Below the pieces are notes generated by a model. The model worked only from the letters and a program-made list of their open reading frames with translations. It was not told the origin of the DNA and did not search any database. A stretch of 64,000 nt of DNA from Blastocladiella emersonii ATCC 22665 (lineage: Eukaryota; Fungi; Blastocladiomycota), in assembly GCA_025594325.1 (NCBI GenBank), contig JANHCV010000005.1, forward strand, positions 1,364,001 through 1,428,000. Direction: 5' to 3'. The position numbers and the translations under genes are program-made. Each line of letters opens with the position of its first letter. Positions within the stretch are counted from its first letter, which is position 1. Shown here in pieces: positions 1 through 64,000 of the stretch.

Positions 1-636
1 GGCGTTGGCGAACCCGTTGGGCGGCGGCGGCGGGTACGCGTGCGGGTGATGGGGCGGCGGCGGCATGTAACCGTGACCATGCCCGTGTCCAGGGTACATT
101 TGCATCGCGGGCGGCGGCGGCGTGGACACGAACGCGGACGGCGGCGGGGTCGCGGCGGTGGCGTTGCCGACGGGCGGCGAGAGCTCGGGCGGATAGTCGG
201 CGAGCTCGCGGGCCTCCTGGGCGGCCACCTTGCCCGGGCCCGTCGACAGCAGCGGGTTCCGCAGGTGCGGCGGGACCGCCAGGTGTCTAAGCTTCGTGGC
301 CATGGCGCGGCGGCAGATCCATGGAGTGGTGGGCTGTGCAAGGGGAGCGGATCGGGCGTCGGGGCCCGGCGGAAGGGGTATGCGAGGAGTGGAGGGGGGC
401 GGCCGGCGCAGCGCAGCGACCGCGACCGACCGCGAGGAGGAGGAGCGGAGAGAAGTCGAAGGGCGGTCGGAGCATCAGCTGAGCAACCTGCCACGCCTGT
501 CGTTCTGAAATCGCCACGTCCGCGTCGCTCATCTCGATCCCTGCCGCCCATCTCCCCTCTCTCTCTCCCTCCTCATCGCTCAACACTAGACGAGCCACCG
601 CACTCACTGCAACGCATCAACACCCCCCAAACCACC

Positions 637-2880
637 ATGGCGACGCCGACCCACTCGCGGCTGTACATCATGTACGGGTCGCAGACGGGCACGTCCGAGT
701 CGATTGCGCAGGCGATCCAGGGCGAGGCCAAGGCGCGCGGGTTCGCCGCCGACGTCTACGTGCTCGACCACTACGACAAACCCAACTTCGCCAGGGGCGG
801 CCTCTACGTGTTCGTGTCGTCGTCGACGGGCGACGGCGACCCGCCCGACAACGCCCTCAAGTGCTTCCGCATGCTGCGCAAGCTCAAGGGGCTCGGCACC
901 CCCTTCAAGACCATGGAGATCGCCTGCCTCGGCCTCGGAGACACCAACTACTCCAACTTCTGCAAGTCGCCCAAGCGCCTGCGCAAGCAGCTGCTCGACC
1001 TCGGCGCCACCGAGTTCTACCCGCCCGCCCTCGCCGACGACGCCACCGGGCTCGAGGAGACGGTCGACCCCTGGATCGAGGGGCTCTGGCCCGTCCTCGA
1101 GACCAAGTGCCGCAAGACCCTGCCCGTCCAGAAGTTGTCGGACAAGGTCGCCGCCCTCTCGATTGACGACGTGAGCGCTCCCGCTGCACCTGCCGCTGCT
1201 GCTGCTGCGCCCGCCGTGCCCGAGGTGGCTCCCGCCGCTGCGGCTCCTCCCGCCCCCGCCACGGCACCCGCCCCCGCTACATCCGCGGCGCCCGCCCTCT
1301 ACTCGATCCCCGCGTGCAAGGACCATACGTTCGGCAAGCTGGCCATCGCAGACCTGCCCGACCTCGCCGCTATCGGCGCCCTGACCAACCTGCCCAAGCT
1401 CGCCGAGCCCGCCATCACCGTGACCTTCACGGGCGTGCGCAAGCCCGTGGACTCGGACGTGTCCGCCTTCCACCACCAGTTCGCCTCACCCATCACCAAG
1501 TCGTTCGAGCCGCCCTTCTCGGCGCACAAGCCCGTGCTCGCGACCGTGGCCAAGACGCGCGTCATCACGTCCCCCGGCGCCGTCAAGGACGTGGTCGAGA
1601 TGGAGTTCACGGTGCCCGAGGACAAGGCGTGGACGTGGCAGCCCGGCGACGCGTTCGGCGTGTGCGCGCCCAACGACCACGCTACGGCGCTCGCGCTCGC
1701 GCACCGCGTCGGCGGCCTCGAGTGGGTGGACGGGGTGTGGGAGTCCCCCGTGGTCCTGATCCACGGCATCAACGGCGACGACGACCTGCCCATGGCCCTG
1801 CGCGACCGCCCGCTGAGGGCCCGTCCCGCCGGCGCCCCCGACACGGCGCCCGGCGACGGCGCCGCCTCGCTCGCGCCCCGCGGCCACTACTACTCGGTGT
1901 ACGAGCTGTTCCGCTACGTCTTCGACCCCGTCGGCACCCCGAAAAAGGCCCTGCTGCGCGCGCTCGCCGAGGCGACCGACGACGACACCGAGCGCCGCCT
2001 GCTCCTGCTCCTGTGCAGCAAGCAGGGGACCGCCCTGTACCGCGCCCTCGCCGCCGCGCAGGCGCCGTCGCCCCTGCACGTCCTCGAGTCGGTTCCCTCG
2101 GCGCGCCCGCCGCTCGCCTCCCTCCTGTCGCACCTCGCCCCGCTCACCCCGCGGTACTACTCGCACGCCCAGACGCCCCTGCGCCCCGGCGTCCCCGCGG
2201 GCACGCTCGCGGCCATCTTCAACCGCGTCGAGTACACGGTCGGCGCCGAGCCCGCCCCGCGCCGTGGGCTCGCGTCGTCGTGGCTCGCGGGCCTGAAGCC
2301 GGGCGACGTCGTGCCCGTGTTCCCGCACCCGTCGGCGCACTTCCACCTCCCGCACGACGCGACGGTGCCGCTGCTCATGATCGGGCCGGGCACGGGCATC
2401 GCGCCGCTGCTCGGCATGGTCCGGCACCGCGCCGCGCAGCGCGCCATGGCCGGCGACCTCTCGGGGACCGCTCTTGCGCAGCCGTTCGGCGAGATCAGCC
2501 TGGTGCAGGGGTGCCGCGACCCGAAGCTCGACTGGCTCGCGGGCGACGAGCTGCAGGCGTTTGAGGGTGCGGGGACCCTCGCGCGGTACACGGTCGCCTT
2601 CTCGCGCGTCCGGCACCCGTCGGCCGAGCCCCGCGCCGACGGCGAAAAGTACTACGTCCAGGACGCGCTGCGCGAGCACGCCAAGACGCTCGTCGCGCCC
2701 GTTTTGGCCAGCGAGAACGGCAAGGTCCTCGTGTGCGGCGACGCCAAGGCCATGGCGCGCCAGGTCATGGACGCCGTCACAGACATCCTGGCCGAGACCC
2801 GCGGGATTGACCGTATGGAAGCGGTCAAGGAGGTCATGGAGCTCGTCAAGCGCGGGCGGTACCTCCAGGACCTGTGGTAG
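637..2880 (+). CDS. MTRR: Methionine synthase reductase (flavodoxin + FAD/NADPH diflavin reductase), intronless, 747 aa
   Basis: Motifs YGSQTG, SSTGDGDPPD, LGLGDTNY..FC, ADDATGLE..V.PWI.GLW, PRYYS, GPGTGIAP, YVQD and C-terminal RYLQDLW. ATG at 637 is in an ACCACCATGG context; the ORF upstream of it is low-complexity. Confidence 0.9.
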   Translation: MATPTHSRLYIMYGSQTGTSESIAQAIQGEAKARGFAADVYVLDHYDKPNFARGGLYVFVSSSTGDGDPPDNALKCFRMLRKLKGLGTPFKTMEIACLGLGDTNYSNFCKSPKRLRKQLLDLGATEFYPPALADDATGLEETVDPWIEGLWPVLETKCRKTLPVQKLSDKVAALSIDDVSAPAAPAAAAAAPAVPEVAPAAAAPPAPATAPAPATSAAPALYSIPACKDHTFGKLAIADLPDLAAIGALTNLPKLAEPAITVTFTGVRKPVDSDVSAFHHQFASPITKSFEPPFSAHKPVLATVAKTRVITSPGAVKDVVEMEFTVPEDKAWTWQPGDAFGVCAPNDHATALALAHRVGGLEWVDGVWESPVVLIHGINGDDDLPMALRDRPLRARPAGAPDTAPGDGAASLAPRGHYYSVYELFRYVFDPVGTPKKALLRALAEATDDDTERRLLLLLCSKQGTALYRALAAAQAPSPLHVLESVPSARPPLASLLSHLAPLTPRYYSHAQTPLRPGVPAGTLAAIFNRVEYTVGAEPAPRRGLASSWLAGLKPGDVVPVFPHPSAHFHLPHDATVPLLMIGPGTGIAPLLGMVRHRAAQRAMAGDLSGTALAQPFGEISLVQGCRDPKLDWLAGDELQAFEGAGTLARYTVAFSRVRHPSAEPRADGEKYYVQDALREHAKTLVAPVLASENGKVLVCGDAKAMARQVMDAVTDILAETRGIDRMEAVKEVMELVKRGRYLQDLW

Positions 2881-3946
2881 CGGAGCGGTGGGCATATGAA
2901 TACAAGACTCTAGCTGGTTCCACTCCACTTGCCTGTTGCGGGTGTGCGCGATGCCTCGCGTGGTCGCGGCTGGCCGAGACCCGCGCGTTGGGCGGCGGCG
3001 GCGCACAGGGCCGCAGGGAGTCGGCGACCGCGGGGCACCCGCACGATGAAGATGAACTACGCGTCGGGCGGTCGCCGCTGTGCGCCACGCGGGTGGCTGA
3101 GCTCCAGCGCGCGAGCGATGTGAAACTGAAACGCGCGTGCGTGCGCGTCGCGTCGCGTCGCGGACTGGTCGGCGACGCGTCACGCTTCCCACCCGGCTTC
3201 CCTCCCACACACGCCCACCCCCGCCACGCGGGAGCCTCGGCTGCCTCGCCGGCGGCGTTCGGCGCTCGATCACCGACCCAGCCCAACGCGCGGCGGCGGC
3301 GGGGCCACAGCTCGAGGGGCCCGCCGGCGCCCGCGCCCGCGCGCCCGCTCTCTCGAGCCCGATCGACGACACGATCACACGGCGGATCACAGCGTGTGGA
3401 TCCTCGTCCTCGCCGCCTCGAGCTCTCGCAACGCCACGTACGACGATCCGCGCGCGACCAGGCGCACGCATCTTCGACGCCGATACTGGGTACGTTCCGC
3501 GCTGTCGAAGGCGGCGCTTGTCCATGGTCCGCGCGCGGTTCGCGGTTCGCGCGGCTCGTGTGCGCCGCCGCCGCGGTGCTGTCCGCGGCCCGCGCGCTAC
3601 GCCGCGGTCGCACGCGGGCCACGGCGCGCGCGAGCATGGCGGTGAACCGTGAGCCGTGAGTCGGTTCCCTTCGCCCACCGACCGATCCCTGTGGCAGATG
3701 GATGAGAAATGGGCCGTCTGCGCGCCGCGCGCACGCGCGCCCGGTTTCCCATCCGTGTTGCTCGCCGCACTGCCTTCCTTCGCCGCGCCCTGCTTTGCTC
3801 GTTCGCTGACGCCCCGCGGCCACGCTCACTCATCCCACGCTCTCGGCGACAGCCATCGCCCCGATCCCTCTCGCTCCTCCCCTTCGCCCTCGACTGCCCG
3901 CATCGCCGACCGGCTCGGCGCTGGATCGGTCCTGCATCCCATCCCC

Positions 3947-4731
3947 ATGTCGCCCTCGCCCTCGTCTACCGCTCCGCCATCCTCCCGCCCGGCCGTCGAC
4001 GTCGACGGCCCCCGCCAGCAGCCGCAGCTTCGACCCGACGCGCGCCCCTCGACCCCGACCTCGGACACCAACGACAGTAACGTCGATCGCGTGCCCTTCT
4101 TCGAGATCATGACCCCGCCCGCCGCGGCCAAGTCCAAGCTGTTCCCGCACCACCTGCACCTGCACCACTCGATCGTCGTCGACACGGCCTCGGCCGCCGC
4201 CGCTGCCTCCGCCAACCCCGAGTCGTCGCTGCCGTCGCCCGACTCGCCCGTCCATCACTCGATCAAGCTGCCCTTCTCGTCGAGCCGCAGCAGCACCAGC
4301 AGCGCGTCGTCGCTTTCGCCCGAGATCACGCGCGCCATCACTCCGCACATGCGCCCCGACGCGTCGTCGCCCGCGTCTGCATCCACGCCGTCGCCGCGCG
4401 GATCGCCGTGTTTCGCCGCCGACTCGCTCGGCACCGCGAGCCAGGCCGCGGACCCCGACCAGCCCGTGTGTCCCGGCATGCCGCCGCCGCCGCCCTCGTC
4501 GTCGTCGGGCAAGAAGTCGGACACGCGCTTGCCGCCGGGTGCGCCCGCCATGGGAACCGCGTGCCCGTCGCCCGCGCAGCAGCAACAGCAACAGCCGTCG
4601 CGCGCGACCGCGGCACCGAGCCCGCATCAAACGTTCCATCAGCAGGCGCCCCTCCCGCGCGACGTGCGCGCCGCACCCGTGCCCCCGCCGTCGCAGTTCC
4701 ACCACCACGCGCAGCAGCTACCGCCGCCGTC

Positions 4732-4763
<32 letters not shown>

Positions 4764-6589
4764 CCAAGCCGCCGTCGTCGGCCCCGGCCCCGCCCGCGCC
4801 CGCGGTCCAGAAGCCCGCAGCGGCCCCGTCGCAGCCGTCGGCAGCGCAGCAGGAGCCCAGCATGACGTCGGCCGAGATGCACCTGCGCGACTGCGAGCTC
4901 AACGCCGATTTTCTCGCGCGGTACGCGCTGCGCGACGAGCTCGGGTGTGGCGGGTTCGGGTTTGTCGTCACGGTACGCTTTTTTGGTGGGTTGCCTCGGA
5001 CGCGTCGCCCATGCTCACTCACGTGCACGCGTCGGTCACTGGATCGCGTAGGCGGTGCGGCGCGAGGACGGTACGTTGGCCGATCGCGGTGTCACGGTGG
5101 GACCCGGGCATCATGAACTGACTGGCGGGCTGTCGGAGTAGGCCACGACGTGGCCGTCAAGTTCATCCTCAAGAATAAGCTCGGCGCGCAGCAGTGGGCG
5201 CGCGACACGGAGCTCGGCGTGGTGCCCATCGAGGTGTACGTGATCAAGAACGTGCGCCACCGCAGCATCATCGACTTTGTCGACTTTTTCGAGGTACGCG
5301 CTTCGCGCTCTGCTGCGTCACGGATCGCGGACTGACTCGCGTTTGGGATGCTAGGACGACAAGTTCTTCTACCTCGTCATGGAGCTGCACGGCGTGTCGT
5401 GGAACTCGGCGCAGCCGCTGACCACGCTCGTGCGCCCGCTGCCGACCCCCGTGTCGCCGCCGCGCGCGCTCCTCGGCGGCGGCGTCTGCGCGCTGCCGCC
5501 CGGCCCCGGCTCGCCCACTGCCGCCAAGTCGTCGTCGCCCACGCTGGCGACCACGTCGTCGGCCATGCTCAACCGCATCCAGCCCGTGCCCGCGCCGACG
5601 CTCGCTGCCGCGGCGCCGTGCATGACGGGGCTCAAGGGCGGCGCGTCGCCCAGCGGCGGCCCGCCGCGCCTCATGAAGCGCAGCATGACCAGCCTCCCGC
5701 CGCCCACCACGCGCATGGCGCCCAAGCTCGGCCGCCGACAGTCCATGGACCTGTTCGAGTGTATCGAGACGGTACGCTTCTTCACCTCATGCTTTGTCAA
5801 GCGGGTGGCGCGCGCACGTGCGGTATCGCGATACCGCGTCGGTCACACGGCCGGTGATCGGATCAGCGCGTCGCGCCGCGCGTGTGATCACCGGGACGCG
5901 GAAACGGGTGCTAACGCGCGACCGGCCTCGGTTTTCGACCCACCTCGATGTAGCACACGCGCATGCCCGAGAAAATTGTGCGGTACATCTTCCGCCAGGT
6001 CGCCGAGGCCGTCGAGGCGCTCAACCGCATGGGGATCGTGCACCGGTACGCTCTGTTCGGATTGGCAGGGACCGGCGAGCGCGCCTGCTCACACGCATCC
6101 CTCGCGCGCAACCGTAGCGACATCAAGGACGAGAACATTGTGATCGACAGCAGCTACCACGTCAAACTGATCGACTTTGGCTCGGCGGCGCAGATCCCGC
6201 CCGCGGGCAAGCTGTTTGACCGGTTCGCGGGGACGGTGCAGTACTGCCCGCCCGAGATCCTGCAGGGCGAAAAGTACCGCGGCCCCGAGCAGGAGATCTT
6301 CACGCTCGGGATCCTCCTGTACGTGCTCATGTTCGCCGAGCCGCCGTTCGCCAACCCGGTCCAGACGATCCAGATGGACCCGCAGATCCCGCCGCGGTCC
6401 CAGCAGCCCGCCGGGTTCACGCCGTTGCCCGTGGGGGTGGTCCGCCCGCCGGGGTACTACCACGCGATCACGGGCTTCTCGGACGCCAGCGTCGGCCTGC
6501 TCCTCTGGATGCTCGCGAAGCGCCCGCGCGACCGCCCGAGTATCGAGCAAGTGCTCCTCCACCCGTGGCTCACGCAGTGCCACGCCTGA
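3947..6589 (+). CDS. PAS-kinase/PIM-like Ser/Thr kinase with a long low-complexity N-terminus; six exons (3947-4972, 5052-5070, 5142-5293, 5355-5771, 5954-6045, 6118-6589)
   Basis: The spliced product reads LGCGGFGFVVTAVRREDGHDVAVKFI, DLFECIE, HRDIKDENIVID, KLIDFGSA, GTVQYCPPEIL, typical of the PASK/PIM group. All GT-AG junctions keep the frame. Start codon uncertain. Confidence 0.8.
4733..4762 (+). repeat. (CAG)10 encoding poly-Gln in the kinase N-terminus
   Basis: Read directly from the sequence. Confidence 0.9.
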
Positions 6590-6703
6590 GCTGCGGGTGT
6601 GCGGGGGTGGTGGTGGAAGGGGAACGTGTCTGTATTGTCGTTGATGAGAGTCTGTCGTTGCAATGTACAGCTGCTGTTTGGCCATGGTCGAGCGCGATCA
6701 GGA

Positions 6704-8055
6704 TCAGTGCTTCTCCATGACGGCGGCCTTGGCGAGGAGCCGCTCGGCCTACACGAACACGAGCGCGCGCGTGTGTTAGTCGGGCGCCGGACCCGGCCCA
6801 GCGTGAACGAGACGGACGCACCCACTTGACGACGGGCATATCGATCATCTTGCCCTCGAGCGTGAACGCGCCGACGCCGCGCGCCACAAACTCGCGGTAC
6901 CCGGCGACGATCTTCTCGGCCCGCATCACCTCCTTCGGTTTCGGCGAGAAATGCTCGTGAATCCCCTCGATCTGGCCCGGGTGGATCGCCTGCTTGCCCG
7001 TGAACCCCATGCACCGGCCCTCGGCGCACTCCTCGGCCAGCACGCCCGCGTCCTTGTAGTCGATGCACACCAGGTCAATCGCCTGCAGCCCGTGCGCGAC
7101 GGCCGCCGTCACGACCGCCGAACGCGCGTACAGGAGCTCGCGCCGGTGTGGAGTGCGGACCATCGACATGTCCGCGCACAGGTCCTCGCTCGCGAAGACG
7201 AGCGCGTCGAGGCGAGGGGAGGAGGAGGCGATCTCGCGCAGGTTCAGCAGGCCCAGGGCCGACTCGATGCACGCGATCAGGCGGATGTTGCCGCGGCTAC
7301 AGGCGGGTGTGGGGGTGTGAGGGATGGGTACGGGAGGAGGGGGAAGGGAGAGGGCGTACTTGGACTCGACGGCGAGCGAGTCGATCATGCGGTCGACAAA
7401 CGCCACGTCCTGCGCCGACTGGACCTTGGGGATCACGATGCACTCGAGGCGGCTGGACCGGAGCTACGTTCGCGTGAGTGTGTGTGAGCGGGGTCCGCCA
7501 GCGACGAGAACCTCGCGCGCAGAACACGTACAATAACCGTCAAATCATCCAGCTCGAGCCCGGTCCCGATCGCGTTGATCCGGACCGCGCGCTCGCGCTT
7601 GCCGAGGTCGAAACTCTACACCCACTCACAATCAGCCCCCGCGTCGCCCGACCCCGACGCGCAGAACCCGCACGCACCTCGAGCGCATCAAACACGAGCT
7701 GCCGCGCACTCCCCTTGCGGTCCATGGGCACGCCGTCCTCGAGATCGAACACGATGCTGTCGGCGGGCAGCGTGCGCGCCTTGGCCATCTTGCGCTCGTC
7801 GCTCCCGGGCACGTTGAACAGCGACCGCCGCACGCGCTCGGGACGGGACAGCGTCGTCGCGCTGGGCGCGGCGGCAGCGATGGACGTGGAGGGCGTGGTG
7901 GTGCTGTTGTACCGGCGCAGGACCAGCGGGGCGGTCGCCGAGGCGCGGAGGGCGACGGCGACGGGGCGCGCAACGACGGGAAGGGCGGCGCGCGAACGCA
8001 GCAGCGTGCGGGCGCCGGCGCGGAGGGCGGACTTGGCCGCCGTGGATGAATACAT
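6704..8055 (-). CDS. CLYBL: Citrate lyase beta-like protein (HpcH/HpaI fold) with a mitochondrial-type presequence; five exons
   Basis: Motifs RRSLFNVPGSDERK, VFDLEDGV, VRINA, IPKV, IESALGL, FASEDLCAD, GFTGKQAIHP.QI, GKMIDMP. N-terminus is Arg/Ala-rich and acid-free. Introns at 7616-7677, 7464-7531, 7297-7359, 6749-6821. Confidence 0.9.
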
Positions 8056-8243
8056 GGTAGGGTGAGCGGTTGTCCTCGACGGGAGAGAGAGCCGGTTGCG
8101 GGCAGACTTCGCCGTTTGGGGTTCGCAGCGGCAGCCGCCACGCGACACCGACGGGTCGGCCGACTTGAACTCCGCGTCCGCTCCCTCTCCCCTCCCCTCA
8201 GCACCACGCCTGCAGCCCATGTAACACACCTACCGCAACTAAC

Positions 8244-9106
8244 ATGTCATCATCCGAAACCTCCTCTTCTTCACCGGCGGGCCGCGACCGGTACCACCGG
8301 ATGCGCGGGACCGGCTCGCCCGCGGCCGACGCGGTGCGGGACCAGGCGCGCCGCCGCGCGCACGAGCGAGCCGCGTCCGCCCGGTCCGCTGTCGTCGAGC
8401 GCGCGCGGCTGCGGCGGGATGCGACCGGGATCGAGGTGCGCTCGCCACCCGCTCCGCCGCGAGCGTGCACTGACCACACCGTCCCGAAAGGAGCTCAAAT
8501 CGCTCGTCCGCGCACACTGGTCCGACTTCGAAGCCTCGTTCACGCCCGACGAGCGCGACGCGCTGGACGCCGACCAGCTCGCGGCGCTCGAGGCCGAGTT
8601 TGTGCGCGAGTGCGAGGACGCGGCGAGCGGCGCCGTGGCAGCGTTGACGCTGACGCCGCCCGCTGACGATCCCGCAGGGTGGATGCCGTCGTCGTCGCAA
8701 TCGTTTGCGATCCCGTCGTCGCCCATGATGCACGCCATGGCCCTCCAGTGCGTCGTGTGCGGCGCACCGGGGCAGATGCAGTTCCAGGGCAACGCGCTGC
8801 GGTGTCGGCAGTGCGCCGTGTGTATCTGGACGGTGCGTAGTGGGGTGTGAGGGGAGGTGGGAGGCGGGCCGCTGACGGTGAGCGGCGTGCGTGTAGCAAG
8901 TCCCGTACGAGGCCGTGGTGCATACCATCGAGCAGACCGAGTGGAACCACTCGCAAATGTACGGCGCGTCCGCCGTCGTCGCGCTCCTCCGCTAACTCGC
9001 GTTGTGTAGCGGCTGCCCGGCACCCCACCTCTCGCGCGGGTACCACCCGGACGAGGGGCTCGTGCTGCACTGCCCCGAGTGCCAGTTCGTCGAGGTCGTT
9101 CTGTAG
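8244..9106 (+). CDS. RPAIN: RPA-interacting protein (RPAIN/RIP)-like; four exons (8244-8435, 8491-8832, 8897-8958, 9010-9106)
   Basis: Basic N-terminal helix, acidic middle, CVVC..CRQC zinc knuckle, then H..C and terminal LHCPECQFVEVVL*, matching RPAIN architecture. Confidence 0.65.
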
Positions 9107-9135
9107 CGCGTCAATGTATACCAGTCCCACTCAGA

Positions 9136-10003
9136 TCAGACCCCCTGCCCGTCCTGCAACCCCTTGACGTGCTCCTCGTACGCCTCGTACAGCGCGTTCG
9201 CCACGTAGTAGAAGGGCGACTCGACCTCCGCGTTCGTCGCCTACACACCCCCACGCAACGAGTTAGAACTCAGCCACGTAGCGCGCCGTCATTGGGACGT
9301 ACCGCCGAACACTCGAAATACTCGAGGTTGAGCGACTGCGCGACATCCTGCCCCTGCTGCGCCGTGACGAGCCGCCGGCGGTCCGCAATGTCGCACTTGG
9401 TCGCCACCAGGCACCCGACGAGCGGCGCAGAGTCGCGGATCGTCCCCGCCAGCTTCAGCCACTTGCCGATCCCCGCCAGCGCGTCCTTGTTCGTCACGTC
9501 GTACACGAGAACGAAGGCCGAGGCGCCGGCCGCCTGTTGAGGGAGGAGTGGGGTGGTCAGTTTGGGTCGCGGGGGAGGGAGGGAGGAAGCGGGGCGGCGT
9601 ACGTGGCGCTCCACGATGGTCTGGAACACCTCGTGCCCCGGCATGTCGTAGATGAACAGCTCCACGCACGCGTCCGTCTCCGGGATCGTCACGCTCTTGA
9701 CCACGATGTCGGCCGTCGTGTTCTGGCCGAGGTGGAGAAGGACGGATCGGAGTCGAGGCGCGTCAGCATCTGCGAAAGCGGGTGGACCACGGCCACACAC
9801 GAACCATCTGGTGCGACTTGGAGAACGACGCGCCCTCCGAGTGGAACGCCTGCACGAGGCCCGTCTTGCCCGACCCAAAGTCGCCTGCGAGAAGAACGGC
9901 GGGTGCGTGAGAACGCGAAGTCGGACATAGTAGCAAGGCTCGGAGCAGATCGGATACCGAGGACGGCGACTTTGCCGCGGATGACATATTTCGGTGTTGA
10001 CAT
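9136..10003 (-). CDS. IFT27: Intraflagellar transport small GTPase IFT27/RABL4; five exons
   Basis: Motifs GDFGSGKTGLVQAFHSEGASF.K, DIVVKSVTIPETDACVELFIYDMPG, VLVYDVTN, ATKCD, YFECSA, ESPFYY. No prenylation motif. Confidence 0.88.
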
Positions 10004-10080
10004 GGTGCGCTTCAGCTTGCTAGATGGCGAGGAGAGGAGAGGAGAAGGGATCGCCGGCGCACGCGAAGAGAGCGAGAACG

Positions 10081-10100
10081 ACGCGCCGAGCCGTCATGTG
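10081..10100 (+). promoter_or_regulatory. ACGCGC-N8-CATGTG bipartite element in the IFT27/TPR divergent promoter
   Basis: Same spacing as the ACGCGT-N8-CACGTG copies elsewhere; about 95 bp upstream of the TPR ATG. Confidence 0.5.
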
Positions 10101-10194
10101 AGCGCGCGGAGACGCGTCGCGCCTCGCGGTTCCCAAGCTCGCCGCCGCCGCCGCCTTCAACCTGTCCTGCAGCCCCGAAACCAACGTAAACACC

Positions 10195-10637
10195 ATGCAA
10201 GGCGACAACAGCGCGCAATCGTCCGTCGACGAGTGGCTCCTGCTCCGCGTCGGCGCCCTCCCGCGCAACTCGCTCGGCTGGTTCCGGTGCGGCGTCGGGT
10301 TCTACAACAAGAAGGAGTACAGCCGCGCCATCGAGTGCTTCCAAAAGAGCGTTGAGATGGACCCGCAAAACGTACGGCGGACGGGGGTGAGGTGGATGAG
10401 GAAGGGTGCGGGCTTACGCGGGCGCCGTGTAGTACAACGCGTTCCAGATCATGGCGCGCGCGTGTATCGCTGTCAACCGTACAATCTGTTCTCTGGAGAC
10501 CTTGAGGTTCGTGAAGCTGACAGCTGAGTGTGCGTGTAGGGAAAGACGAGGCCATCGCGGCGCTCAAGCAGTCCGTCAACCTCGACAACCCGTCCGACTG
10601 GCAGCTGCTCGTCGAGCTCACCGCCTACCGCGATTAA
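10195..10637 (+). CDS. Small TPR-repeat protein (106 aa; exons 10195-10371, 10433-10478, 10540-10637)
   Basis: WFRCGVGFYNKKEYSRAIECFQKSVEMDPQN and YNAFQIMARACIAVNRKDEAIAALKQSVNLD fit two TPR repeats; splicing keeps the frame. Confidence 0.8.
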
Positions 10638-10954
10638 ACTGTGTCTTCAATGTAACTTTCTGCCTGGGACTTCTTGTTCGCGTGTGTGCCTCACTGCTGT
10701 CACAGCACAGACGTCCCCCTGCGCGCATGAGAACCCCGCTGGCTGAGGGTGAGGCCCACGCGCTCACTCTCGACACAGGGCCGGACAAGCTTGACCACGT
10801 CAGAGCCTCGATCGCAAGGGAAGAGCTCTTTGACACGCGCCGAACAATCATGTGATCGCGCGAGACAGGGGCCGATCCGAAAACGCGGTGCGCGCCGTCG
10901 TTTCGTGCCAACGCGAACCTGTCCGCTCTCCCTCCTCCAACGCAATGAAAGCAA

Positions 10955-13324
10955 ATGGACTATTTATCAGACGACGACTTGATGCAACTTTCTCTCGACT
11001 TCATTTACGATGAAGCCCCGACGCAGGCCACCGCAATTGGCGTAGATTTTGACAACTGCGTCTCGCTCGCCGCGGTCCCGACCGAGCTGCTCGCCTTAAT
11101 CCTGCAACTCGCGAACCCGCAGTCCAAAGTGTGCGCAACCAACCGTGAGTTTCGCGCGCTCGCGAGAATGAAGGAGGTCAAACGGAACTGGGCCCGCCGT
11201 CGCCTGACCAAATGGACTGCGGAGGAGCCGACCAGTCGGCGTGTTCGCAGAGTCCCGCGCACCGAGCTCGAGGACCTTATTGGACCGGGGATCCCCTTCA
11301 AGCCGGGAAAGCCTTCGCCGAATCTCTTTCATTGCGCGTCGGAGCTGTTTCTCGACTACATGGAGCCTGACCTCGTCGTCTGCGCGGGCGACCTCGAGGA
11401 GCTCGCTAAGCTCGCCCAGTTTCCCCGCGAACTTCAATCCACTCCGCCCGCCTCGTCGTGGCAGGTTCCCGTCTTCTCGCACATCCAGCTCCTTGTCGCT
11501 GCCGTCACCCGCTCGGAATGCGCCACGGCGACCCGGCTCTTCGAGGCGACGCACACCCACGCCGACGAGCTCCTCTGGGTCCGCGCGGACTGGGTCAAGC
11601 TGCACCCGCCGCCGTCCGATCTCAACATTTACCGCAACCCGCAGGTCATGACGCTGTGTGACTACTTGCTCCAGCTTTCGATCGTGGCGTGGAATCCGGG
11701 GCTCTTCATCGCGCTTCGGAATCTTGGTCTCACGCTCGACGAGCCTGATGACATGCCCAACCTCGCGAAATTGGCGCTCACGACGCTCGCCAAGTACAGG
11801 AGCACGACGAGTCGGCTCACCATGGCGTTGGATTGGTTCTTCGAGTCCGACACGCTCTCGATCGCGGACCACTTGCTCAAATCGGGTCTCGTCGCCTCGC
11901 TTTTGGGCAGCTCGCTCGATAGCGTCCTGGAACACCTTCTCGACGAGTTCACTGACCAGGTCTCAGCCACCCTCTCCCGCAACGATCGCGCGCGCCTTGT
12001 TGCGTGGAGCCTGTCACGCAAGTCGCAGAGTCTCGAGCTTGACCTGCTCGAGTACCTCAACTACAACAATCTTCTTGACGCGCAAACGTGGGCTCTCATT
12101 GTCGTCGAGACGGTGAGCCAGAGCAGTGCCGATAGCCGTGCGATTCGCAAGCTCAGTCGTGAACTCGAGGCGCGACTCGGTGCCAACTTCCTTGACCCAA
12201 TCGTTGATGGTGCGTAACTTTTCCTGCCAAACTCGCTTTTGACGGCTTCCAGCTCATCGTCGCCTTCCTCACTTGTAGCTTTCATATTGTCTTGCGAGGT
12301 TCACGGTACCACCGCGCGCTCTCCGCGGCGCCTCCTCGCTTGCCGGCAACTTTGCGCGACTGAACGGTGGCCGGAACTGCTCGACCGGATCGCCGCAGCC
12401 ATGTTTCACGACTGCCGTCCCGAAAAGTGCCCGCGCTCCGAGCTACGCACGCGCAACGGGCGATCGTGGTCCGCGACTTCGCTCGCGGCTGGCACCAAGC
12501 AGCTGGCGCCGCACTTGGATCGTGTCAAGTTCCAGTTTGCGGCCATCTTTGGCGAGCCGACCGAGACGAACGTTTCGGTCCTGTTCGAGCTCGCTACTCG
12601 GATCCTGTCGCGGGCGGGACTCGCTCATTTTGACGATTTCGCGCCGGCCCACTGGATCGCGGTCGCGGCGCTTCAGGACTTCGACAAGCGTCCCGCGGCT
12701 CTCCAGCTCCTGCAGCAGACGGGTACCGCGTCCAAGTTCCTCGGCATGATGATCATGGCCCAGGTCGACTGCGGCGGGCGCCACATCCGCGCGTTCCTCC
12801 CGATCGACCACAACAAGTCGGACCGAACGTGTCCGAGCTGCCCGCTCGCTAAGCAGGAGCCGTAGTTCGCGACGGTCGTCGACCTCGCACGCTTCGACGG
12901 CGCCATCGCGGGCCTCCCGTCCGTCGCGCAAACGGCTCTCCTTCTCCTCGCCCACGACAGCGCCACGCTTGCCGCCGACGTGCGCCTCTCGAAACTCCCG
13001 CGCCAGCGCAGGCGGTACGAGACCGGGTGCGCGTGGCACCAGCTCCCGCAGCCGAGCCGCGAGCTCGTTCGCGCGCTGATCGGCGCTGATTTTGGAGCGG
13101 TGCTCGATATCGTCGCGAGCGAGTCGCTGCCCACGTGCGCCGACTTTTGGCGACTCGTGCCGGACGGCGCGCTTGACCGCGTGCGGGACGCGCAGTGGAT
13201 TTCGCAGAGCGTACTCAGCCTCAAGGGCCAGAAGGCCGACGAGTGCGTCAAGGAGATCGAGCGGGCCGCGTTCCGCGCGGTGCAGTCGAAGGAGTATAAG
13301 GCGGCGTTGAAGCTGTCGCAGTGA
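10955..13324 (+). pseudogene. F-box-like family copy A1; two exons (intron 12210-12278); one in-frame TAG at 12863-12865
   Basis: N-terminal LAAVPTELLALILQLA..W motif. Colinear with paralogues at 15.5, 18.2 and 23-25 kb. The TAG sits where paralogues have Trp (QEP*FAT vs QEVWFAA, QTSWFGT, QAPWFAT). Confidence 0.75.
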
Positions 13325-13579
13325 GCGCGTTTGAGTACTCGCAGCTTCATCCACACTACAATGACATCTTTAGGTTGCATTTTGCTCTCGGGTTCCGATG
13401 CTGGGTCGAGCGTCTTGAGCAGACAGCAGGAGAAGCGACGAGGCTCGAGGCCGCGAAGCGCCACTTATGCGCCACACGTGTTCGCGCCAAACTTGGGGCT
13501 CCGAGTGCGCGAGCCGCCTTCCTGTGCGCCACCGTCGGCGCCCCCTCTCTCCCTCCCCCACACATCCTCAGTGCATGCA

Positions 13580-15268
13580 ATGGAGACTTCGCTCAAGATA
13601 CCGCACTTGATCGACGCTATCTTATGTCTGGCCTGGTCGCTCGATCCAACTGACTTTGAAGCGGCGCACCAGTACGTCGGCGTGCTGCCGCGAGCGCTCA
13701 TTCCCGACACTTGTCGACAGGTGTCAAAGGTCGCTCTTGTCGACAAGCTGGCTTACCGGAGCCAGCCGTGGCCAAACCGGCCTCCGCCTCCGCCTCTCGA
13801 GTCGTCCAAGCAGCTTGCGCTCCGCAGCGACCTTGCTGTGCTTCTCCTCGCCCCAAAAGTCGAGAGCGGACAGCTTTCTTCGATCACGCTAAACTCGATT
13901 AAATTCAACGACCGGAGCGCAAGTCACCTTGGTGCTGCTCTCAACTCCCCTGCACAGTGCGTTTCGCACATTTCGCTTATTGCCTGCGGTCTCACTCTGG
14001 ATCTCGTTTGCCTACTCCGGCTTCCTGACACGGTTCTACACTTGAATCTCTCCAAGAACCCGTTGGGCGATTTCCACGATCAAGATTTATGGGACGCCAT
14101 GGGCTACGCCTTCTTTGACGAAGCGTCGGACGGTGGTACGGTCACGACTCGCGGCAGGAAGGACGCGGTCTCAGTGAACGCTGACTCTATTTCGAATCGC
14201 CTCCGGATTTTAGAAGATGGCCCTTCATCGAATGATGAGACCAACGACCCGATTGACGGTCTTTCATCAACAAACGAGACCTACGACTCGGCGGACAAGT
14301 TTGATGAGCCAATTGGCGGTTGCCTTCCGTGCGGACTGGTTAGCTTAAACCTGAGCGAGGTTTATGACCTCGCCCGAACCTTGAACGGGTTACTCGCTAT
14401 CAGCCCGCTCCCCAGCACCCTTGAATCGCTTACGCTTGCGCACAATGATCTCAACAACGAGGTCACCGTTGCAGCCATCGAGTCATTCATTCCTACCAAT
14501 CTCAAGTGCCTTAACCTCGACTATTGTCGTCTTGGCAAACTAGATTATCAGAAGAAATATTTGCAACGCGACCCATGGTTCAAGAACATTTGCGCGTCAC
14601 TCAACACTCTCAGCCTTCAATGTAACGACTTGATGAACGAGGAATGCCCTTGCGTCTGTACGCTTGAGCATCTCTACCCTACCTTGACCACGCTTATCCT
14701 TTCGAGAAACGGAAGCTGCGGCTGGGCCGAGCTTGCAGCAGTCATGCCTCCGCAGCTCGAGGTTTTCGAGCTGGTCAACCATGATGGGTGGGATTATGCG
14801 TTTCGTTCACTCCAGATGGAGGAGCAGTGCTTACAGTACCAGCTTTTGATTGATGCGCTGCCATCTACCCTCAAACGGCTTTCTCTCAGCATGCTGGTCT
14901 CCAGATACGAGAGAGCATTCACGTACTTGGTTGCGCACCTTCCGCCTCGCCTCGAAACGCTTAATATTTCGAATTGGAGCCTCAAGGCTCGAGGCCTCTG
15001 GGCACTGACGCAGCATCTGCTCCCACAGACCCTCACACACATCAACATTGGTGCCGCAAGGCCTGCCAAGTTTGTTGAAGTTCTTGTTCGCCGGCTTACT
15101 TCCACGCAACTTAGTTACGAGGACGCAAAGTACCCGCTCGACTGGACTGGACCGATCGACGAAACAGGCCTTGAATGGATCTTTGGCCTTGATGCAGCTG
15201 ATGACCCCGATGATATCCGCCAAGGCGAGCGCCATGGGCGTGAGTATTGGGAGCTGCGCGACTTATGA
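13580..15268 (+). CDS. Leucine-rich repeat (RNI-like) protein B1, intronless, 562 aa
   Basis: Repeated LP.(T/S)L..L.L..N.L units. Paralogue of 25612-27234 (both start M.TSLKIPHLID.ILC). Confidence 0.8.
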   Translation: METSLKIPHLIDAILCLAWSLDPTDFEAAHQYVGVLPRALIPDTCRQVSKVALVDKLAYRSQPWPNRPPPPPLESSKQLALRSDLAVLLLAPKVESGQLSSITLNSIKFNDRSASHLGAALNSPAQCVSHISLIACGLTLDLVCLLRLPDTVLHLNLSKNPLGDFHDQDLWDAMGYAFFDEASDGGTVTTRGRKDAVSVNADSISNRLRILEDGPSSNDETNDPIDGLSSTNETYDSADKFDEPIGGCLPCGLVSLNLSEVYDLARTLNGLLAISPLPSTLESLTLAHNDLNNEVTVAAIESFIPTNLKCLNLDYCRLGKLDYQKKYLQRDPWFKNICASLNTLSLQCNDLMNEECPCVCTLEHLYPTLTTLILSRNGSCGWAELAAVMPPQLEVFELVNHDGWDYAFRSLQMEEQCLQYQLLIDALPSTLKRLSLSMLVSRYERAFTYLVAHLPPRLETLNISNWSLKARGLWALTQHLLPQTLTHINIGAARPAKFVEVLVRRLTSTQLSYEDAKYPLDWTGPIDETGLEWIFGLDAADDPDDIRQGERHGREYWELRDL

Positions 15269-15378
15269 CCGTCATCGTCGCTTGTTTTGCTTGTTTCGCA
15301 ATAATTAAAGTTGATTTGTTTGCTGGCTTTGGCTCGTCATCGCACTTGGCGTCCGCTGAACACCAAGCGGATTGCGAG

Positions 15379-15398
15379 ACGCGTCGATCAAACACGTG
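15379..15398 (+). promoter_or_regulatory. ACGCGT-N8-CACGTG element upstream of A2
   Basis: Exact motif, lying in a ~70-bp block shared with 18028-18100. Confidence 0.65.
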
Positions 15399-15477
15399 AG
15401 GCGATGTGAGGGCAGCTGTGGCGCACCGAACTCGCTTTGCTTGCCGCTCGATCGGTTGCTTCCCAAGTCCCACTACC

Positions 15478-17684
15478 ATGAAGCAAGGAAAAACGGAAAC
15501 GCATGAATACTTGATGCAACGTGCTGCTGGCATGAAGTTCCGCAGTTGCAACTCGTTGACCGCCCTCCCAACCGCGATACTCGCCTTTGTTACGCGGCTT
15601 GCAAACATCCGGCTGATTCACCTCACGACAACTCGCGAGCTCTACTTCATCGCAGCGATGAAAGGGACGCGGAACGTTTTGGCGCGCCGCCGTCTCCTCA
15701 CTTGGGTGTCTGACGGCATCAACAAGCTCATCCGCCAGTGGCCTCGCGCAATCATTGCATTTGACCTCGACGTGCTCAGTTCCTCACAATGGTCGCTGCA
15801 GGTCGGCGACCCGCCGGCCGCTTTTTACCACTGCGCCTTGGACCTCTTACTTGATCTGGTCGAGCCCAAACTCGCCGCCTTGGCCAACGACCCAAAGAAG
15901 TTTGAGAAGCTTGCGGAACTTGCCAAGTTTCCTCAAGCTGATTCAGCCATGCGCGGTTGCTCCCTCAATGCCAACCAGCGCTCACGCTCAAGCTCGTAAC
16001 CATCTCCGTGTTTTCAACAGGTTGCTGCTGGACGGCAGGCTTGTCCGCCCGCTGGCTCTATCCATCATTCTCTCCGCGACTTTCTGCTCACGCTTTCCGT
16101 CATCTCGTGGAACGCGGGCGTCCTGGCCTTGGTTTGCGCTTCGGACTACGTGCTTGATGACACAACAGCGGACCTGAAGACTCTTGCACCCTTGGTTACG
16201 AAGGCGCTGTCGTACTACGCGAGCGACGAGGACCGGATTCTTTGCATGCTGGACTTGTACTTTTTACCAATCAGTTTGCCCATCGCCAAAGTCGTTTTCA
16301 AATCCGGTCTTGTGCAGCAGCTCATGGATCAATCGTTGGACCGCGTTCTCGAACATCTCGTCAACCAGTATGCCGAAACCTCATTGAATTGGTAACTCCC
16401 GCAGTTCAATCAAAACTCGTCACTTGGAGCTTCCAGTGCCCCTCTGATAAACACCACAGCAATCTTATCGAGGTTCTCCACAGCAAGGGCCTCCTTGACG
16501 CTGAAACGTGGGCGCTGATAATCCAGGCAGCTGTTGAATCCGGCTCAAGCAAGCATCTCTTCCTGGGCCGCCTTGGACGGGAGGTGAAGGCGCGCCTTCC
16601 GCCGCCGGACCTTATTGACGTCGCTGTAAATGGTACGTCTTTCGACATCCAGCTTTGATCTTTCTTGACCACACTCCTGTGACTCTCTTTTGCCTAGCTT
16701 TTTCGAGGCTCGAATCAGAATCGGCATGCGGTATTCTTCACCTTGTGCCTCTCTTCGAAGCCGATCGGCTGCCCAAGCTCTATGAGCGACTCGCGTCGAA
16801 ATTGATGGACGAAACCGCTCACGAACAGCACGCAGATTTCGTCCTTGGCTGTCAGGCGCGGCCATTGGACATATGGTCGTCCCTTGGTGGTGTCCCAGCG
16901 CGTCTCTCCACAATGTTTGGAGAGCCGTCGGATAAAAACGTTGGGTTTCAGCTTGAATTTCTCGCCCGAATCGCGCCATTGGCCAACGCGTCCCAGTTTA
17001 GCCCGCTTGTATCAACGCATTGGATCATTGTTGCAGCTCTTCGAGGCACTGAAACGCGCGCCGCAGCGTTGGACCTGGTGCAGCGATCGGGCACGGCGTC
17101 CAAGTTTCTCGCCATCATGATTTCAGCTCAAATCCGCGCCGACAGTCACAGTACCCGAGCTTCCTTCCCTGTTCACGACACTGCACCGCCTGCGTGCGAC
17201 GAGTGCCCCTTGTCAAAGCAGGAGGTGTGGTTTGCAGCGTTTTTCGACCTTGTGCGCATCGACGGTGCGCTTGATCAACTCCCGGCCTCCATCAAATCAA
17301 AGCTGCGATCGTTTGCCCACGACTCTCTCAGCAAGTCCGCGGGGCGTGCGGCTCTCCAGCGCGTCGCTATCGTCTTCACCAACTTCGTGTGGCTGCCGCA
17401 AAGTCTCGCACTCGGGCCGCGAGATGATACGCATCTTTGCTCGCACTAATCTCGCTTCCCTCCTTGACATGGTTGAGACTTCCGTCCCGTCTGGATGCGT
17501 CCATTTCTGGCGTCAGATCGAAGACGGCGCGCTTGACTGCCTGCGAGATGTCAACTGGATTGCCCGCTTAGTCAAGGCGCTTCAGCGGCAGGGGGTTGCG
17601 CGTAGCGTAGACGAGGTCAAGCGTATCGCTCCCATCACCGTGGGGTCAAACGAGTTCGTGGCAGCCCTCAAAACAGCTGAATAA
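15478..17684 (+). pseudogene. F-box-like family copy A2 with several frameshifts (intron 16633-16697)
   Basis: Homology to intact A3 is spread over successive frames (ORFs 15406, 16129, 16242, 16655, 17232). Confidence 0.8.
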
Positions 17685-18045
17685 ATAAACTCTTTGCACA
17701 GTCGAGTACCTCAGACGTCAAGAGCCCTGCCGTGAGTTTGAGTGAGCGGGGCGCAACGGACTCCACTGCAATACACGCAGGGAGCGGGCCAATCGTGGGG
17801 GCCCCGACTGGCAACGTACAATACGCGATGGCTCCAAGGTCGTGGTCACTGACTTGAGAGGCAGCCATGGTGCTGACCAAACGTCAAGACGTACCAGCTC
17901 TAGCAAGGGTAGGGGAAGCAAAGCTGGCCTTTGCGTCGTGTCCGAGAAAATTCAGCAACACTTGAGTAGTAAAAAAATTAACAACTTTGCTCATATCCAT
18001 TCGTCAGCGCGCTCGGCATCCGCTGATCACCAAACGGTTTGCGAG

Positions 18046-18065
18046 ACGCGTCGATCAAACACGTG
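18046..18065 (+). promoter_or_regulatory. ACGCGT-N8-CACGTG element upstream of A3
   Basis: Exact motif about 93 bp before ATG 18158. Confidence 0.65.
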
Positions 18066-18157
18066 AGGTGATGTGGCGGCGGGCGGTTGTGGCGCACCGA
18101 GCTCCCACCAGTTCGCTTCGCCTGCCGCTCCATCGATCGCTCTCGAATTCGACCACC

Positions 18158-20640
18158 ATGGAGCAAGGAAACAGGGAATCACATGAAAACTTGATGCAAC
18201 TCGCTGCCGGCATGGAGTTCCGCAGCCGAGACTCGCTGGCCGTCCTCCCGGCCGAAATCCTCGCTTTAGTCATGCAGCTCGCAAACTTTCGCGCCACTCT
18301 GTACTCGGCCTCTCGCGAGCTTTACTCCGTCGCACACATGAAAGAAACGCGGCACGTTTTGGTGCGCCGTCGACTCTTGACTTCGATGTCCGACGGTCTC
18401 AACGGGCGCCTTTCCTGGCGGCCTCACCCAAACATCGCATTCGATCTCGACGTGCTCATTTGCTCGGATGCCTGGCTGAACGTTGGTGACCCACCGGCTG
18501 CTTTTTACAACTGTGCCCTGGAGCTGTACCTTGATTTGGTCGAGCCCCAGCTTGCCACCTTGGCTAGCGACCCGAACAAGCTCGACAAGCTTGCCCACAT
18601 GGCTCGTTTTCCTCTTCAAGCCTACGCTGAAATCGAGCAAACACATTTTCATGGCGTTCCCGTCGTGGTGCACGCGCTGCACCGTGCTTCGGCACCCCCG
18701 CCGCCAAAGTCTAATTTCAACCCTCATGTCCTTCCCACCTACGAGCTGATTCTCTGCAATGGGTCGGTGTTGCACCACAGGTTCGGTCGCCCGCTCCTGC
18801 TTTCTTGGAAATATCCAGTTTACTCGCTCATCAAGCTTCTCACCGCGGCGATTCCTCGTCTGGACGAGCACGCGACATTCACACTCTTTGGCTTGGCGCG
18901 CAAACGTGTCCCGGACTTGTTCAAGGTTCGCGGCGTTTGGAACCAGCTCCACCCTCTGCCTTCTGCGATTGGTACTCTCCCGCTTGACGAACATCAAACG
19001 CTGTGCGACTACTTGCTCAATCTTTCTGTGGTCGCTTGGAACTTGGGTTTCATCACTTTGATCCACTCCTCAAACTACCCACTTGGCGACGCCATCAAAG
19101 GCCCTGATTTCTTCCTTTTGTCGGCCTTGTGGAGGGCTCTCTCGTGCTTTGCAGACGACAAAGGTCGAATCTTCCGCGTTGTGGACTGGTATTTCCTTCA
19201 TTACGGAGATTCCATCGCCAATGGTTTGCTCAGATCTGGACTTGTCCATCATCTCGCGGTCCGATCTTTGGACCGCGTCCTGGAACACATTCTTGAAAAC
19301 TACACCGAGCAGCTTGTCGCTTCAATGAGCCCTGTAGATCAAGCAAAGCTCGCTGTTTGGCGCTGCCGGTTCGTGTGTGAGGTCGGCCAGATCGACTTCA
19401 TTGAGCTTCTCGACTACAACGGCCTCCTCAATCTCGAAATGTGGGCATTCATATTTCATGCAGCCCTCACCGACAGCTTGAGCAAACGACTCTTCCTGGG
19501 TCGCCTTGGACAGGAGGTGGCCGCGCGCCTCTTGCCAGCGGAGCGAATGGTCATTGTTATGAATGGTACGCTCTCCACTCCCTCGCTGTGCTCAGTCGCA
19601 CTCTCTCACCACTTCCGCGACTCTGTCCTTGCCCAGTCATCTCAAGGCTGGATTTAGCCTCTGCGCGCTCCATCTTCGATCTCGTTCCCCTTTTCACGGC
19701 GGATGAGCTACCCGAATTCCTCAACATGCTTGCCTCAAAAGTGCTCGACGATTGCTCGCGCGCCCAGTTGCTCGAGCTAAACTCACAGCTCGCACCAGGC
19801 GCGTTGAACTTGCCGTTGCCACGCATGGGTGGTGGTATCTCAGCACTTCTTGCAGCTTTGTTTGAGCATCCTTCTGAGGCCCACCTTGGCCTCAAGTTTA
19901 CCTTTCTGAATCAAATTGTCTCCTGCGTTGATGAGGCCCACCTTGTCTCGCTCAACACGGCACACTGGCTTATTGTTGCAGCGCTCCAAGAGCCCGAGGC
20001 GCGCACCGAAGTTTGGGACCTCATGCAGCGTTCCGTTACCGCGCCCAAGCTTCTTGCGATCTTGATTTCGTTTCAAACTAGCTTGCTTGGTGAAAGCAGC
20101 GGTCAATCCATACTTCCGGTACTCGAGTCGACCTCAAGGCTGTGCGGCAAGTGCCCGTTGCCGCAGCAGACCTCGTGGTTTGGGACGTTTGCCGACCTTG
20201 CGCGCATGGAAAATGTCCTCGATCAGCTTCCATCGTTTGCCAAAGCTTGCTTGCACTCCCTTGCCCACAACGCCACGAGCGCCGTTTCGGACGAACCCTC
20301 ACACATGCGTCCGCCGCGGAGTACCGCGCGCTCGTGCAGTTGCCCGTGGATTCCACATCCCTGCCACGAATTAATTCGTGTCCTCGCTCGGATCAATCTC
20401 AGCTCGCACTTGGACATTGTCGCAGCCGACTTCCCTCCCACATCACTCAACTTTTGGCGGCAGCTCGAGAACGGTGCGCTCGACGGCGTGCGGGATATCG
20501 GCTGGATTGCTCGCACGTTCAAGGTGCTTCATCGGCAGGGCGCTGTTCAATGCGTAGCGCAGATTAAACGTGTCTCTCCGATGACAGTGTGGTCGGACCA
20601 GTTCGCGGCTGCAGTCCAAGCGGCCGCATGTGCCTACTAG
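18158..20640 (+). CDS. F-box-like family copy A3, apparently intact (exons 18158-19565, 19658-20640; 796 aa)
   Basis: LAVLPAEILALVMQLA motif. Phase-1 GT-AG intron 19566-19657 joins two open frames. C-terminal CGKCPL.QQ.SWF and DGALD..RD..WI motifs. Confidence 0.75.
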
Positions 20641-21499
20641 GCCAATGAATATATTGCGTTCCTAGTTGATGAAGTAGCTGCTGTTCGCGGAGTCCGCTCG
20701 GCAGCGGGTCAACGCGAGATTGACGCGTGTATCGTAACACGGCTGTGGGTCGCAACGCGTTTGTTTCATTCGTCGAGTTGGCGGGTCAATATGAATCCTT
20801 CGTCAATGTGCGCGACGGAGCTCGTCGCTCAATCCGACGTGCTCAGTGATCAATTCGGCGGGCCGATCGAGGTTCAAGGGCGACCGCGAGATTCGTGGGA
20901 CGCGCGTCAGCGTGATTGATCGATTGATCCTCTCGTCAAGTGTTCCCTTCGAAGCACGGATTCAAGCGCTCGAGAGAAATCGTTTGGCAACGCGGCAATA
21001 CTCGCGGTCGCTGAGCGCTGGCGGCTGACTTGAGTTGTGCAAGCTCCTCCACATTGCGGGCAATCATCGACTGCCCTGCACAACTCATGCCGCCGCTCAG
21101 ATTCTCTCTGCCCTGACCTGACCTGACCGAGAGCAAGACTTGTACACAGAGAGGACCGTGTGATTAGGATTATATCTGTTGGGCGAGGCCCAACGGCAAG
21201 GGTGGAAAGGCGACAGAGAGTGATGCTGCACACGGGTGGGTGTCAAGAAGAAAGGGTGAAGGGAACAGCAGGCAGGATGGCGTGCAGCCATTGTTGAGCG
21301 TCGAGCAGCAGGAGAGCAAGACGCTCAAGAGCTCAGATGCGGACCTAGACGCGTCGGAGAGCGCGCTGGTCAGCGATTGATCGCAACGCAGACTCACCCG
21401 GGTCGAGAACGTACAATGGTCGACGCGCGCTCATCCGTGAGCCCAACTGTATCGCCTGCGGTCGCGAGGGTCGGAGTCCTACGGCGCGAGAAACATGCG

Positions 21500-21715
21500 T
21501 CAGGTCAGCTCGACGATGTCCACCACGCAAGCCATGAGCAACAGGAAAACGTACCCAGCGGCAGCGTACGGGCTCTGGACCGGGATCAGCTCGAACGGCG
21601 TCTCAAGCAGCACCGTGCCAAGTGACTGCCAACGGGCCACGTCCTTGGCGTAATACTCGTGCGGGTTGGCGAAGAGGTCCCCCATCGTGTACTTGGCGAT
21701 AATGGAGATGAACAT
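21500..21715 (-). pseudogene. Isolated coding fragment of an unidentified, probably membrane, protein
   Basis: Strongly G/C-ending codons in the frame FISIIAKYTMGDLFANPHEYYAKDVARWQSLGTVLLETPFELIPVQSPYAAAGYVFLLLMACVVDIVEL; no full gene structure around it. Confidence 0.4.
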
Positions 21716-21789
21716 TGAGCAATGCATTTTTTGGCAGGACAAGTTGGGCCAATCGTCTCAAATGACGCAAGAACCCTCTACCTTGTCGC

Positions 21790-22110
21790 TCAACAAGGGC
21801 GATACCGCGGCAGCGCCGCCGCCGGGGTACCCGTACTACCTGATCCTCGTGTGCGACTGCATCTACTCGGAGGTTTCGAGCTCGGACCTCGCGACGTGTC
21901 TCGACCGGCTGTGCGCGCCGGGGACGGTGGTGTGTGTCATCAACTAGGTTAAGACCGATCCGATCCAGGACGCATTTAAGAAGTCAATCGAGCTCATCTT
22001 TGATAGCACGTTCCGCGATATTGAAGAGGATGTGATCCCGTTCCTCCCCGAGAAGCTGCGGTCCCACACGATGCGGTGGTATGTGCTCACGCGCAAGGGT
22101 GTTGATCGCG
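21790..22110 (+). pseudogene. C-terminal fragment of a family-16 (METTL21/EFM-type) SAM methyltransferase with an in-frame TAG at 21945-21947
   Basis: YYLILVCDCIYSE..SDLATCLDRLC resembles the D.I(L/I)..D(C/V)IY motif; the SAM-binding motif I is absent. Confidence 0.55.
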
Positions 22111-22257
22111 TGGGGTGTGGTGTGCAAGGAAGTGGTGAGGGAGGGAGCAGAATAGAGGTATAGCTGTCTCCGAATCACGATCAACGGTGCTGAGAGGATC
22201 ACGACGGTTAAGCCAAGCAAAACATATGAACGAACTGGCCTGCGAAAGCCATAAGAT

Positions 22258-22329
22258 TGCCGCCTGGGAGGATCGAACACCCGGCCTTTGCTTTACGAGA
22301 GCAACGCTCTGCCACTGAGCTAAGGCGGC
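22258..22329 (-). tRNA. tRNA-Thr(CGT), intronless, one T-stem mismatch
   Basis: GCCGCCT/AGGCGGC acceptor stem, GCTC/GAGC D-stem, TTGCT-CTCGTAA-AGCAA anticodon arm, GGGTG-TTCGATC-CTCCC T-arm. Confidence 0.9.
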
Positions 22330-22979
22330 TACCCCTCGCCTTGACAGATATCAGGTCGAGTCTGCGCATTATATTGATTCTGCAGAATGACCACCCTCGA
22401 CAGTCCTCCGCCCCCAGGGACGAGCGGCGGCCACGGCGACATCGACGGTCAGTTGGAGACCAGCCTTGCGAGCGTGGGCTCGGTGACCCTCGGCGCACTT
22501 ACAGCCCGCTGAGCGAAGTACAGCGATAGAAGCTGGCAGTGATGCTGTCGCGTATCGTACGTACGGTGGTCATCGTGGCGATCGACCTGATCTCGCTTGT
22601 TCCGTCCACAACCGTGTCTCCGTCCCACCGCGCTCCTGCGGCGCAGCTAGTGAACGCATTCGTCTGTTGGCAAGCTGCCGCACGTTGGCGGATCGTGTAG
22701 GCATCAGACCATGTCCGTTTGATTCGAGGCGGCTGGCCAGATCCGCGGCGGAAACCAGGGCTCCGTGGAAATGCGCTGCCAGCGAGAGTATCAGTCCTGG
22801 CGAAGTTGCCGCTTGGCGGGTAACGGGAAAATAGCAAGAGTCGAACCGCTTGCATGCTGGTCGAGGGCTTACACGGCGTTGGAGGCAATGTATTGACGAG
22901 TGTTGAGGGTGCGGGAAGCGTGGAGAGGCGCTCGGCGGAGCGCGTCCAGCTTGGCTGGTCAGGTGAGTGGCGCAATGCG

Positions 22980-25328
22980 TCTCGTGCCGTCAATCATCTC
23001 GCGGTCGCGATCCTGCGTGGACCACCGCCACTCTTGCGCTCGACAAGGCATCGCGTCTATTCCCACGTTCAGCTTCTCGTCGCAGCGATTGCCTGGACGG
23101 ACCCGTCGACGACTACTTTTTGGTTCAACGCAACGATGCTCTTTACAACTGGCTTGCTGTGGGTCAAGGGCGCCTGGGACCAGGTACACGTGCCGCCGAG
23201 GCGACTTCCGTATCGCCGGGCCCACCGCCACAAGGCGCTCCTCGAGTACCTGTTCCGTCTCGCGGTTGTTTCGTGGAATCCGGGGCTACTTGTCCCGCTA
23301 TCCGACTCGGGCTACCTGACTGTCGTCCCTGGCCTGCTCAGCGTGATCGAGGACTTTCCCAACCTTGCCTAAACTGCTCTGGAGCCGCTAGAAATTTACT
23401 CGGGCGACGCAGACCGCATCATCCGCGTGCTTGACTGGTACTTTGGATCCGACACCTTAACATTTCCCGACAAGCTGATCGACGCCGGGCTGATCGGTTC
23501 GCTTACCCTTCCGTCAAACGACCGCGTGCTTCGACACATGATTGAGCATCACACGGACCGACTCATGGTTGGCGCGAGTCCATCAGGTCGAGCTTCACTT
23601 GTCGCGTGGACCTATTGGCGGGGCTTGAACGAAAACGAGGTTGACCTTATCGAGTACCTTCATTAGAACAACCTCTTGGACGACAGAACGTGGGCCCACA
23701 TTCTTATTGTGGCGATTGCCGGGAATCCAGGCGAGCAGCTCATCATATCTGGTCAGCTCGGACGCGAACTGGTAACGCGGCTCGGGGAGAGACTGGTGGA
23801 CATTGCGTTGGGCGGTATGCGGGCTCTGCTCATCTGAAAGCAACAACTCATTACGGTCCGCTAACCGATGAAGAGCACCGCGGGGGGAAGCACGGCGCTG
23901 GTGGTGTCGAGCCCACACGATTCCCGAGACAACTGTATGATCCGGAAACGTGAGCTCTATTCGGGAGAATGATGGGGGACAAGATGGAGAGGAAACAAGA
24001 GGGAAAAGGAGGGTGAGGAGGCCGCACACACCTGTATGATCCGGAAACGTGAGCTAAAGAGAGCTCACGTCCGCGGCGGGGGTGCGGCCACCTTTTGAGG
24101 GCGACAGGAAACGGGCGGCGAGTCACCAGCTGCGGCCGGGCGCGAACAGCCGTGTTCGCGGTGGTGGGAAATGTGGCGCGATCGGCGCTACGCGCGCGCG
24201 TGACCCAAGCATCACGCGCGTCGCGCGACACCGACTGCTGTAATGATTGTGGCATTTTCAATCATTCGTCATGCGCAGGACGAATACTGGTTGTCACGCC
24301 AAATCGTCGCCTTTTGGCCCCTGTGCGGTCTCAAACGGCCGCCTGACTTGCTTAATCGACTCGTCTCGTCCATGCGAAAGGGATGCTTCCCAAAGTGCTC
24401 ACGAGAGGAGCTCACATCGCGCTTGGAGGTGGATTGGTCTCATCCAACAACGTACTCGACGTCAAATGAATTCCTCGTCCTGCATCTTGTCGAGGTCAGC
24501 ACGCAATTCATTGACTTGTTTGCACGGCCCACCGACGCGGATATTGGGCCGTTGTTTGAGCTTGCTGTGCGAATCGTGACTCAACTCGGCGCGGGCCACT
24601 TTGACGACCTTACCTCCGCGCACTGGCTCGTGGTCGCTGCTCTCCAAGGGCCCGAGACGCGTGCCGCGGCACTTCAGCTTGTGCGGGACACGGACGCAGC
24701 GCCAACCCTGCTTGGTATCATGATCATGGCTCAGCTTGGCTGCATCGACCGCTTGACACATACCCGTGCGTCTTTCCCCATCGACGGCAATGCTCGGACA
24801 TGTGGTGATTGCGCGCTGTGGACGCAGGCTCCGTGGTTTGCAACGCTGCTTGACCTGATACGCTTCGAAAACGCGTTTGAGCGGCTTCCTGTGGTTGTGA
24901 AAAAGACCTTGAACTACCTTGTCCGCGACCAATGGCATCTCGAACACGCGGTGAAGTTGTCAACGGTCCCCTCGCGTCGCCAAATTAGGTGCACGAAGCA
25001 CTCGATTCTACACGGGAGTCGTAAGCCGATTCGCGCGATCGCGGGCGAAAACCTTGGCGCACTACTCGATATCGTCGCGGCCAAAACTCCTCCCACGAGC
25101 ATCGATTATTGGCGCCAGATTCCAGACGGCGCCCTCGAACGAGTGCGAGACGCTCGCTGGATTGCGCGCGCTGTGGCGACTCTGAAACAGCGGCACGCAG
25201 ACCAGGCCGTCGTGGAGGTCCAGCGCACTGCATACCAGACGGCGCGGTCGCAGGAGTATTTAGCAGAGCTCAAAGAGCTGTCATACACACCTGGAATAAA
25301 TGCTGATGTTCCACCTTGGGGACGATAA
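22980..25328 (+). pseudogene. F-box-like family copy A4: 5'-truncated, with stops/frameshift in exon 1, an enlarged intron (23815-24278) and an open exon 2
   Basis: VYSHVQLLVAA, LFRLAVVSWNPG, LDWYF and DLIEYLH*NNLLD match A1/A3. ORF 24243-25328 matches exon 2. Confidence 0.78.
23933..24070. repeat. 24-bp direct repeat CTGTATGATCCGGAAACGTGAGCT (23933-23956, 24032-24055) plus a 9-bp-stem hairpin (24047-24070)
   Basis: Read directly from the sequence. Confidence 0.85.
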
Positions 25329-25611
25329 GTTCCACGACTTGCTGCAGGCTGGACATGTCGCCACCCCCAGCTACGCATCAAGTTCCGCACAACCACAAAT
25401 GTCTCTCACATAATAGATTGCCAGACTGCTACGTTGCCTTTCGTGACAATGGCTAGTGCGGGCAAGGGGAGCCGTCGGCGACAAGCTGGGAAACGCGAAG
25501 CGCCACTCACGCGCCTCACGTGCGCCTCCCAAACACTTGGGCTGGTCCAGTTCCGCGCGCCACCTTTCGCGCTCGCTCTCCCACGCTCATGAATCATCAC
25601 CAGTTAATGCA

Positions 25612-27234
25612 ATGAAGACGTCGCTTAAGATACCGCACTTGATCGACACCATCCTGTGCGAGGCCGTGTCACTACGCCCGAACGATCTCAGCGCGGCTCG
25701 CCAGTACCTTGGTGTGCTCCCGCGAGCGCTCATTCCCGACACTTGCCGGCGCGTGTCGGAGGTCGTGTTCGAGGAAATGCTGCCTGCCGCCCCATGGCCT
25801 TACCTGCCGTCCGGCCAGTGTCCCAAGTCGTCCGAGTCACCAAAACAGCGAGCCCTCCGTGGCAATCTTGCCATCGTTCTGCTCGCTCCTGCCATCGAAG
25901 CTGGGCAGCTGCACTCTATCGAGCTCGATTACATTTTCTTTTCGGATTGGGGCGCTCGTCGGCTTTCCAAAGCTTTAAACGGTCCAAACCAGCGCGTCTC
26001 GCGCGTTGCGCTCGTGGGGTGCGGTCTCACGTTGGCTCGCGTCCGCTTGCTACAGCTTCCCAGCACTGTTCTTCACCTCGACTTGTCAGAGAATCCACTG
26101 GGTCAGACGGGCGTTCGCGAGCCCGACCGTCACCCGGATCGGATCCAACACAGCCAGCGCTGCTTTCAAGCGAAGTCGACAACTACTTGTGATGGCTCAT
26201 GTCATCGAATGATGACACCGCGCAAGCGCGAGATTGAGGCCATAGTAGCTCACCTTGCTACGATTGATCGAGCAAGTTACCACCAAGGCAGCTGGCTTCC
26301 ACTCACCCTCGCCAGCTTGACGTTGCGAAAAATTTACTGCGCTGACCAGCCGCTTGCGCCCTTGTTCGCACTTGGTCCGCTTCCAAATACGCTCAAGTCG
26401 CTCGACCTGACGGGGAACACGTTCTGCCAGAGCGCTGCGGCTGCACTCGAATCGGCCCTGCCCTTGACTCTGGAGCGCCTCGATCTCAACTGTTGCCAGC
26501 TTGCAACGCCCTGGAGCGGTCGATTCCAAGCGATAACGTCCTCCTCACTCGCTGCTCTCTGCATCCAAGGAAACGGCTTGATGAAGAACGGTGCACTGTG
26601 CACCCCCATCGATTTTATTACTCGCAACCTCACCACTCTTGTCCTTTCCGAAAACGGGCATATGGGTTGGCGTCAGCTGGCACCGGTCTTTCCGCCCCGT
26701 CTCGAGATTCTTGAGCTGGCCACCCAGTACGATTGGGAGTTCAAGCACATGTCCGCGGAGCTCCGCGAGCAGTGCCAGACTTATCAGCTTTTGATCGACG
26801 CGCTGCCGCCGACACTTAAGCGACTCAAGCTAAACATGCTTCCTTCCCGCTACGAGCGGGCGTTCGCGTACCTCGTCGAACATCTTCCGCCTCGCATCGA
26901 GCGCCTCGACATTGCGCATTGGCAACTCAAGAAGCGGGGCCTGTGGTCGCTCGCACAGCGCCAACTTCCTTCGACTTTGACGCGACTGGTCATCTTTGAC
27001 AACGTGGATCTCAACTTCGTAGAAGCTCTTACCTCGCGCCTGCATACGTCAATCACTATCTCAACAGGCGTAGCTTCCACAAGAGGCTGGACAGGTCGCA
27101 ACGAACCGACTCGACCTGGCTGGGTTTTGGCTTCTGACCCAGCTGACGACGAGGACGATGAATATCGCGGCCGTCATCGCAGATTCGAGTACTGGGAGAT
27201 TGCAGAGGCGGGCGAGGATAGCACTGAATTCTGA
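25612..27234 (+). CDS. Leucine-rich repeat (RNI-like) protein B2, intronless, 540 aa
   Basis: LRR units such as LPNTLKSLDLTGN and LPLTLERLDLNCCQL; clear paralogue of B1. Confidence 0.8.
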   Translation: MKTSLKIPHLIDTILCEAVSLRPNDLSAARQYLGVLPRALIPDTCRRVSEVVFEEMLPAAPWPYLPSGQCPKSSESPKQRALRGNLAIVLLAPAIEAGQLHSIELDYIFFSDWGARRLSKALNGPNQRVSRVALVGCGLTLARVRLLQLPSTVLHLDLSENPLGQTGVREPDRHPDRIQHSQRCFQAKSTTTCDGSCHRMMTPRKREIEAIVAHLATIDRASYHQGSWLPLTLASLTLRKIYCADQPLAPLFALGPLPNTLKSLDLTGNTFCQSAAAALESALPLTLERLDLNCCQLATPWSGRFQAITSSSLAALCIQGNGLMKNGALCTPIDFITRNLTTLVLSENGHMGWRQLAPVFPPRLEILELATQYDWEFKHMSAELREQCQTYQLLIDALPPTLKRLKLNMLPSRYERAFAYLVEHLPPRIERLDIAHWQLKKRGLWSLAQRQLPSTLTRLVIFDNVDLNFVEALTSRLHTSITISTGVASTRGWTGRNEPTRPGWVLASDPADDEDDEYRGRHRRFEYWEIAEAGEDSTEF

Positions 27235-27309
27235 TTTATCAATATTTGCTTGGTCAGTTATATAGTTTGTTCTTCAATAATTGTCCTGCGTTCGGGACCC
27301 CTCAAGGTT

Positions 27310-27350
27310 GCGCGTTGCGCCACAGCGTGACCCCTCCGAGCGCTGATTGG
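27310..27350 (+). promoter_or_regulatory. Subfamily-C upstream module RCGCGT-TGCGCCAY-RGCGTGA-N-CTGATTGG (CCAAT box); further copies at 29860-29900 and 36631-36671
   Basis: Three copies with identical internal spacing (13 nt from the GTG to CTGATTGG). Confidence 0.65.
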
Positions 27351-27434
27351 GTGCCGTGTCGCAAAGCAAGGTCAACTGCCGCACACGGCTTCGAGCTCCT
27401 CCTCACGCAACAGCCCACATGCTCACCGATTTCG

Positions 27435-29759
27435 ATGAATGACTCCATGCAATCACATGAACAGACCTCGGAAAGCCGCATGTTCGGGGACTTTCCCCCT
27501 GAACTGGTCACCTCTGTCCTTCAGCTCGCGCGGCCCTGTGCTGCCATTGCGGCTTCGTCGAGCATCTTGCTCAATTTGACTTCAGATGATCCTGTTCGCC
27601 TCTACTGGACAGTGCACTTGGTGGTGTGTTACCTCGAAGCGGACAGACTCCACGAACCCGAGCCTGCAAACCCAACATAACGCTTCATCCTGCGGCGCGG
27701 CCATTTCGGCACTGTTGCGCGACCTGCTCCAGCGGCTGGCGAGTTTCCTGTCAATTTTGCCATCGTGTTTCGCCGCCCGGTTCGACCGAGCGACCTGACG
27801 ACAGACACACTTGGTCGACGGTTGCAGGAGTCGACCTGGAGGGTCAACACCCCGGTTTTTTTTTGGCGGCCTCGCTTGTTCAGCTCATCGTCGCGACCGT
27901 CATGTTCAACTGGACTGACCACTTGCGAGGAATTCTCGACGACCTTGTCACCAACTTGCCCCAGCAACTGGATGCGCGACTGGAACTCTCAACGTGGACC
28001 TCGGTTCCCGAAGTCTACTCCGCCGTCATCTTCGGCTCTGACGAATTTACCATGCCCACGGCCCCGCTGCGGTTTGCGGATGCTCTAGGCTACCTTGCCG
28101 TCCTATCATGGAAACGCCCGGTCTTTCAGTTGCTCGTCGGAAATCCACACTACGCCGTTGATGTATCGGCTCTGACCGAGCTCTTTTTCACAGAGGGCCC
28201 CGCGTGCTTCGTCCGCCTGACTGCCATGTCTCGGCGCAGTATCCCTGAAGCTGCCGAGCATTTCTACGACATTTTCGCGTGGCTGCTCGAGCACGGTTCG
28301 AATATGCCCACAACTATTCGCAAAATCTACGTTGACGCTGCTGTTAACGCGGGCCATGGGCTCTTCATCCCTCCTCCTTGCTAAATTCTCAGACCTGATG
28401 CTCCCTGCACTTGAAATCGACCCCGAACTTGATGAGGCCCGCGTCGTGTCGCTGCGTCCCTTGAGCGATGACGCACCCGAACAACTTGGAGCGAACATCA
28501 TCGGCTGGTTTGACAAGGACTTGCCCGTTGAGGACGTCAAGCTGCTCGATGCTCACGGATTGATTGCGCCCCAGTGGCGGAGCTCGATTCTCGGCGCGGC
28601 CCTTGCCCGAATGCCCGAAACGAGCTGGACTTTGTCGCGTGGCTTCACGATTGGGACGACGACGAGGAATGGTCGGCGCTGATTCTTGAAGGTGCGTATC
28701 TGTTCCCTGGGATTTAGCAACTCGAGAGGTAGTGTGAGCTAACCCAGTGTGACGCGTGATCCGGGTCTAGCCTTTTGTGTCGGCCGCGCTTGGTCTCGCA
28801 CAAAGCTCAATGGTATTGGCCAAGCCGTGCTTCGCTATGCGCTTGTCCCGGGTCCATGAAAAAATGGCGACGTTCAACTTGCTCTGAGCGAATTCGTTGA
28901 CGCCAACGCTGCTTATTTGGATCGCGATGATGCCGGTGCAAGTGCCGCGTTTCTCGTTGACAGCAGCACTATTGAAGTCGACAACTATGTGCACAGGATC
29001 ACCATCCCCGTTGAGCTCTTCGAATCGCTTGTCTTGCCGACGCAGAGCGAAGCGTGGACATGGGTGACGGCGCTGGATCTCTCATGGTTACTCGTGTTCG
29101 CTCACTCTATCGGGATGACCGGGGCTTGGCCAATCCCTGCAATCAAATTATCGGGCGCCGCGCACCTGTATCTCCACGCTATGATCCGAGCCTACTTCCC
29201 ACCGCTTCAGGATGGCTACACAATGGAAGACTATGACGAGCGCGATAGCTCGTTCGCAAAGCTGTGCCCGACTTGCACGCTTACGGCACAACAAGCATGG
29301 CGTACCTTCCTTTCAGAGCTTCACAAGCTGTGCACGTCGGAGCACTTGACGTGGCCATTTCCGCGCGTCGCCAACTTGTGGTCGCTGTTATGCAAGAGTG
29401 CCCAGATCGAGGGCAGTCTGGACTTGCCCAAACCTGAACTGAGTTGTTCTTGCGACCGGTTCGCGTCTGCCCAGCTCGTCGCAAGCTTGCTGTTTGATTT
29501 CCATCGGCAACAAGCATTTGACGCGCTGCGTAGCGAGATCGATGCGGGCGCGCTCACGTTGAACGTCCTCAGCTTGCTTCCTGACGGTGCACTGGATAGC
29601 TGCGCTTCGCCCGCAGAGTTGGCTGACATTGTACACAAACTGGCTACACATGACGGAGCAGATGAGCTGCGCCGAATCGCGGCTGCCCTCGCATTCGAAC
29701 GAGTAGCACCTATGGCTTCAATGCTCGTCAAACTCAACGTGCCGTCCGCTACGCGATAA
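27435..29759 (+). pseudogene. F-box-like family copy C1 (frameshifts and stops; intron 28692-28770)
   Basis: FGDFPPELVTSVLQLA motif; colinear with 41830-44078; phase-1 intron followed by AFCVG, as in C3. Confidence 0.75.
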
Positions 29760-30539
29760 CACCTTCCACGAATAATACAAACTTCGTGTTATGAAGTTGT
29801 ATGTTTCCGTTTTCAAGTGCACGCAATGAGGCTGCCCGAGAGCTCCGACTTGCGAGGCGACGCGTTGCGCCATGGCGTGACCACGGCGAACGCTGATTGG
29901 CCGCAGCTCAAGCGGTTCATCATCGTGGTCAACATTTGGCTGGGGCAGAGCTGGGGGGCTTGTCCCCCACCTCGCGCACCGCTGTCCACACGCTATCTTC
30001 TCTCCAGAGAAAGCCCACATACTCACAAATCGCGATGAATGACTCCATGCAATTACACTCTCAACCCCCCAGAAGGCATTGTTTCGAGGACCTTCCTGCA
30101 GAATTGGTCATTTCCGTGCTTCAACTTGCGCTGCCGCGGGCTACCGTCACCGCGACGTCGGCGCTTCTGTATGCGGTGGCCTCGGATAGCCCAGTAAACC
30201 ACATTTGGACCCTTGCTTCGCTTAACCATCACCTTGAATCGTATCTGCTTCAAGGGAGGAAAGTACCAGAGAATTTGGACGACCGCATCAGCACAACCCC
30301 CGTATTGAGCCCAACTTGCCCGCTCACAGAGCAGCAAGTTTGGCGTGACCTTACCACTGCGCTTCACGATCGATGTGTGTCGGAGCGTCTGACATGGCCC
30401 TTTCCACGCGTTGATAGATTGTGGTCGCTGCTGTGCAGGGTAGCCCAAGTCGACGGCAATCGTGACCTTGCCCAGCGTAACGTGGGTTGTCCTTGTGAAC
30501 GGTTAGCGTCTGCGAAGCTCGTTGCGAGCTTCCTCTTCG

Positions 30540-33500
30540 CATCACCAAACCGCGCCTGCCGAGGGCCCATGGATCCAGGGTGGATCCACCTTGAGCCTTC
30601 CAGCGCTGGATCCAGCATTAATCTAGCGCTGGATCCAGATTTCGCAGACTGGATCCACCATCATGGAAGGTGGATCCAGCCTTGACTGAGATGAGCTGGA
30701 ATGAGCTTCGCGGCGACCTGGATCGAGACGTTGATCCATTTCCTTGAAAGTCGACCCACACCTTGATCCACGCGCCCTGGATCAACTTGTTGTAAATGTA
30801 GTTCTAGGCGTCGATCTACGTCTGTATCCAACTCTTGCTCAGGCAGAACCAGGAGCTGATCGACGGTGAACATGGTGGTGAAGGAACTCGTGCGAAAATG
30901 TATCGAAATGGTCGCAACGACCCGGCAAACCATGCGAGGAAGCCGAACGCAACTAGACGTGTTCGTGCTGCTGCAGGTCCGTCTCGGTCCACATCCAAAG
31001 CTCACGGCACGGCCACACGCTTGCAGCGAGTGATTCATGGATCATTCATAGAGTGCGACGTCGCGGTACCGTCGCCGGGAGGAGAGAGCGCGGCGCTGCA
31101 GCGAAGCGCGAGCCGCAAAACGCGTCGAAGCCAACGCGCTCACGTGAGCGCGTCGATCGTTTCAGCCGCGTTCGCTTTTCGCGGACTTCGCGCCGCGGCG
31201 GCTCGCACTCTCTCGCCCCACCACCAACAGCCATGCTATCGACCCACCCAACACCCGCGACCTCGCGCAACCGCCTGCACCGTCACCCCTCGCCCTCCAT
31301 GTATCTCACGTCGACGCGCATCCGCCCAGCGCCGCCACGCGTCCGCGGCACGGTGACCCCACGGTACGCGTCTCTCCCCTTCTCCGAGGTCTCTCCCTCC
31401 TCGCGACGTGCATCCACAGCCATGCCTCGAGACCCGCGATACGCCCTGCACGCTTCGGCGGGTCTTGCGCCTGCTGCGCTTGATGCTCGCGCCGCGTTCC
31501 CACGCCCTCCGCGCCGGCTGTCCGTTCGCTCGCTGACGCGTCACACGGTCACCTTGCTCTCTTTCGTAGCCTTCGAGATGCACATCAAGCTGCAGCGGCG
31601 CTCGTGGGGGCCGTCGTGACGCACCCGCGTCGATCTTGACCATGGTCGCAACAAGGTGCGCCGTGTGCGGCTCGGTCTCCTGCTCCCACGGGCCGAGACT
31701 CACATGTTCGCGAACTCCATCGGTAGGGCGCCAAGTACGCCAAGCGGCTACGACAAGCGCCGCGCCTTCGCCCGCCAGGCCAACTCGTGTGCGACGCGCT
31801 CAAGGCTACACGGTACGGGCCTTCTCCTTCGCGTTCTCGGCGTGATTCGCGCTGATCATGGGCACGGACAGGCTCCGAGCTCCCGAGCGACATCGCTCGT
31901 GTCGTCGGCCCAGATCCTGGCGACGCGGCCCGTCCGTTCGCGCCATGTGTATACTTCGCCCGATCCCTTGCTCACTTGTCTCCGCCACGTCACCCATAGC
32001 CTCGGTCAACCACGACAAGCCTCAACGGTGCTCCAGAACACGCGGCGAGGTCTCGCTGCTCGGGTCGTCGCTGGCCTCAAGCACGCGCCTGGCTGCACGT
32101 GCGAGTCCGAGTTCGAGGTACGCGACTCGGTCAACACGCGCCCATGGACCGAAGCTGACACGGCCGATTTGAGTAGTTCATCCAGTACGTCAAGCTGCAG
32201 CGGCAAGGGTCGCCTCGTCGTCTGCCCTTGTGGCGCGCGCGAGGTCATGCGGCGTCGATCTCATACACCCGCATCAAGGACTGGAACCTCAAGTACAAGC
32301 TCGGGATCAAGGATATCGAGGCGTTTTGGAAGGAGGTACGCGGACGCGGCGTGGGTCGCCGCGGTGGCAGTTGCTGATGCCGCTTCCGTGTCGCTCACCA
32401 AGGCCCTGCAGACGATCCGCAAGCCGTTCAAGGAAAAGTCGGAGTGGGTCGACCTCGTGCAGGTGGCCGCCGACAACTCGTGCATCATCACCAACAAGGT
32501 CGGCGAAAAGAAGTCGCTCACCAAGCAGTGGCTGGTTGGCGAGGCACCCGAGGAGCTCCACCGCGCCACGATGGCCATGGTCGACGAGTACGACGACGCC
32601 GAGCTCGACATGGATTTCGCCGACGCCGACGTCGATGCGGCGATGTCGGTCCGCGCGTGCCGTGGTGCTCACCCGCTGTACCTGTCCTTCCTCGACCGAC
32701 TCCTCTTTGGGCAGGCGAACGACATGGCCAACGCTCGAGGCTCGAACCAGTCGTCGCACGGTACGCCTTTGCTCACCAAGTCGCACTCGATCCCGTCGCT
32801 CACGTTCCGCACTGTAGCCAAGCGCATGGCCGGCTACGCGATTGTCAACGACCTCAAGCTGCTCGACATCAACAAGCCCTTCCCGATCGACGGGTCAAGT
32901 CCGGTGTGGCGCATCATGGCCGCGGTCGCTGTCCTTGTACGTTTTGCTCATGCAATCTGCCGGGTTCCTCCGTTCGCCTTCGCCCTCTCTGACTTCACCG
33001 CGATGCACGCTCGCTGCTTTCTAGTGTGCATGGCGCATCACTGGGAGCGCGTACCAACAAGGTATCATCGTCGGCCTGACCAAGAAGGACGCCAAGGTGA
33101 CGCTCGCCGACTACTACGACGCCTTCCTCGTCTCGCGCACAGGTTCGTTTTCCGTCGCCAAGCGCATCTACCTGGCCTCGCGGCTCCGCGCGCTGTTCAA
33201 GCGTGGGATCCTCAACATCAGCCTCGCCGAGATCGCCCAGCAGAACACGGGCGTCGAGACGACCAAGACCCAGGCGGCTATGACCGTCGACATTGCGAAC
33301 GACATCTGCCCCGACGAGTAGCTGCGCCATACCACATCTCGGGTGGCGGGGTGTGCAGCGGGCGGTGCGAGCGCATCAAGGGCTGGTTCCCTTCCTTCAT
33401 CTCGACCTCTCTGCGCACTCCATGGTCATCGTTGTGGGGCGTACGCGTGTGTATATATTGAACCGTTCGACCCTTGATTCGCTCGTGGATCTTGAGTGCG

Positions 33501-33859
33501 CTTACGTGGATTGCGACGTGGATCAGCGCCTCGACTCGGGCTATAACCAAATGGATCCACGCCAAGGTCGAGTTGATCGTCAAACTGATCGACGCAAGGA
33601 TCCATGTTTATCGTGGCCTAGTTCCGTGCCTGGATTGCGATATTACTTTCCTGGATCCAGCTCGCGATCCACCTTGACCAAAACCTGGATCCATCTGAGA
33701 GGTCCGCACGGTTTGCGGGTGGATCCAGCTCGCCCAAACTTGATCCACGCTTGATCCAGAAAAGTAATATCGGGATCCACATTCCCCCAAGGTCCATCCA
33801 GTCCACGGCTGGATCCAGGGTGGATCCACTTCAAATGGCTGGGGCACGGTTTGGTGATG
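30540..33859. mobile_element. 3,320-bp TIR DNA transposon with CACTA/CMC-like architecture; no recognisable DDE transposase
   Basis: 17-bp TIRs CATCACCAAACCG(C/T)GCC (16/17 match). TSD TCG at 30537-30539 and 33860-33862. Six perfect TGGATCCA palindromes near each end. Confidence 0.88.
31642..33321 (+). CDS. Multi-exon orphan gene carried inside the transposon; 5' exon structure uncertain
   Basis: Repeated GT(A/G)CG..YAG introns. High-GC3 exons YTRIKDWNLKYKLGIKDIEAFWKE, ALQTIRKPF..MAAVAVL and CAWRITGS..DICPDE*. Phase conflicts in the 5' exons. Confidence 0.55.
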
Positions 33860-34669
33860 TCGTTTCTCATCAACAGCAGGCCTTTGACACGCTACGCAAC
33901 GAGATTCAATCGGACGTCGACTTGGCCGTTCTGCGCTTGCTTCCTAATGCTGTGTTGGATTCCTGCGCCTCCATCAACGAGTTGGCCGACCTTGTGAACA
34001 AACTGGTTATTCACGAACGCCTTGGAAGCAAAGACGCGACCTTTTTCGCCAAGGAATTCACCTTTCCGACTGTCCCCCCAGGCCGAGGCTTGTGCCCGGG
34101 CGGTGTCATCATGTGAGCGGCGCTGGGGGGAAAACCCGCACCGCATCGCACGGGGAATCGGCTCACGTGGTGGCGTTTCAGCCACACAGTGGGGGCGGTC
34201 AGAAAGGTCTATTCCTTCGAGTCGCGCCCGCGACCTCCAGGCCCGTCCTGGTATTGCTTGCGTCCGCGTTCAATGGCGTAAAGTAGTGAGTTTTATTCTC
34301 AGCAGTAGGCTGAGTTTCTGTGGAGCTGAATTCGCGCTCAAGCTGGGTGGGCCATTTGTCACGCCTGACTTTTCTGCCACTCCCATCAACACGCGTCGCG
34401 ACGCGTCTCGGTCGAGCTCGAATTATCTTCTCCTCAATTTTCTCCAAATCCTCTTAATAAATCTACCCTCTAACTCTATGCAACTCAACTAAAATCGTCT
34501 GGGGTACAGTTCGACGTCGGAATACTCTCCGTGTACCTGACCTCTCACTCTTCCCGCTCCTCCCGCGGCCACTGTGCATATCCTTTACATTTCCTCCGTC
34601 CTTCATGTCCTACGTGGGCATCCACACGCTTCCCTGACGCTTTGATCTAATTCACCGCTTACGCGTATT

Positions 34670-36068
34670 GTGTCTCGCGTGTTCGCCGCAATGCACTTGC
34701 GCATCGACGCGCTATACCCGATCCGCGGCCATCGTCCGTTTGGCGGCCTGCACGTCCTTGCGTTTGGCGACTTTTTCCAGTTCGAGCCCGTCATGGCCCG
34801 CTCGCTCACGGTTCCATCTGAGCAGCCGGTCGAACGCGCACCCGAACCCGAGGTGGATGCAGCTCATGATGGCGACTAGATGCAGGTCGACGGCGAGCCT
34901 CAGCAGCAGCAGCAGCAGCAGCAGAAGAAGCGCGCGTCCAATAGCAAGGAGCGGCCAGCGGTCAGCAGAACTCGAACTGACGCCAACATTGGTCGCGATC
35001 AGTGGCTCGCCTTCGACTCGGTCTGCTTCCTCGTGCAGCAGATGCGGCAGTCGGGCGACGCGAGCTTCCTCAACGTGCTCCAGGACCTGCGCAACTGCAT
35101 CGTCTCGCAGCGCGTGATCGAGTACCTCGGCTCGCGGCGAGCAGACGTCGTACTGGGCCAGCACCCAGGCCAGCTCGACGACTGGAGCGACCAGGTCCTC
35201 ATCACGGCGCAGAACTCGGTGCGCGACGCGTGGAACTCGATGGCCGCCGCGAAACACGCGCGTCGCCTCGGTCTCCAACCCGACGAAATCTTTGACCTCG
35301 AGTGCGTCTATCTCGTCCGCAAGCCCTCCACAACCGGACCACTCCTTTGGCGGCAGCTCGCCATTGAGAGCAGCGGTCAGAGCGAGAGCGACCAGCGCAT
35401 GCTCAACTTCGCAAAACTGCTTCCCTCGAGCAAGACGGGCCACATCCCGTCTACCCTCAAGCTGTTTGCTGGCGCGCGTGTCATCGTGACGCGGAACATC
35501 CAACACGCCGTACGTCTCCGCGTCATATTCGCCGGCCATTAGGCGCGTGGACTCACCAGCGCTTCCTCGCTTCGCATCGTGTAGTCGCGGCATCGTCAAC
35601 GGCGTCATTGGCCGTGTTGAAGGCTTTGCCACCGACGCGAACAACGACATTGATGCAGTCATCATCCGGCCCAACAAGGATCTGGGTCGCATGCCCAACC
35701 TACCCGGGATCCCCGACGGCTGCTTCCCGCTGCGCCGCGAGATCGCCTCGTTCCGCCTCAAGAACAAGGTGGCCGGCACATCCAAGACGATCCATCGAGC
35801 CCAGTTCCCGCTCGAGCTCGCGTACGCGCTGACGGCGCACAAGGCCCAAGGGATGACCCTCGAAAAGGTCATCGTTGATCTCGCCGACATGACGCGTGGA
35901 TCGTTACCGTCGCGCTTCCTGTACATGATCCTATCGCGTGTACGGCGCGGTGGCGACATCCTGATCCTACGTGATCCAGGTATCCAAGGCCTGAATGAAA
36001 CACAGGATCAACATTTACTTGCCGAGTACGCTCGACTGCAAAGTCTGGCGGAGGCAACCACTACCTAG
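34670..36068 (+). pseudogene. 5'-truncated PIF1-family (SF1B) helicase, Helitron-like
   Basis: Motifs PFGGLHV..FGDFFQ.EPV, QQMRQSGD..F..L..LR, GARVIVTRN, NGVIG, QFPLELAYALTAHKAQGMTL and YMILSRVR. Walker A/B are missing, there is an in-frame TAG at 34877-34879, and the intron at 35510-35584 appears 1 nt out of phase. Confidence 0.85.
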
Positions 36069-36189
36069 TCCTTAGCCCATTAATACATAGCGATTTTGAC
36101 ACGTCATTCACTACTCGCCTTTCAACGCGGACGGAACTTGACGTCCAGCATATTTTCAAGCCAGCCTAGTCGCCTACTGCTGAGACAGA

Positions 36190-36212
36190 GTGTGCAAAGC
36201 ACACACCCCTAG
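36190..36212 (+). mobile_element. Helitron-type 3' terminus (hairpin + CTAG followed by T)
   Basis: GTGTGC-AAA-GCACAC stem-loop at 36190-36204, CTAG at 36209-36212 and T at 36213, about 140 bp after the PIF1 stop. Confidence 0.6.
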
Positions 36213-36420
36213 TCGATGTTTCCTGCTATTAAGCTTCCTTGAGCACCAAAAATATATCAGGTTTTCAAGCGAGAGATGAGCATTGTTAGCGACTTTCGCA
36301 AAGCACCGATTGAAAATCCCGCGTGCAACGCTGGCATCGAATAGCGTTGTGTCAGATCCCGACTCGCCCTTGGCAGCAAGTTCCGAAAGCGAAACATCCG
36401 TATCTTTGGTGTTGCAGCAG
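36213..36420 (-). pseudogene. Decayed partial duplicate of the 36882-37583 gene
   Basis: VSLSELAAKGESGSDTTLFDASVA vs VSPSDIAAKGESGSDTTLVNAGVA; 20-nt exact match GATCCCGACTCGCCCTTGGC. Confidence 0.7.
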
Positions 36421-36881
36421 AGGGTCAAGCCTGACTACACATCGTTTGGCCTTGTTAAGGAAGCCCATTTGCTTCCGCCCCCAGCAGCAGTCTGTCGCCT
36501 CAGCAGCTTCTCAAGCCCGGTGCTCCCACTGCCGCCGCAGCCGCGAAGCAGCCGCAGCAGCAGCAGGCCCAGCCCTCACGCAATACGGCGGCGGCCGTGA
36601 TCACTGTCGACGTGAGACCCGCGAACGGAGACGCGTTGCGCCACAGCGTGACCATGGCGGACGCTGATTGGCTGCCGCGGTTCCAGTCGGTCAGTTCGCG
36701 TTTCGCGTGGGGTCCTCGACCAAGTCGGTTATGTCCCCTCGCAAACGAGGCCCCGAACCTCGTCAAGTTCAGCGTGTTGAACGAGACGTAATCGCATTGT
36801 TCACAAGACATCGAAGGTGGAGGATTCAAGAAGTTTATCCTGTTTTTAGAGTTTTCTGTTTTCATGGGTATCACAAAAATT

Positions 36882-37583
36882 TCACATCTTCGAAGCGTTG
36901 CAGCACGTCATGCGCGACGTGAGCGACTTCCACGAAGCGGTGATGCGCGACGAGATCTTGGACGGCTCGCTCGCAACGCCAGCGTTGACGAGCGTCGTAT
37001 CGGATCCCGACTCGCCCTTGGCCGCAATGTCCGACGGGGACACGGCCGCATCCTCGGCGCCGCGGCGGTGGCCGAGACCGGCCACCCACCGCTTGGTCTT
37101 GGCGGCGAAACCCGCCTGTTTGCGCTCCTTTTTCTCCTTGCGCGCCTGCTGTTCCTCGAACTGGAGGCCCATCATGAGCTGCATCATCTCGGCGCGGTAC
37201 TTCTGCGTGTCCGACAGGTACAGCGCGATCTGGTTGCTCCGCTCCTTGTCCTTATCGGTGAGCGTCGGCTCGTGCCACATGTTGCCGATGCGGCGCTTGA
37301 GCGACTTGGCGCCCGTCGAGCAGCGACGCGCGACCTTGGCCGGGGCGGCGGCGACCTTGTGAGCAAGGCCGTCGCGCGGGGCCGAGTGGTGCTTGTGGCG
37401 GCTGTAGCGGGTCGCGGGGAAGACGGCGAGGGGCTGACCGTCGAGCGTGTACGTGTAGCCGGCGCGGCCGCTCGTCATCGGCGGCGAGTAGGCGGCGGTG
37501 GCGCAGTACGTGGTGGCCTCGACAGTGGGGGTCGAGGCGAGGATGAATTCCTGGGTGGTGTTGAAGATGGTCGAGGTGGCCAT
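36882..37583 (-). CDS. Hypothetical protein (233 aa) with a predicted coiled-coil segment
   Basis: Open frame with core-type G/C-ending codons and an ACCATGG start context; a paralogous fragment lies nearby. Confidence 0.65.
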   Translation of the reverse strand: MATSTIFNTTQEFILASTPTVEATTYCATAAYSPPMTSGRAGYTYTLDGQPLAVFPATRYSRHKHHSAPRDGLAHKVAAAPAKVARRCSTGAKSLKRRIGNMWHEPTLTDKDKERSNQIALYLSDTQKYRAEMMQLMMGLQFEEQQARKEKKERKQAGFAAKTKRWVAGLGHRRGAEDAAVSPSDIAAKGESGSDTTLVNAGVASEPSKISSRITASWKSLTSRMTCCNASKM

Positions 37584-37812
37584 GGTGTCGATGTCTTGAC
37601 TACGTTGCAAAAATGACAAGTCAGAAACGCTTTTCATGGCATTGAAGTAGTAGTTGCATACGTGTTGAGGTCTTGCTTATCGGTGAGGTAGCGGAGAGAG
37701 GGTGGCGGGGCGGCCCACGGCTTTTGTAGGCTCCAGAGTGCATACCAAAAGGCCTGCAGAGCGAGACCTCATGCATACACCCAACTCACCTGAGCTCATG
37801 ATCGACGCCACG

Positions 37813-37832
37813 ACGCGTAATTTTATCACGTG
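37813..37832 (+). promoter_or_regulatory. ACGCGT-N8-CACGTG element in the divergent region upstream of Argonaute
   Basis: Exact motif ACGCGT-AATTTTAT-CACGTG. Confidence 0.6.
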
Positions 37833-38272
37833 AGGTGCGAGACACTCCGTGAGACGCGTTTCAAGTCTTTGGATGAACGCCGCCGCACTCCCTCTCTCCC
37901 TGCATTCACCACTCATGACTTGATGCAAACTGACTTTGACATGTCAAGATCCCCTCGTGCAACTTCCCGAGTTGGTCCGCCGGCGTTCCTCAAACCGCGT
38001 TGACGACGCGCGATCCCCGATCCACGACCTCCAACAGCGAGCCGAATGGAAAGTCTCGCGGGACACGTTGCCGCGTCGGAAATCATGGGAACGCGCTGCG
38101 GATGCTGGGGGACAGGCCTTGTCCACGTCCTGTCCATCTTGCCTATCCAGGTCGGAGCAGTTTGCGAAAGGTCGCGTCGGGCGCGGCGACTATAGAAGAA
38201 GCCCCCGCCCCCGCCCCCGCGCGCGCTTCGGACACGAGTCTCCATAACGTTCACCTCGCGCACACCATCACC

Positions 38273-41184
38273 ATGTCCGCTACGCGCTTCACGCTCGGGC
38301 CCGCCCCCTTCACGACGCGCACGTTCGTGGGCCGTCCCGCCGTCGGCAAGGTCGGCACGCCCGTCCGCGTCGTCGCCAACCACTACGCGCTCTCGCTGCT
38401 CAACAACATCACCGTGCACCACTACGACGTGGTCATCTCGCCCGAGCCGACCAAGTCGCTCGCGCGCAAGGTGTGGGCCGAGTGGGAGCGCGCGCACGGC
38501 GCCAAGCTCGGCGTCATGGCCGCCTACGACGGCGTCAAGAACCTGTTCGCGCCCAAGCCGCTGCCCCAGGACCACATGCAGTTCGACGTTGTGCTGCCCG
38601 CCACGACCGAGGGCAAGCGCGCCAAGGAGTTCAAGATGACCGTCAAGCTCGCCTCGACCATCAACCGTACGCTCTCTCGCTCCCTGCGCTCGTCCTCGCC
38701 GATCCGCTACTGACTCTCTTTGCGCGTGTAGTGAGCGAGCTGACCTCGTTCCTCGACAAGCGCACCTCGCTGTCCAACAACGTCCTGACCTCGATCATGG
38801 CGCTCGACGTCGTGTTCCGCCAGTCGCCCCTCAAGCGCATGCTGGTACGCTATCTTCGCGTTTCTCCGTGTCAGAAACCGACTCTGACACCGCCCATTCT
38901 CTAGCCTGCCGGCCGCTCGTTCTTCGACCCGACGTCGCGCCCGGTCGACCTCGGCGGCGGCCTCAACCTGCTGTCGGGCCTGTTCATGTCGGTGCGCCCG
39001 GGCGTCGGCACCATGACGCTCAACACCGACACGGCGTACACGGCCTTCTACAAGCCGCTGCCCATGGTCGAGTTTGCGCGCGAGGTGCTCGGCCGCGCCA
39101 TGCCGCCCGCCACCCAGGAGCTCATGCCGCGCGACCTGATCCGCCTCGAGAAGATGGTCCGCCTGCTCGTCGTCGCGGTCAAGCACCGCGGCGCCCTCAA
39201 CCCGCGGTTCCGCGTGCTCAAGCTCACGCGCACGTCGGCCGCCAAGACCAAGTTCACGCTGTCGCCGCCGGGTCCGCCCGCCGAGGGTGCCGCGGCGGCG
39301 CCTCCCGCTGGTGCTACGAGCTCGCCGGCCAAGGGCGGCAAGAAGGGCGCCGCCGGCAAGGGTGCCGCGGGTGCTGCTCCCGCTGGTACCGGTGGCGTCA
39401 GCGGGGCTACGGCGGCGCTCGCGCGCCTAACGGTCGGCGGCAAGCCGCGCGAGGTCACGGTCGCCGAGTACTTCGCCGCGGCCTACAACCTCAAGCTGCA
39501 GTACCCGAACCTGCCGTGCCTCGTCGTTGGCACGCCGCAGCGGCAGACGTACCTGCCCATGGAGGTGGCCGTCATCGACGCCGGCCAAAAGTACCGCGGC
39601 AAGCTGTCCGAGGACCAGACGTCCAACGTCATCAAGATCGCGGCCAAGAAGCCGCTCGAGCGCATGGCGCAGCTTAAGCAGCTCATCTCGACCACGGCCA
39701 ACCTCGCGTCGGACCCGTACCTGCAGGCGTTCGGCGTCAAGGTCGCGCCCGAGCTCATGTCGGTGCAAGGCCGGTTCCTGTCGACGCCCAAGCTGCAGAT
39801 CGGCGGCAACAAGATGACGGTGCCGCGCGACGGGTCGTGGAATTTCGCCAACGCGCGCGTCGCAGCGGGCGCGCGTATCTCGTCCATCGGCGTGCTTAGC
39901 TTCGCCGACCCGCGGTACCTGCCCGAGGAGCGCGTCGAGGAGAAGATGGACGCGCTGTTCAACATGTGCGAGAAAATGGGCCTCGTCTTCAACCCGAACA
40001 AGAAGACGAAGACGACATACCCGATCCGATCGGCGCGCACGGGCCGCGGCGGGTTTGGGCCCGAGGCCATCAAGACGGCGCTGTTCGAGATTTACAACGA
40101 GACCGAGGCCACGTTCGGGCAGCGGCCCGACATCATCGTCGTGATTCTGCCGCGCAAGGAGACGGCGCTGTACGCAGAGATCAAGCGCGTCGGCGACATT
40201 GAGCTCGGTGTCCCGACGCAGTGCCTCGTCCAGGCCAAGATCGAGCGCGCCAACGAGCAGTATTGGGCCAACGTCGTCCTCAAGGTCAACGTCAAGGTGC
40301 TCGGTGCCGGCGCCGCGGTCCCGGCCACGACCAACTTTTCGCTCGCCCAGTCCAAGTACATTGGCGCAGGCGAGTCGGTCATGCTCGTCGGCGCCGACGT
40401 GTCGCACCCGTCGCCCGGCGCCGGCCACGCGTCGATCGCGTCCATGGTCGCCACCATGGACCCCAAGTGCGCGGGCCGATACTCGGCCGAGGTGCGCGCG
40501 CAGCCGTCGCGCCAGGAGGAGATTGCGGACGTGCGTGGCATGTTCGCGGCGCTGCTGCGCCGGTACTACCTCGCCAACAAGAACACGTTCCCCAAGAAGA
40601 TTATCGTGTACCGCGACGGCGTGTCCGAGGGCCAGTTCGACATTGTGCTCAAGGGCGAGCTCGAGGGCATCCGGTCCGTGCTCAAGAAGGCGGGCGCGTA
40701 CGAGCAGACGCGCATCACGTTTATCACGGTCCAGAAACGCCACCACACGCGCTTCTTCGCGACCAACCCGGGCGACAACGACCGCTCGGGCAACCTCAAG
40801 GCCGGCCTCGTCGTCGACACGGGCGTCACGCACCCGACCGACTTCGACTTTTTCCTGCAGTCGCAGGCCGGCCTGCAGGGGACCAGCCGCCCGACGCGAT
40901 ACGCGGTGCTGCACGACGAGAACAACTGGACCGCCGACGACCTGCAGCTCTTCACCTACCACCTCTGCTACACATACGCGCGGTGCACGCGCAGTGTGAG
41001 CGTCGCGCCGCCCGCCTACTACGCCCACCTCGTCGCCTTCCGGTCGCGCCACCACCTGCTCTCGTCCGAGTCCATGTCCGACACGGCGTCCGTGTCCACG
41101 GCGCGCTCGGGCGACAAGGACGCGCCCGTCCCCGAGCTCGCCAAGGTGCACGCGAACCTTGCCGCGTCCATGTACTACATGTGA
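38273..41184 (+). CDS. AGO: Eukaryotic Argonaute (N, L1, PAZ, L2, MID, PIWI), 928 aa; exons 38273-38666, 38732-38844, 38905-41184
   Basis: Motifs VANHY, YDG.KNLF, YLPMEV..I..GQ, YAEIKR..D..LGVPTQC, LKVNVK, GADVSHP, QEEI, YRDGVSEGQF, VQKRHHTR, QGTSRP, CYTYARCTRSVS..PPAYYAHL. Catalytic D-E-D-H residues present. Confidence 0.97.
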
Positions 41185-41447
41185 TTGTCCGCTTGCCCTT
41201 TTGCTCGCTGGTGTTGGTGATTGGAATGAAATCTTTCGTGACGTTGAATCGGGTTACCTCCTCCAGTTTGATCTCGCCCGTTAGTTCAGCGCGACTTCCT
41301 TAGACGAGCTTTCGAATGAAATGCGGCAGAAAGTCTTCTACAAGGTTCGTGGTGGCGTTGACGGCTCACTCACATGGCCGTTCCCTGTGCGGTGATCAAC
41401 CGCTTCAAACGAGGGTCGGGACACGCGGCGGCTATGCGCATACGACC

Positions 41448-41467
41448 CACGTGATATCGAAACGCGT
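41448..41467 (-). promoter_or_regulatory. Orphan ACGCGT-N8-CACGTG element facing the Argonaute 3' end
   Basis: CACGTG at 41448-41453, 8-nt spacer, ACGCGT at 41462-41467. Flanks match the C3 upstream element (ATATC..AACGCGTCTCAAG). Confidence 0.55.
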
Positions 41468-41829
41468 CTCAAGCTTCTCGGAACGGGGAAGTAGAAGGTC
41501 GCAACGGGTGTTGGAACAGCTTGCTTCGAAATCGATTGAGGTACAGTGCAGGGTTGCAAGTCGAGGCAATCGGTGAGGGAAACATCCCGTCGTAGCGAGA
41601 CTCTTCGATTGCGCAGCGGAACGACGCGCCCGACAACATAGTCGAGATGCGTGACCCACTGAATCCTGACACTTCTCTCGTTAGAACCTTCGAACCAAGT
41701 GTTGGTTTGCGTAGTAAAAACGCTCTTTCTTATTCGACACCAGAGTACATGAGAAACTGACTGCTGGGCCCGCATCGAGAGCAACAATGGTGCGGCCCGA
41801 AAGCGACGTAAATCACAAGGACGAAGCCG

Positions 41830-44078
41830 TCACACGGAGGGCGCCGCGCCACCAGACAACAAAAGTTGGACGTTAACCAGGCTCGCTGCGTCAGGAGCGG
41901 CGGTCTTGAACATGCGGGCGAGCCACTTGGTCCTAGCCACCGTGCCAGAGTCCACGTAAAGCTTACTGAACAGAGCAGCGAGGACCTCGGGATCAGCTCG
42001 GCCATCAAGCACGCCGTCGGGAAAGAGGTGCAGAACGGAGAGCGGGACAGTGCCCGCGTATACCTCGGCCTGGAACGCATCAAACGCCGCCTGCGGGCCA
42101 GCGTCAAAGAGCGCACGTGCCGCGAGGCAAGCAGACGCGAACGAGATGCACGACTTCGCGGTGCACCGAGTGTCAAAGCAGCGGCACAGTTGTGTCCAGA
42201 CGTTGGTGAAGAGAAGGACGAGCGACGCACGGTGCTCGGGCTCGCAGCAGTTGAGTAGCTCTTTATGAATCGTGCGCCACAGCTGCTTTGCCGTGACAGA
42301 ACTGCTCCGAGGCATCGTGAGGGCGGGGTCGGAGACATAGTTGAAGCGATCGTGGACACACGGGACGCCGTCGGGATGGAACATCACCCGGATCGTCGCA
42401 AAGAGGTAAAAGTGCGCAGTTCCCGTCTCTTTCAAAACGCACAATAAGCGGTAGGTCGCATCGGGCTTCAGAAAGGCCGAGGCAAGAAGCTGCGCGATGG
42501 CCGCGGAAGTAGACCATATTTGGTGAGTGTCGTTGGGCTGCGAGACGAGAAATTCCAGGAGCTCGGCGGGAATCCCGTTGAGGAAAGAGAGTATGTTGGG
42601 AGCTGGGAGCTCTGGATTGAGATGAGTCCAGTGTTTGCGATCCGCTTCGACAAAGTCGGCAAGGCTCAGTCGGCAGTCAGTACCGCAGTGCGGGTTTGGC
42701 ACGAGAGCGAATTTGAAAAGCGCTTGGCAAACATCGTTGCGAGCTCGCTCCTGAGCGTATGCGCCCTGGCCAACGCAGAACGCTACCATTTGTTTGCAGC
42801 CAAGTCAACTCGTACATTCACGATGAAGCAGGATCTCGGAGTTGCGTACCATGCAGTATCATGTCATTCCATTTCTCGGAGGTATGCCGGCTGCAAAGTC
42901 GCTGGACGAAACCGTACTCTTTGCGGGCGATGGCAGCACCAAGAATTCCGCTCCAGCGCTTGGGAGCAATGAGCCCATGGCTGTCAAGAAGCTCGAGGTC
43001 TCCAACAGAAAGGCCGCGGTCCATCCAGCCGATAAAGCGTGAACCGAGTTGACCTTCATCATCCAGAGGGTCACTTGAGTCGAACCAGCGCAGGAGGCCA
43101 AAGTCTCCGAGCTGGAAGAAATAGGTCAAAGCGGTGACCACTTGGTCGGGGAACTGAACAAGCAGCGGCAAGAAGACCCGAGCAGTGCTCGAGAACCCAG
43201 CTCGCTATGTCCTTGAAATATTCCGCGGTCCCGATTGTGCGCAAAAATTCGGCGGCCATGTAGCACGCGTAGTACGCTGGACTATCCTCGGAAAGCAGCG
43301 CAGCGAGGGCCGATGTGCCCACGGTGTACCGTGGAGTATCGACAATTAGCCGGAAAATTCGAGCCTCGCGCGTGAGGATGGAGATGTACGCCAACGCGTC
43401 GATGAAGCGCAAAGAAGTCGCGGGCATATCGAGCTTGTCGGGTCCAAAGTCGGCACCAAAGTAGTCCTTGAAGATCGTGAGCCACTCCATGAGCCCAAGC
43501 GACACGTCCAGGAGCCGCGGCAAGTTGGCAGCAACATCGTCAAGGAACTGGCGCATGGGATCCGTCCATCCAAACGAGGCAGCCGAAGCAATCAGTCGGA
43601 TCAGCGTCGAGAGCGGACACATCATGATGGAGGAGTGCGCTCCAGAGACCGCGGCCTCTAACTGCTTGCGTGTAGTCGCTGAGTCAATGTGGCTCGCCCG
43701 AATACGGCGGCGCAAGAGTTTGGCCACGTGAACGAGAAATTCCGTCGGCGCATGGGCGTGATAGTAAAGCCCCTCGCTCCGTCGGGTAAGAGCGCCGACC
43801 TCGACGGGATTGAAATCGACCATGCAGAGGCGCGTGACGGCGTCGCGGTGCTGGAGCTTAACTCGAAGCGCAACCTTGCTCAGCTGCTCGACAATGGAGA
43901 CGGCCCAAGCGCATTGAACTTGCTCGTCGATCGCCGGGACGCGGAGGCACGCGGAAGCGGTCGCAGTGGCCGAGCGCGGTTTGGCGAGCTGGAGCACAGC
44001 GGCAATCAGGTCCTCTGGGAGCAGGGCCAGGGTGGACATGCCCAAGGCAGGTTCATTCGTTTGCATCAAGTCTGACAT
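41830..44078 (-). pseudogene. F-box-like family copy C3 with one frameshift near 43170 (intron 42783-42849)
   Basis: LALLPEDLIAAVLQLA motif; colinear with C1; C-terminal LFPDGVLD. Confidence 0.75.
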
Positions 44079-44183
44079 GCTGGTTCATGAGCATGGGTCT
44101 CATCCAGAGGAGCGAGCGCAACGCGTCGAAGCCGAGGTCGCTGCGTGGCGCACGAACGCCGCCCGTTACGACACATGACCGCA

Positions 44184-44585
44184 TCACATGATATCCCAAC
44201 GCGTCTCAAGTCCCAACCCCTTGACGCGTCTCGGCTCGCAAACTCGCGGCGGAGAGCGCTGATAAGCTTTGTGTTCGGAAGGAATGGCTTGCCGGACGCT
44301 GGTAGGGTTTGTGTCGACCATTGCAAGTCGATTCACGGCATCATCGCCGAATTTAAACGCTTTGCCGAGAACGACGTGGGTACAAAGCTGGTCGACTACG
44401 GTGATTGTCCACGGGTAGTAGACGGTCCTATGAATGGCCAGGGTGCGAAGTGATGCTGAGGAGGCTGCGATGGCGGCACGCGGCTCGGCAAGCTGAAGCA
44501 CAACGCTCACGAGTTCCGCGGGAAGCTGACTCAGGGCACCGGTGCCCGAGTCCAGTTCATTCGATTGCATGGAGTTTCGATTCAT
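44184..44585 (-). pseudogene. F-box-like family copy C4, N-terminal fragment only
   Basis: MNRNSMQ..LSQLPAELVSVVLQLA; homology ends after about 100 codons, running into the C3 promoter. Confidence 0.7.
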
Positions 44586-44848
44586 GGCAAGGCGTAATCG
44601 CACGTCGAAGGGAGTGGAGAAGGGTGCCGAGCGTGATCAGCTCCCAGAGAAGCTCCCGTGGCTTGAGACTCGACGGCGTGGCTGCTAGATCAACGCCCCA
44701 CGTGAGATGGCCTGATTTCTCGACGCGTCTCAACGACCACGAACCGCCGCGTGTTTATGAAATTCAAAACAACACCGAGCAAAAACGGTTCACCTCACAA
44801 AGTGTCAAACCTTGTTGTGGAATGCTTGGGTTGGATGCGTGATGTCCT

Positions 44849-45157
44849 TCAGTTGAAGCGCTTGTCGGGCACCAGCTTCTTGGTCAGCGGGCGTTCGTAG
44901 ACGTAGCGTTCGTCATCTTTCCCGTCCTTGGTTTTCGGGGTACCAAACTTTGACTTGTCGCCGAACCGATCGGCATCATACGTGCGGCGGTCAATTGGGG
45001 TTGAAAGGACCTTGTAGGCGTAGTTGATTGCGGCCATTTTCTCCAACGAGCGCTTGTCCGTTTTGCCCTCGTAGTTCTCCTTCAGGGCACGGTAGGCGTC
45101 CTTGACCTGCTTGACGGGAGCTTCGCGAGAAATGCCGAGGAGCGAGTAGTGATCCAC
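44849..45157 (-). CDS. J-domain-like protein lacking HPD, copy 1 (GTG at the homologous start)
   Basis: DHYSLLGISREA..KQVKDAYRAL..YEGK...INYAYKVLS....RRTYD. TATAAAAA starts 96 nt upstream. No in-frame ATG precedes the domain. Confidence 0.65.
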   Translation of the reverse strand: MDHYSLLGISREAPVKQVKDAYRALKENYEGKTDKRSLEKMAAINYAYKVLSTPIDRRTYDADRFGDKSKFGTPKTKDGKDDERYVYERPLTKKLVPDKRFN

Positions 45158-46052
45158 TTTCGGGTCTTGGGATGTCGCTGACTTAGCAGTTGAGATTTGG
45201 CGAATGTGCTTGATGAGATTCAAGTCACGGTGCCAGGGAAGTTCGTTTTTATAGATGGCTCAAGTCCACGGCATTCGCCCGTGCTTGTGACATTGCCAGG
45301 ACAAACGCAAGACAGTTGGTCCATGATGCGCGGTAGTCGACACAAAAGTTCGTTGACAAAACGTGGTAGATTTTTGATCACACGACCTAGATCAACTTTG
45401 CCAAGGTTAGCGACCGCGGACGCCGCTGACACAATGAGTGCGTCAGTGAGCGCTGCCCAGTGTTCAGGTGAGAGACGACGTACTACGGATTCGCACAATC
45501 CGTCGTTGGCTAGCTTCTCGGAACGTCTGCGCTTCCTGTATCATATTCCATGCTCAAAGTTGCGATTCGTGCGTAGAAATCGTGGAGGACGTTGATGGGA
45601 CGCGTGGTTGCCTGCGCTGCATCAGTAGTCGCATCAGTAGTCGCATCAGCCTGACTCATCTCGCGCGAGAATCTGTGTCGCTTGCCGTTATGAATCGTGA
45701 GCCCCGCATTCTCCCTAAGATAAGAGCCAATAAAACCTTGTCTTACTCCGACTCAGTTGAGTAATCAGTGTTGTTGCAGCTCAAGCGAGCTCGCCAGTCG
45801 ACGATTCGGACGGTATGTAAACGCACGCATTGTTCAAATAATTGGAACGACTTTCACTCTCACAAGTTGTTGGACCAACGGTTTTCAAGCGTTTCAGCTT
45901 GGCCGAACGCGAAGGGGGAATGGTCGCACGCAATGAGAAGTCGGCACTTTTAAAACTATAAACGTATTATACATGTGCGCAGCAGGACCAGCAATGATTG
46001 ACAAGAATTCGTGGCGCCCGTTCGCCGTTGCTGATGCCACATGCTTGACGCC

Positions 46053-46364
46053 TTAGGCGAAGCGCTTGTCGCGCTTGAGGCCGCCGTCCGCCAGCGCCAC
46101 TGGATGAACGTATCGCTTATCCTTCGGTCCATTCTTAGTCATCGGAATGCCGTACTTGGTGGTATCGCCGAACCGCTCCGCATCGTACTTGCGCCGCTCA
46201 ATCGGCTCCGAGAGGACCTTGTAGGCGTACTTGATGGCCACGAACTTCTCCTGCGAGCGCTTGTCCTTCTTGCCGTCGTACTGATCTTTAAGGTTGCGGA
46301 ACGCGTCCTTGACGTCCTTGACCGAGGCGTCGCGAGAGATGCTGAGGAGGGTGTAGTGATCCAT
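46053..46364 (-). CDS. J-domain-like protein lacking HPD, copy 2 (103 aa)
   Basis: MDHYTLLSISRDAS.KDVKDAFRNL..YDGK...KF.AI.YAYKVLS.P.ERR.YD. TATAAAT starts 96 nt upstream. Confidence 0.8.
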   Translation of the reverse strand: MDHYTLLSISRDASVKDVKDAFRNLKDQYDGKKDKRSQEKFVAIKYAYKVLSEPIERRKYDAERFGDTTKYGIPMTKNGPKDKRYVHPVALADGGLKRDKRFA

Positions 46365-47051
46365 GGTGTGTGGGTTGAGTGGGCGTTGGTGCTTGAAGTC
46401 GGCTGATACCTGAGGGAGCCTGCTGGTCGTCGCATCGGCGGGGAGCGCTCAGAATTTATAGGAGCGAGGGATCCACGTCAATGGTGGGCTTGGGAGGAAA
46501 ACTTCGGGCAAGCCGTTGACAAAGGGCTGATTTCGAGTCGACGCGTTCGCGACAGAATTGCGACATTCGCGCGACACTCGTACGACAGGAATCAATCCCA
46601 CGCTCGTTTGTCCCGTCGCATCACCACGTGATATTCAGATATCCGCCATGTCCGACAAGTTCTGAGTTCTGGATCCCTGATCCTGGTTGATGCTCAGGAA
46701 CAGAAGGCTTTTTGGGTGTGAATTGAGCGGGCGAACATGCGACTCCTGGGAACTGACGGTCGTCAGCAATTGCACGGCCGGCTAGCTGCCTTGAACCGGC
46801 GCAAAGCTTTTGTTGATTGAGCACGCCAAGCTATCGTCTGAACGGGATCCATTCGATCGCGAGCCTGACACTGAGGTGCAGGGATCAAGCAACACGAGTG
46901 AGGTGCACGCTGCGCGAAGCGACCCTGATTGGGTACGAGTGACCGTTTGAGCCCGCGGCGGTCGCGGTTTAAGCGCAAACAGGCCAGTGGAGAGTCATGT
47001 GAGAAAAACGATGTAGTACAGATGAACCCCGAATCCGCGCTGGCGCGCACC

Positions 47052-47591
47052 TCACGACCGCTCGAGGTTGATGGAGTTACCGAAGCGCTTGTAGAGGACG
47101 GACTTAAGCTTCTCCATCTCGGCGGCGATCGAGTCCATGGAGTCCTTGAGGCCGGCGACCTCGGCGTCGAGGGCCTTGGAGTCGCGCTCGAGCCACTCCT
47201 GAACGCGCTCGTAGGGGGCGTTGACGTACACGTCGCCGATGCGGTACTTGATGATCTCGTCGTCGTCGCACAGCTCGAGCTCGCTGGTCAGGTCGTCGAG
47301 GGCCTCCTTCTCGACCTGGTCGGTGGGTGGGAAGCAGTGTGAGCGGGGGGCGAGCCGTTCCCGGACAGTGCAGAGCACGGTACCTTCTTGGCCTCGTACT
47401 TGGCCTCGAGCCCGTCCATGCGCGCGGACAGGCGCGAGAAGGTGTTGATGTTGGTCTGGTCCTCGCGCGACACGTTCACGTCGGCCTCGTCGCCAGCGTC
47501 CATCTAGTTTGCAGGGGTCGTGTGAGGACCGGCGGCAGTTCTTTCATCCGATTCATGAGGTCCAAGCACCGACCATGCGTGGTGCAGACAT
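47052..47591 (-). CDS. PFDN4: Prefoldin subunit 4; exons 47591-47574, 47503-47384, 47315-47052
   Basis: Motifs V..EDQ.NINTFSRL, ELEL.DDDE.I.YRIGD.Y, LK..LY.RFGNSINLE. Confidence 0.92.
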
Positions 47592-47842
47592 GTTGTAAGG
47601 TGTTGATGCGTGTAGTTTCAGCGCGTTCCAGTCACTCTACGCGAGGATCGGCGTTGAGGGAGGGGAGGGGGAGCGCGCGGAGGCGCCTCGCACGGTCGCG
47701 GCAGCCACACGTCGCCGCCTTGGAACAGGGCTGATGGGAGTGGCGTGCGCGCGAACACGGCCCCGCGCCGCCGCCGAGTCGTCTCCCCGCACCGCCTGCG
47801 ACGGATCCAACGTACCCGCGACTACCTGCAACGTAACCGAGC

Positions 47843-49751
47843 ATGGGCGGAGGGTCCGGCGCGCGCAAGAACCGCCGCCCGAGCACGCACCAGGCCGCGG
47901 CGGACGCAGCGGCAGCAGCGGCAGCGGCAGCATCGGCGAGTGCAGCGCCGACGGCCGCCACGCAGCCGAATTTCGGGGCGCTGGTCCCCGACTACCTCGA
48001 CAGTATGCACCGGTGAGCGATGAGATGAGGAATGGGATGGGACACTGATGGTTCGGCGAGGAGTGTAGTCATGGAGGGCCTGCCGCAGAACCTGCGCTGG
48101 ATCTACGACAAGATCCACACCATCCAGACCGAGCTCGACGGTATACCCCTCTGCCCCGCGCTTTCATCGCGTCCCGTACTGACACCCCGCCATCCCCGCC
48201 TCCAGACAAGGTGCAGTACCTGCACACGACATCGACGACAATCCACAAGGAGATCCACTCCAAGGTGAAAGCGTCGCGGTACCGCGCCGAGGCCAAGCTG
48301 GCCATCCATTCGGCGGGCGCCGTGGCGCTGTCGCACCTCGGGTCGACGCACCTCGTCGAGTGCCAGCGCATGGCCGCCGAGAAGCTCGCCCTCGCCTCGC
48401 ACGCCTACAAGCTCGTCGACGACTGCATCCGCAAGCTCGATACGGACCTCAAGGCCCAGGGCATCTCCCTAGAGGAGGTCCCCGTCGTCGCCGCCATGGC
48501 CGCCGCCGCCGCGGGCCACGCGCCGCCTGGGCCCGGCAGCCAGTGGGACCCCGCAGCGCTCGTCACGCCCGGACCCTCGACCGCCGCGAACACGGCGCCC
48601 ACGAGCCCGGCTATCGGGCAGCTGCTCGCCCGCGCCAACGGCGTCATCGCCGCTGCCGAGTCCGCATCCGCTGCGCCCGCTGCGGCTGGACCTTCGCGCA
48701 ACCGCGTATCCCGCTCATCCAGCGCTGCTGCGGCCGCTGCTGCTGCCGCCGCGGCCTCCTCAGCCGGCGAATCTCCCGCCATCTCCTCCTCGTCGCGCTC
48801 GTCGCGGCGCAACCAGTCCGAACCATCCGCCGCCGCTCCCGCCGCTGCCGAGCCCGCCGCGGCCACCACCAACGGCACGACGAAAAAGTCCTCTTCATCG
48901 CGGAAACGGTCGTCGTCGAGAGACGCCCTGCCGCCACCCGCACCAGTCGCTGCCGAGCCAGAACCCACTGCCGCCGCACCGGCAGCTAACGGGCGCAATA
49001 GCGGGTCCAGCTCGCGCCGCCCGTCGCGCACCAGCTCGGCCGAGGAGCTCGCGGTTTCGGGACCCGCGTCGACGCCCAAGCGCGCGGACAAGAAGCGGAA
49101 ACGGTACGCCGCGGTGCAATCCTCTCACCTTCGCCCATCACTGACCCCGCTGTGTGTAGTCCATCCTCCGCGCCGGAGGCCTCCTCGCCGCTCAGCTCCG
49201 TGCCGAGCTCCACACCCGTGCGCGCACCACCGCCACCGCCGTCGTCCAAGGACCGGTCGCGGCACCGCGCGCAGTCCGCCGCCGCCGCCGCCGCCGAAGA
49301 TCAGTCCGAGTCGGCGGCAGCGGGCGCGACCAAGAAGACCCCCGCGAAACCGCGCCGCCGCTCGCTCAACTGGGGCAACAAGAAGAAGCCACGCAAGCCG
49401 ACGACGGCCGAAGCGGATGCAGGTGCGGCCGCGGGCGACGAGGGGGACGAAGACGATGCCGAGAGCGAGGAATCGACGCCGAGCGTGCACTTCACGACGC
49501 CCATCGACCCGCACGAGCCCACGTACTGCATCTGCCAGCGCGTCGCGTTCGATGAGATGATCGCGTGCGATAACGAGGAGGATGTACGTGTACCCTGCTG
49601 CCCGCAGTGCAGCGGCGACAACGACTGACTCCCCGACGTGTAGTGCCCGTACGAGTGGTTCCACCTGCCGTGCGTTGGCATGAAGAAGGCGCCCAAGGGC
49701 ACGTGGTACTGCCCCGAGTGCAGCGAGAGGATGAAGCGGCAGAAGCGGTGA
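47843..49751 (+). CDS. ING-family (Yng2/Pho23-like) PHD chromatin reader; five exons
   Basis: N-terminal DYLDIMEGLP.NL and EKLALA..AY.LVD..IRKLD.DL; C-terminal [36 protein letters not shown]....PKG.WYCPEC. Confidence 0.9.
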
Positions 49752-49789
49752 GTGTGATGGGCCGGCCGTTGACTGGGTTTAATTTATTG

Positions 49790-51004
49790 TCATTCATGAC
49801 CACCGTCGCTGTCCTGACTGTCGCCGCCCCCGCCGATCCGGAACCCGACCGCCCGCTCGACCAGCGCGAACAGCCCGGCGTGGCCCAGCGCCTGGATCTC
49901 GGCCTTGTGTCCGAGCCGCACCATGGCCTGCAGCGACCGCCTACACCGCGCGCATCGTCAGTGACCATCCCTCGCGACCACCGCGACGTTGGAAACGTAC
50001 ATAGCGACCGGATCCGCGTCGAGCGCGCTCGCCGCACCTCCGCCGCCTGCGAGCAACCACCTTGCGCGCGTCCAGTCCGCCGCCGCAAACGGCACCGCGC
50101 ACACATGCCTCTCTACATCCCCGATCCAGTCGCTGACATGCACCCCGACCATCCGCGCGCGCGGCACCGCGGCCCTGTACTCGGCAAAGATGTGCACGCC
50201 GAACGGGTCGCCGTCCACGAGCACCGCGATCCCAACCTGCGCCGGCACGCGCGCGAGGAACTGGCGCGTGGCCACGTCCGGGAACCCGCGCGACGTGACG
50301 AGGACCGCGTGCCGCGGGAGCCGCGTGCCCGCGAGCGTGTGGAACACGGCCTCCTTCTCGACGACCACCACCCACCGCACGTGCGGCGCAAGCTCGACGC
50401 GGGCGATGTGTGCGCCCGCGGGGATGTGTACGCCCTGTGGACCGCCGGCGCGCGCGTCGAGCGGCGTTGCCGCATCGTGCAGGTGTAGGAGCACGGGGCC
50501 CAGGACCACGCCGCGCGCGCCCGCGATGACGCCCAGCGGCGCGGTATCCAGGATCCCGCACCCGCCCTCGCCCTCCTCCTCGTCGTCGTCGTCTTCCCCA
50601 AAAACCGTCGCCGCGATCGCGTGGACCGCGTAGTCGACGGCGCGCTGGGTCCCGAACAGCGCCGGGTCGCGGTAGAAGACGTCGCGGCGCGTGACCCAGT
50701 GCACGCCGTCGGCGCCGCCCGCGGTCAGCTGCTGGTACAGGATGGCCATGACGCGCGCGTGCACCGTGAGGGTGAAGACGGGATCGTGGTGGTCCGTGCG
50801 CCGCGGGCGTTTTGTCGGGCGGAAGGGCAGCGGCGTCGGCGAGAGAGGGAGCTCGGGCGGGTGCATGGTCGCTAGGTCCGTGGTGGTCTCGGCCTCGTGA
50901 AGAAACTCGAAGGCCAGCGCGCGGAGCGAGGCGACGGCGATGGCGCGGTCGGGCTCGAGGTGCGCGAACGTCGAGGAGGGCGGTGGGGTTGCTGGTTCAT
51001 TCAT
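49790..51004 (-). CDS. SPO11: Meiotic transesterase SPO11 (TopoVI-A family); intron 49941-50000
   Basis: TRRDVFYRD (catalytic Tyr), VVVEKEAVF, GFPD.ATR, LVDGDPFG, and KAEIQAL in exon 2. Confidence 0.9.
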
Positions 51005-51600
51005 GGTTGATGCAAGGTGCGATCGAGAGAGTACAAACGCCGAGAGAGCCATGGGCTCAAGCAAGGCCTGATTCACTGACACATTGGGCCGAGACCGTGA
51101 CCGCGACGTGAGACCGAGGGTGGGGTAGCCTTAAAATAACGATGTAGAGACAGAATGTACGAGGGGAGGGTAGGGGGAGGGGTGCTGGAAGCAAGATACG
51201 TCGGATTGAGTAAGGTGACACACAGAGAGGGAGGGGAGGAGAGGAGCGAGCGAGCGAGCGAGAGGGCGGCACACGCGCGACGCGACGGGCAGCGACGGCG
51301 GCGGCGAGAGCGAGAGCGAAGAGCGACGAGACGAGTGGACAGACGACTACATGGCGAGCAAGTGAGGGGTCAGAACCGATCTCGTCGCGAGAGCAGTGGT
51401 CCGCGTGTGCGCGGTACATACGCGATCCGTGCCGGAACGTAGGTCCGATCCATGGTTGCATTTCGCCCGTCGGTCGTCCATCATCATCGAGTTCCATCCA
51501 TCTTCATCGCCACGAACGTCGTCGAGCATCCCATCACACACACACGAGCGCAGCACACCGACCCGGCCCGGCCACACCGCGCGAACCCGAATCCCACCGC

Positions 51601-51909
51601 TTAGGCGGCGGGGGCCTTGTCCCACGAGTTGATGAGCTTCTCGAGGTCAAAGTCGGGCGAGTCGGGGTCGGCGACGACGCCGGCGGCGGAGGGCGGCGCG
51701 AGCTTGGCGGCCTCGGCGGCCTTGTGGGCGGCGTAGGCGGCGCGGGCCTGGTGGAAGTGGGCCAGCTCGGCGGCCTTGGCGGCGGCCTCGCGCTTGGCCG
51801 CCTCGGACGTCGACAGGCGCGCGTCGCGCACAAAGCCGTACACGAGGCCCGTGGCGGCCGAGCCCCACAGGAGCCACGAGCGGAAGACCTGGGACGTGGT
51901 GGCGGACAT
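51601..51909 (-). CDS. ATP21: Mitochondrial ATP synthase subunit e
   Basis: N-terminal TM with G..YG, Ala/Lys coiled coil, and the fungal-type C-terminus ADPDSPDFDLEKL. Confidence 0.8.
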   Translation of the reverse strand: MSATTSQVFRSWLLWGSAATGLVYGFVRDARLSTSEAAKREAAAKAAELAHFHQARAAYAAHKAAEAAKLAPPSAAGVVADPDSPDFDLEKLINSWDKAPAA

Positions 51910-52238
51910 GTTGACGGCGACGGGTTGCACGGACTGAGGAGTGGGGCAGGCGGGGCAAGGGGGGCGGATCCGATCGGCGCGAGGTAGTTGTCGTCGGCGG
52001 TGGTCGGCAGGCACGGCAGCGAGAGGGAGGGAAGTGAAAAAGCCCTTGGTATTTGATCACGCCGCATCAGCTGACGCTTGAGCGCCGCGACTTCTTGTGG
52101 TCGCCGCCTCCCTTCCTCTCCCTCGCCCACCCGCCCTTGCCATGAAAATACTTGTCTCGGTCTAGAGTCTATTCGCGCAAAAGGACCGTCCGTCTACTGT
52201 ACACGCCGTCGCCGCGCCGCGCCGCTGCCGCCGCCGGC

Positions 52239-54321
52239 TCAGGACCCGCCGCCGTCCGCGACCGCTTCGGGCGGCCCGACCGACCAACTGGAGTCGACCG
52301 CCTCGGCTTCTCTCCGCTTGCTGCTCTCGGCCGCCAGGACCCGCGGATCGCCCGTCGCCCACGCGCTCCCGGCGGTGCGCGTCGGGCTCTTGTTCCTCGG
52401 TCGTGGCGGCGGCGAGATCGGGCGCCGCACCATGGGCGGCGCGAGCGCTGGCGCGGGCGCCGCGGGCTCGCTGTCGGCGTCGGCCTCGGGCGGTGTTGGG
52501 AGCTCAGGCACGTCGGGCATCGGTCCCGCTCCCGATGCGGCCGCGGATGCCGCGACGGGCCCGCCGGGCAGACTCGCGGTGCTGATATTGGTCGTGGACG
52601 GCGCGGGTGTTGCGGCGGGTGGTGCGGCGCCGGGCCACGACGCGCGGTTACCGGTGCCTGACGGCGAAGCGACACCGCCGCTGCCACGGAGCCGGCTGAG
52701 CAGGCGCCCGAACAGGCCGACCTTGACGACTGCGCTCGCCACGTCCTCGTCGGTGACGGTGACGACGCACACGCAGTTCTCGTCGGTCGAGAGCATCGGG
52801 CGTGTCCCGCCGTACGTCGTCCACGCGTGCGTCTTGACGCCGGCTAGCGGCGTGCGCGTCGCCGGGTCTTTCCGGAGCAGCCCGCGCAGGAGGTCCTGCA
52901 GGTCGGGCGACAACCCGGAAGAGATTTCCGGCTCGTCGGCGGCGATCTGCGCGTACAGCTCCATGAGGTAACACGCCTCGAACGGCGGGTAGCCGTGCGT
53001 CAGGCAGTACAGGGTGACGCCGAGGCACCACATGTCGAGGGCGCGCCCGTGCACGCGCAGCGAGGACGGGTCGCACGCTTCCGGTGGGGTGAACGCCGGC
53101 GACGCGCTGCGGATCGCGACGTGGTCGTCAACTTGCCCGTGGCACATGTGCGCGATCCCAAAGTCCGAGATCTGCGCCCGGTCGTCCCACGTCACCAGAA
53201 TGTTCTCGGGCTTCAGGTCGCAGTGGATAATCCCGTGGTAGTGCACTATACGCACGGGTGCGGTAAGTGAGCGGGCGAGGAGTGAGGGGATGAGGGTGAG
53301 GGGATGGCGACGTACGGAACTCGAGCCCGAGGACCACGTCGCGAAAGTACTTTGCCGCGCGGCCCTCGTCGAACGGCTCGGCGCGCTCGCCCATGCTGAG
53401 CGTCATGATCGGGCCCGCGCATAGCTCGAACACTACACACTCTCGCCGCACGTCAGTATCCCGCATCCGACCACCGTGCACAAGACGCGTACCAAGATAC
53501 AGGTTATCCTCCTGCACATCATCAAGCACCTCGAGCAGCGACGTGATGTTCGGGTGCGACGAGCTGAGCTTCTTGAAGACCGCCACCTCCTGCTTAACCC
53601 CATCTTCCCCGCCGCCCGCCCCGCCGCCAACGCCCGCGTACACGGCGCGCATACGAAACTGGCGCCGCAGCCGCGACTTGGACAGGATCTTGCACGCGTA
53701 GTCGTTCCCATCCTCGAGGTTATGCACGCGCGCCACCTTGCCGTAACTCCCCGCCCCGATCTCGCCCAGCACCAGGTACTGGTTGACGACCATGGTCGCC
53801 GACGCCGCGATCGCCGCGTCGACCGCCCGGCCCTGCACGTGCAGCAGCGACGGCGTGCGCGGACGCGACAGCGGAGACCCGCCCGCGGGAGGGGTCTCGA
53901 CCGAGGTCCGCCGCACGTGGAACGTCTCCTTGACGGGCGACGGCGACCGGCGCGGCGTGCTGGGCATCGCGGGCGGTGGGGGTGGAGTCGACGCGCGCGT
54001 GTGCGGCTCGGACGGACACCGCGGACGCGTGGGTGTGCCCGGTCGGCGCGGCCATGACGGGAACAGGCCCGAAGTCGACGCGGATGCAGCCGAGAGGTTC
54101 GCGGCCGTCGAGCTGGATCGCGCGGGCGACGCCGCCGCGCTCTTGCTGCTGCTGCTCGCGGGCCACGCGCGCGTCGGCGAGTTGGGCCGGCTCGAGAAGG
54201 GCGTGGAGGGGAGAGAGAAGGAGAGTTTGGGCAGTTTCGGGGTCCACCGCGGCGTGGTCGGTTTCGCAGGTGGTGATGTGGCTCGCGCGCCGGCGGCGGC
54301 GGGTGCCGGCGGAGGTTCCAT
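52239..54321 (-). CDS. CAMKK/Ssp1/Tos3-like Ser/Thr kinase; three exons
   Basis: Motifs VNQY.VLGEIGAGSYGKV, ACKILSKSRLRR, EVA.FKKL..HPNI.SL.EVLDD...DNLYLVFE, HCDLKPEN, DFG, SPAFTPPE, D.WCLGVTLYC. Confidence 0.85.
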
Positions 54322-54741
54322 GGTTGGTTGGTGCGTATAGTTGTTAGGTGTCGAGGAGAGCTGTGGGAGAGCGGAGCAGGAGCAAAAAGGCACGCGTCGC
54401 GGCTCGTGTCCGCGCGCTCGCACGTCCAGGTGATATCGCGCGGAGCACGGCGAAACATGCGTGCGTCGCGCGTTCATGGGAGATTCGCATCACCCGGCCG
54501 GCGCGCGGGGGAACCGCGGCATTTATATCGGGATGCGACTTGCCGCCCCGCCGCACCGCGCGCGCGCACCATCGCGAACGGACGGGGGAGGCGTGGCACG
54601 GAAATCGCCCATGGTGACGCACGGTGGCTCAGGACCGACGCGATCTTGCGCACCGCACCGCGGCGCGCATCAGGGAGTGGAAACGGGCGGGCGGCAGCGG
54701 CGCCAGAGGGGGTGCGAGACACGCGGGCGGGCGGGTGCGAG

Positions 54742-54761
54742 ACGCGTTCGGTTATCACGTG
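54742..54761 (+). promoter_or_regulatory. ACGCGT-N8-CACGTG element about 420 bp upstream of the CAMKK-like gene
   Basis: Exact motif ACGCGT-TCGGTTAT-CACGTG. Confidence 0.6.
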
Positions 54762-55051
54762 GGCCGCGACCGACCGAACAATTGTTGACGGCGCGATTTC
54801 ATTTCATCTTGGAGAACAAGGGCGGGTCTTGATTTAGCACGTTATATTCGTTTCCTCATTACGAGCAAAGCGAGGGGGAGTTCGAAAGTGACGATTCGAT
54901 TTTCGGGAGCGTGGCGGTGTGTGCCTGCGAACCTGCGCAGGCGACAACGGCTGGCTGGGAGGACGACGATGGGTAGGGGCAATATGGGAACAACAAGGAA
55001 GGGGTTTGTACGAGTATCTACATGGTGTGTGGTTGGCGCGGGACCGAGACT

Positions 55052-56875
55052 TCATGTCCGGATCGAGATCTCCGTGTACGCCGCGGCGGCCGCGTACTGG
55101 CGCTCGTAGTCGGCGAGGTCCTCGTCGACGTCTTCGTCCTCGGCGGCAGCCGCGGCGGTGCGCGCGGCGTACGCGGGGTCGACCATGATATCGTCGTCGC
55201 TGTTCTGCGCCGCGAGCTGCTGCTGGTTCTGGGCCTCGACATCCTCGTCCTCGTCGAGGTACGAGTACTGGAGCGACGGCCCGCGGGGTTTCGCGACCAC
55301 GACCTTGGTGCCCTTGGAGAAGTTGGACTTGACCTCGCGGCGGCGCTCGAGCGTGGACGCGACGACGGGGATGGTGGGCACGATGGGCACCTCGGAGACG
55401 CCGGGCGTCGACGCGTCCCACAGACCGAGCTGGCGCATGGTCAGCTCGAACTTGATGGCCTGGTGCATCTCGAACGCCATGACCTGGTACTCGTAGTAGT
55501 CCTTGGCCGACATGGGCAGCGGGTCGACGGGATTCCGGTCGTACTCCTCGGCCGCGAACGTGTACGACACCTTGATGTACTTTGAGAACTGCACGCGCGA
55601 CGAGCGGCGGCGGCCACCCTGGGAGGCGAAGTCGGGCGACGACGGCGACGAGGAGCCCTCGCTGTCGTCCGAGACGTGCCCGTTGAAGGACGACGGGAGC
55701 GACGAGAGGTCGAGCTGCGGCGGGACCGACGACATGTTGAGGCTGGACCGTTTGGGGGTGGTGGTCGAGTGCGGAATCTCGAGGAGCGGAGGGAGCGGCG
55801 GGAGCGGCCGGTCCGGGGAGAAGGTGAGCGACGACTCGGTCGACGCTGAGGTGGGTGTGCGCGGGTACGGCGACGACGAGGGCGAGGTCGAGGCGTACGA
55901 GCTCGGGGTGAGGAGCGAGGACGGCGACGGGGTGGCGGCCGAGTAAATGGATGAGGGAGCAGAGGAGGAGGCTGCCGCACTCGGTCCACAAAAGGGCGGG
56001 AACGAGGTGTAGGTGGCAAGCCAAGACGACGAAGGCGCAGCAGCAGCTGAAGCTGGTGCAGGTCCGGGTGGCGAAGCACGGGCGGAGGGCTGGTGGGTGG
56101 CTCCGGGCACGGGGACCGAGGGGCTCGCGGGTGGCGGAGTCAGGCGGCGGGCAGCTCGCTGGGCGTCGGCGCGCGAGACTTTGAGGCCGAAGAGCGAGCA
56201 CGGCGTCGGGCACGCGGGGACGGCACACTCGTCAACGAGTAGAGTGCCGCGGCGCTTGCGGGGTTTGGGCTTGGAGGAGGCGGAAGACGTCGACTGCCGG
56301 GCGGATGGCGGCGACGGCTGCGACGGGAGGAGCGGATCGGAGGGTGGCTCGCCAGCTAGTGCGATGGAGGAGGTGATCGAGGACGAGAAGGGCGGCGTCG
56401 GCTCGATACGAGTGGTTGCGGGAGCGGGTCCGGGAGCGGGTCCGGCAGCGCTGCTGCTGGAGATCGAGGTGGAGAGGGAGGAGGAGGGCGGGAGGATGCG
56501 TTCGCTCGAGGCGGGGAGCGGCGGCAGGGGCGAGTCGAGGGACCGTGAGGGGGAGAGCGCGGGAGCGGGGCCCGGCGCGGTATAAGACAAGTTCGGCGAG
56601 TGTAGGTTCATTGCGACGCTTGTGTGCTTGTTTCCGTGGCCGGGGCGAAGGCGGGCAGCACGGGGACGTGGAGGATGGCGGCCGCGCCACCTCGGCGATG
56701 AGGGCGGAGGGCTGGTGCAATGAACTGCGTCACGTGTGGCGCGCTGGACGCTGAAACGGTCCCGCTCCTCAGCTTGTCGCGCATTCAGTGTGATTGCTTT
56801 CATGGTCGTTGTTCGCGGTGGTGGCTTAGCCAGCGGGAAGTCGCTGACGGCGGCCATGGGGGACGCGTAGCTCAT
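55052..56875 (-). CDS. Low-complexity Ser/Pro-rich protein with a C-terminal RVxF-type PP1-docking segment (Bni4/Phactr/neurabin-like); start uncertain (56875 or 56611)
   Basis: SSRVQFSKYIKVSYTFAAEEYDR resembles the RVxF-phiphi-..YDR PP1-binding string; long open frame. Confidence 0.6.
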   Translation of the reverse strand: MSYASPMAAVSDFPLAKPPPRTTTMKAITLNARQAEERDRFSVQRATRDAVHCTSPPPSSPRWRGRHPPRPRAARLRPGHGNKHTSVAMNLHSPNLSYTAPGPAPALSPSRSLDSPLPPLPASSERILPPSSSLSTSISSSSAAGPAPGPAPATTRIEPTPPFSSSITSSIALAGEPPSDPLLPSQPSPPSARQSTSSASSKPKPRKRRGTLLVDECAVPACPTPCSLFGLKVSRADAQRAARRLTPPPASPSVPVPGATHQPSARASPPGPAPASAAAAPSSSWLATYTSFPPFCGPSAAASSSAPSSIYSAATPSPSSLLTPSSYASTSPSSSPYPRTPTSASTESSLTFSPDRPLPPLPPLLEIPHSTTTPKRSSLNMSSVPPQLDLSSLPSSFNGHVSDDSEGSSSPSSPDFASQGGRRRSSRVQFSKYIKVSYTFAAEEYDRNPVDPLPMSAKDYYEYQVMAFEMHQAIKFELTMRQLGLWDASTPGVSEVPIVPTIPVVASTLERRREVKSNFSKGTKVVVAKPRGPSLQYSYLDEDEDVEAQNQQQLAAQNSDDDIMVDPAYAARTAAAAAEDEDVDEDLADYERQYAAAAAYTEISIRT

Positions 56876-57167
56876 CGTGGGCCCGCACGATTGCATTCAG
56901 CTGCGGCCGCGGGGGTTTCTCCGCAGCCCTGGTCTCCCGATCTGCTGAGCGCACTCGAGTGATCTCGCTGCGGGGTATAATCGTGTGGTGATGGTGCGAG
57001 TGATGAGCGCGGGCACGCCGGGACGCGTGCGTGTGTGTCAGTCGAGTCGCAGCCGGAGCGACCTCTCTCAAGTCGCTGCCGACCTCGGATCCGCTTCCTC
57101 TCACCACCCTGACCGTCTGCAACGCATCATCCCGCCCCCGTAGCCCTCCTCAACTCGCTGCAACGCC

Positions 57168-57533
57168 ATGACCTCGCCGCTCTCGACCGCCGCTCCGGCC
57201 GCCACGGCGCTGTACCGCGGCCTGCTGCGCGAGGTGACCAAGCAGGTGACCAAGAAGAACAACAACCCGACGTGGCAGCGGTACCTGCGCGCGCAGTTCG
57301 AGGTCGTGCCCGCCGATGCCGCGCAGCACCGCGCCCGCCTCGTCGACGCCGAGAACGCGCTGCTGTTCCTGCGCAGCAACCGCACCCACCGCGAGCTGCT
57401 CGAGGGCTACTTCCCGGTCCTCGCCGAGGACGAGCGCATCAAGCGCACCGCGGGCAAGGTCGGCCTGCAGCTGCCGCGCATGTTCGACCCGGACGGCGAC
57501 GTTGCGCGCGACAGCTCTTCTTCGACCGCCTAA
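57168..57533 (+). CDS. FMC1: ATP synthase assembly factor FMC1 (LYR-type)
   Basis: LYRGLLRE, FL.S.R.H.ELL..YFP...E.ERI..TA.KVGL.LP. Confidence 0.8.
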   Translation: MTSPLSTAAPAATALYRGLLREVTKQVTKKNNNPTWQRYLRAQFEVVPADAAQHRARLVDAENALLFLRSNRTHRELLEGYFPVLAEDERIKRTAGKVGLQLPRMFDPDGDVARDSSSSTA

Positions 57534-57570
57534 GTGTAACATAGAGATAAAAGGCTACTATTACTCATCT

Positions 57571-60500
57571 TCAACGCATCACGCCCATCGTAAACTCGAC
57601 CACCTCCTTCAACAGCTCCATGCGGTGCGTGGCCGCGAGGTCGCGGATCACGGCGAGCTTGGCGCGGAACGCGGCCGGCGCCGCGACCCCGCCGCGCACC
57701 AGTCCCAGCGCCCCGCTGCACGCGCAGTACGGCGCCAGGTTCTCGCGCTGCACGAGCCGGCACTTGGTGCACACCAGGTCCTGCACCTGGTGCGCGAGCA
57801 CCGAGTTCTCGACCAGCTCGAGCAGCTTGGCCTCGAGCGTCGCGAGCGGGTACCCGGTCGCGCAGTCGGGACACCGCCACCCGCCCGCTTGGGCCGACGA
57901 CCCGGCCGGCGCGAGCAGCGCCGTGTCGCGCGTCAGATCGAGGTCGCGCGTGAAGTGACAGCCCGTGCAGATCACCTGCGGCACGACGACGGGGAGACAC
58001 GGGTTGACGAACTGCGCCTCGGCGGCAAACTCGCGCACCCGCAGCAGGTCGAGCGCGTTGCGCTTCAGCACGCGGACCGCGTCCTCGACGTGCGCGTCGA
58101 GCCCCAGGATCGTCGCCAGGTACTTGACCAGCTCGACCGTCGGCGACTTGGACACGGCCGCCGTCGCGGGCGCGCCGGGGGCGCCGGAACTCGCGCCCGT
58201 GAGCGCTGCGATCGCGGCCGCCGTCGACGCCTGCTGGCTCGCGCCCGACCCGGCGTGCGCCGACGTCGCGGCGGCAGCCGCGGCCGCCGCCACGAGACTT
58301 CCGGGCCGCCACGGGAACTGCATGCGGTCGACGCCGTGCTCGGCGCGCTGGAACGCGGGGAGCACGCGCAGGAGGCGCATCGTGAGCTCAGTCCGCACGA
58401 GCTTGGACTTGAACTTGGCCTCGGCCATGTTGTTCCCGCCGCCCGCCGTCGGGTCCACGGGCGCGGGCGGCGCCATGGCGTTCTTGGCGCCCTGGCGCCC
58501 GTACGGGTTGAACACGGCGGCCTCGTCGTCCTGGTGCGCCTCGGCGGACGTCATGCCGAGCCCGGTCGCCGCGGCCGTGAGCTGCTGCTGGCGCTGGACC
58601 GGCGAGATGGTGGCCGCGTACGCGTGACACTCGGCGAAATAGAAGGCGACGAGCTCGAGCAGCGTCGGCGCCATGGACTCGGGCAGGTAGTCGGCCACGT
58701 TCCACTGCATGCTGAGCTGGAACTCGACGCCCTCTTCCCCGCCATCCACCTCCATGTCTTGGGCAGAGTTCTCGACGAGCCGGTACCCGCCGTAGTTGAA
58801 CGAGTCCATCCACGCGAGCGGGCGCCACACGGCGACGGGGGTCAGGGTGAGCGCAACGAACTGGGGCTGCTGGGCAACGTGCGACTCGAGGAACTGGACG
58901 AACGCGCGGGCCTGCGCGACCGTCGCCTTGGGCGTCTGCAGAACGAGCCGCGAGAACGACGCGTACACGACGAGCGCGTTGAGCTTGGTGAACTCGGTCA
59001 CGAGCGCCATGAACACGCGCTGCATCTGGTTGAACACGACGAACGTCGCGCGCGGGTCGTACAGGTACGCGGCGGCCGTCGTGAGCCACCGGTACACGTG
59101 GCCGAGCAGCGTGTTGGCCTCGGCGTTGTGCTCGCGCGCGCGCAGTCCGAGATCCTTGACGACGCCGAACAGCGGCTGCAGCTCCGGGTGCGAGTGCGGC
59201 GCCGCGAGCTCGAGGATCGCGGCTACGCACAGGCCGTACACCTCGAGGTCCACCGTCACGCCCGCGTAGTGGCCCGGCCGGTTCACCTCGGGCAGCGCCT
59301 GGTGCGCGTCGAGCACCGAGTAGTGCTCGTCGGCCTGGCGCCCGCCGACGTCGGGCCGCGACTCGGCCGAGTACCACGCCACGTGGTCCGACGCCGCGAG
59401 CCGCCGCGCGAGCAGCACGTCGAGCGCGAACAGCGTCGGGTCGTTCCCCAGGTTCCCGACGGGCACCTGCGCGAACCGCGCCAGCGCGAGCGTGTGCCGC
59501 TTCCACGCCGCGAAGGAGCCGAGCTGCGACAGCCACCGCTGAACCGCGTACGCCTGCCAGTTGAGGGCCGGCATCTCGGCCGCGTCGCGCGGCGCCGGCG
59601 GCCGCTTGGCGGTGGGGAACTGCGACAGCGCCTTGACGAAGGCGAGCGACGACGGCTTGTTGGACTGCACCGTGACAAGCGCGGGCGCGCCGCGCCGCGC
59701 GGACCAGCCCGCGAGGAACTTTTGCAGCGCCGCGAGCATCTGCGACTCCTTGCGGAACGCGGCGACCTGGAACCCGACGAGCGGGAGCGCGGCTGCCGCG
59801 GTATCGTCGACCGACTCGTCGCCGTTGGCGCGCGCGGCAGCCGCCGCGGCCATGTGGCGGGTGCGGAACTGGCCGTACGTGTCGTCGAGGTGGCCGACGC
59901 TGGCGGTGGCTGAGGGGTCGGCGACGAACACGTGGCAGTCCTGGGACCCGCGGAACGAGTAGACGACGACGAGGTGGCGGTCGTTCTTGCTGAGGTGGTA
60001 GACCCAGACGTCGTCGAGCGGGCACCGCGCGAGGTACGCGGCGGACGCGGCGGCGTTGGCCATGCGGAGCTCGGGCCACTGCACGTTGCGGGTGGCGGCG
60101 GCGCCGCCGCGTTTCCGGTCGACGGTCCAGCACGCGCCGAGCGCGGCGACCGCGCGGAACTGGCCGGGCATCCGGGTCTCGTACACGCCCTCGATGAGCG
60201 GGTGCGCGAAGAACTGCGCAAAGGTACGCGCGTGCGCCCGGTACACGTCCTCGTCGACGGTACACTTGTACAGGAGCTGCGCGGGCGCGACGCCGCGCGG
60301 CAGCGTCATCTTGACGGGCTCCATGACCACCTTGTCATCGAACGCGGCCGCGGGCACGGGGACCGTCGAGTTGACGTAGAAGGTGCGCGGGATCTTGAGC
60401 GGCAGCTGGTGCAGCTTGTCGCCGACGAGCGCCCACACCGTGTGCGTGCCGCCGGGCCCCTCGTCGACCTGCAGCACGTGCCACACGGACGACTCGAGCG

Positions 60501-63500
60501 ACGCCTGCTGCTGCCGCAGGAACGCGTCCATCTGGTTGCCCGTCGCGGCGCCGCCCGCGGCCGACGCGTCGCCGCCCGCTGCCGCCGCCGTGGATGCCGA
60601 ACCCGTGGCGCCGGCGTTGCGCACGCGGTCGTCGTCGCGGTGCTTGGCGGCCATGCGCTGGAACCGCCACTTGACCTTCTGGTACTTGATCCAGGCGGGG
60701 TAGTCGCGGGTCGGGTCCGGGCAGGGCTCGGCGCGGAGCTGGTCGCGCATCTCGGCCAACTCCTCGGCGGCGGTCTTGCGGCGGGCGACGCGCGTGACGC
60801 GGGCGAGGCGGGGCTGCCCGTTGGCCGTGGTGAGGGGCGGTGCGATGAGCCCGCGGGCGCCGGCGCGGCGCATGTCCTCGATGTCGAACAGGTCCGTCAG
60901 CTTGGACTGGAGGCGCGCGTCGTTGACGCGGGTGCGCAGCCACTCGGGGTGCTTGACGCGCGGGATCGGGTTGGTGACGCCCTGCATGGCGGCGGGGATC
61001 GTGATGAGTTTCTGCAGCACGCTGCCGAACCGCTCCTTGTAGTAGTCCCAGTCGATGAGGTCGCGCACGTCCGGGTCCTGGACCGTCGGGTCGCGGAACC
61101 ACTTGCGCATGAAGTGGCGGCGGACCGCGGGCTCGGCGTGCAGGATGGCGACGGGTAGCGCGCGCTCGGCGACGGGCGCGCCGAGGGGTTGCCGGGCGAT
61201 GAGGAAGTGGCACGCGAGCTTGTCCTTGACCATCTCGGACCCGAGGAACTCGGCGAGGCGTTTCGCCGTGGTGATGGCCGACGACTTCTGGCCCTCGTAC
61301 TCGGACAGCGCCTTGGACATGTTCTTGTTCTCGGAAATGAGGTCGATGAGCTCGGCGTCGGCCATGGTGGCGCCCTTGCCGTCGAGCACGTCGAGCCACT
61401 CGTTGGCGACCTGGGCGACGGCCGCGTAGCACGTCTCGAGCGACGTGCCCTTGAGGAACACGGAGAAAATCTGCGACTGGAAGATCTTGATGAGCTTGAG
61501 CTCGCCGCGCCGCTTGACCTCGAACCCCTTGCACTCGGCCATGGATCCGTCCTCGTTGAACACGGCGTACCGCTTCTTGAGCAGCTTGTCCTCCTCGGTC
61601 GACGCCGGCAGGATCATGGCCTTGTAGGGCCCGTCGACCTCGAACAGGATCGAGTTCTCGGCGTTGGTCTTCCACCCGCCCGCCGCGGCCTCGTCGCGCG
61701 ACTGGTACTGGTGGTTGGTGAACCGGTCGTGAACGAGGTGGTTGAGCATGGTGCACGGGTACGACACGACCACCTTCTTGCCCTTGGTCGTCTTGAGGAC
61801 AAAGTTTTCGGGGAACGACTTGGGGAGGATGCACCAGATGCCGTCCGTGTCGAGCTCGAGCGGGCGGCCGACGCGCTCGACAAGCTCGCGCGCGAGCTGG
61901 ATGATCTTGGCGCCCGTGTAGCACACGATGCCGCCCATCTCCATCGAGTACCAGCGCGAGCCCTTGCGCATCACGTAGCCGTAGAAGGAGTTGAGGATGC
62001 ACTTGTGGGCGAGCTGCAGCGAGTCCATGACGACCACCATCTTCTTGCCCTCGGCCACGCCGCCCGTGTCGCCGCGCGCCTGCGCCTGCTCGAGCTTGCC
62101 CTTCCACACCTTGAGCAGGCCCTTGTACTCGTACCGGCGGTCGCGGAACTGCCGCACCGTGTCGATGTAGAAGGGGTTCTCGCGCTGGCACACGGTCGAC
62201 GTCTTGACCACCACCTCGTTCTCGTGGATCTTCTTGTACACTTTCCGGGAGTAGTCGCCGAGCCGCTTGTTGAGCAGCTGCTCCTGCTGCGCCGCGGGCA
62301 TCGAGAACCACGCCGGGTCCTGCTTGAGCTGGCCGAGCACCATGTGGTAGTCGCCGCGCGTCGCGGGGAAGTACTCGCCGCGCCACTTCCACTCGAGCGG
62401 CCGCTGGCACCCGTTGGCCGGGTCGTTGTAGTCGCACGCGGCGCAGTCGGCCTCGTCGACCATGGCGTCGGGCTGCAGCCGGTTGGTCAGGATGATGTTC
62501 GGGTACATGGCGGCGACGTCGAGGTGGTAGATGAGCGGCTTCTCGAGCCGGTTGGGCGTGGTGCGCAGCGCGTCGAGCGCCGCGAGGATCTGGTCGCGCA
62601 CCTCGGCGAGGTTGGTCACCTCGCTCGCGGGGACGTTGTGCTCGACCTCGCACGTGAAGACGAGCGCGCGCTCGACGTCGGCCATGAGCTTGGCGACCGT
62701 CTCCGGGTCGACCTTGAACTTGGTCGGGATGTCGGACCGGAACACGCCGGCCTCGAGGGCCTCGACGTGCCCGCCGACGTACGACTCGGACGTGAGCAGG
62801 TGGCCGTTGTAGAACTGGCCCGTCACGTCGACGTGCTTGTTGGGCATGAGGACCTCGGCCTTGAACGCCTTGACCATGAGGAGCGACTCGCACAGGGTGC
62901 CGGACCCCTTGCGCAGCACCTCGTCGGGGTTCATCGGGATGATGTTGCACAGCGAGAAGACGAACGGGTGCACGTACTTCATGTACAGGTAGTAGGTGGC
63001 GACCGCGTCCGAGACCGAGTACTGCGCGAGGACCTGCGGCTTCTCCTGTGCGTACTGCACCATGAGCTCCGGGTCGAGCTCGAGCGGGTTGTACCCGAGC
63101 TTGGCCGTCGTGACCGCCTTGAGGCCGTGCGACCCCGCGGGCAGGTACGAGTCGCGTTTCACCCACCGGAAGCAGTCCGAGTGGTGCGCGTACGACGACT
63201 TGTACTCGTCGTTCTCGTCCTTGAACCACCCGATCTCCTCGCGCATGTCGAGCCCGTGCGCTTTCGCGCGCGCCTCGACGAACGGCCAGTCGAAGAAGTC
63301 GCCGTTGTACGTCACGATGACGTGCGGCTGCACCTCGACAATGTGGTCGAAGAAACGCCGCAGCAGGTCAAACTCGTTGGCCTCGTTGAATACGACGAAC
63401 GGGCCCTCGAACTCGGGTTTCGGCGTGTACTCGAAGTCGTCAATGTCCTCGCTGACGATCTCGCGGTTGGTGATGAGGTAGCCCTATTCAATGAGCTCAG

Positions 63501-64000
63501 GTTAGCTCGTTTCGTCCTCGCCGAGTCCAAACGCGACGCGACGTACCTGGCCGTCAATGACGTACGAGATCATCATGACCTGGTCGTGCGCGGCGTCGGG
63601 GAACTTGAGCGGGAGCTTGGTGGTCTCGATATCGAAGGCGAGCACGACGGGGTCGGGCGGGAGGAGTTTGTCGGCCTGAACGTTGATCTCGGTCTTGCCG
63701 TTCTCGGTCGTCACCGTGTACCAGATCCCGACGCGCAGGTCGAGGTCGATGGCGACGCGCAGGTAGTACGGCACGTCGTACTCGCGCACGTCGAGGATGC
63801 ACGCGAGCGGGTCGGCGTTGCGCGCGGAACGCGAGGCGGACGACGACGCGGCGGCGGCGGGGCGGGCGGACGGCGCGCCGACCTGCACGTTCATGGTGGC
63901 CGCGTCGTACACGGCCACATCGGCGTCGCGCGGACGCTGCTTCTTGACGGCGGCCAGCATGTCCTTGCGCACGCGCAGCAGGTCCTGCACGTTGCGGAAC
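57571..64000 (-). CDS. POL2: DNA polymerase epsilon catalytic subunit, 5' end outside the window; intron 63484-63546
   Basis: Exonuclease AFDIET, polymerase HLDVAAMYPNI and ELDTDG, CysX, and C-terminal CysA/CysB metal-binding clusters. Confidence 0.98.

What the first reader, a model, noticed from the sequence alone, without database searches (positions are those of the whole stretch)
10955..46364. 36-kb birth-and-death island of F-box-like and LRR genes surrounding a slicer Argonaute: candidate ubiquitin/RNAi defence locus
Seen: eight paralogues share an N-terminal L..(L/V/F)P.E(L/I)...(V/I)(L/M)QLA motif and, in the six copies that retain that region, a phase-1 intron at the same position. 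Only A3 looks intact. They are interleaved with two LRR genes, two J-like genes, transposons, a tRNA and Argonaute. Established: rapidly turning-over F-box arrays mark host-parasite conflict in nematodes and plants, and F-box proteins (polerovirus P0, plant FBW2) can target Argonautes. Inference: an SCF-adaptor repertoire under conflict, physically and possibly transcriptionally tied to RNAi.
Basis: partly seen in the sequence, partly recalled or inferred. Interest (0 to 1): 0.75.

Follow-up and report, generated by a model that had tools for sequence, protein, structure and literature searches.

The report
F-box-like gene array beside Argonaute
This stretch of the water fungus Blastocladiella emersonii holds one mostly decayed cluster of a huge, undescribed gene family that probably supplies adaptors for the cell's protein-tagging (ubiquitin) machinery. 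Its position next to an RNA-silencing (Argonaute) gene looks like an accident of location, not a functional link.

Summary
The window (Blastocladiella emersonii ATCC 22665, contig C17) holds eight paralogues in two subfamilies of four. Six keep the LPxE(L/I)xxxVLQLA N-terminus, and six share a phase-1 intron at the same codon. Only one copy (18158-20640) is intact. Two LRR genes, two HPD-less J-like genes, a multicopy TIR element, a tRNA-Thr and a slicer-type Argonaute lie between them.

The N-terminus is F-box-like at profile level, though below Pfam's threshold. hhalign against the genome's own certified F-box-like domains gives 93.6% probability and score 35.7 (shuffles 8.2±1.8). The family profile also hits plant F-box domains. 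The body is an all-helical repeat with no known relative.

This is not a special island. The family has at least 150 N-termini genome-wide (527 candidates) in many tandem arrays. Outside this species, only weak hits in B. britannica and Catenaria match the helical body.

The RNAi link is not supported. Only two of four Argonaute genes adjoin family members, and those two descend from one segmental duplication. Argonaute has core-like codon usage (GC3 0.93-0.96, against 0.62-0.70 for most copies).

The scan already reported this family on other contigs (s1-076306, s1-256207). No paper found in the searchable library describes it. Skp1 binding is untested.

The parts
10955..13324 (+). Paralogue I-1. 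Exon 1 10955-12209 (F-box-like motif at 11078-11110), phase-1 intron 12210-12278, exon 2 12279-13324. One in-frame TAG at 12863, so probably a pseudogene.
13331..15268 (+). LRR gene 1 (Met near 13580), a paralogue of LRR2. No F-box at its N-terminus.
   Evidence: Pfam FNIP 19.4 bits, sub-threshold. 44-61% identity to LRR2. hhalign against F-box: 1%.
15320..17723 (+). Paralogue I-2, a pseudogene with frameshifts, stops and an internal deletion. The phase-1 intron 16633-16697 is retained.
18158..20640 (+). Exon 1 18158-19565, phase-1 intron 19566-19657, exon 2 19658-20640.
22258..22329 (-). tRNA-Thr (CGT). The surrounding 21787-22545 is also present (79% nt identity) at the paralogous locus C17:1578352-1579106.
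23028..25328 (+). Paralogue I-4. 5'-truncated, two stops in the exon-1 remnant, donor at 23815, a long intron, and an open exon 2 at 24243-25328.
25456..27234 (+). LRR gene 2 (Met near 25612).
   Evidence: Pfam LRR_6 27.7 bits, LRR_1 22.6, FNIP 21.1. The family has 86 matches and 445 candidates genome-wide.
27402..29759 (+). Paralogue II-1, a pseudogene with a frameshift near 27836 and stops. Phase-1 intron 28692-28770. An orthologous copy with an open exon-1 frame lies beside the second Argonaute copy.
29897..34080 (+). Paralogue II-2, a remnant with an internal deletion, split by the interspersed repeat at about 30540-33859.
34670..36213 (+). Helicase-bearing relic (PIF1/UvrD-like C-terminal piece). 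Coordinates are taken from note s1-273227.
   Evidence: Pfam UvrD_C_2 E 8.7e-5, below cut-off. Not followed further.
36620..41290 (+). High-GC3 block duplicated at C17:1583054-1587705 (95.3% nt identity). It holds an unknown gene (36882-37637, minus strand) and the Argonaute gene (coding within 38000-41184, plus strand).
41833..44078 (-). Paralogue II-3. Exon 1 from 44078, with a ~59-nt frameshifting deletion near 43180. Phase-1 intron 42849-42783, exon 2 to 41833. Convergent with Argonaute.
44187..44603 (-). Paralogue II-4, an N-terminal fragment (139 aa) that carries the motif.
44849..46364 (-). Two small J-like genes (44849-45223 and 46053-46364) with YEG/YDG in place of HPD.

Best explanation
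The eight paralogues belong to a very large gene family, with at least 150 and possibly about 500 copies. Outside Blastocladiella emersonii, only weak hits in other Blastocladiomycota match the helical body.

Each full-length gene has two exons and encodes about 650-800 aa. The protein has a divergent F-box-like N-terminus followed by an all-alpha, repeat-like body that matches no known family.

The most likely function is an interchangeable substrate receptor of SCF (Skp1-Cul1-F-box) ubiquitin ligases. In that model the N-terminus docks on Skp1 and the fast-evolving helical body selects targets. This step is inferred, not shown.

The family grows by tandem duplication inside lower-GC, repeat-rich stretches and loses copies by pseudogenisation. 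This window holds one old cluster in which seven of eight copies are broken.

The Argonaute gene is a core-type gene that happens to lie in this family-rich part of contig C17. Its adjacency to family members goes back to a single ancestral arrangement that was later copied by a segmental duplication. It is not evidence of a functional or transcriptional tie to RNAi.
For: Shown:
1. The paralogue map, the shared phase-1 intron and the decay states.
2. Family size. The N-terminal profile gives 527 first-look candidates. Of these, 150 were scored, all at E <= 5e-10, on 12 of 21 contigs and mostly in tandem groups with open frames.
3. F-box homology.
   - hhalign of 41 family N-termini against 22 Pfam-certified F-box-like domains of the same genome: probability 93.6%, E 2e-7, score 35.7 over 42 columns.
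   - 100 column shuffles of the F-box alignment: mean 8.2, sd 1.8, max 14.7.
   - In the 1.84-billion-protein profile search, the only listed hits whose source was looked up and lies outside Blastocladiomycota are Leersia F-box/PP2 proteins. They are matched at residues 228-278, overlapping their Pfam F-box-like domain at 242-285.
   - PF12937 is the only recurrent Pfam hit among members: 5 of 41, best E 0.02.
4. Body. The AF2 model has pLDDT 82 and pTM 0.78 and is all-helical. The best structural matches are HEAT/TOG/ARM/ANK repeats at Z <= 7.5.
5. Restriction. Only 42 representatives reach E <= 1e-3. The 21 looked up are B. emersonii (13), B. britannica (2), Catenaria (4) and the two plant F-box proteins.
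6. Coding constraint. dN/dS is 0.24-0.55 in the closest pairs.
7. SCF partner. Three Skp1-domain loci are present.
8. Argonaute.
   - There are four Piwi genes.
   - The C17 pair shares a 4.7-kb block at 95.3% nt identity. The paralogous flanks hold a tRNA region at 79% nt, an LRR2 remnant and a II-1 orthologue at 49-57% aa.
   - No scored family hit lies within 40 kb of the C11 or C20 Argonaute genes.
   - GC3 is 0.93-0.96 for AGO and 0.89-0.97 for the CPR-like and Pol epsilon core genes, against 0.62-0.70 for most family copies.
Against: - No member reaches Pfam's F-box or F-box-like gathering score.
- The family profile finds no F-box protein among PDB sequences.
- The N-terminus folded alone comes out as two long helices (pTM 0.42) with no F-box match, so the fold-level test is inconclusive.
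- Skp1 binding and ubiquitin-ligase activity are untested.
- Genome-wide counts are lower bounds from a capped scan, and intact versus broken copies were not counted genome-wide.
- Cross-species synteny of Argonaute could not be examined.
- An ancestral II-type gene has stayed next to Argonaute through the segmental duplication, which a functional link would also predict.
Confidence: 0.6

Rival explanations
1. The array is an SCF-adaptor repertoire functionally tied to RNAi. One or more of the adjacent F-box-like proteins targets or regulates Argonaute (as polerovirus P0 or plant FBW2 do), or the array and Argonaute are co-transcribed or co-regulated as a defence locus.
For: - Family members flank Argonaute on both sides. 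II-3 is convergent, with about 650 bp between the 3' ends.
- The paralogous Argonaute locus also keeps a II-1-type gene about 2.6 kb upstream, with an open exon-1 frame.
- The N-terminus is F-box-like.
Against: - The two adjacent cases are one evolutionary event, a segmental duplication.
- The C11 and C20 Argonaute genes have no scored family hit within 40 kb.
- The local density of family genes is at least one per ~34 kb over 1.26 Mb, so adjacency is unremarkable.
- All four copies nearest to Argonaute in this window are broken.
- The duplicated block ends about 100 bp after the Argonaute stop codon and does not include II-3 or II-4.
- Codon usage separates Argonaute from the array.
Confidence: 0.05
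2. The N-terminal motif descends from or resembles an F-box but no longer binds Skp1. The family then does something other than ubiquitin-ligase targeting, for example acting as helical scaffolds or recognition proteins with a conserved N-terminal docking helix for another partner.
For: - All members fall below Pfam thresholds.
- The conserved QLA-PR core and the replacement of the usual Trp in the third helix differ from this genome's canonical F-boxes.
- The isolated N-terminus did not model as an F-box.
Against: - The profile-profile match covers essentially the whole F-box-like domain, template positions 3-46 of 61, and scores far above the shuffles.
- There are cross-hits to certified plant F-box domains.
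- In the full-length model the segment forms short helices at 43-52, 57-62, 64-70 and 73-89 with pLDDT 84-90, compatible with an F-box.
- Skp1 genes exist in the genome.
Confidence: 0.25
3. The paralogues are cargo of, or are themselves, a mobile or selfish element. Copy number and decay would then reflect transposition, not host gene-family evolution.
For: - The arrays sit in lower-GC, repeat-containing stretches that hold a TIR element and a helicase relic.
- Many copies are broken.
Against: - Copies are highly diverged, at 17-67% aa identity, unlike the true repeat, which is 82-99% identical at the nucleotide level.
- They are arranged in tandem, keep a conserved spliceosomal intron, carry no transposase, integrase or reverse-transcriptase domain, and show dN/dS below 1.
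Confidence: 0.05

Closest known systems
Lineage-specific expanded F-box families in tandem birth-and-death arrays (nematode F-box/FTH and F-box/FBA2 genes; plant F-box families)
   Same: - A short N-terminal F-box-type motif followed by a lineage-specific, fast-evolving body.
- Hundreds of copies in tandem clusters, with many pseudogenes.
- Restricted taxonomic range.
   Different: - The N-terminus is too divergent for Pfam's F-box models.
- The body is an all-helical repeat with no known family.
- The host is an early-diverging zoosporic fungus.
- Positive selection and a conflict role are not shown here: gene-wide dN/dS is 0.24-0.55.
Canonical fungal F-box-like proteins (Pfam PF12937 / PF00646), about 47 loci in this same genome
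   Same: An LPxE(L/I) start, hydrophobic spacing and overall domain length. hhalign gives 93.6% probability.
   Different: - A conserved VLQLAxPR core.
- The conserved Trp lies about 38 residues after LP, and there is no xKxW motif.
- No family member is found by the Pfam models at E <= 0.01.
- Canonical genes are dispersed, largely on contigs with no scored family hit such as C1, C2 and C7-C9.
FBXO47-type F-box plus ARM-like helical repeat proteins (PF24467)
   Same: The architecture: an F-box followed by an alpha-solenoid. It appeared as a low-scoring lead in the protein atlas, score 0.77.
   Different: There is no sequence-level or fold-level match above noise. This is a lead only.
F-box proteins that target Argonaute (polerovirus P0, Arabidopsis FBW2)
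   Same: Only the presence of an F-box-type motif and, here, physical proximity to an Argonaute gene.
   Different: No sequence relationship was tested or seen. Proximity is explained by local gene density and one duplication event. This comparison rests on established knowledge, not on a tool result.

Membership tests
F-box / F-box-like domain (Pfam PF00646, PF12937) | The sequence matches the family HMM at or above the gathering score. | tested here: not met
   - No hit at E <= 0.1 on any window ORF.
- 5 of 41 N-termini hit PF12937, best E 0.02.
- Genome scans with PF12937 and PF00646 find 47 and 27 loci, none of them a family member.
F-box / F-box-like domain (Pfam PF00646, PF12937) | Homology detectable by profile-profile comparison with certified members. 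| tested here: met
   - hhalign A1 against A2: probability 93.6%, E 2e-7, score 35.7, 42 columns.
- Shuffled control: mean 8.2, sd 1.8, max 14.7; reversed alignment 11.0.
- The family profile hits Leersia F-box/PP2 proteins on their F-box.
F-box / F-box-like domain (Pfam PF00646, PF12937) | Three-helix F-box fold. | tested here: inconclusive
   - In the full exon-1 model, helices 43-52, 57-62, 64-70 and 73-89 have block pLDDT 84-90.
- The isolated 74-aa model is two long helices with pTM 0.42.
- Its best structural match is Z 4.6, and none is an F-box.
F-box / F-box-like domain (Pfam PF00646, PF12937) | Binds Skp1 and assembles into an SCF ligase. | not testable with these tools
   No multimer prediction or experiment is available here. 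Skp1-domain genes exist at three loci.
Birth-and-death multigene family | Tandem paralogue arrays with intact and decayed copies, and differential loss between paralogous loci. | tested here: met
   - Seven of eight window copies are broken.
- The II-1 orthologue has an open exon-1 frame at the paralogous locus but is broken here.
- Arrays occur on 12 contigs.
Argonaute-linked defence locus (F-box adaptors acting on AGO) | A consistent, independent association of family members with Argonaute genes. | tested here: not met
   - There are four Piwi genes.
- Only the C17 pair is adjacent to family genes, and that pair comes from one duplication.
- No scored family hit lies within 40 kb of the C11 or C20 copies. 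These lists are lower bounds.
Slicer-competent eukaryotic Argonaute | N, L1, PAZ, L2, MID and PIWI domains, and the DEDH catalytic tetrad. | tested here: met
   - Pfam: Piwi 5e-91, PAZ 2e-17, L2, Mid and L1; ArgoN 2e-19.
- Alignment to human AGO2 (4z4h), E 1.5e-131, keeps GADVSHP, RQEEI, YRDGVSEGQF and PAYYAHLVAFR.
F-box-LRR (FBXL-type) proteins, considered for the two LRR genes | An F-box N-terminal to the LRRs. | tested here: not met
   The conserved LRR-family N-terminus (A4) scores 1.0% probability against canonical F-boxes and 0.4% against the family N-terminus.

The most novel reading that the evidence does not exclude
The F-box-like helical family is a diversified ubiquitin-based recognition or defence repertoire of a zoosporic fungus, for example against viruses, transposons or parasites. 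Under this reading, the II-type gene retained next to Argonaute through a segmental duplication regulates Argonaute turnover, giving a host-encoded counterpart of P0/FBW2-type control of RNAi.
Probability: 0.06. Interest if true: 0.8.

Novelty: new member of a known kind. Interest (0 to 1): 0.4.

Why it matters
If the proteins are SCF adaptors, B. emersonii devotes roughly 1.5-5% of its ~10,000 genes (gene count from PMC9730499) to a family that standard domain annotation misses. The genome paper does not mention it.

That would add an early-diverging fungus to the few lineages, nematodes and plants among them, with massive fast-turnover F-box repertoires. It would also supply a new helical substrate-recognition module.

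For genome annotation, it shows that hundreds of 'hypothetical proteins' in this model organism form one family with a recognisable N-terminal signature.

The specific, more exciting idea of a ubiquitin-RNAi defence locus is not supported.

Tried and rejected
1. LRR genes as FBXL-type proteins. Their conserved N-terminus (MKTxxxIPHLIDAIL...) looked F-box-like by eye, but hhalign gives 1% and 0.4%. Rejected.
2. RIP-like mutation as the cause of the low GC. CpG o/e is 1.08-1.34 and TpA o/e is 0.37-0.66 throughout, with no island-specific signature. Rejected.
3. The family as transposon cargo. Rejected on divergence, tandem order, the conserved intron and the absence of mobility domains.
4. PDB sequence search with the N-terminal profile. 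Only two chance-level hits.
5. Foldseek and VIA searches with the exon-1 model. Only generic helical-repeat matches, E >= 0.037 and Z <= 7.5.
6. N-terminus folded alone. The model was uninformative.
7. Protein atlas. Only weak leads.
8. Word-based protein search with an intronless full-length paralogue. One hit, which named the organism.
9. Cross-species synteny of Argonaute.
10. Direct inspection of the C11 and C20 Argonaute neighbourhoods.
11. Spliced gene models were never joined. Exons were searched apart by reference, and intronless paralogues (L019:53-2395:-, L020:971-3361:+) stood in for full-length proteins. The joined step is left out.

The contig is fungal, not human.
Full report
**Organism and setting**

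The window is G000:C17:1364001-1428000 of a 32.65-Mb, 21-contig assembly. A paralogue used as a query returned a protein named 'hypothetical protein H9P43_004008 [Blastocladiella emersonii ATCC 22665]' on a contig of exactly the length of C16. Later look-ups gave the same organism for 13 of the 21 family hits whose source was looked up. The genome paper reports 21 contigs and 10,031 genes and mentions neither this family nor Argonaute (PMC9730499). The contig is fungal, not human.

The flanks are about 68-72% GC and carry ordinary core genes:
- a cytochrome-P450-reductase-like gene,
- a citrate-lyase-beta-like gene,
- an ING protein,
- a protein kinase,
- DNA polymerase epsilon.

The stretch from about 10 to 47 kb drops to 54-62% GC.

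**Checking the observation**

A motif scan of the six-frame translation finds the N-terminal signature six times. tblastn of the window's ORFs against the window resolves eight paralogues in two subfamilies of four.

Full-length genes have two exons. In six copies, exon 1 ends with (D/N/E/H/G)-G followed by GT(G/A)(C/T)G, so the donor splits a codon after its first base. In the five copies where an acceptor could be placed, the junction codon is G|CN (Ala). The introns are 65-92 nt: 12210-12278, 16633-16697, 19566-19657, 28692-28770 and 42849-42783. For I-4 only the donor (23815) was placed.

Only I-3 (18158-20640) is open throughout. The states of the others are:
- I-1 has one TAG at 12863 where paralogues have Trp.
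- I-2 is frameshifted and has an internal deletion.
- I-4 lacks its 5' part and has two stops.
- II-1 is frameshifted.
- II-2 has an internal deletion and is split by a repeat.
- II-3 has a ~59-nt frameshifting deletion relative to its nearest genomic paralogue.
- II-4 is a 139-aa fragment.

The interleaved features are also real:
- LRR gene 2 passes Pfam LRR_6, LRR_1 and FNIP. Its paralogue LRR1 is sub-threshold.
- The two small minus-strand ORFs are DnaJ-like, with YEG/YDG in place of HPD.
- ARAGORN finds tRNA-Thr(CGT).
- The first 600 nt of the element at 30540 occur at least 17 times in the genome at 82-99% identity.
- A weak UvrD_C_2 match marks the helicase relic.
- The Argonaute has all six domains, and its DEDH motifs align with human AGO2.

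**What the paralogues are**

No window ORF and no full-length paralogue hits any Pfam family at E <= 0.1, or at E <= 0.01 for the proteins scanned.

Searching the whole genome with exon 1 of I-1 and of II-3 gave 110 and 98 matches on many contigs. Most have open frames, and many sit in tandem groups. I fetched 40 of these loci. Nearly all carry the same N-terminus, with consensus LxxLPxELxxxVLQLAxPRxxVxAASxxL...W. A profile of 41 N-termini gives 527 first-look candidates in the genome. The 150 that were scored all have E <= 5e-10. None of them lies on contigs C1, C2, C7-C10 or C12-C14.

This 36-kb 'island' is therefore one of many arrays of a family that may account for 1.5-5% of the gene complement.

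**Is the N-terminus an F-box?**

At the level of Pfam HMMs, no.
- PF12937 is the only recurrent hit, but weak: 5 of 41 members, best E 0.02.
- Genome scans with PF12937 and PF00646 find 47 and 27 canonical loci, none of them family members.
- A profile search of PDB sequences found nothing.

At profile-profile level, yes.
- I aligned 22 canonical F-box-like domains of this same genome.
- hhalign of the family N-termini against them gives probability 93.6%, E 2e-7 and score 35.7 over 42 columns. That spans essentially the whole domain.
- A hundred column shuffles of the F-box alignment score 8.2 ± 1.8 (max 14.7), and the reversed alignment scores 11.0.

An independent result points the same way. 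In a profile search of 1.84 billion representatives, the only listed hits whose source was looked up and lies outside Blastocladiomycota are Leersia perrieri F-box/PP2 proteins. They are matched at residues 228-278 by profile positions 12-59, overlapping their Pfam F-box-like domain at 242-285.

Structure is inconclusive.
- In the AF2 model of I-1 exon 1 (35 sequences, pLDDT 82, pTM 0.78), the segment forms short helices at 43-52, 57-62, 64-70 and 73-89 with block pLDDT 84-90. This is compatible with an F-box.
- The 74-aa fragment folded alone gives two long helices (pTM 0.42) and no F-box match.
- Skp1 binding cannot be tested with these tools. Three Skp1-domain loci exist in the genome.

**The body of the protein**

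The rest of exon 1 is all-helical. The best structural neighbours are HEAT, TOG, ARM and ANK repeats at Foldseek E >= 0.037 and VIA Z <= 7.5, which is within the noise for helical proteins. The protein atlas gave only weak leads: F-box clusters at 0.79 and an F-box plus ARM_FBXO47 cluster at 0.77.

Two intronless paralogues (L019:53-2395:-, 781 aa; L020:971-3361:+, 797 aa) cover both exon regions. They served as full-length queries by reference.

**Range and selection**

The big profile search finds only 42 representatives at E <= 1e-3. The strong ones that were looked up are all B. emersonii. Weak ones come from B. britannica (E 8.7e-7 and 6.9e-4) and Catenaria anguillulae (E 4e-5 to 4e-4). 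On this evidence the family is restricted to Blastocladiomycota and greatly expanded in B. emersonii.

Nei-Gojobori dN/dS for the twelve closest exon-1 pairs is 0.24-0.55, at dS 0.55-2.1. The copies are protein-coding and fast-evolving, but gene-wide positive selection is not seen. Site-level tests were not possible.

**The Argonaute link**

The genome has four Piwi genes. One of them (C17:1586553) gives the same score as the window's.

blastn shows that window 36620-41290 is duplicated at C17:1583054-1587705 with 95.3% identity. This block holds an unknown minus-strand gene plus Argonaute. The tRNA-Thr region (21787-22545) recurs 4 kb upstream of that copy at 79% identity. Between these two pieces, the second locus holds the following:
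- an LRR2 C-terminal remnant,
- a II-1 orthologue at 49-57% aa identity with an open exon-1 frame.

The two loci therefore descend from one ancestral arrangement: tRNA - LRR - II-type gene - unknown gene - Argonaute. In the window this arrangement has been expanded by I-4, II-2, a repeat and a helicase relic. The Argonaute block has either been homogenised or duplicated again more recently. The duplicated block ends about 100 bp after the Argonaute stop codon and excludes II-3, II-4 and the J-like genes.

The other two Argonaute genes (C11, C20) have no scored family hit within 40 kb.

Within C17:0.65-1.91 Mb there are at least 37 scored family N-termini, about one per 34 kb as a lower bound. 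Any gene there has a substantial chance of a family neighbour.

Codon usage separates Argonaute from the array:

| Genes | GC3 |
|---|---|
| Argonaute | 0.93-0.96 |
| Co-duplicated neighbour gene | 0.88 |
| Pol epsilon | 0.97 |
| CPR-like gene | 0.89 |
| Family copies (most) | 0.62-0.70 |
| I-1 | 0.77-0.85 |
| LRR genes | 0.62-0.65 |

There is no RIP-like dinucleotide signature.

**Side test on the LRR genes**

The LRR family is itself expanded: 86 matches, 445 candidates, and a pure LRR tandem array at C19:508-518 kb. Its conserved N-terminus looked F-box-like by eye but is not by hhalign, at 1% and 0.4%. The pairing of F-box-like and LRR genes recurs at C17:1249-1252 kb, but it is not obligatory.

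**Verdict**

The reading as an F-box-like, birth-and-death family is supported at the level of sequence profiles, with Skp1 binding untested. The reading as a ubiquitin/RNAi defence locus is not supported.

The scan has already reported this family on two other contigs (s1-076306, s1-256207), and my independent tests agree with those reports. Searches of the paper library found no description of the family.

I rate it a new member of a known kind, namely expanded lineage-specific F-box-type adaptor families. Interest is moderate for the family as a whole and low for the Argonaute-specific claim.

Noticed in passing
window 36620-41290 and G000:C17:1583054-1587705: Argonaute and its upstream unknown gene form a 4.7-kb block that is 95.3% identical at the nucleotide level between two loci 182 kb apart (AGO C-terminal part 99.7% aa). 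The paralogous flanks are only 79% nt or 49-57% aa identical. This suggests gene conversion or a second, recent duplication of the Argonaute block alone.
   Followed up: partly
G000 genome-wide: None of the 150 scored family N-termini lies on contigs C1, C2, C7-C10 or C12-C14, whereas many canonical F-box genes sit on C1, C2 and C7-C9. The genome may have family-rich, low-GC3 compartments and family-free core contigs.
   Followed up: partly
window-wide, e.g. 38986-41184 against 18152-20640: There is a sharp GC3 split. Argonaute, Pol epsilon, the CPR-like gene and the gene at 36882-37637 have GC3 0.88-0.97. Most family copies and the LRR genes have 0.62-0.70. No RIP-like dinucleotide bias is seen. 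The cause (expression level, recombination/gBGC, or gene age) is unexplained.
   Followed up: partly
G000:C19:507500-519000 (L075, L076): A tandem array of five or six LRR paralogues of the window's LRR genes, without F-box-like family genes among them. The LRR family gives 445 first-look candidates genome-wide.
   Followed up: partly
window 23815-24243: The intron of I-4 is several times longer than in the other copies. It contains a direct duplication of a ~100-nt unit; the string TGTATGATCCGGAAACGTGAGCT occurs twice.
   Followed up: no
window 44849-45223 and 46053-46364 (minus strand): Two small stand-alone J-like proteins match Pfam DnaJ but have YEG/YDG where the HPD motif should be. They probably cannot stimulate Hsp70 ATPase.
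   Followed up: partly
window 39264-39440 (Argonaute residues ~93-152 of the 732-aa exon): An Ala/Gly/Lys-rich stretch of about 55 aa inside PAZ has no counterpart in human AGO2; it falls in the alignment gap between the two HMMER domains.
   Followed up: no
window 30540-31140: The 5' end of the inserted element is a young interspersed repeat. One copy on C4 is 99% identical over 597 nt, and more than 15 others are 82-97% identical. The element family has probably been active recently.
   Followed up: partly

Follow-up and report, generated by a model that had tools for sequence, protein, structure and literature searches.

Arrays of short subterminal repeats are a classic feature of CACTA transposons. 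In En/Spm, the copies of the subterminal motif are bound by TnpA, which pairs the two ends of the element. [quoted passage not shown] The PlavakaB group was described as having the termini 5'-CATCA..TGATG-3', a TSD of 2 or 3 bp and a DDE transposase that carries C(2)C and H(3-4)H motifs and belongs to the PlavakaB phylogenetic grouping (Kojima 2025, Biology 14:1741, PMC12730594). The PlavakaB ends presented in Figure S2 of that study are CATCAGAAATTT, CATCAGTAAATG, CATCAGCATTTT and, for PlavakaB-1_AuSu, CATCACGAAACAGGG; an end of PlavakaB-1_GyCo is listed in Table S1 as CATCTGGAAATG, and further PlavakaB ends have the form CATCAG-(N)-AAAT (PMC12730594). The published PlavakaB families all come from Agaricomycotina, and no blastoclad is named in the paper or in its supplements (PMC12730594). 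Judging from the titles of publications, Plavaka-type transposases have been reported well outside Agaricomycotina.

We analyzed a 64-kb stretch of contig JANHCV010000005.1 (assembly GCA_025594325.1) of Blastocladiella emersonii ATCC 22665, hereafter called the window, which harbors an element of 3,320 bp (30540-33859). The element is bounded by a terminal inverted repeat (TIR) of 17 bp, CATCACCAAACCG(C/T)GCC, whose arms match at 16 of 17 positions. The left TIR (30540-30556, plus strand) reads CATCACCAAACCGCGCC, and the same 17-mer ends five other copies of the family found in the genome (L001, L004, L006, L007 and L008), while it carries one mismatch in copy L003. The right TIR (33843-33859, minus strand) is the reverse complement of CATCACCAAACCGTGCC. 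Only two matches to the TIR were found in the 64-kb window, namely, the element's own ends. This is in full agreement with the original prediction, which had been made from the letters of the window and had placed both arms correctly; on rereading the sequence, we found its description of the element to be accurate base for base.

The triplet TCG lies directly outside both ends of the element (30537-30539 and 33860-33862), as had been proposed, and it occurs as a single triplet (29494-29496) at a paralogous site. Indeed, the element separates the 5' half (29897-30539) from the 3' half (33863-34116) of a plus-strand host ORF, and deletion of the element together with one TCG brings the two halves into the same frame. 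A tandem paralogue of the interrupted ORF, free of insertion, is located about 1 kb upstream, and the uninterrupted site of this adjoining gene copy (29475-29522, plus strand) was used as the empty site. In silico excision of the element together with one TCG generated LVASFLFVSHQQQAFD, which aligned without gaps, at the level of both DNA and protein, to LVASLLFDFHRQQAFD of the paralogue. The restored host reading frame, on which the original prediction had relied, is hence confirmed by an uninterrupted relative, and so is the TCG duplication. The window copy inserted into the coding region of one gene of this tandem family and inactivated it; the locus at 29897-34116 is thus a pseudogene disrupted by the insertion.

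Eight other copies, on seven further contigs, were located via the paralogues of the cargo protein encoded by the element. In total, at least nine copies are present in the genome; they are distributed over eight contigs, lie between unrelated flanks and share ends that are exact to the base. Identity inside the element is about 95% across the aligned copies (7 left and 5 right ends), and the similarity to other loci stops exactly at CATCACC and GGTGATG. The window copy has these CATCACC...GGTGATG termini, as do all the other copies wherever an end is complete. L001, L003, L006 and L008 are 94-96% identical to the window copy and harbor the same 17-bp ends, arrays of the palindrome TGGATCCA and a gene of about 400 codons.

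Only three copies, those of the window, L003 and L001, have both ends in one piece. L003 is flanked by GA on both sides, L001 by GTC and GCT, which represent no matching duplication, and the chimeric copy L006 by CGA and CGT. The flanks of L003 are part of another repeat, of which an uninterrupted copy is present in L004. This empty site (L004, 2082-2163) is 92-97% identical to the L003 flanks and reads ...AAAACG GA GCCCGTG..., and since it contains a single GA, the L003 insertion duplicated exactly these two bases. Taken together, the empty sites of the window copy (TCG) and of L003 (GA) show that TSDs of 2 bp and of 3 bp are made within one family, each size being backed by one paralogous empty site. 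The 3-bp TSD of the original prediction therefore holds for the window copy but is not constant in the family.

The same data bear on whether a transposon is present at all. The general repetitiveness of the region could point to a segmental duplication or an assembly artefact bounded by inverted repeats, and it is all that speaks for such an origin. The spread of nine copies over eight contigs, in unrelated surroundings and with base-exact ends, speaks against it, and the two independent empty sites refute it, so that we regard it as extremely improbable. The window element is a real but defective cut-and-paste transposon, and its initial identification as a DNA transposon with TIRs is borne out by the exact ends shared among the copies and by the empty sites.

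The defect lies in the interior. The full-length copies, L001 (3,868 bp, 4347-8214) and L003 (3,769 bp), carry two genes; one is spliced and lies on the plus strand, and the other is small, lies on the minus strand and is annotated at 111-152 aa, reaching 183 aa in L008. In the window copy, 545 bp including the small gene are lost at a junction (30974-30977) that reads GCTGCAGG followed by TCCGTC and shows CAGG microhomology, CAGG being present at both parental breakpoints. The identical CAGG junction was found at L007/L009, where the left flank is unrelated to that of the window copy. Because the same junction recurs at a second locus with an unrelated left flank, we infer that the deletion derivative has itself transposed, as Ds or dSpm do. 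An excision followed by interrupted gap repair could have caused the loss of the 545 bp, after which the shorter element would have been moved in trans. A homologue search with the small gene returned a single new locus, L008, which is itself truncated. Overall, the window copy is non-autonomous, an internal-deletion derivative of a 3.87-kb element without recognizable transposase. The element had been called complete, and this is correct for its ends but not for its interior, which is internally deleted and has no transposase.

We searched for a transposase in the family and in its surroundings. Six-frame translation of full-length L001 (4347-8214) yielded 31 ORFs of at least 75 aa, none of which matched a transposase family (Pfam, E<=1), and no transposase domain was detected in the 35 longest ORFs of the window, which are ordinary genes, including those for DNA polymerase epsilon, Argonaute, Spo11 and kinases. 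Similarly, no transposase gene was present among the called genes within or around the nine copies, as far as the fetched flanks extend. The ORFs around L007 gave no relevant Pfam match, and the 10 kb beyond the oligopeptidase gene that adjoins L007 contained no arrays. A scan of JGI metagenomes for the TIR and the motif yielded 10 chance matches, each with one TGGATCCA. The family thus showed no recognizable transposase or recombinase of its own. A DDE transposase of CMCT type, encoded elsewhere in the genome, may recognize the CATCACC... termini; supplied in trans, it would excise the element and reinsert it via a staggered cut of 2 to 3 nt.

The ends indicate to which group such an enzyme might belong. 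The family has the CATCA..TGATG ends of PlavakaB, and the TSDs TCG (window) and GA (L003) have the 2 or 3 bp reported for that group, L001 showing none. The element terminus CATCACCAAACCGCG matches CATCACGAAACAGGG of PlavakaB-1_AuSu at 10 of the first 12 bases (CATCACCAAACC versus CATCACGAAACA), and none of the terminal strings in the supplementary sequences of PMC12730594 came closer. The likeness to PlavakaB thus comprises the same termini, a short TIR and TSDs that vary between 2 and 3 bp inside a single group. However, the window family contains neither a Plavaka transposase nor a TET/JBP gene, its host is a blastoclad instead of an agaricomycete, and its copies are 3.3-3.9 kb long compared to about 6-9 kb. 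Additionally, it carries dense arrays of an 8-bp palindrome with a GATC core, whereas PMC12730594 mentions none for Plavaka.

Because no transposase with such ends was retrieved, the assignment to Plavaka is read from sequence alone, that is, from the ends (about 12 terminal bases) and the TSD length, both of which fit it. On the same basis, the copies fit a new family within the described PlavakaB group, and the family itself is probably uncatalogued, because PMC12730594 lists no Blastocladiomycota. The original prediction had suggested an undescribed CMC-related or new family. This was right in that PlavakaB-type ends and TSDs belong to the CMCT clade, and it stands at the family level, to which "undescribed" now applies; it does not stand for the kind of element, since PlavakaB has been published (PMC12730594). 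The comparison with catalogued elements in fact gave a match at the level of the group, an outcome that the author of the prediction had set as refuting. As a whole, the stretch is best explained as a non-autonomous cut-and-paste DNA transposon of Plavaka type that is moved in trans, and we consider this explanation likely.

The most conspicuous difference from PlavakaB, the palindrome arrays, was analyzed in both subterminal zones. All 12 perfect copies of TGGATCCA in the 64-kb window fall inside these two zones of the element (shuffled sequence: mean, 0.56; maximum, 3). They are located at 30570, 30581, 30607, 30630, 30650 and 30671 and at 33552, 33652, 33686, 33720, 33810 and 33821, exactly where the original prediction had listed them and nowhere else in the window. 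The left array (30570-30830) comprises 11 sites, 6 perfect and 5 with one mismatch; its perfect sites begin at offsets 31, 42, 68, 91, 111 and 132 from the left end, and the array is kept in seven copies. The right array (33552-33828) comprises 10 sites, 6 perfect and 4 with one mismatch, and the outer edges lie 32, 43, 81, 102, 113 and 133 nt from the right end. Beyond the outermost sites, 30 nt (left) and 31 nt (right) are left over to the ends, in agreement with the predicted spacing of 30-31 nt. The usual distance between neighboring sites is 11 or 20-21 nt, corresponding to one or two helical turns, and about 31, 42, 112 and 132 nt inward from either end the sites of the two arrays mirror each other. 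The extended site, S-TGGATCCA-S, is frequently a perfect 10-bp palindrome. Each subterminal zone of about 290 bp holds some 10 GATC-core palindromes (10-11 of the TGGATCCA type).

The 20-mer TGGATCCAGGGTGGATCCAC is indeed identical and in direct orientation at 30570 and 33810, but its being direct rather than inverted is of minor importance. The two stretches are also complementary at 16 of 19 positions, and because both 8-mers are palindromic, an orientation can be assigned only to the GGG spacer and to the final base of the 20-mer. Within the right array, we found a 31-nt inverted-repeat pair (33631-33661 and 33749-33779) with an 87-nt segment in between. This block (33631-33779) is flipped in L003, where it matches on the reverse strand with 95-97% identity, compared to about 70% in the other copies.

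The GATC-core palindromes are candidate sites for a dimeric protein that would pair both ends, either the DNA-binding domain of a transposase or an accessory factor like TnpA of En/Spm. The phased and mirrored arrays may accordingly be regarded as putative end-pairing binding sites. In its short TIR, in the 3-bp TSD of the window copy and in the many short motif copies in both subterminal regions, the element resembles En/Spm, and the CACTA-like layout that had been pointed out is present. The non-autonomous internal-deletion derivatives moved in trans are a further likeness, shared with dSpm. Nevertheless, the ends read CATCACC..GGTGATG and not CACTA or CAC..GTG, the TSD is not constantly 3 bp but also 2 bp (L003), and the motif is a perfect palindrome compared to an oriented 12-mer in En/Spm.

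Arrays of this kind at both ends, classic for CACTA, would also suit a non-autonomous element of another superfamily (EnSpm/CACTA, Mirage, Chapaev or PIF/Harbinger-ISL2EU [PHIS]), whose likeness to PlavakaB would then be convergent, and so would the finding of no transposase in the L001 frames or in the longest ORFs of the window. Furthermore, all CMCT lineages have CA..TG ends and 2- to 5-bp TSDs, and PHIS elements make TSDs of 0, 2 or 3 bp (PMC12730594). We nonetheless regard such an origin as unlikely, since the termini are not the CAC(TA)..GTG of EnSpm, the TSDs TCG and GA differ from the TWA or TA typical of Harbinger/PHISTA and of PHIS elements, a published PlavakaB terminus agrees with the element at 10 of its first 12 positions, and 2- and 3-bp TSDs are mixed in one family as reported for PlavakaB (PMC12730594).

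Besides its ends and arrays, the window element carries a cargo gene with GT-AG introns (31727-33321, plus strand; GenBank H9P43_005126, partial, 394 aa), and this plus-strand gene is annotated at 348-440 aa across the copies. Its exons gave no Pfam match at E<=1, and neither did the flanking ORFs in the window. When the large exon was searched by HMMER against 1.84 billion representatives, no credible homologue was found outside B. emersonii. Two candidate homologues, P0008 and P0009, were rejected: they are of low complexity, one gave no BLASTP alignment, and both showed mixed, unrelated and weak Pfam matches. Compared with the PDB sequences, the cargo profile reached a best E value of 0.13, with none below 0.1, and AlphaFold2 run on an alignment of six paralogues returned an unusable model (pLDDT, 29). 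The protein of about 400 aa looks all-helical. A tyrosine-recombinase-like reading of its "SHS...FR" and "WRITGSAY" stretches was dropped, as it had no profile support.

All the homologues detected sit inside copies of the family; the gene is therefore element specific and not a recently captured host gene. The pooled pN/pS among five copies was about 0.8, a value obtained with one small exon read in the wrong frame, and variable sites were evenly spread over the codon positions (26/19/27). In most copies, the reading frame of the large gene is broken by stops or frameshifts. Clear purifying selection on the cargo gene is not evident among the copies.

These observations bear on a more radical alternative, in which the full-length 3.87-kb element would be autonomous and its orphan protein of either about 400 aa or about 125-150 aa would be an unrecognized recombinase, defining a new class of transposon. 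It is consistent with this that the larger gene occurs only inside family copies and has no host parent gene and that no transposase gene was found in any copy or in the fetched flanks. However, the ends and TSDs already fit a known DDE group, loss of the small gene did not keep the derivative from arriving at a second locus, and the large gene, with stops or frameshifts in most copies and the substitution pattern given above, shows neither a catalytic motif nor a Pfam or PDB match and yielded an unusable structural model. Overall, we consider an autonomous full-length element very unlikely. We give equally little credence to the related notion that the family needs no Plavaka transposase and that its own orphan proteins, chiefly the one of about 400 aa, both bind TGGATCCA and cut and join the DNA. 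In a milder form of this notion, the protein of about 400 aa would bind the arrays as TnpA does and so enable an element that lacks a transposase to capture one of Plavaka type.

Some consequences follow for annotation and for the biology of these elements. H9P43_005126 and its paralogues represent transposon cargo. The two pairs of filled and empty sites document 2-bp and 3-bp TSDs in one family, and the helically phased array of 8-bp palindromes provides a candidate binding site for the Plavaka-type transposon group. If mobility did depend on the family's own orphan proteins, this would amount to an unrecognized class of eukaryotic transposase. A survey with a single blastoclad genome reported very few DNA transposons, if any, there and in chytrids (PMC5751038). 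The family described here would extend the PlavakaB end signature from mushroom-forming fungi to the Blastocladiomycota, an early-branching group in which DNA transposons are almost unstudied.

The right subterminal zone of the window element, a non-autonomous TIR transposon, harbors a pair of 31-nt inverted repeats enclosing an 87-nt segment (window 33631-33779). At L003, one of the fetched loci of the same genome carrying another copy of this TGGATCCA family, the corresponding block of repeats and segment (L003:7983-8131) lies in the orientation opposite to that of all other copies. This flip was probably caused by recombination between its 31-nt inverted repeats. The L003 copy itself is inserted inside another dispersed repeat, which we found at L003:4143-4442 and 8212-8511, L004:1815-2421 and L001:3355-3492, and it was the L004 copy of this repeat that provided the empty site for the L003 insertion.

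Two loci share an insert family of about 0.43 kb. In the transposon copy at L002, the right TIR is interrupted by a 427-bp insert, AGTTGAAGCG...CACTTGAACT (L002:9314-9740), which has a short, imperfect TIR of its own and is flanked on either side by GTTTG, a 5-bp duplication. Another member of this insert family (L004:8238-8614) adjoins a truncated transposon copy, and the 8-mer CTCCCCCG occurs twice there, directly to the left of the truncated copy and directly to the right of the insert.

We also found that the region of the cargo gene, the orphan gene of the window element, contains two occurrences of an 18-nt string, AC(A/G)TCAAGCTGCAGCGGC (window 31582-31599 and 32187-32204). The surroundings of this string are likewise present twice, and this arrangement would fit an exon that was duplicated within the gene. 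Outside the element, reading by eye revealed a PIF1-helicase-like motif, FGG..VL.FGDF.Q..PV, in the ORFs directly downstream of the insertion (window 34670-35117). A Pfam scan of the neighboring ORFs at 34880-35539 (+) and 34712-35959 (-) gave no significant match.

Locus L006 contains two copies, separated by 4 kb and together covering approximately 10.6 kb. The second (L006:14337-16797) is more diverged, with 82% identity, and its initial six bases are GGTCGT instead of CATCAC. The first has an identical 17-bp TIR but a 440-bp left arm (L006:6375-6816) that differs from the rest of the family, its repeated motifs being the relaxed GATC-core palindromes TCGATCCA, TCGATCGA and TTGATCAA. This variant arm joins TGGATCCA family sequence at position 462. 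The copy belongs to a sister subfamily or else arose by recombination.
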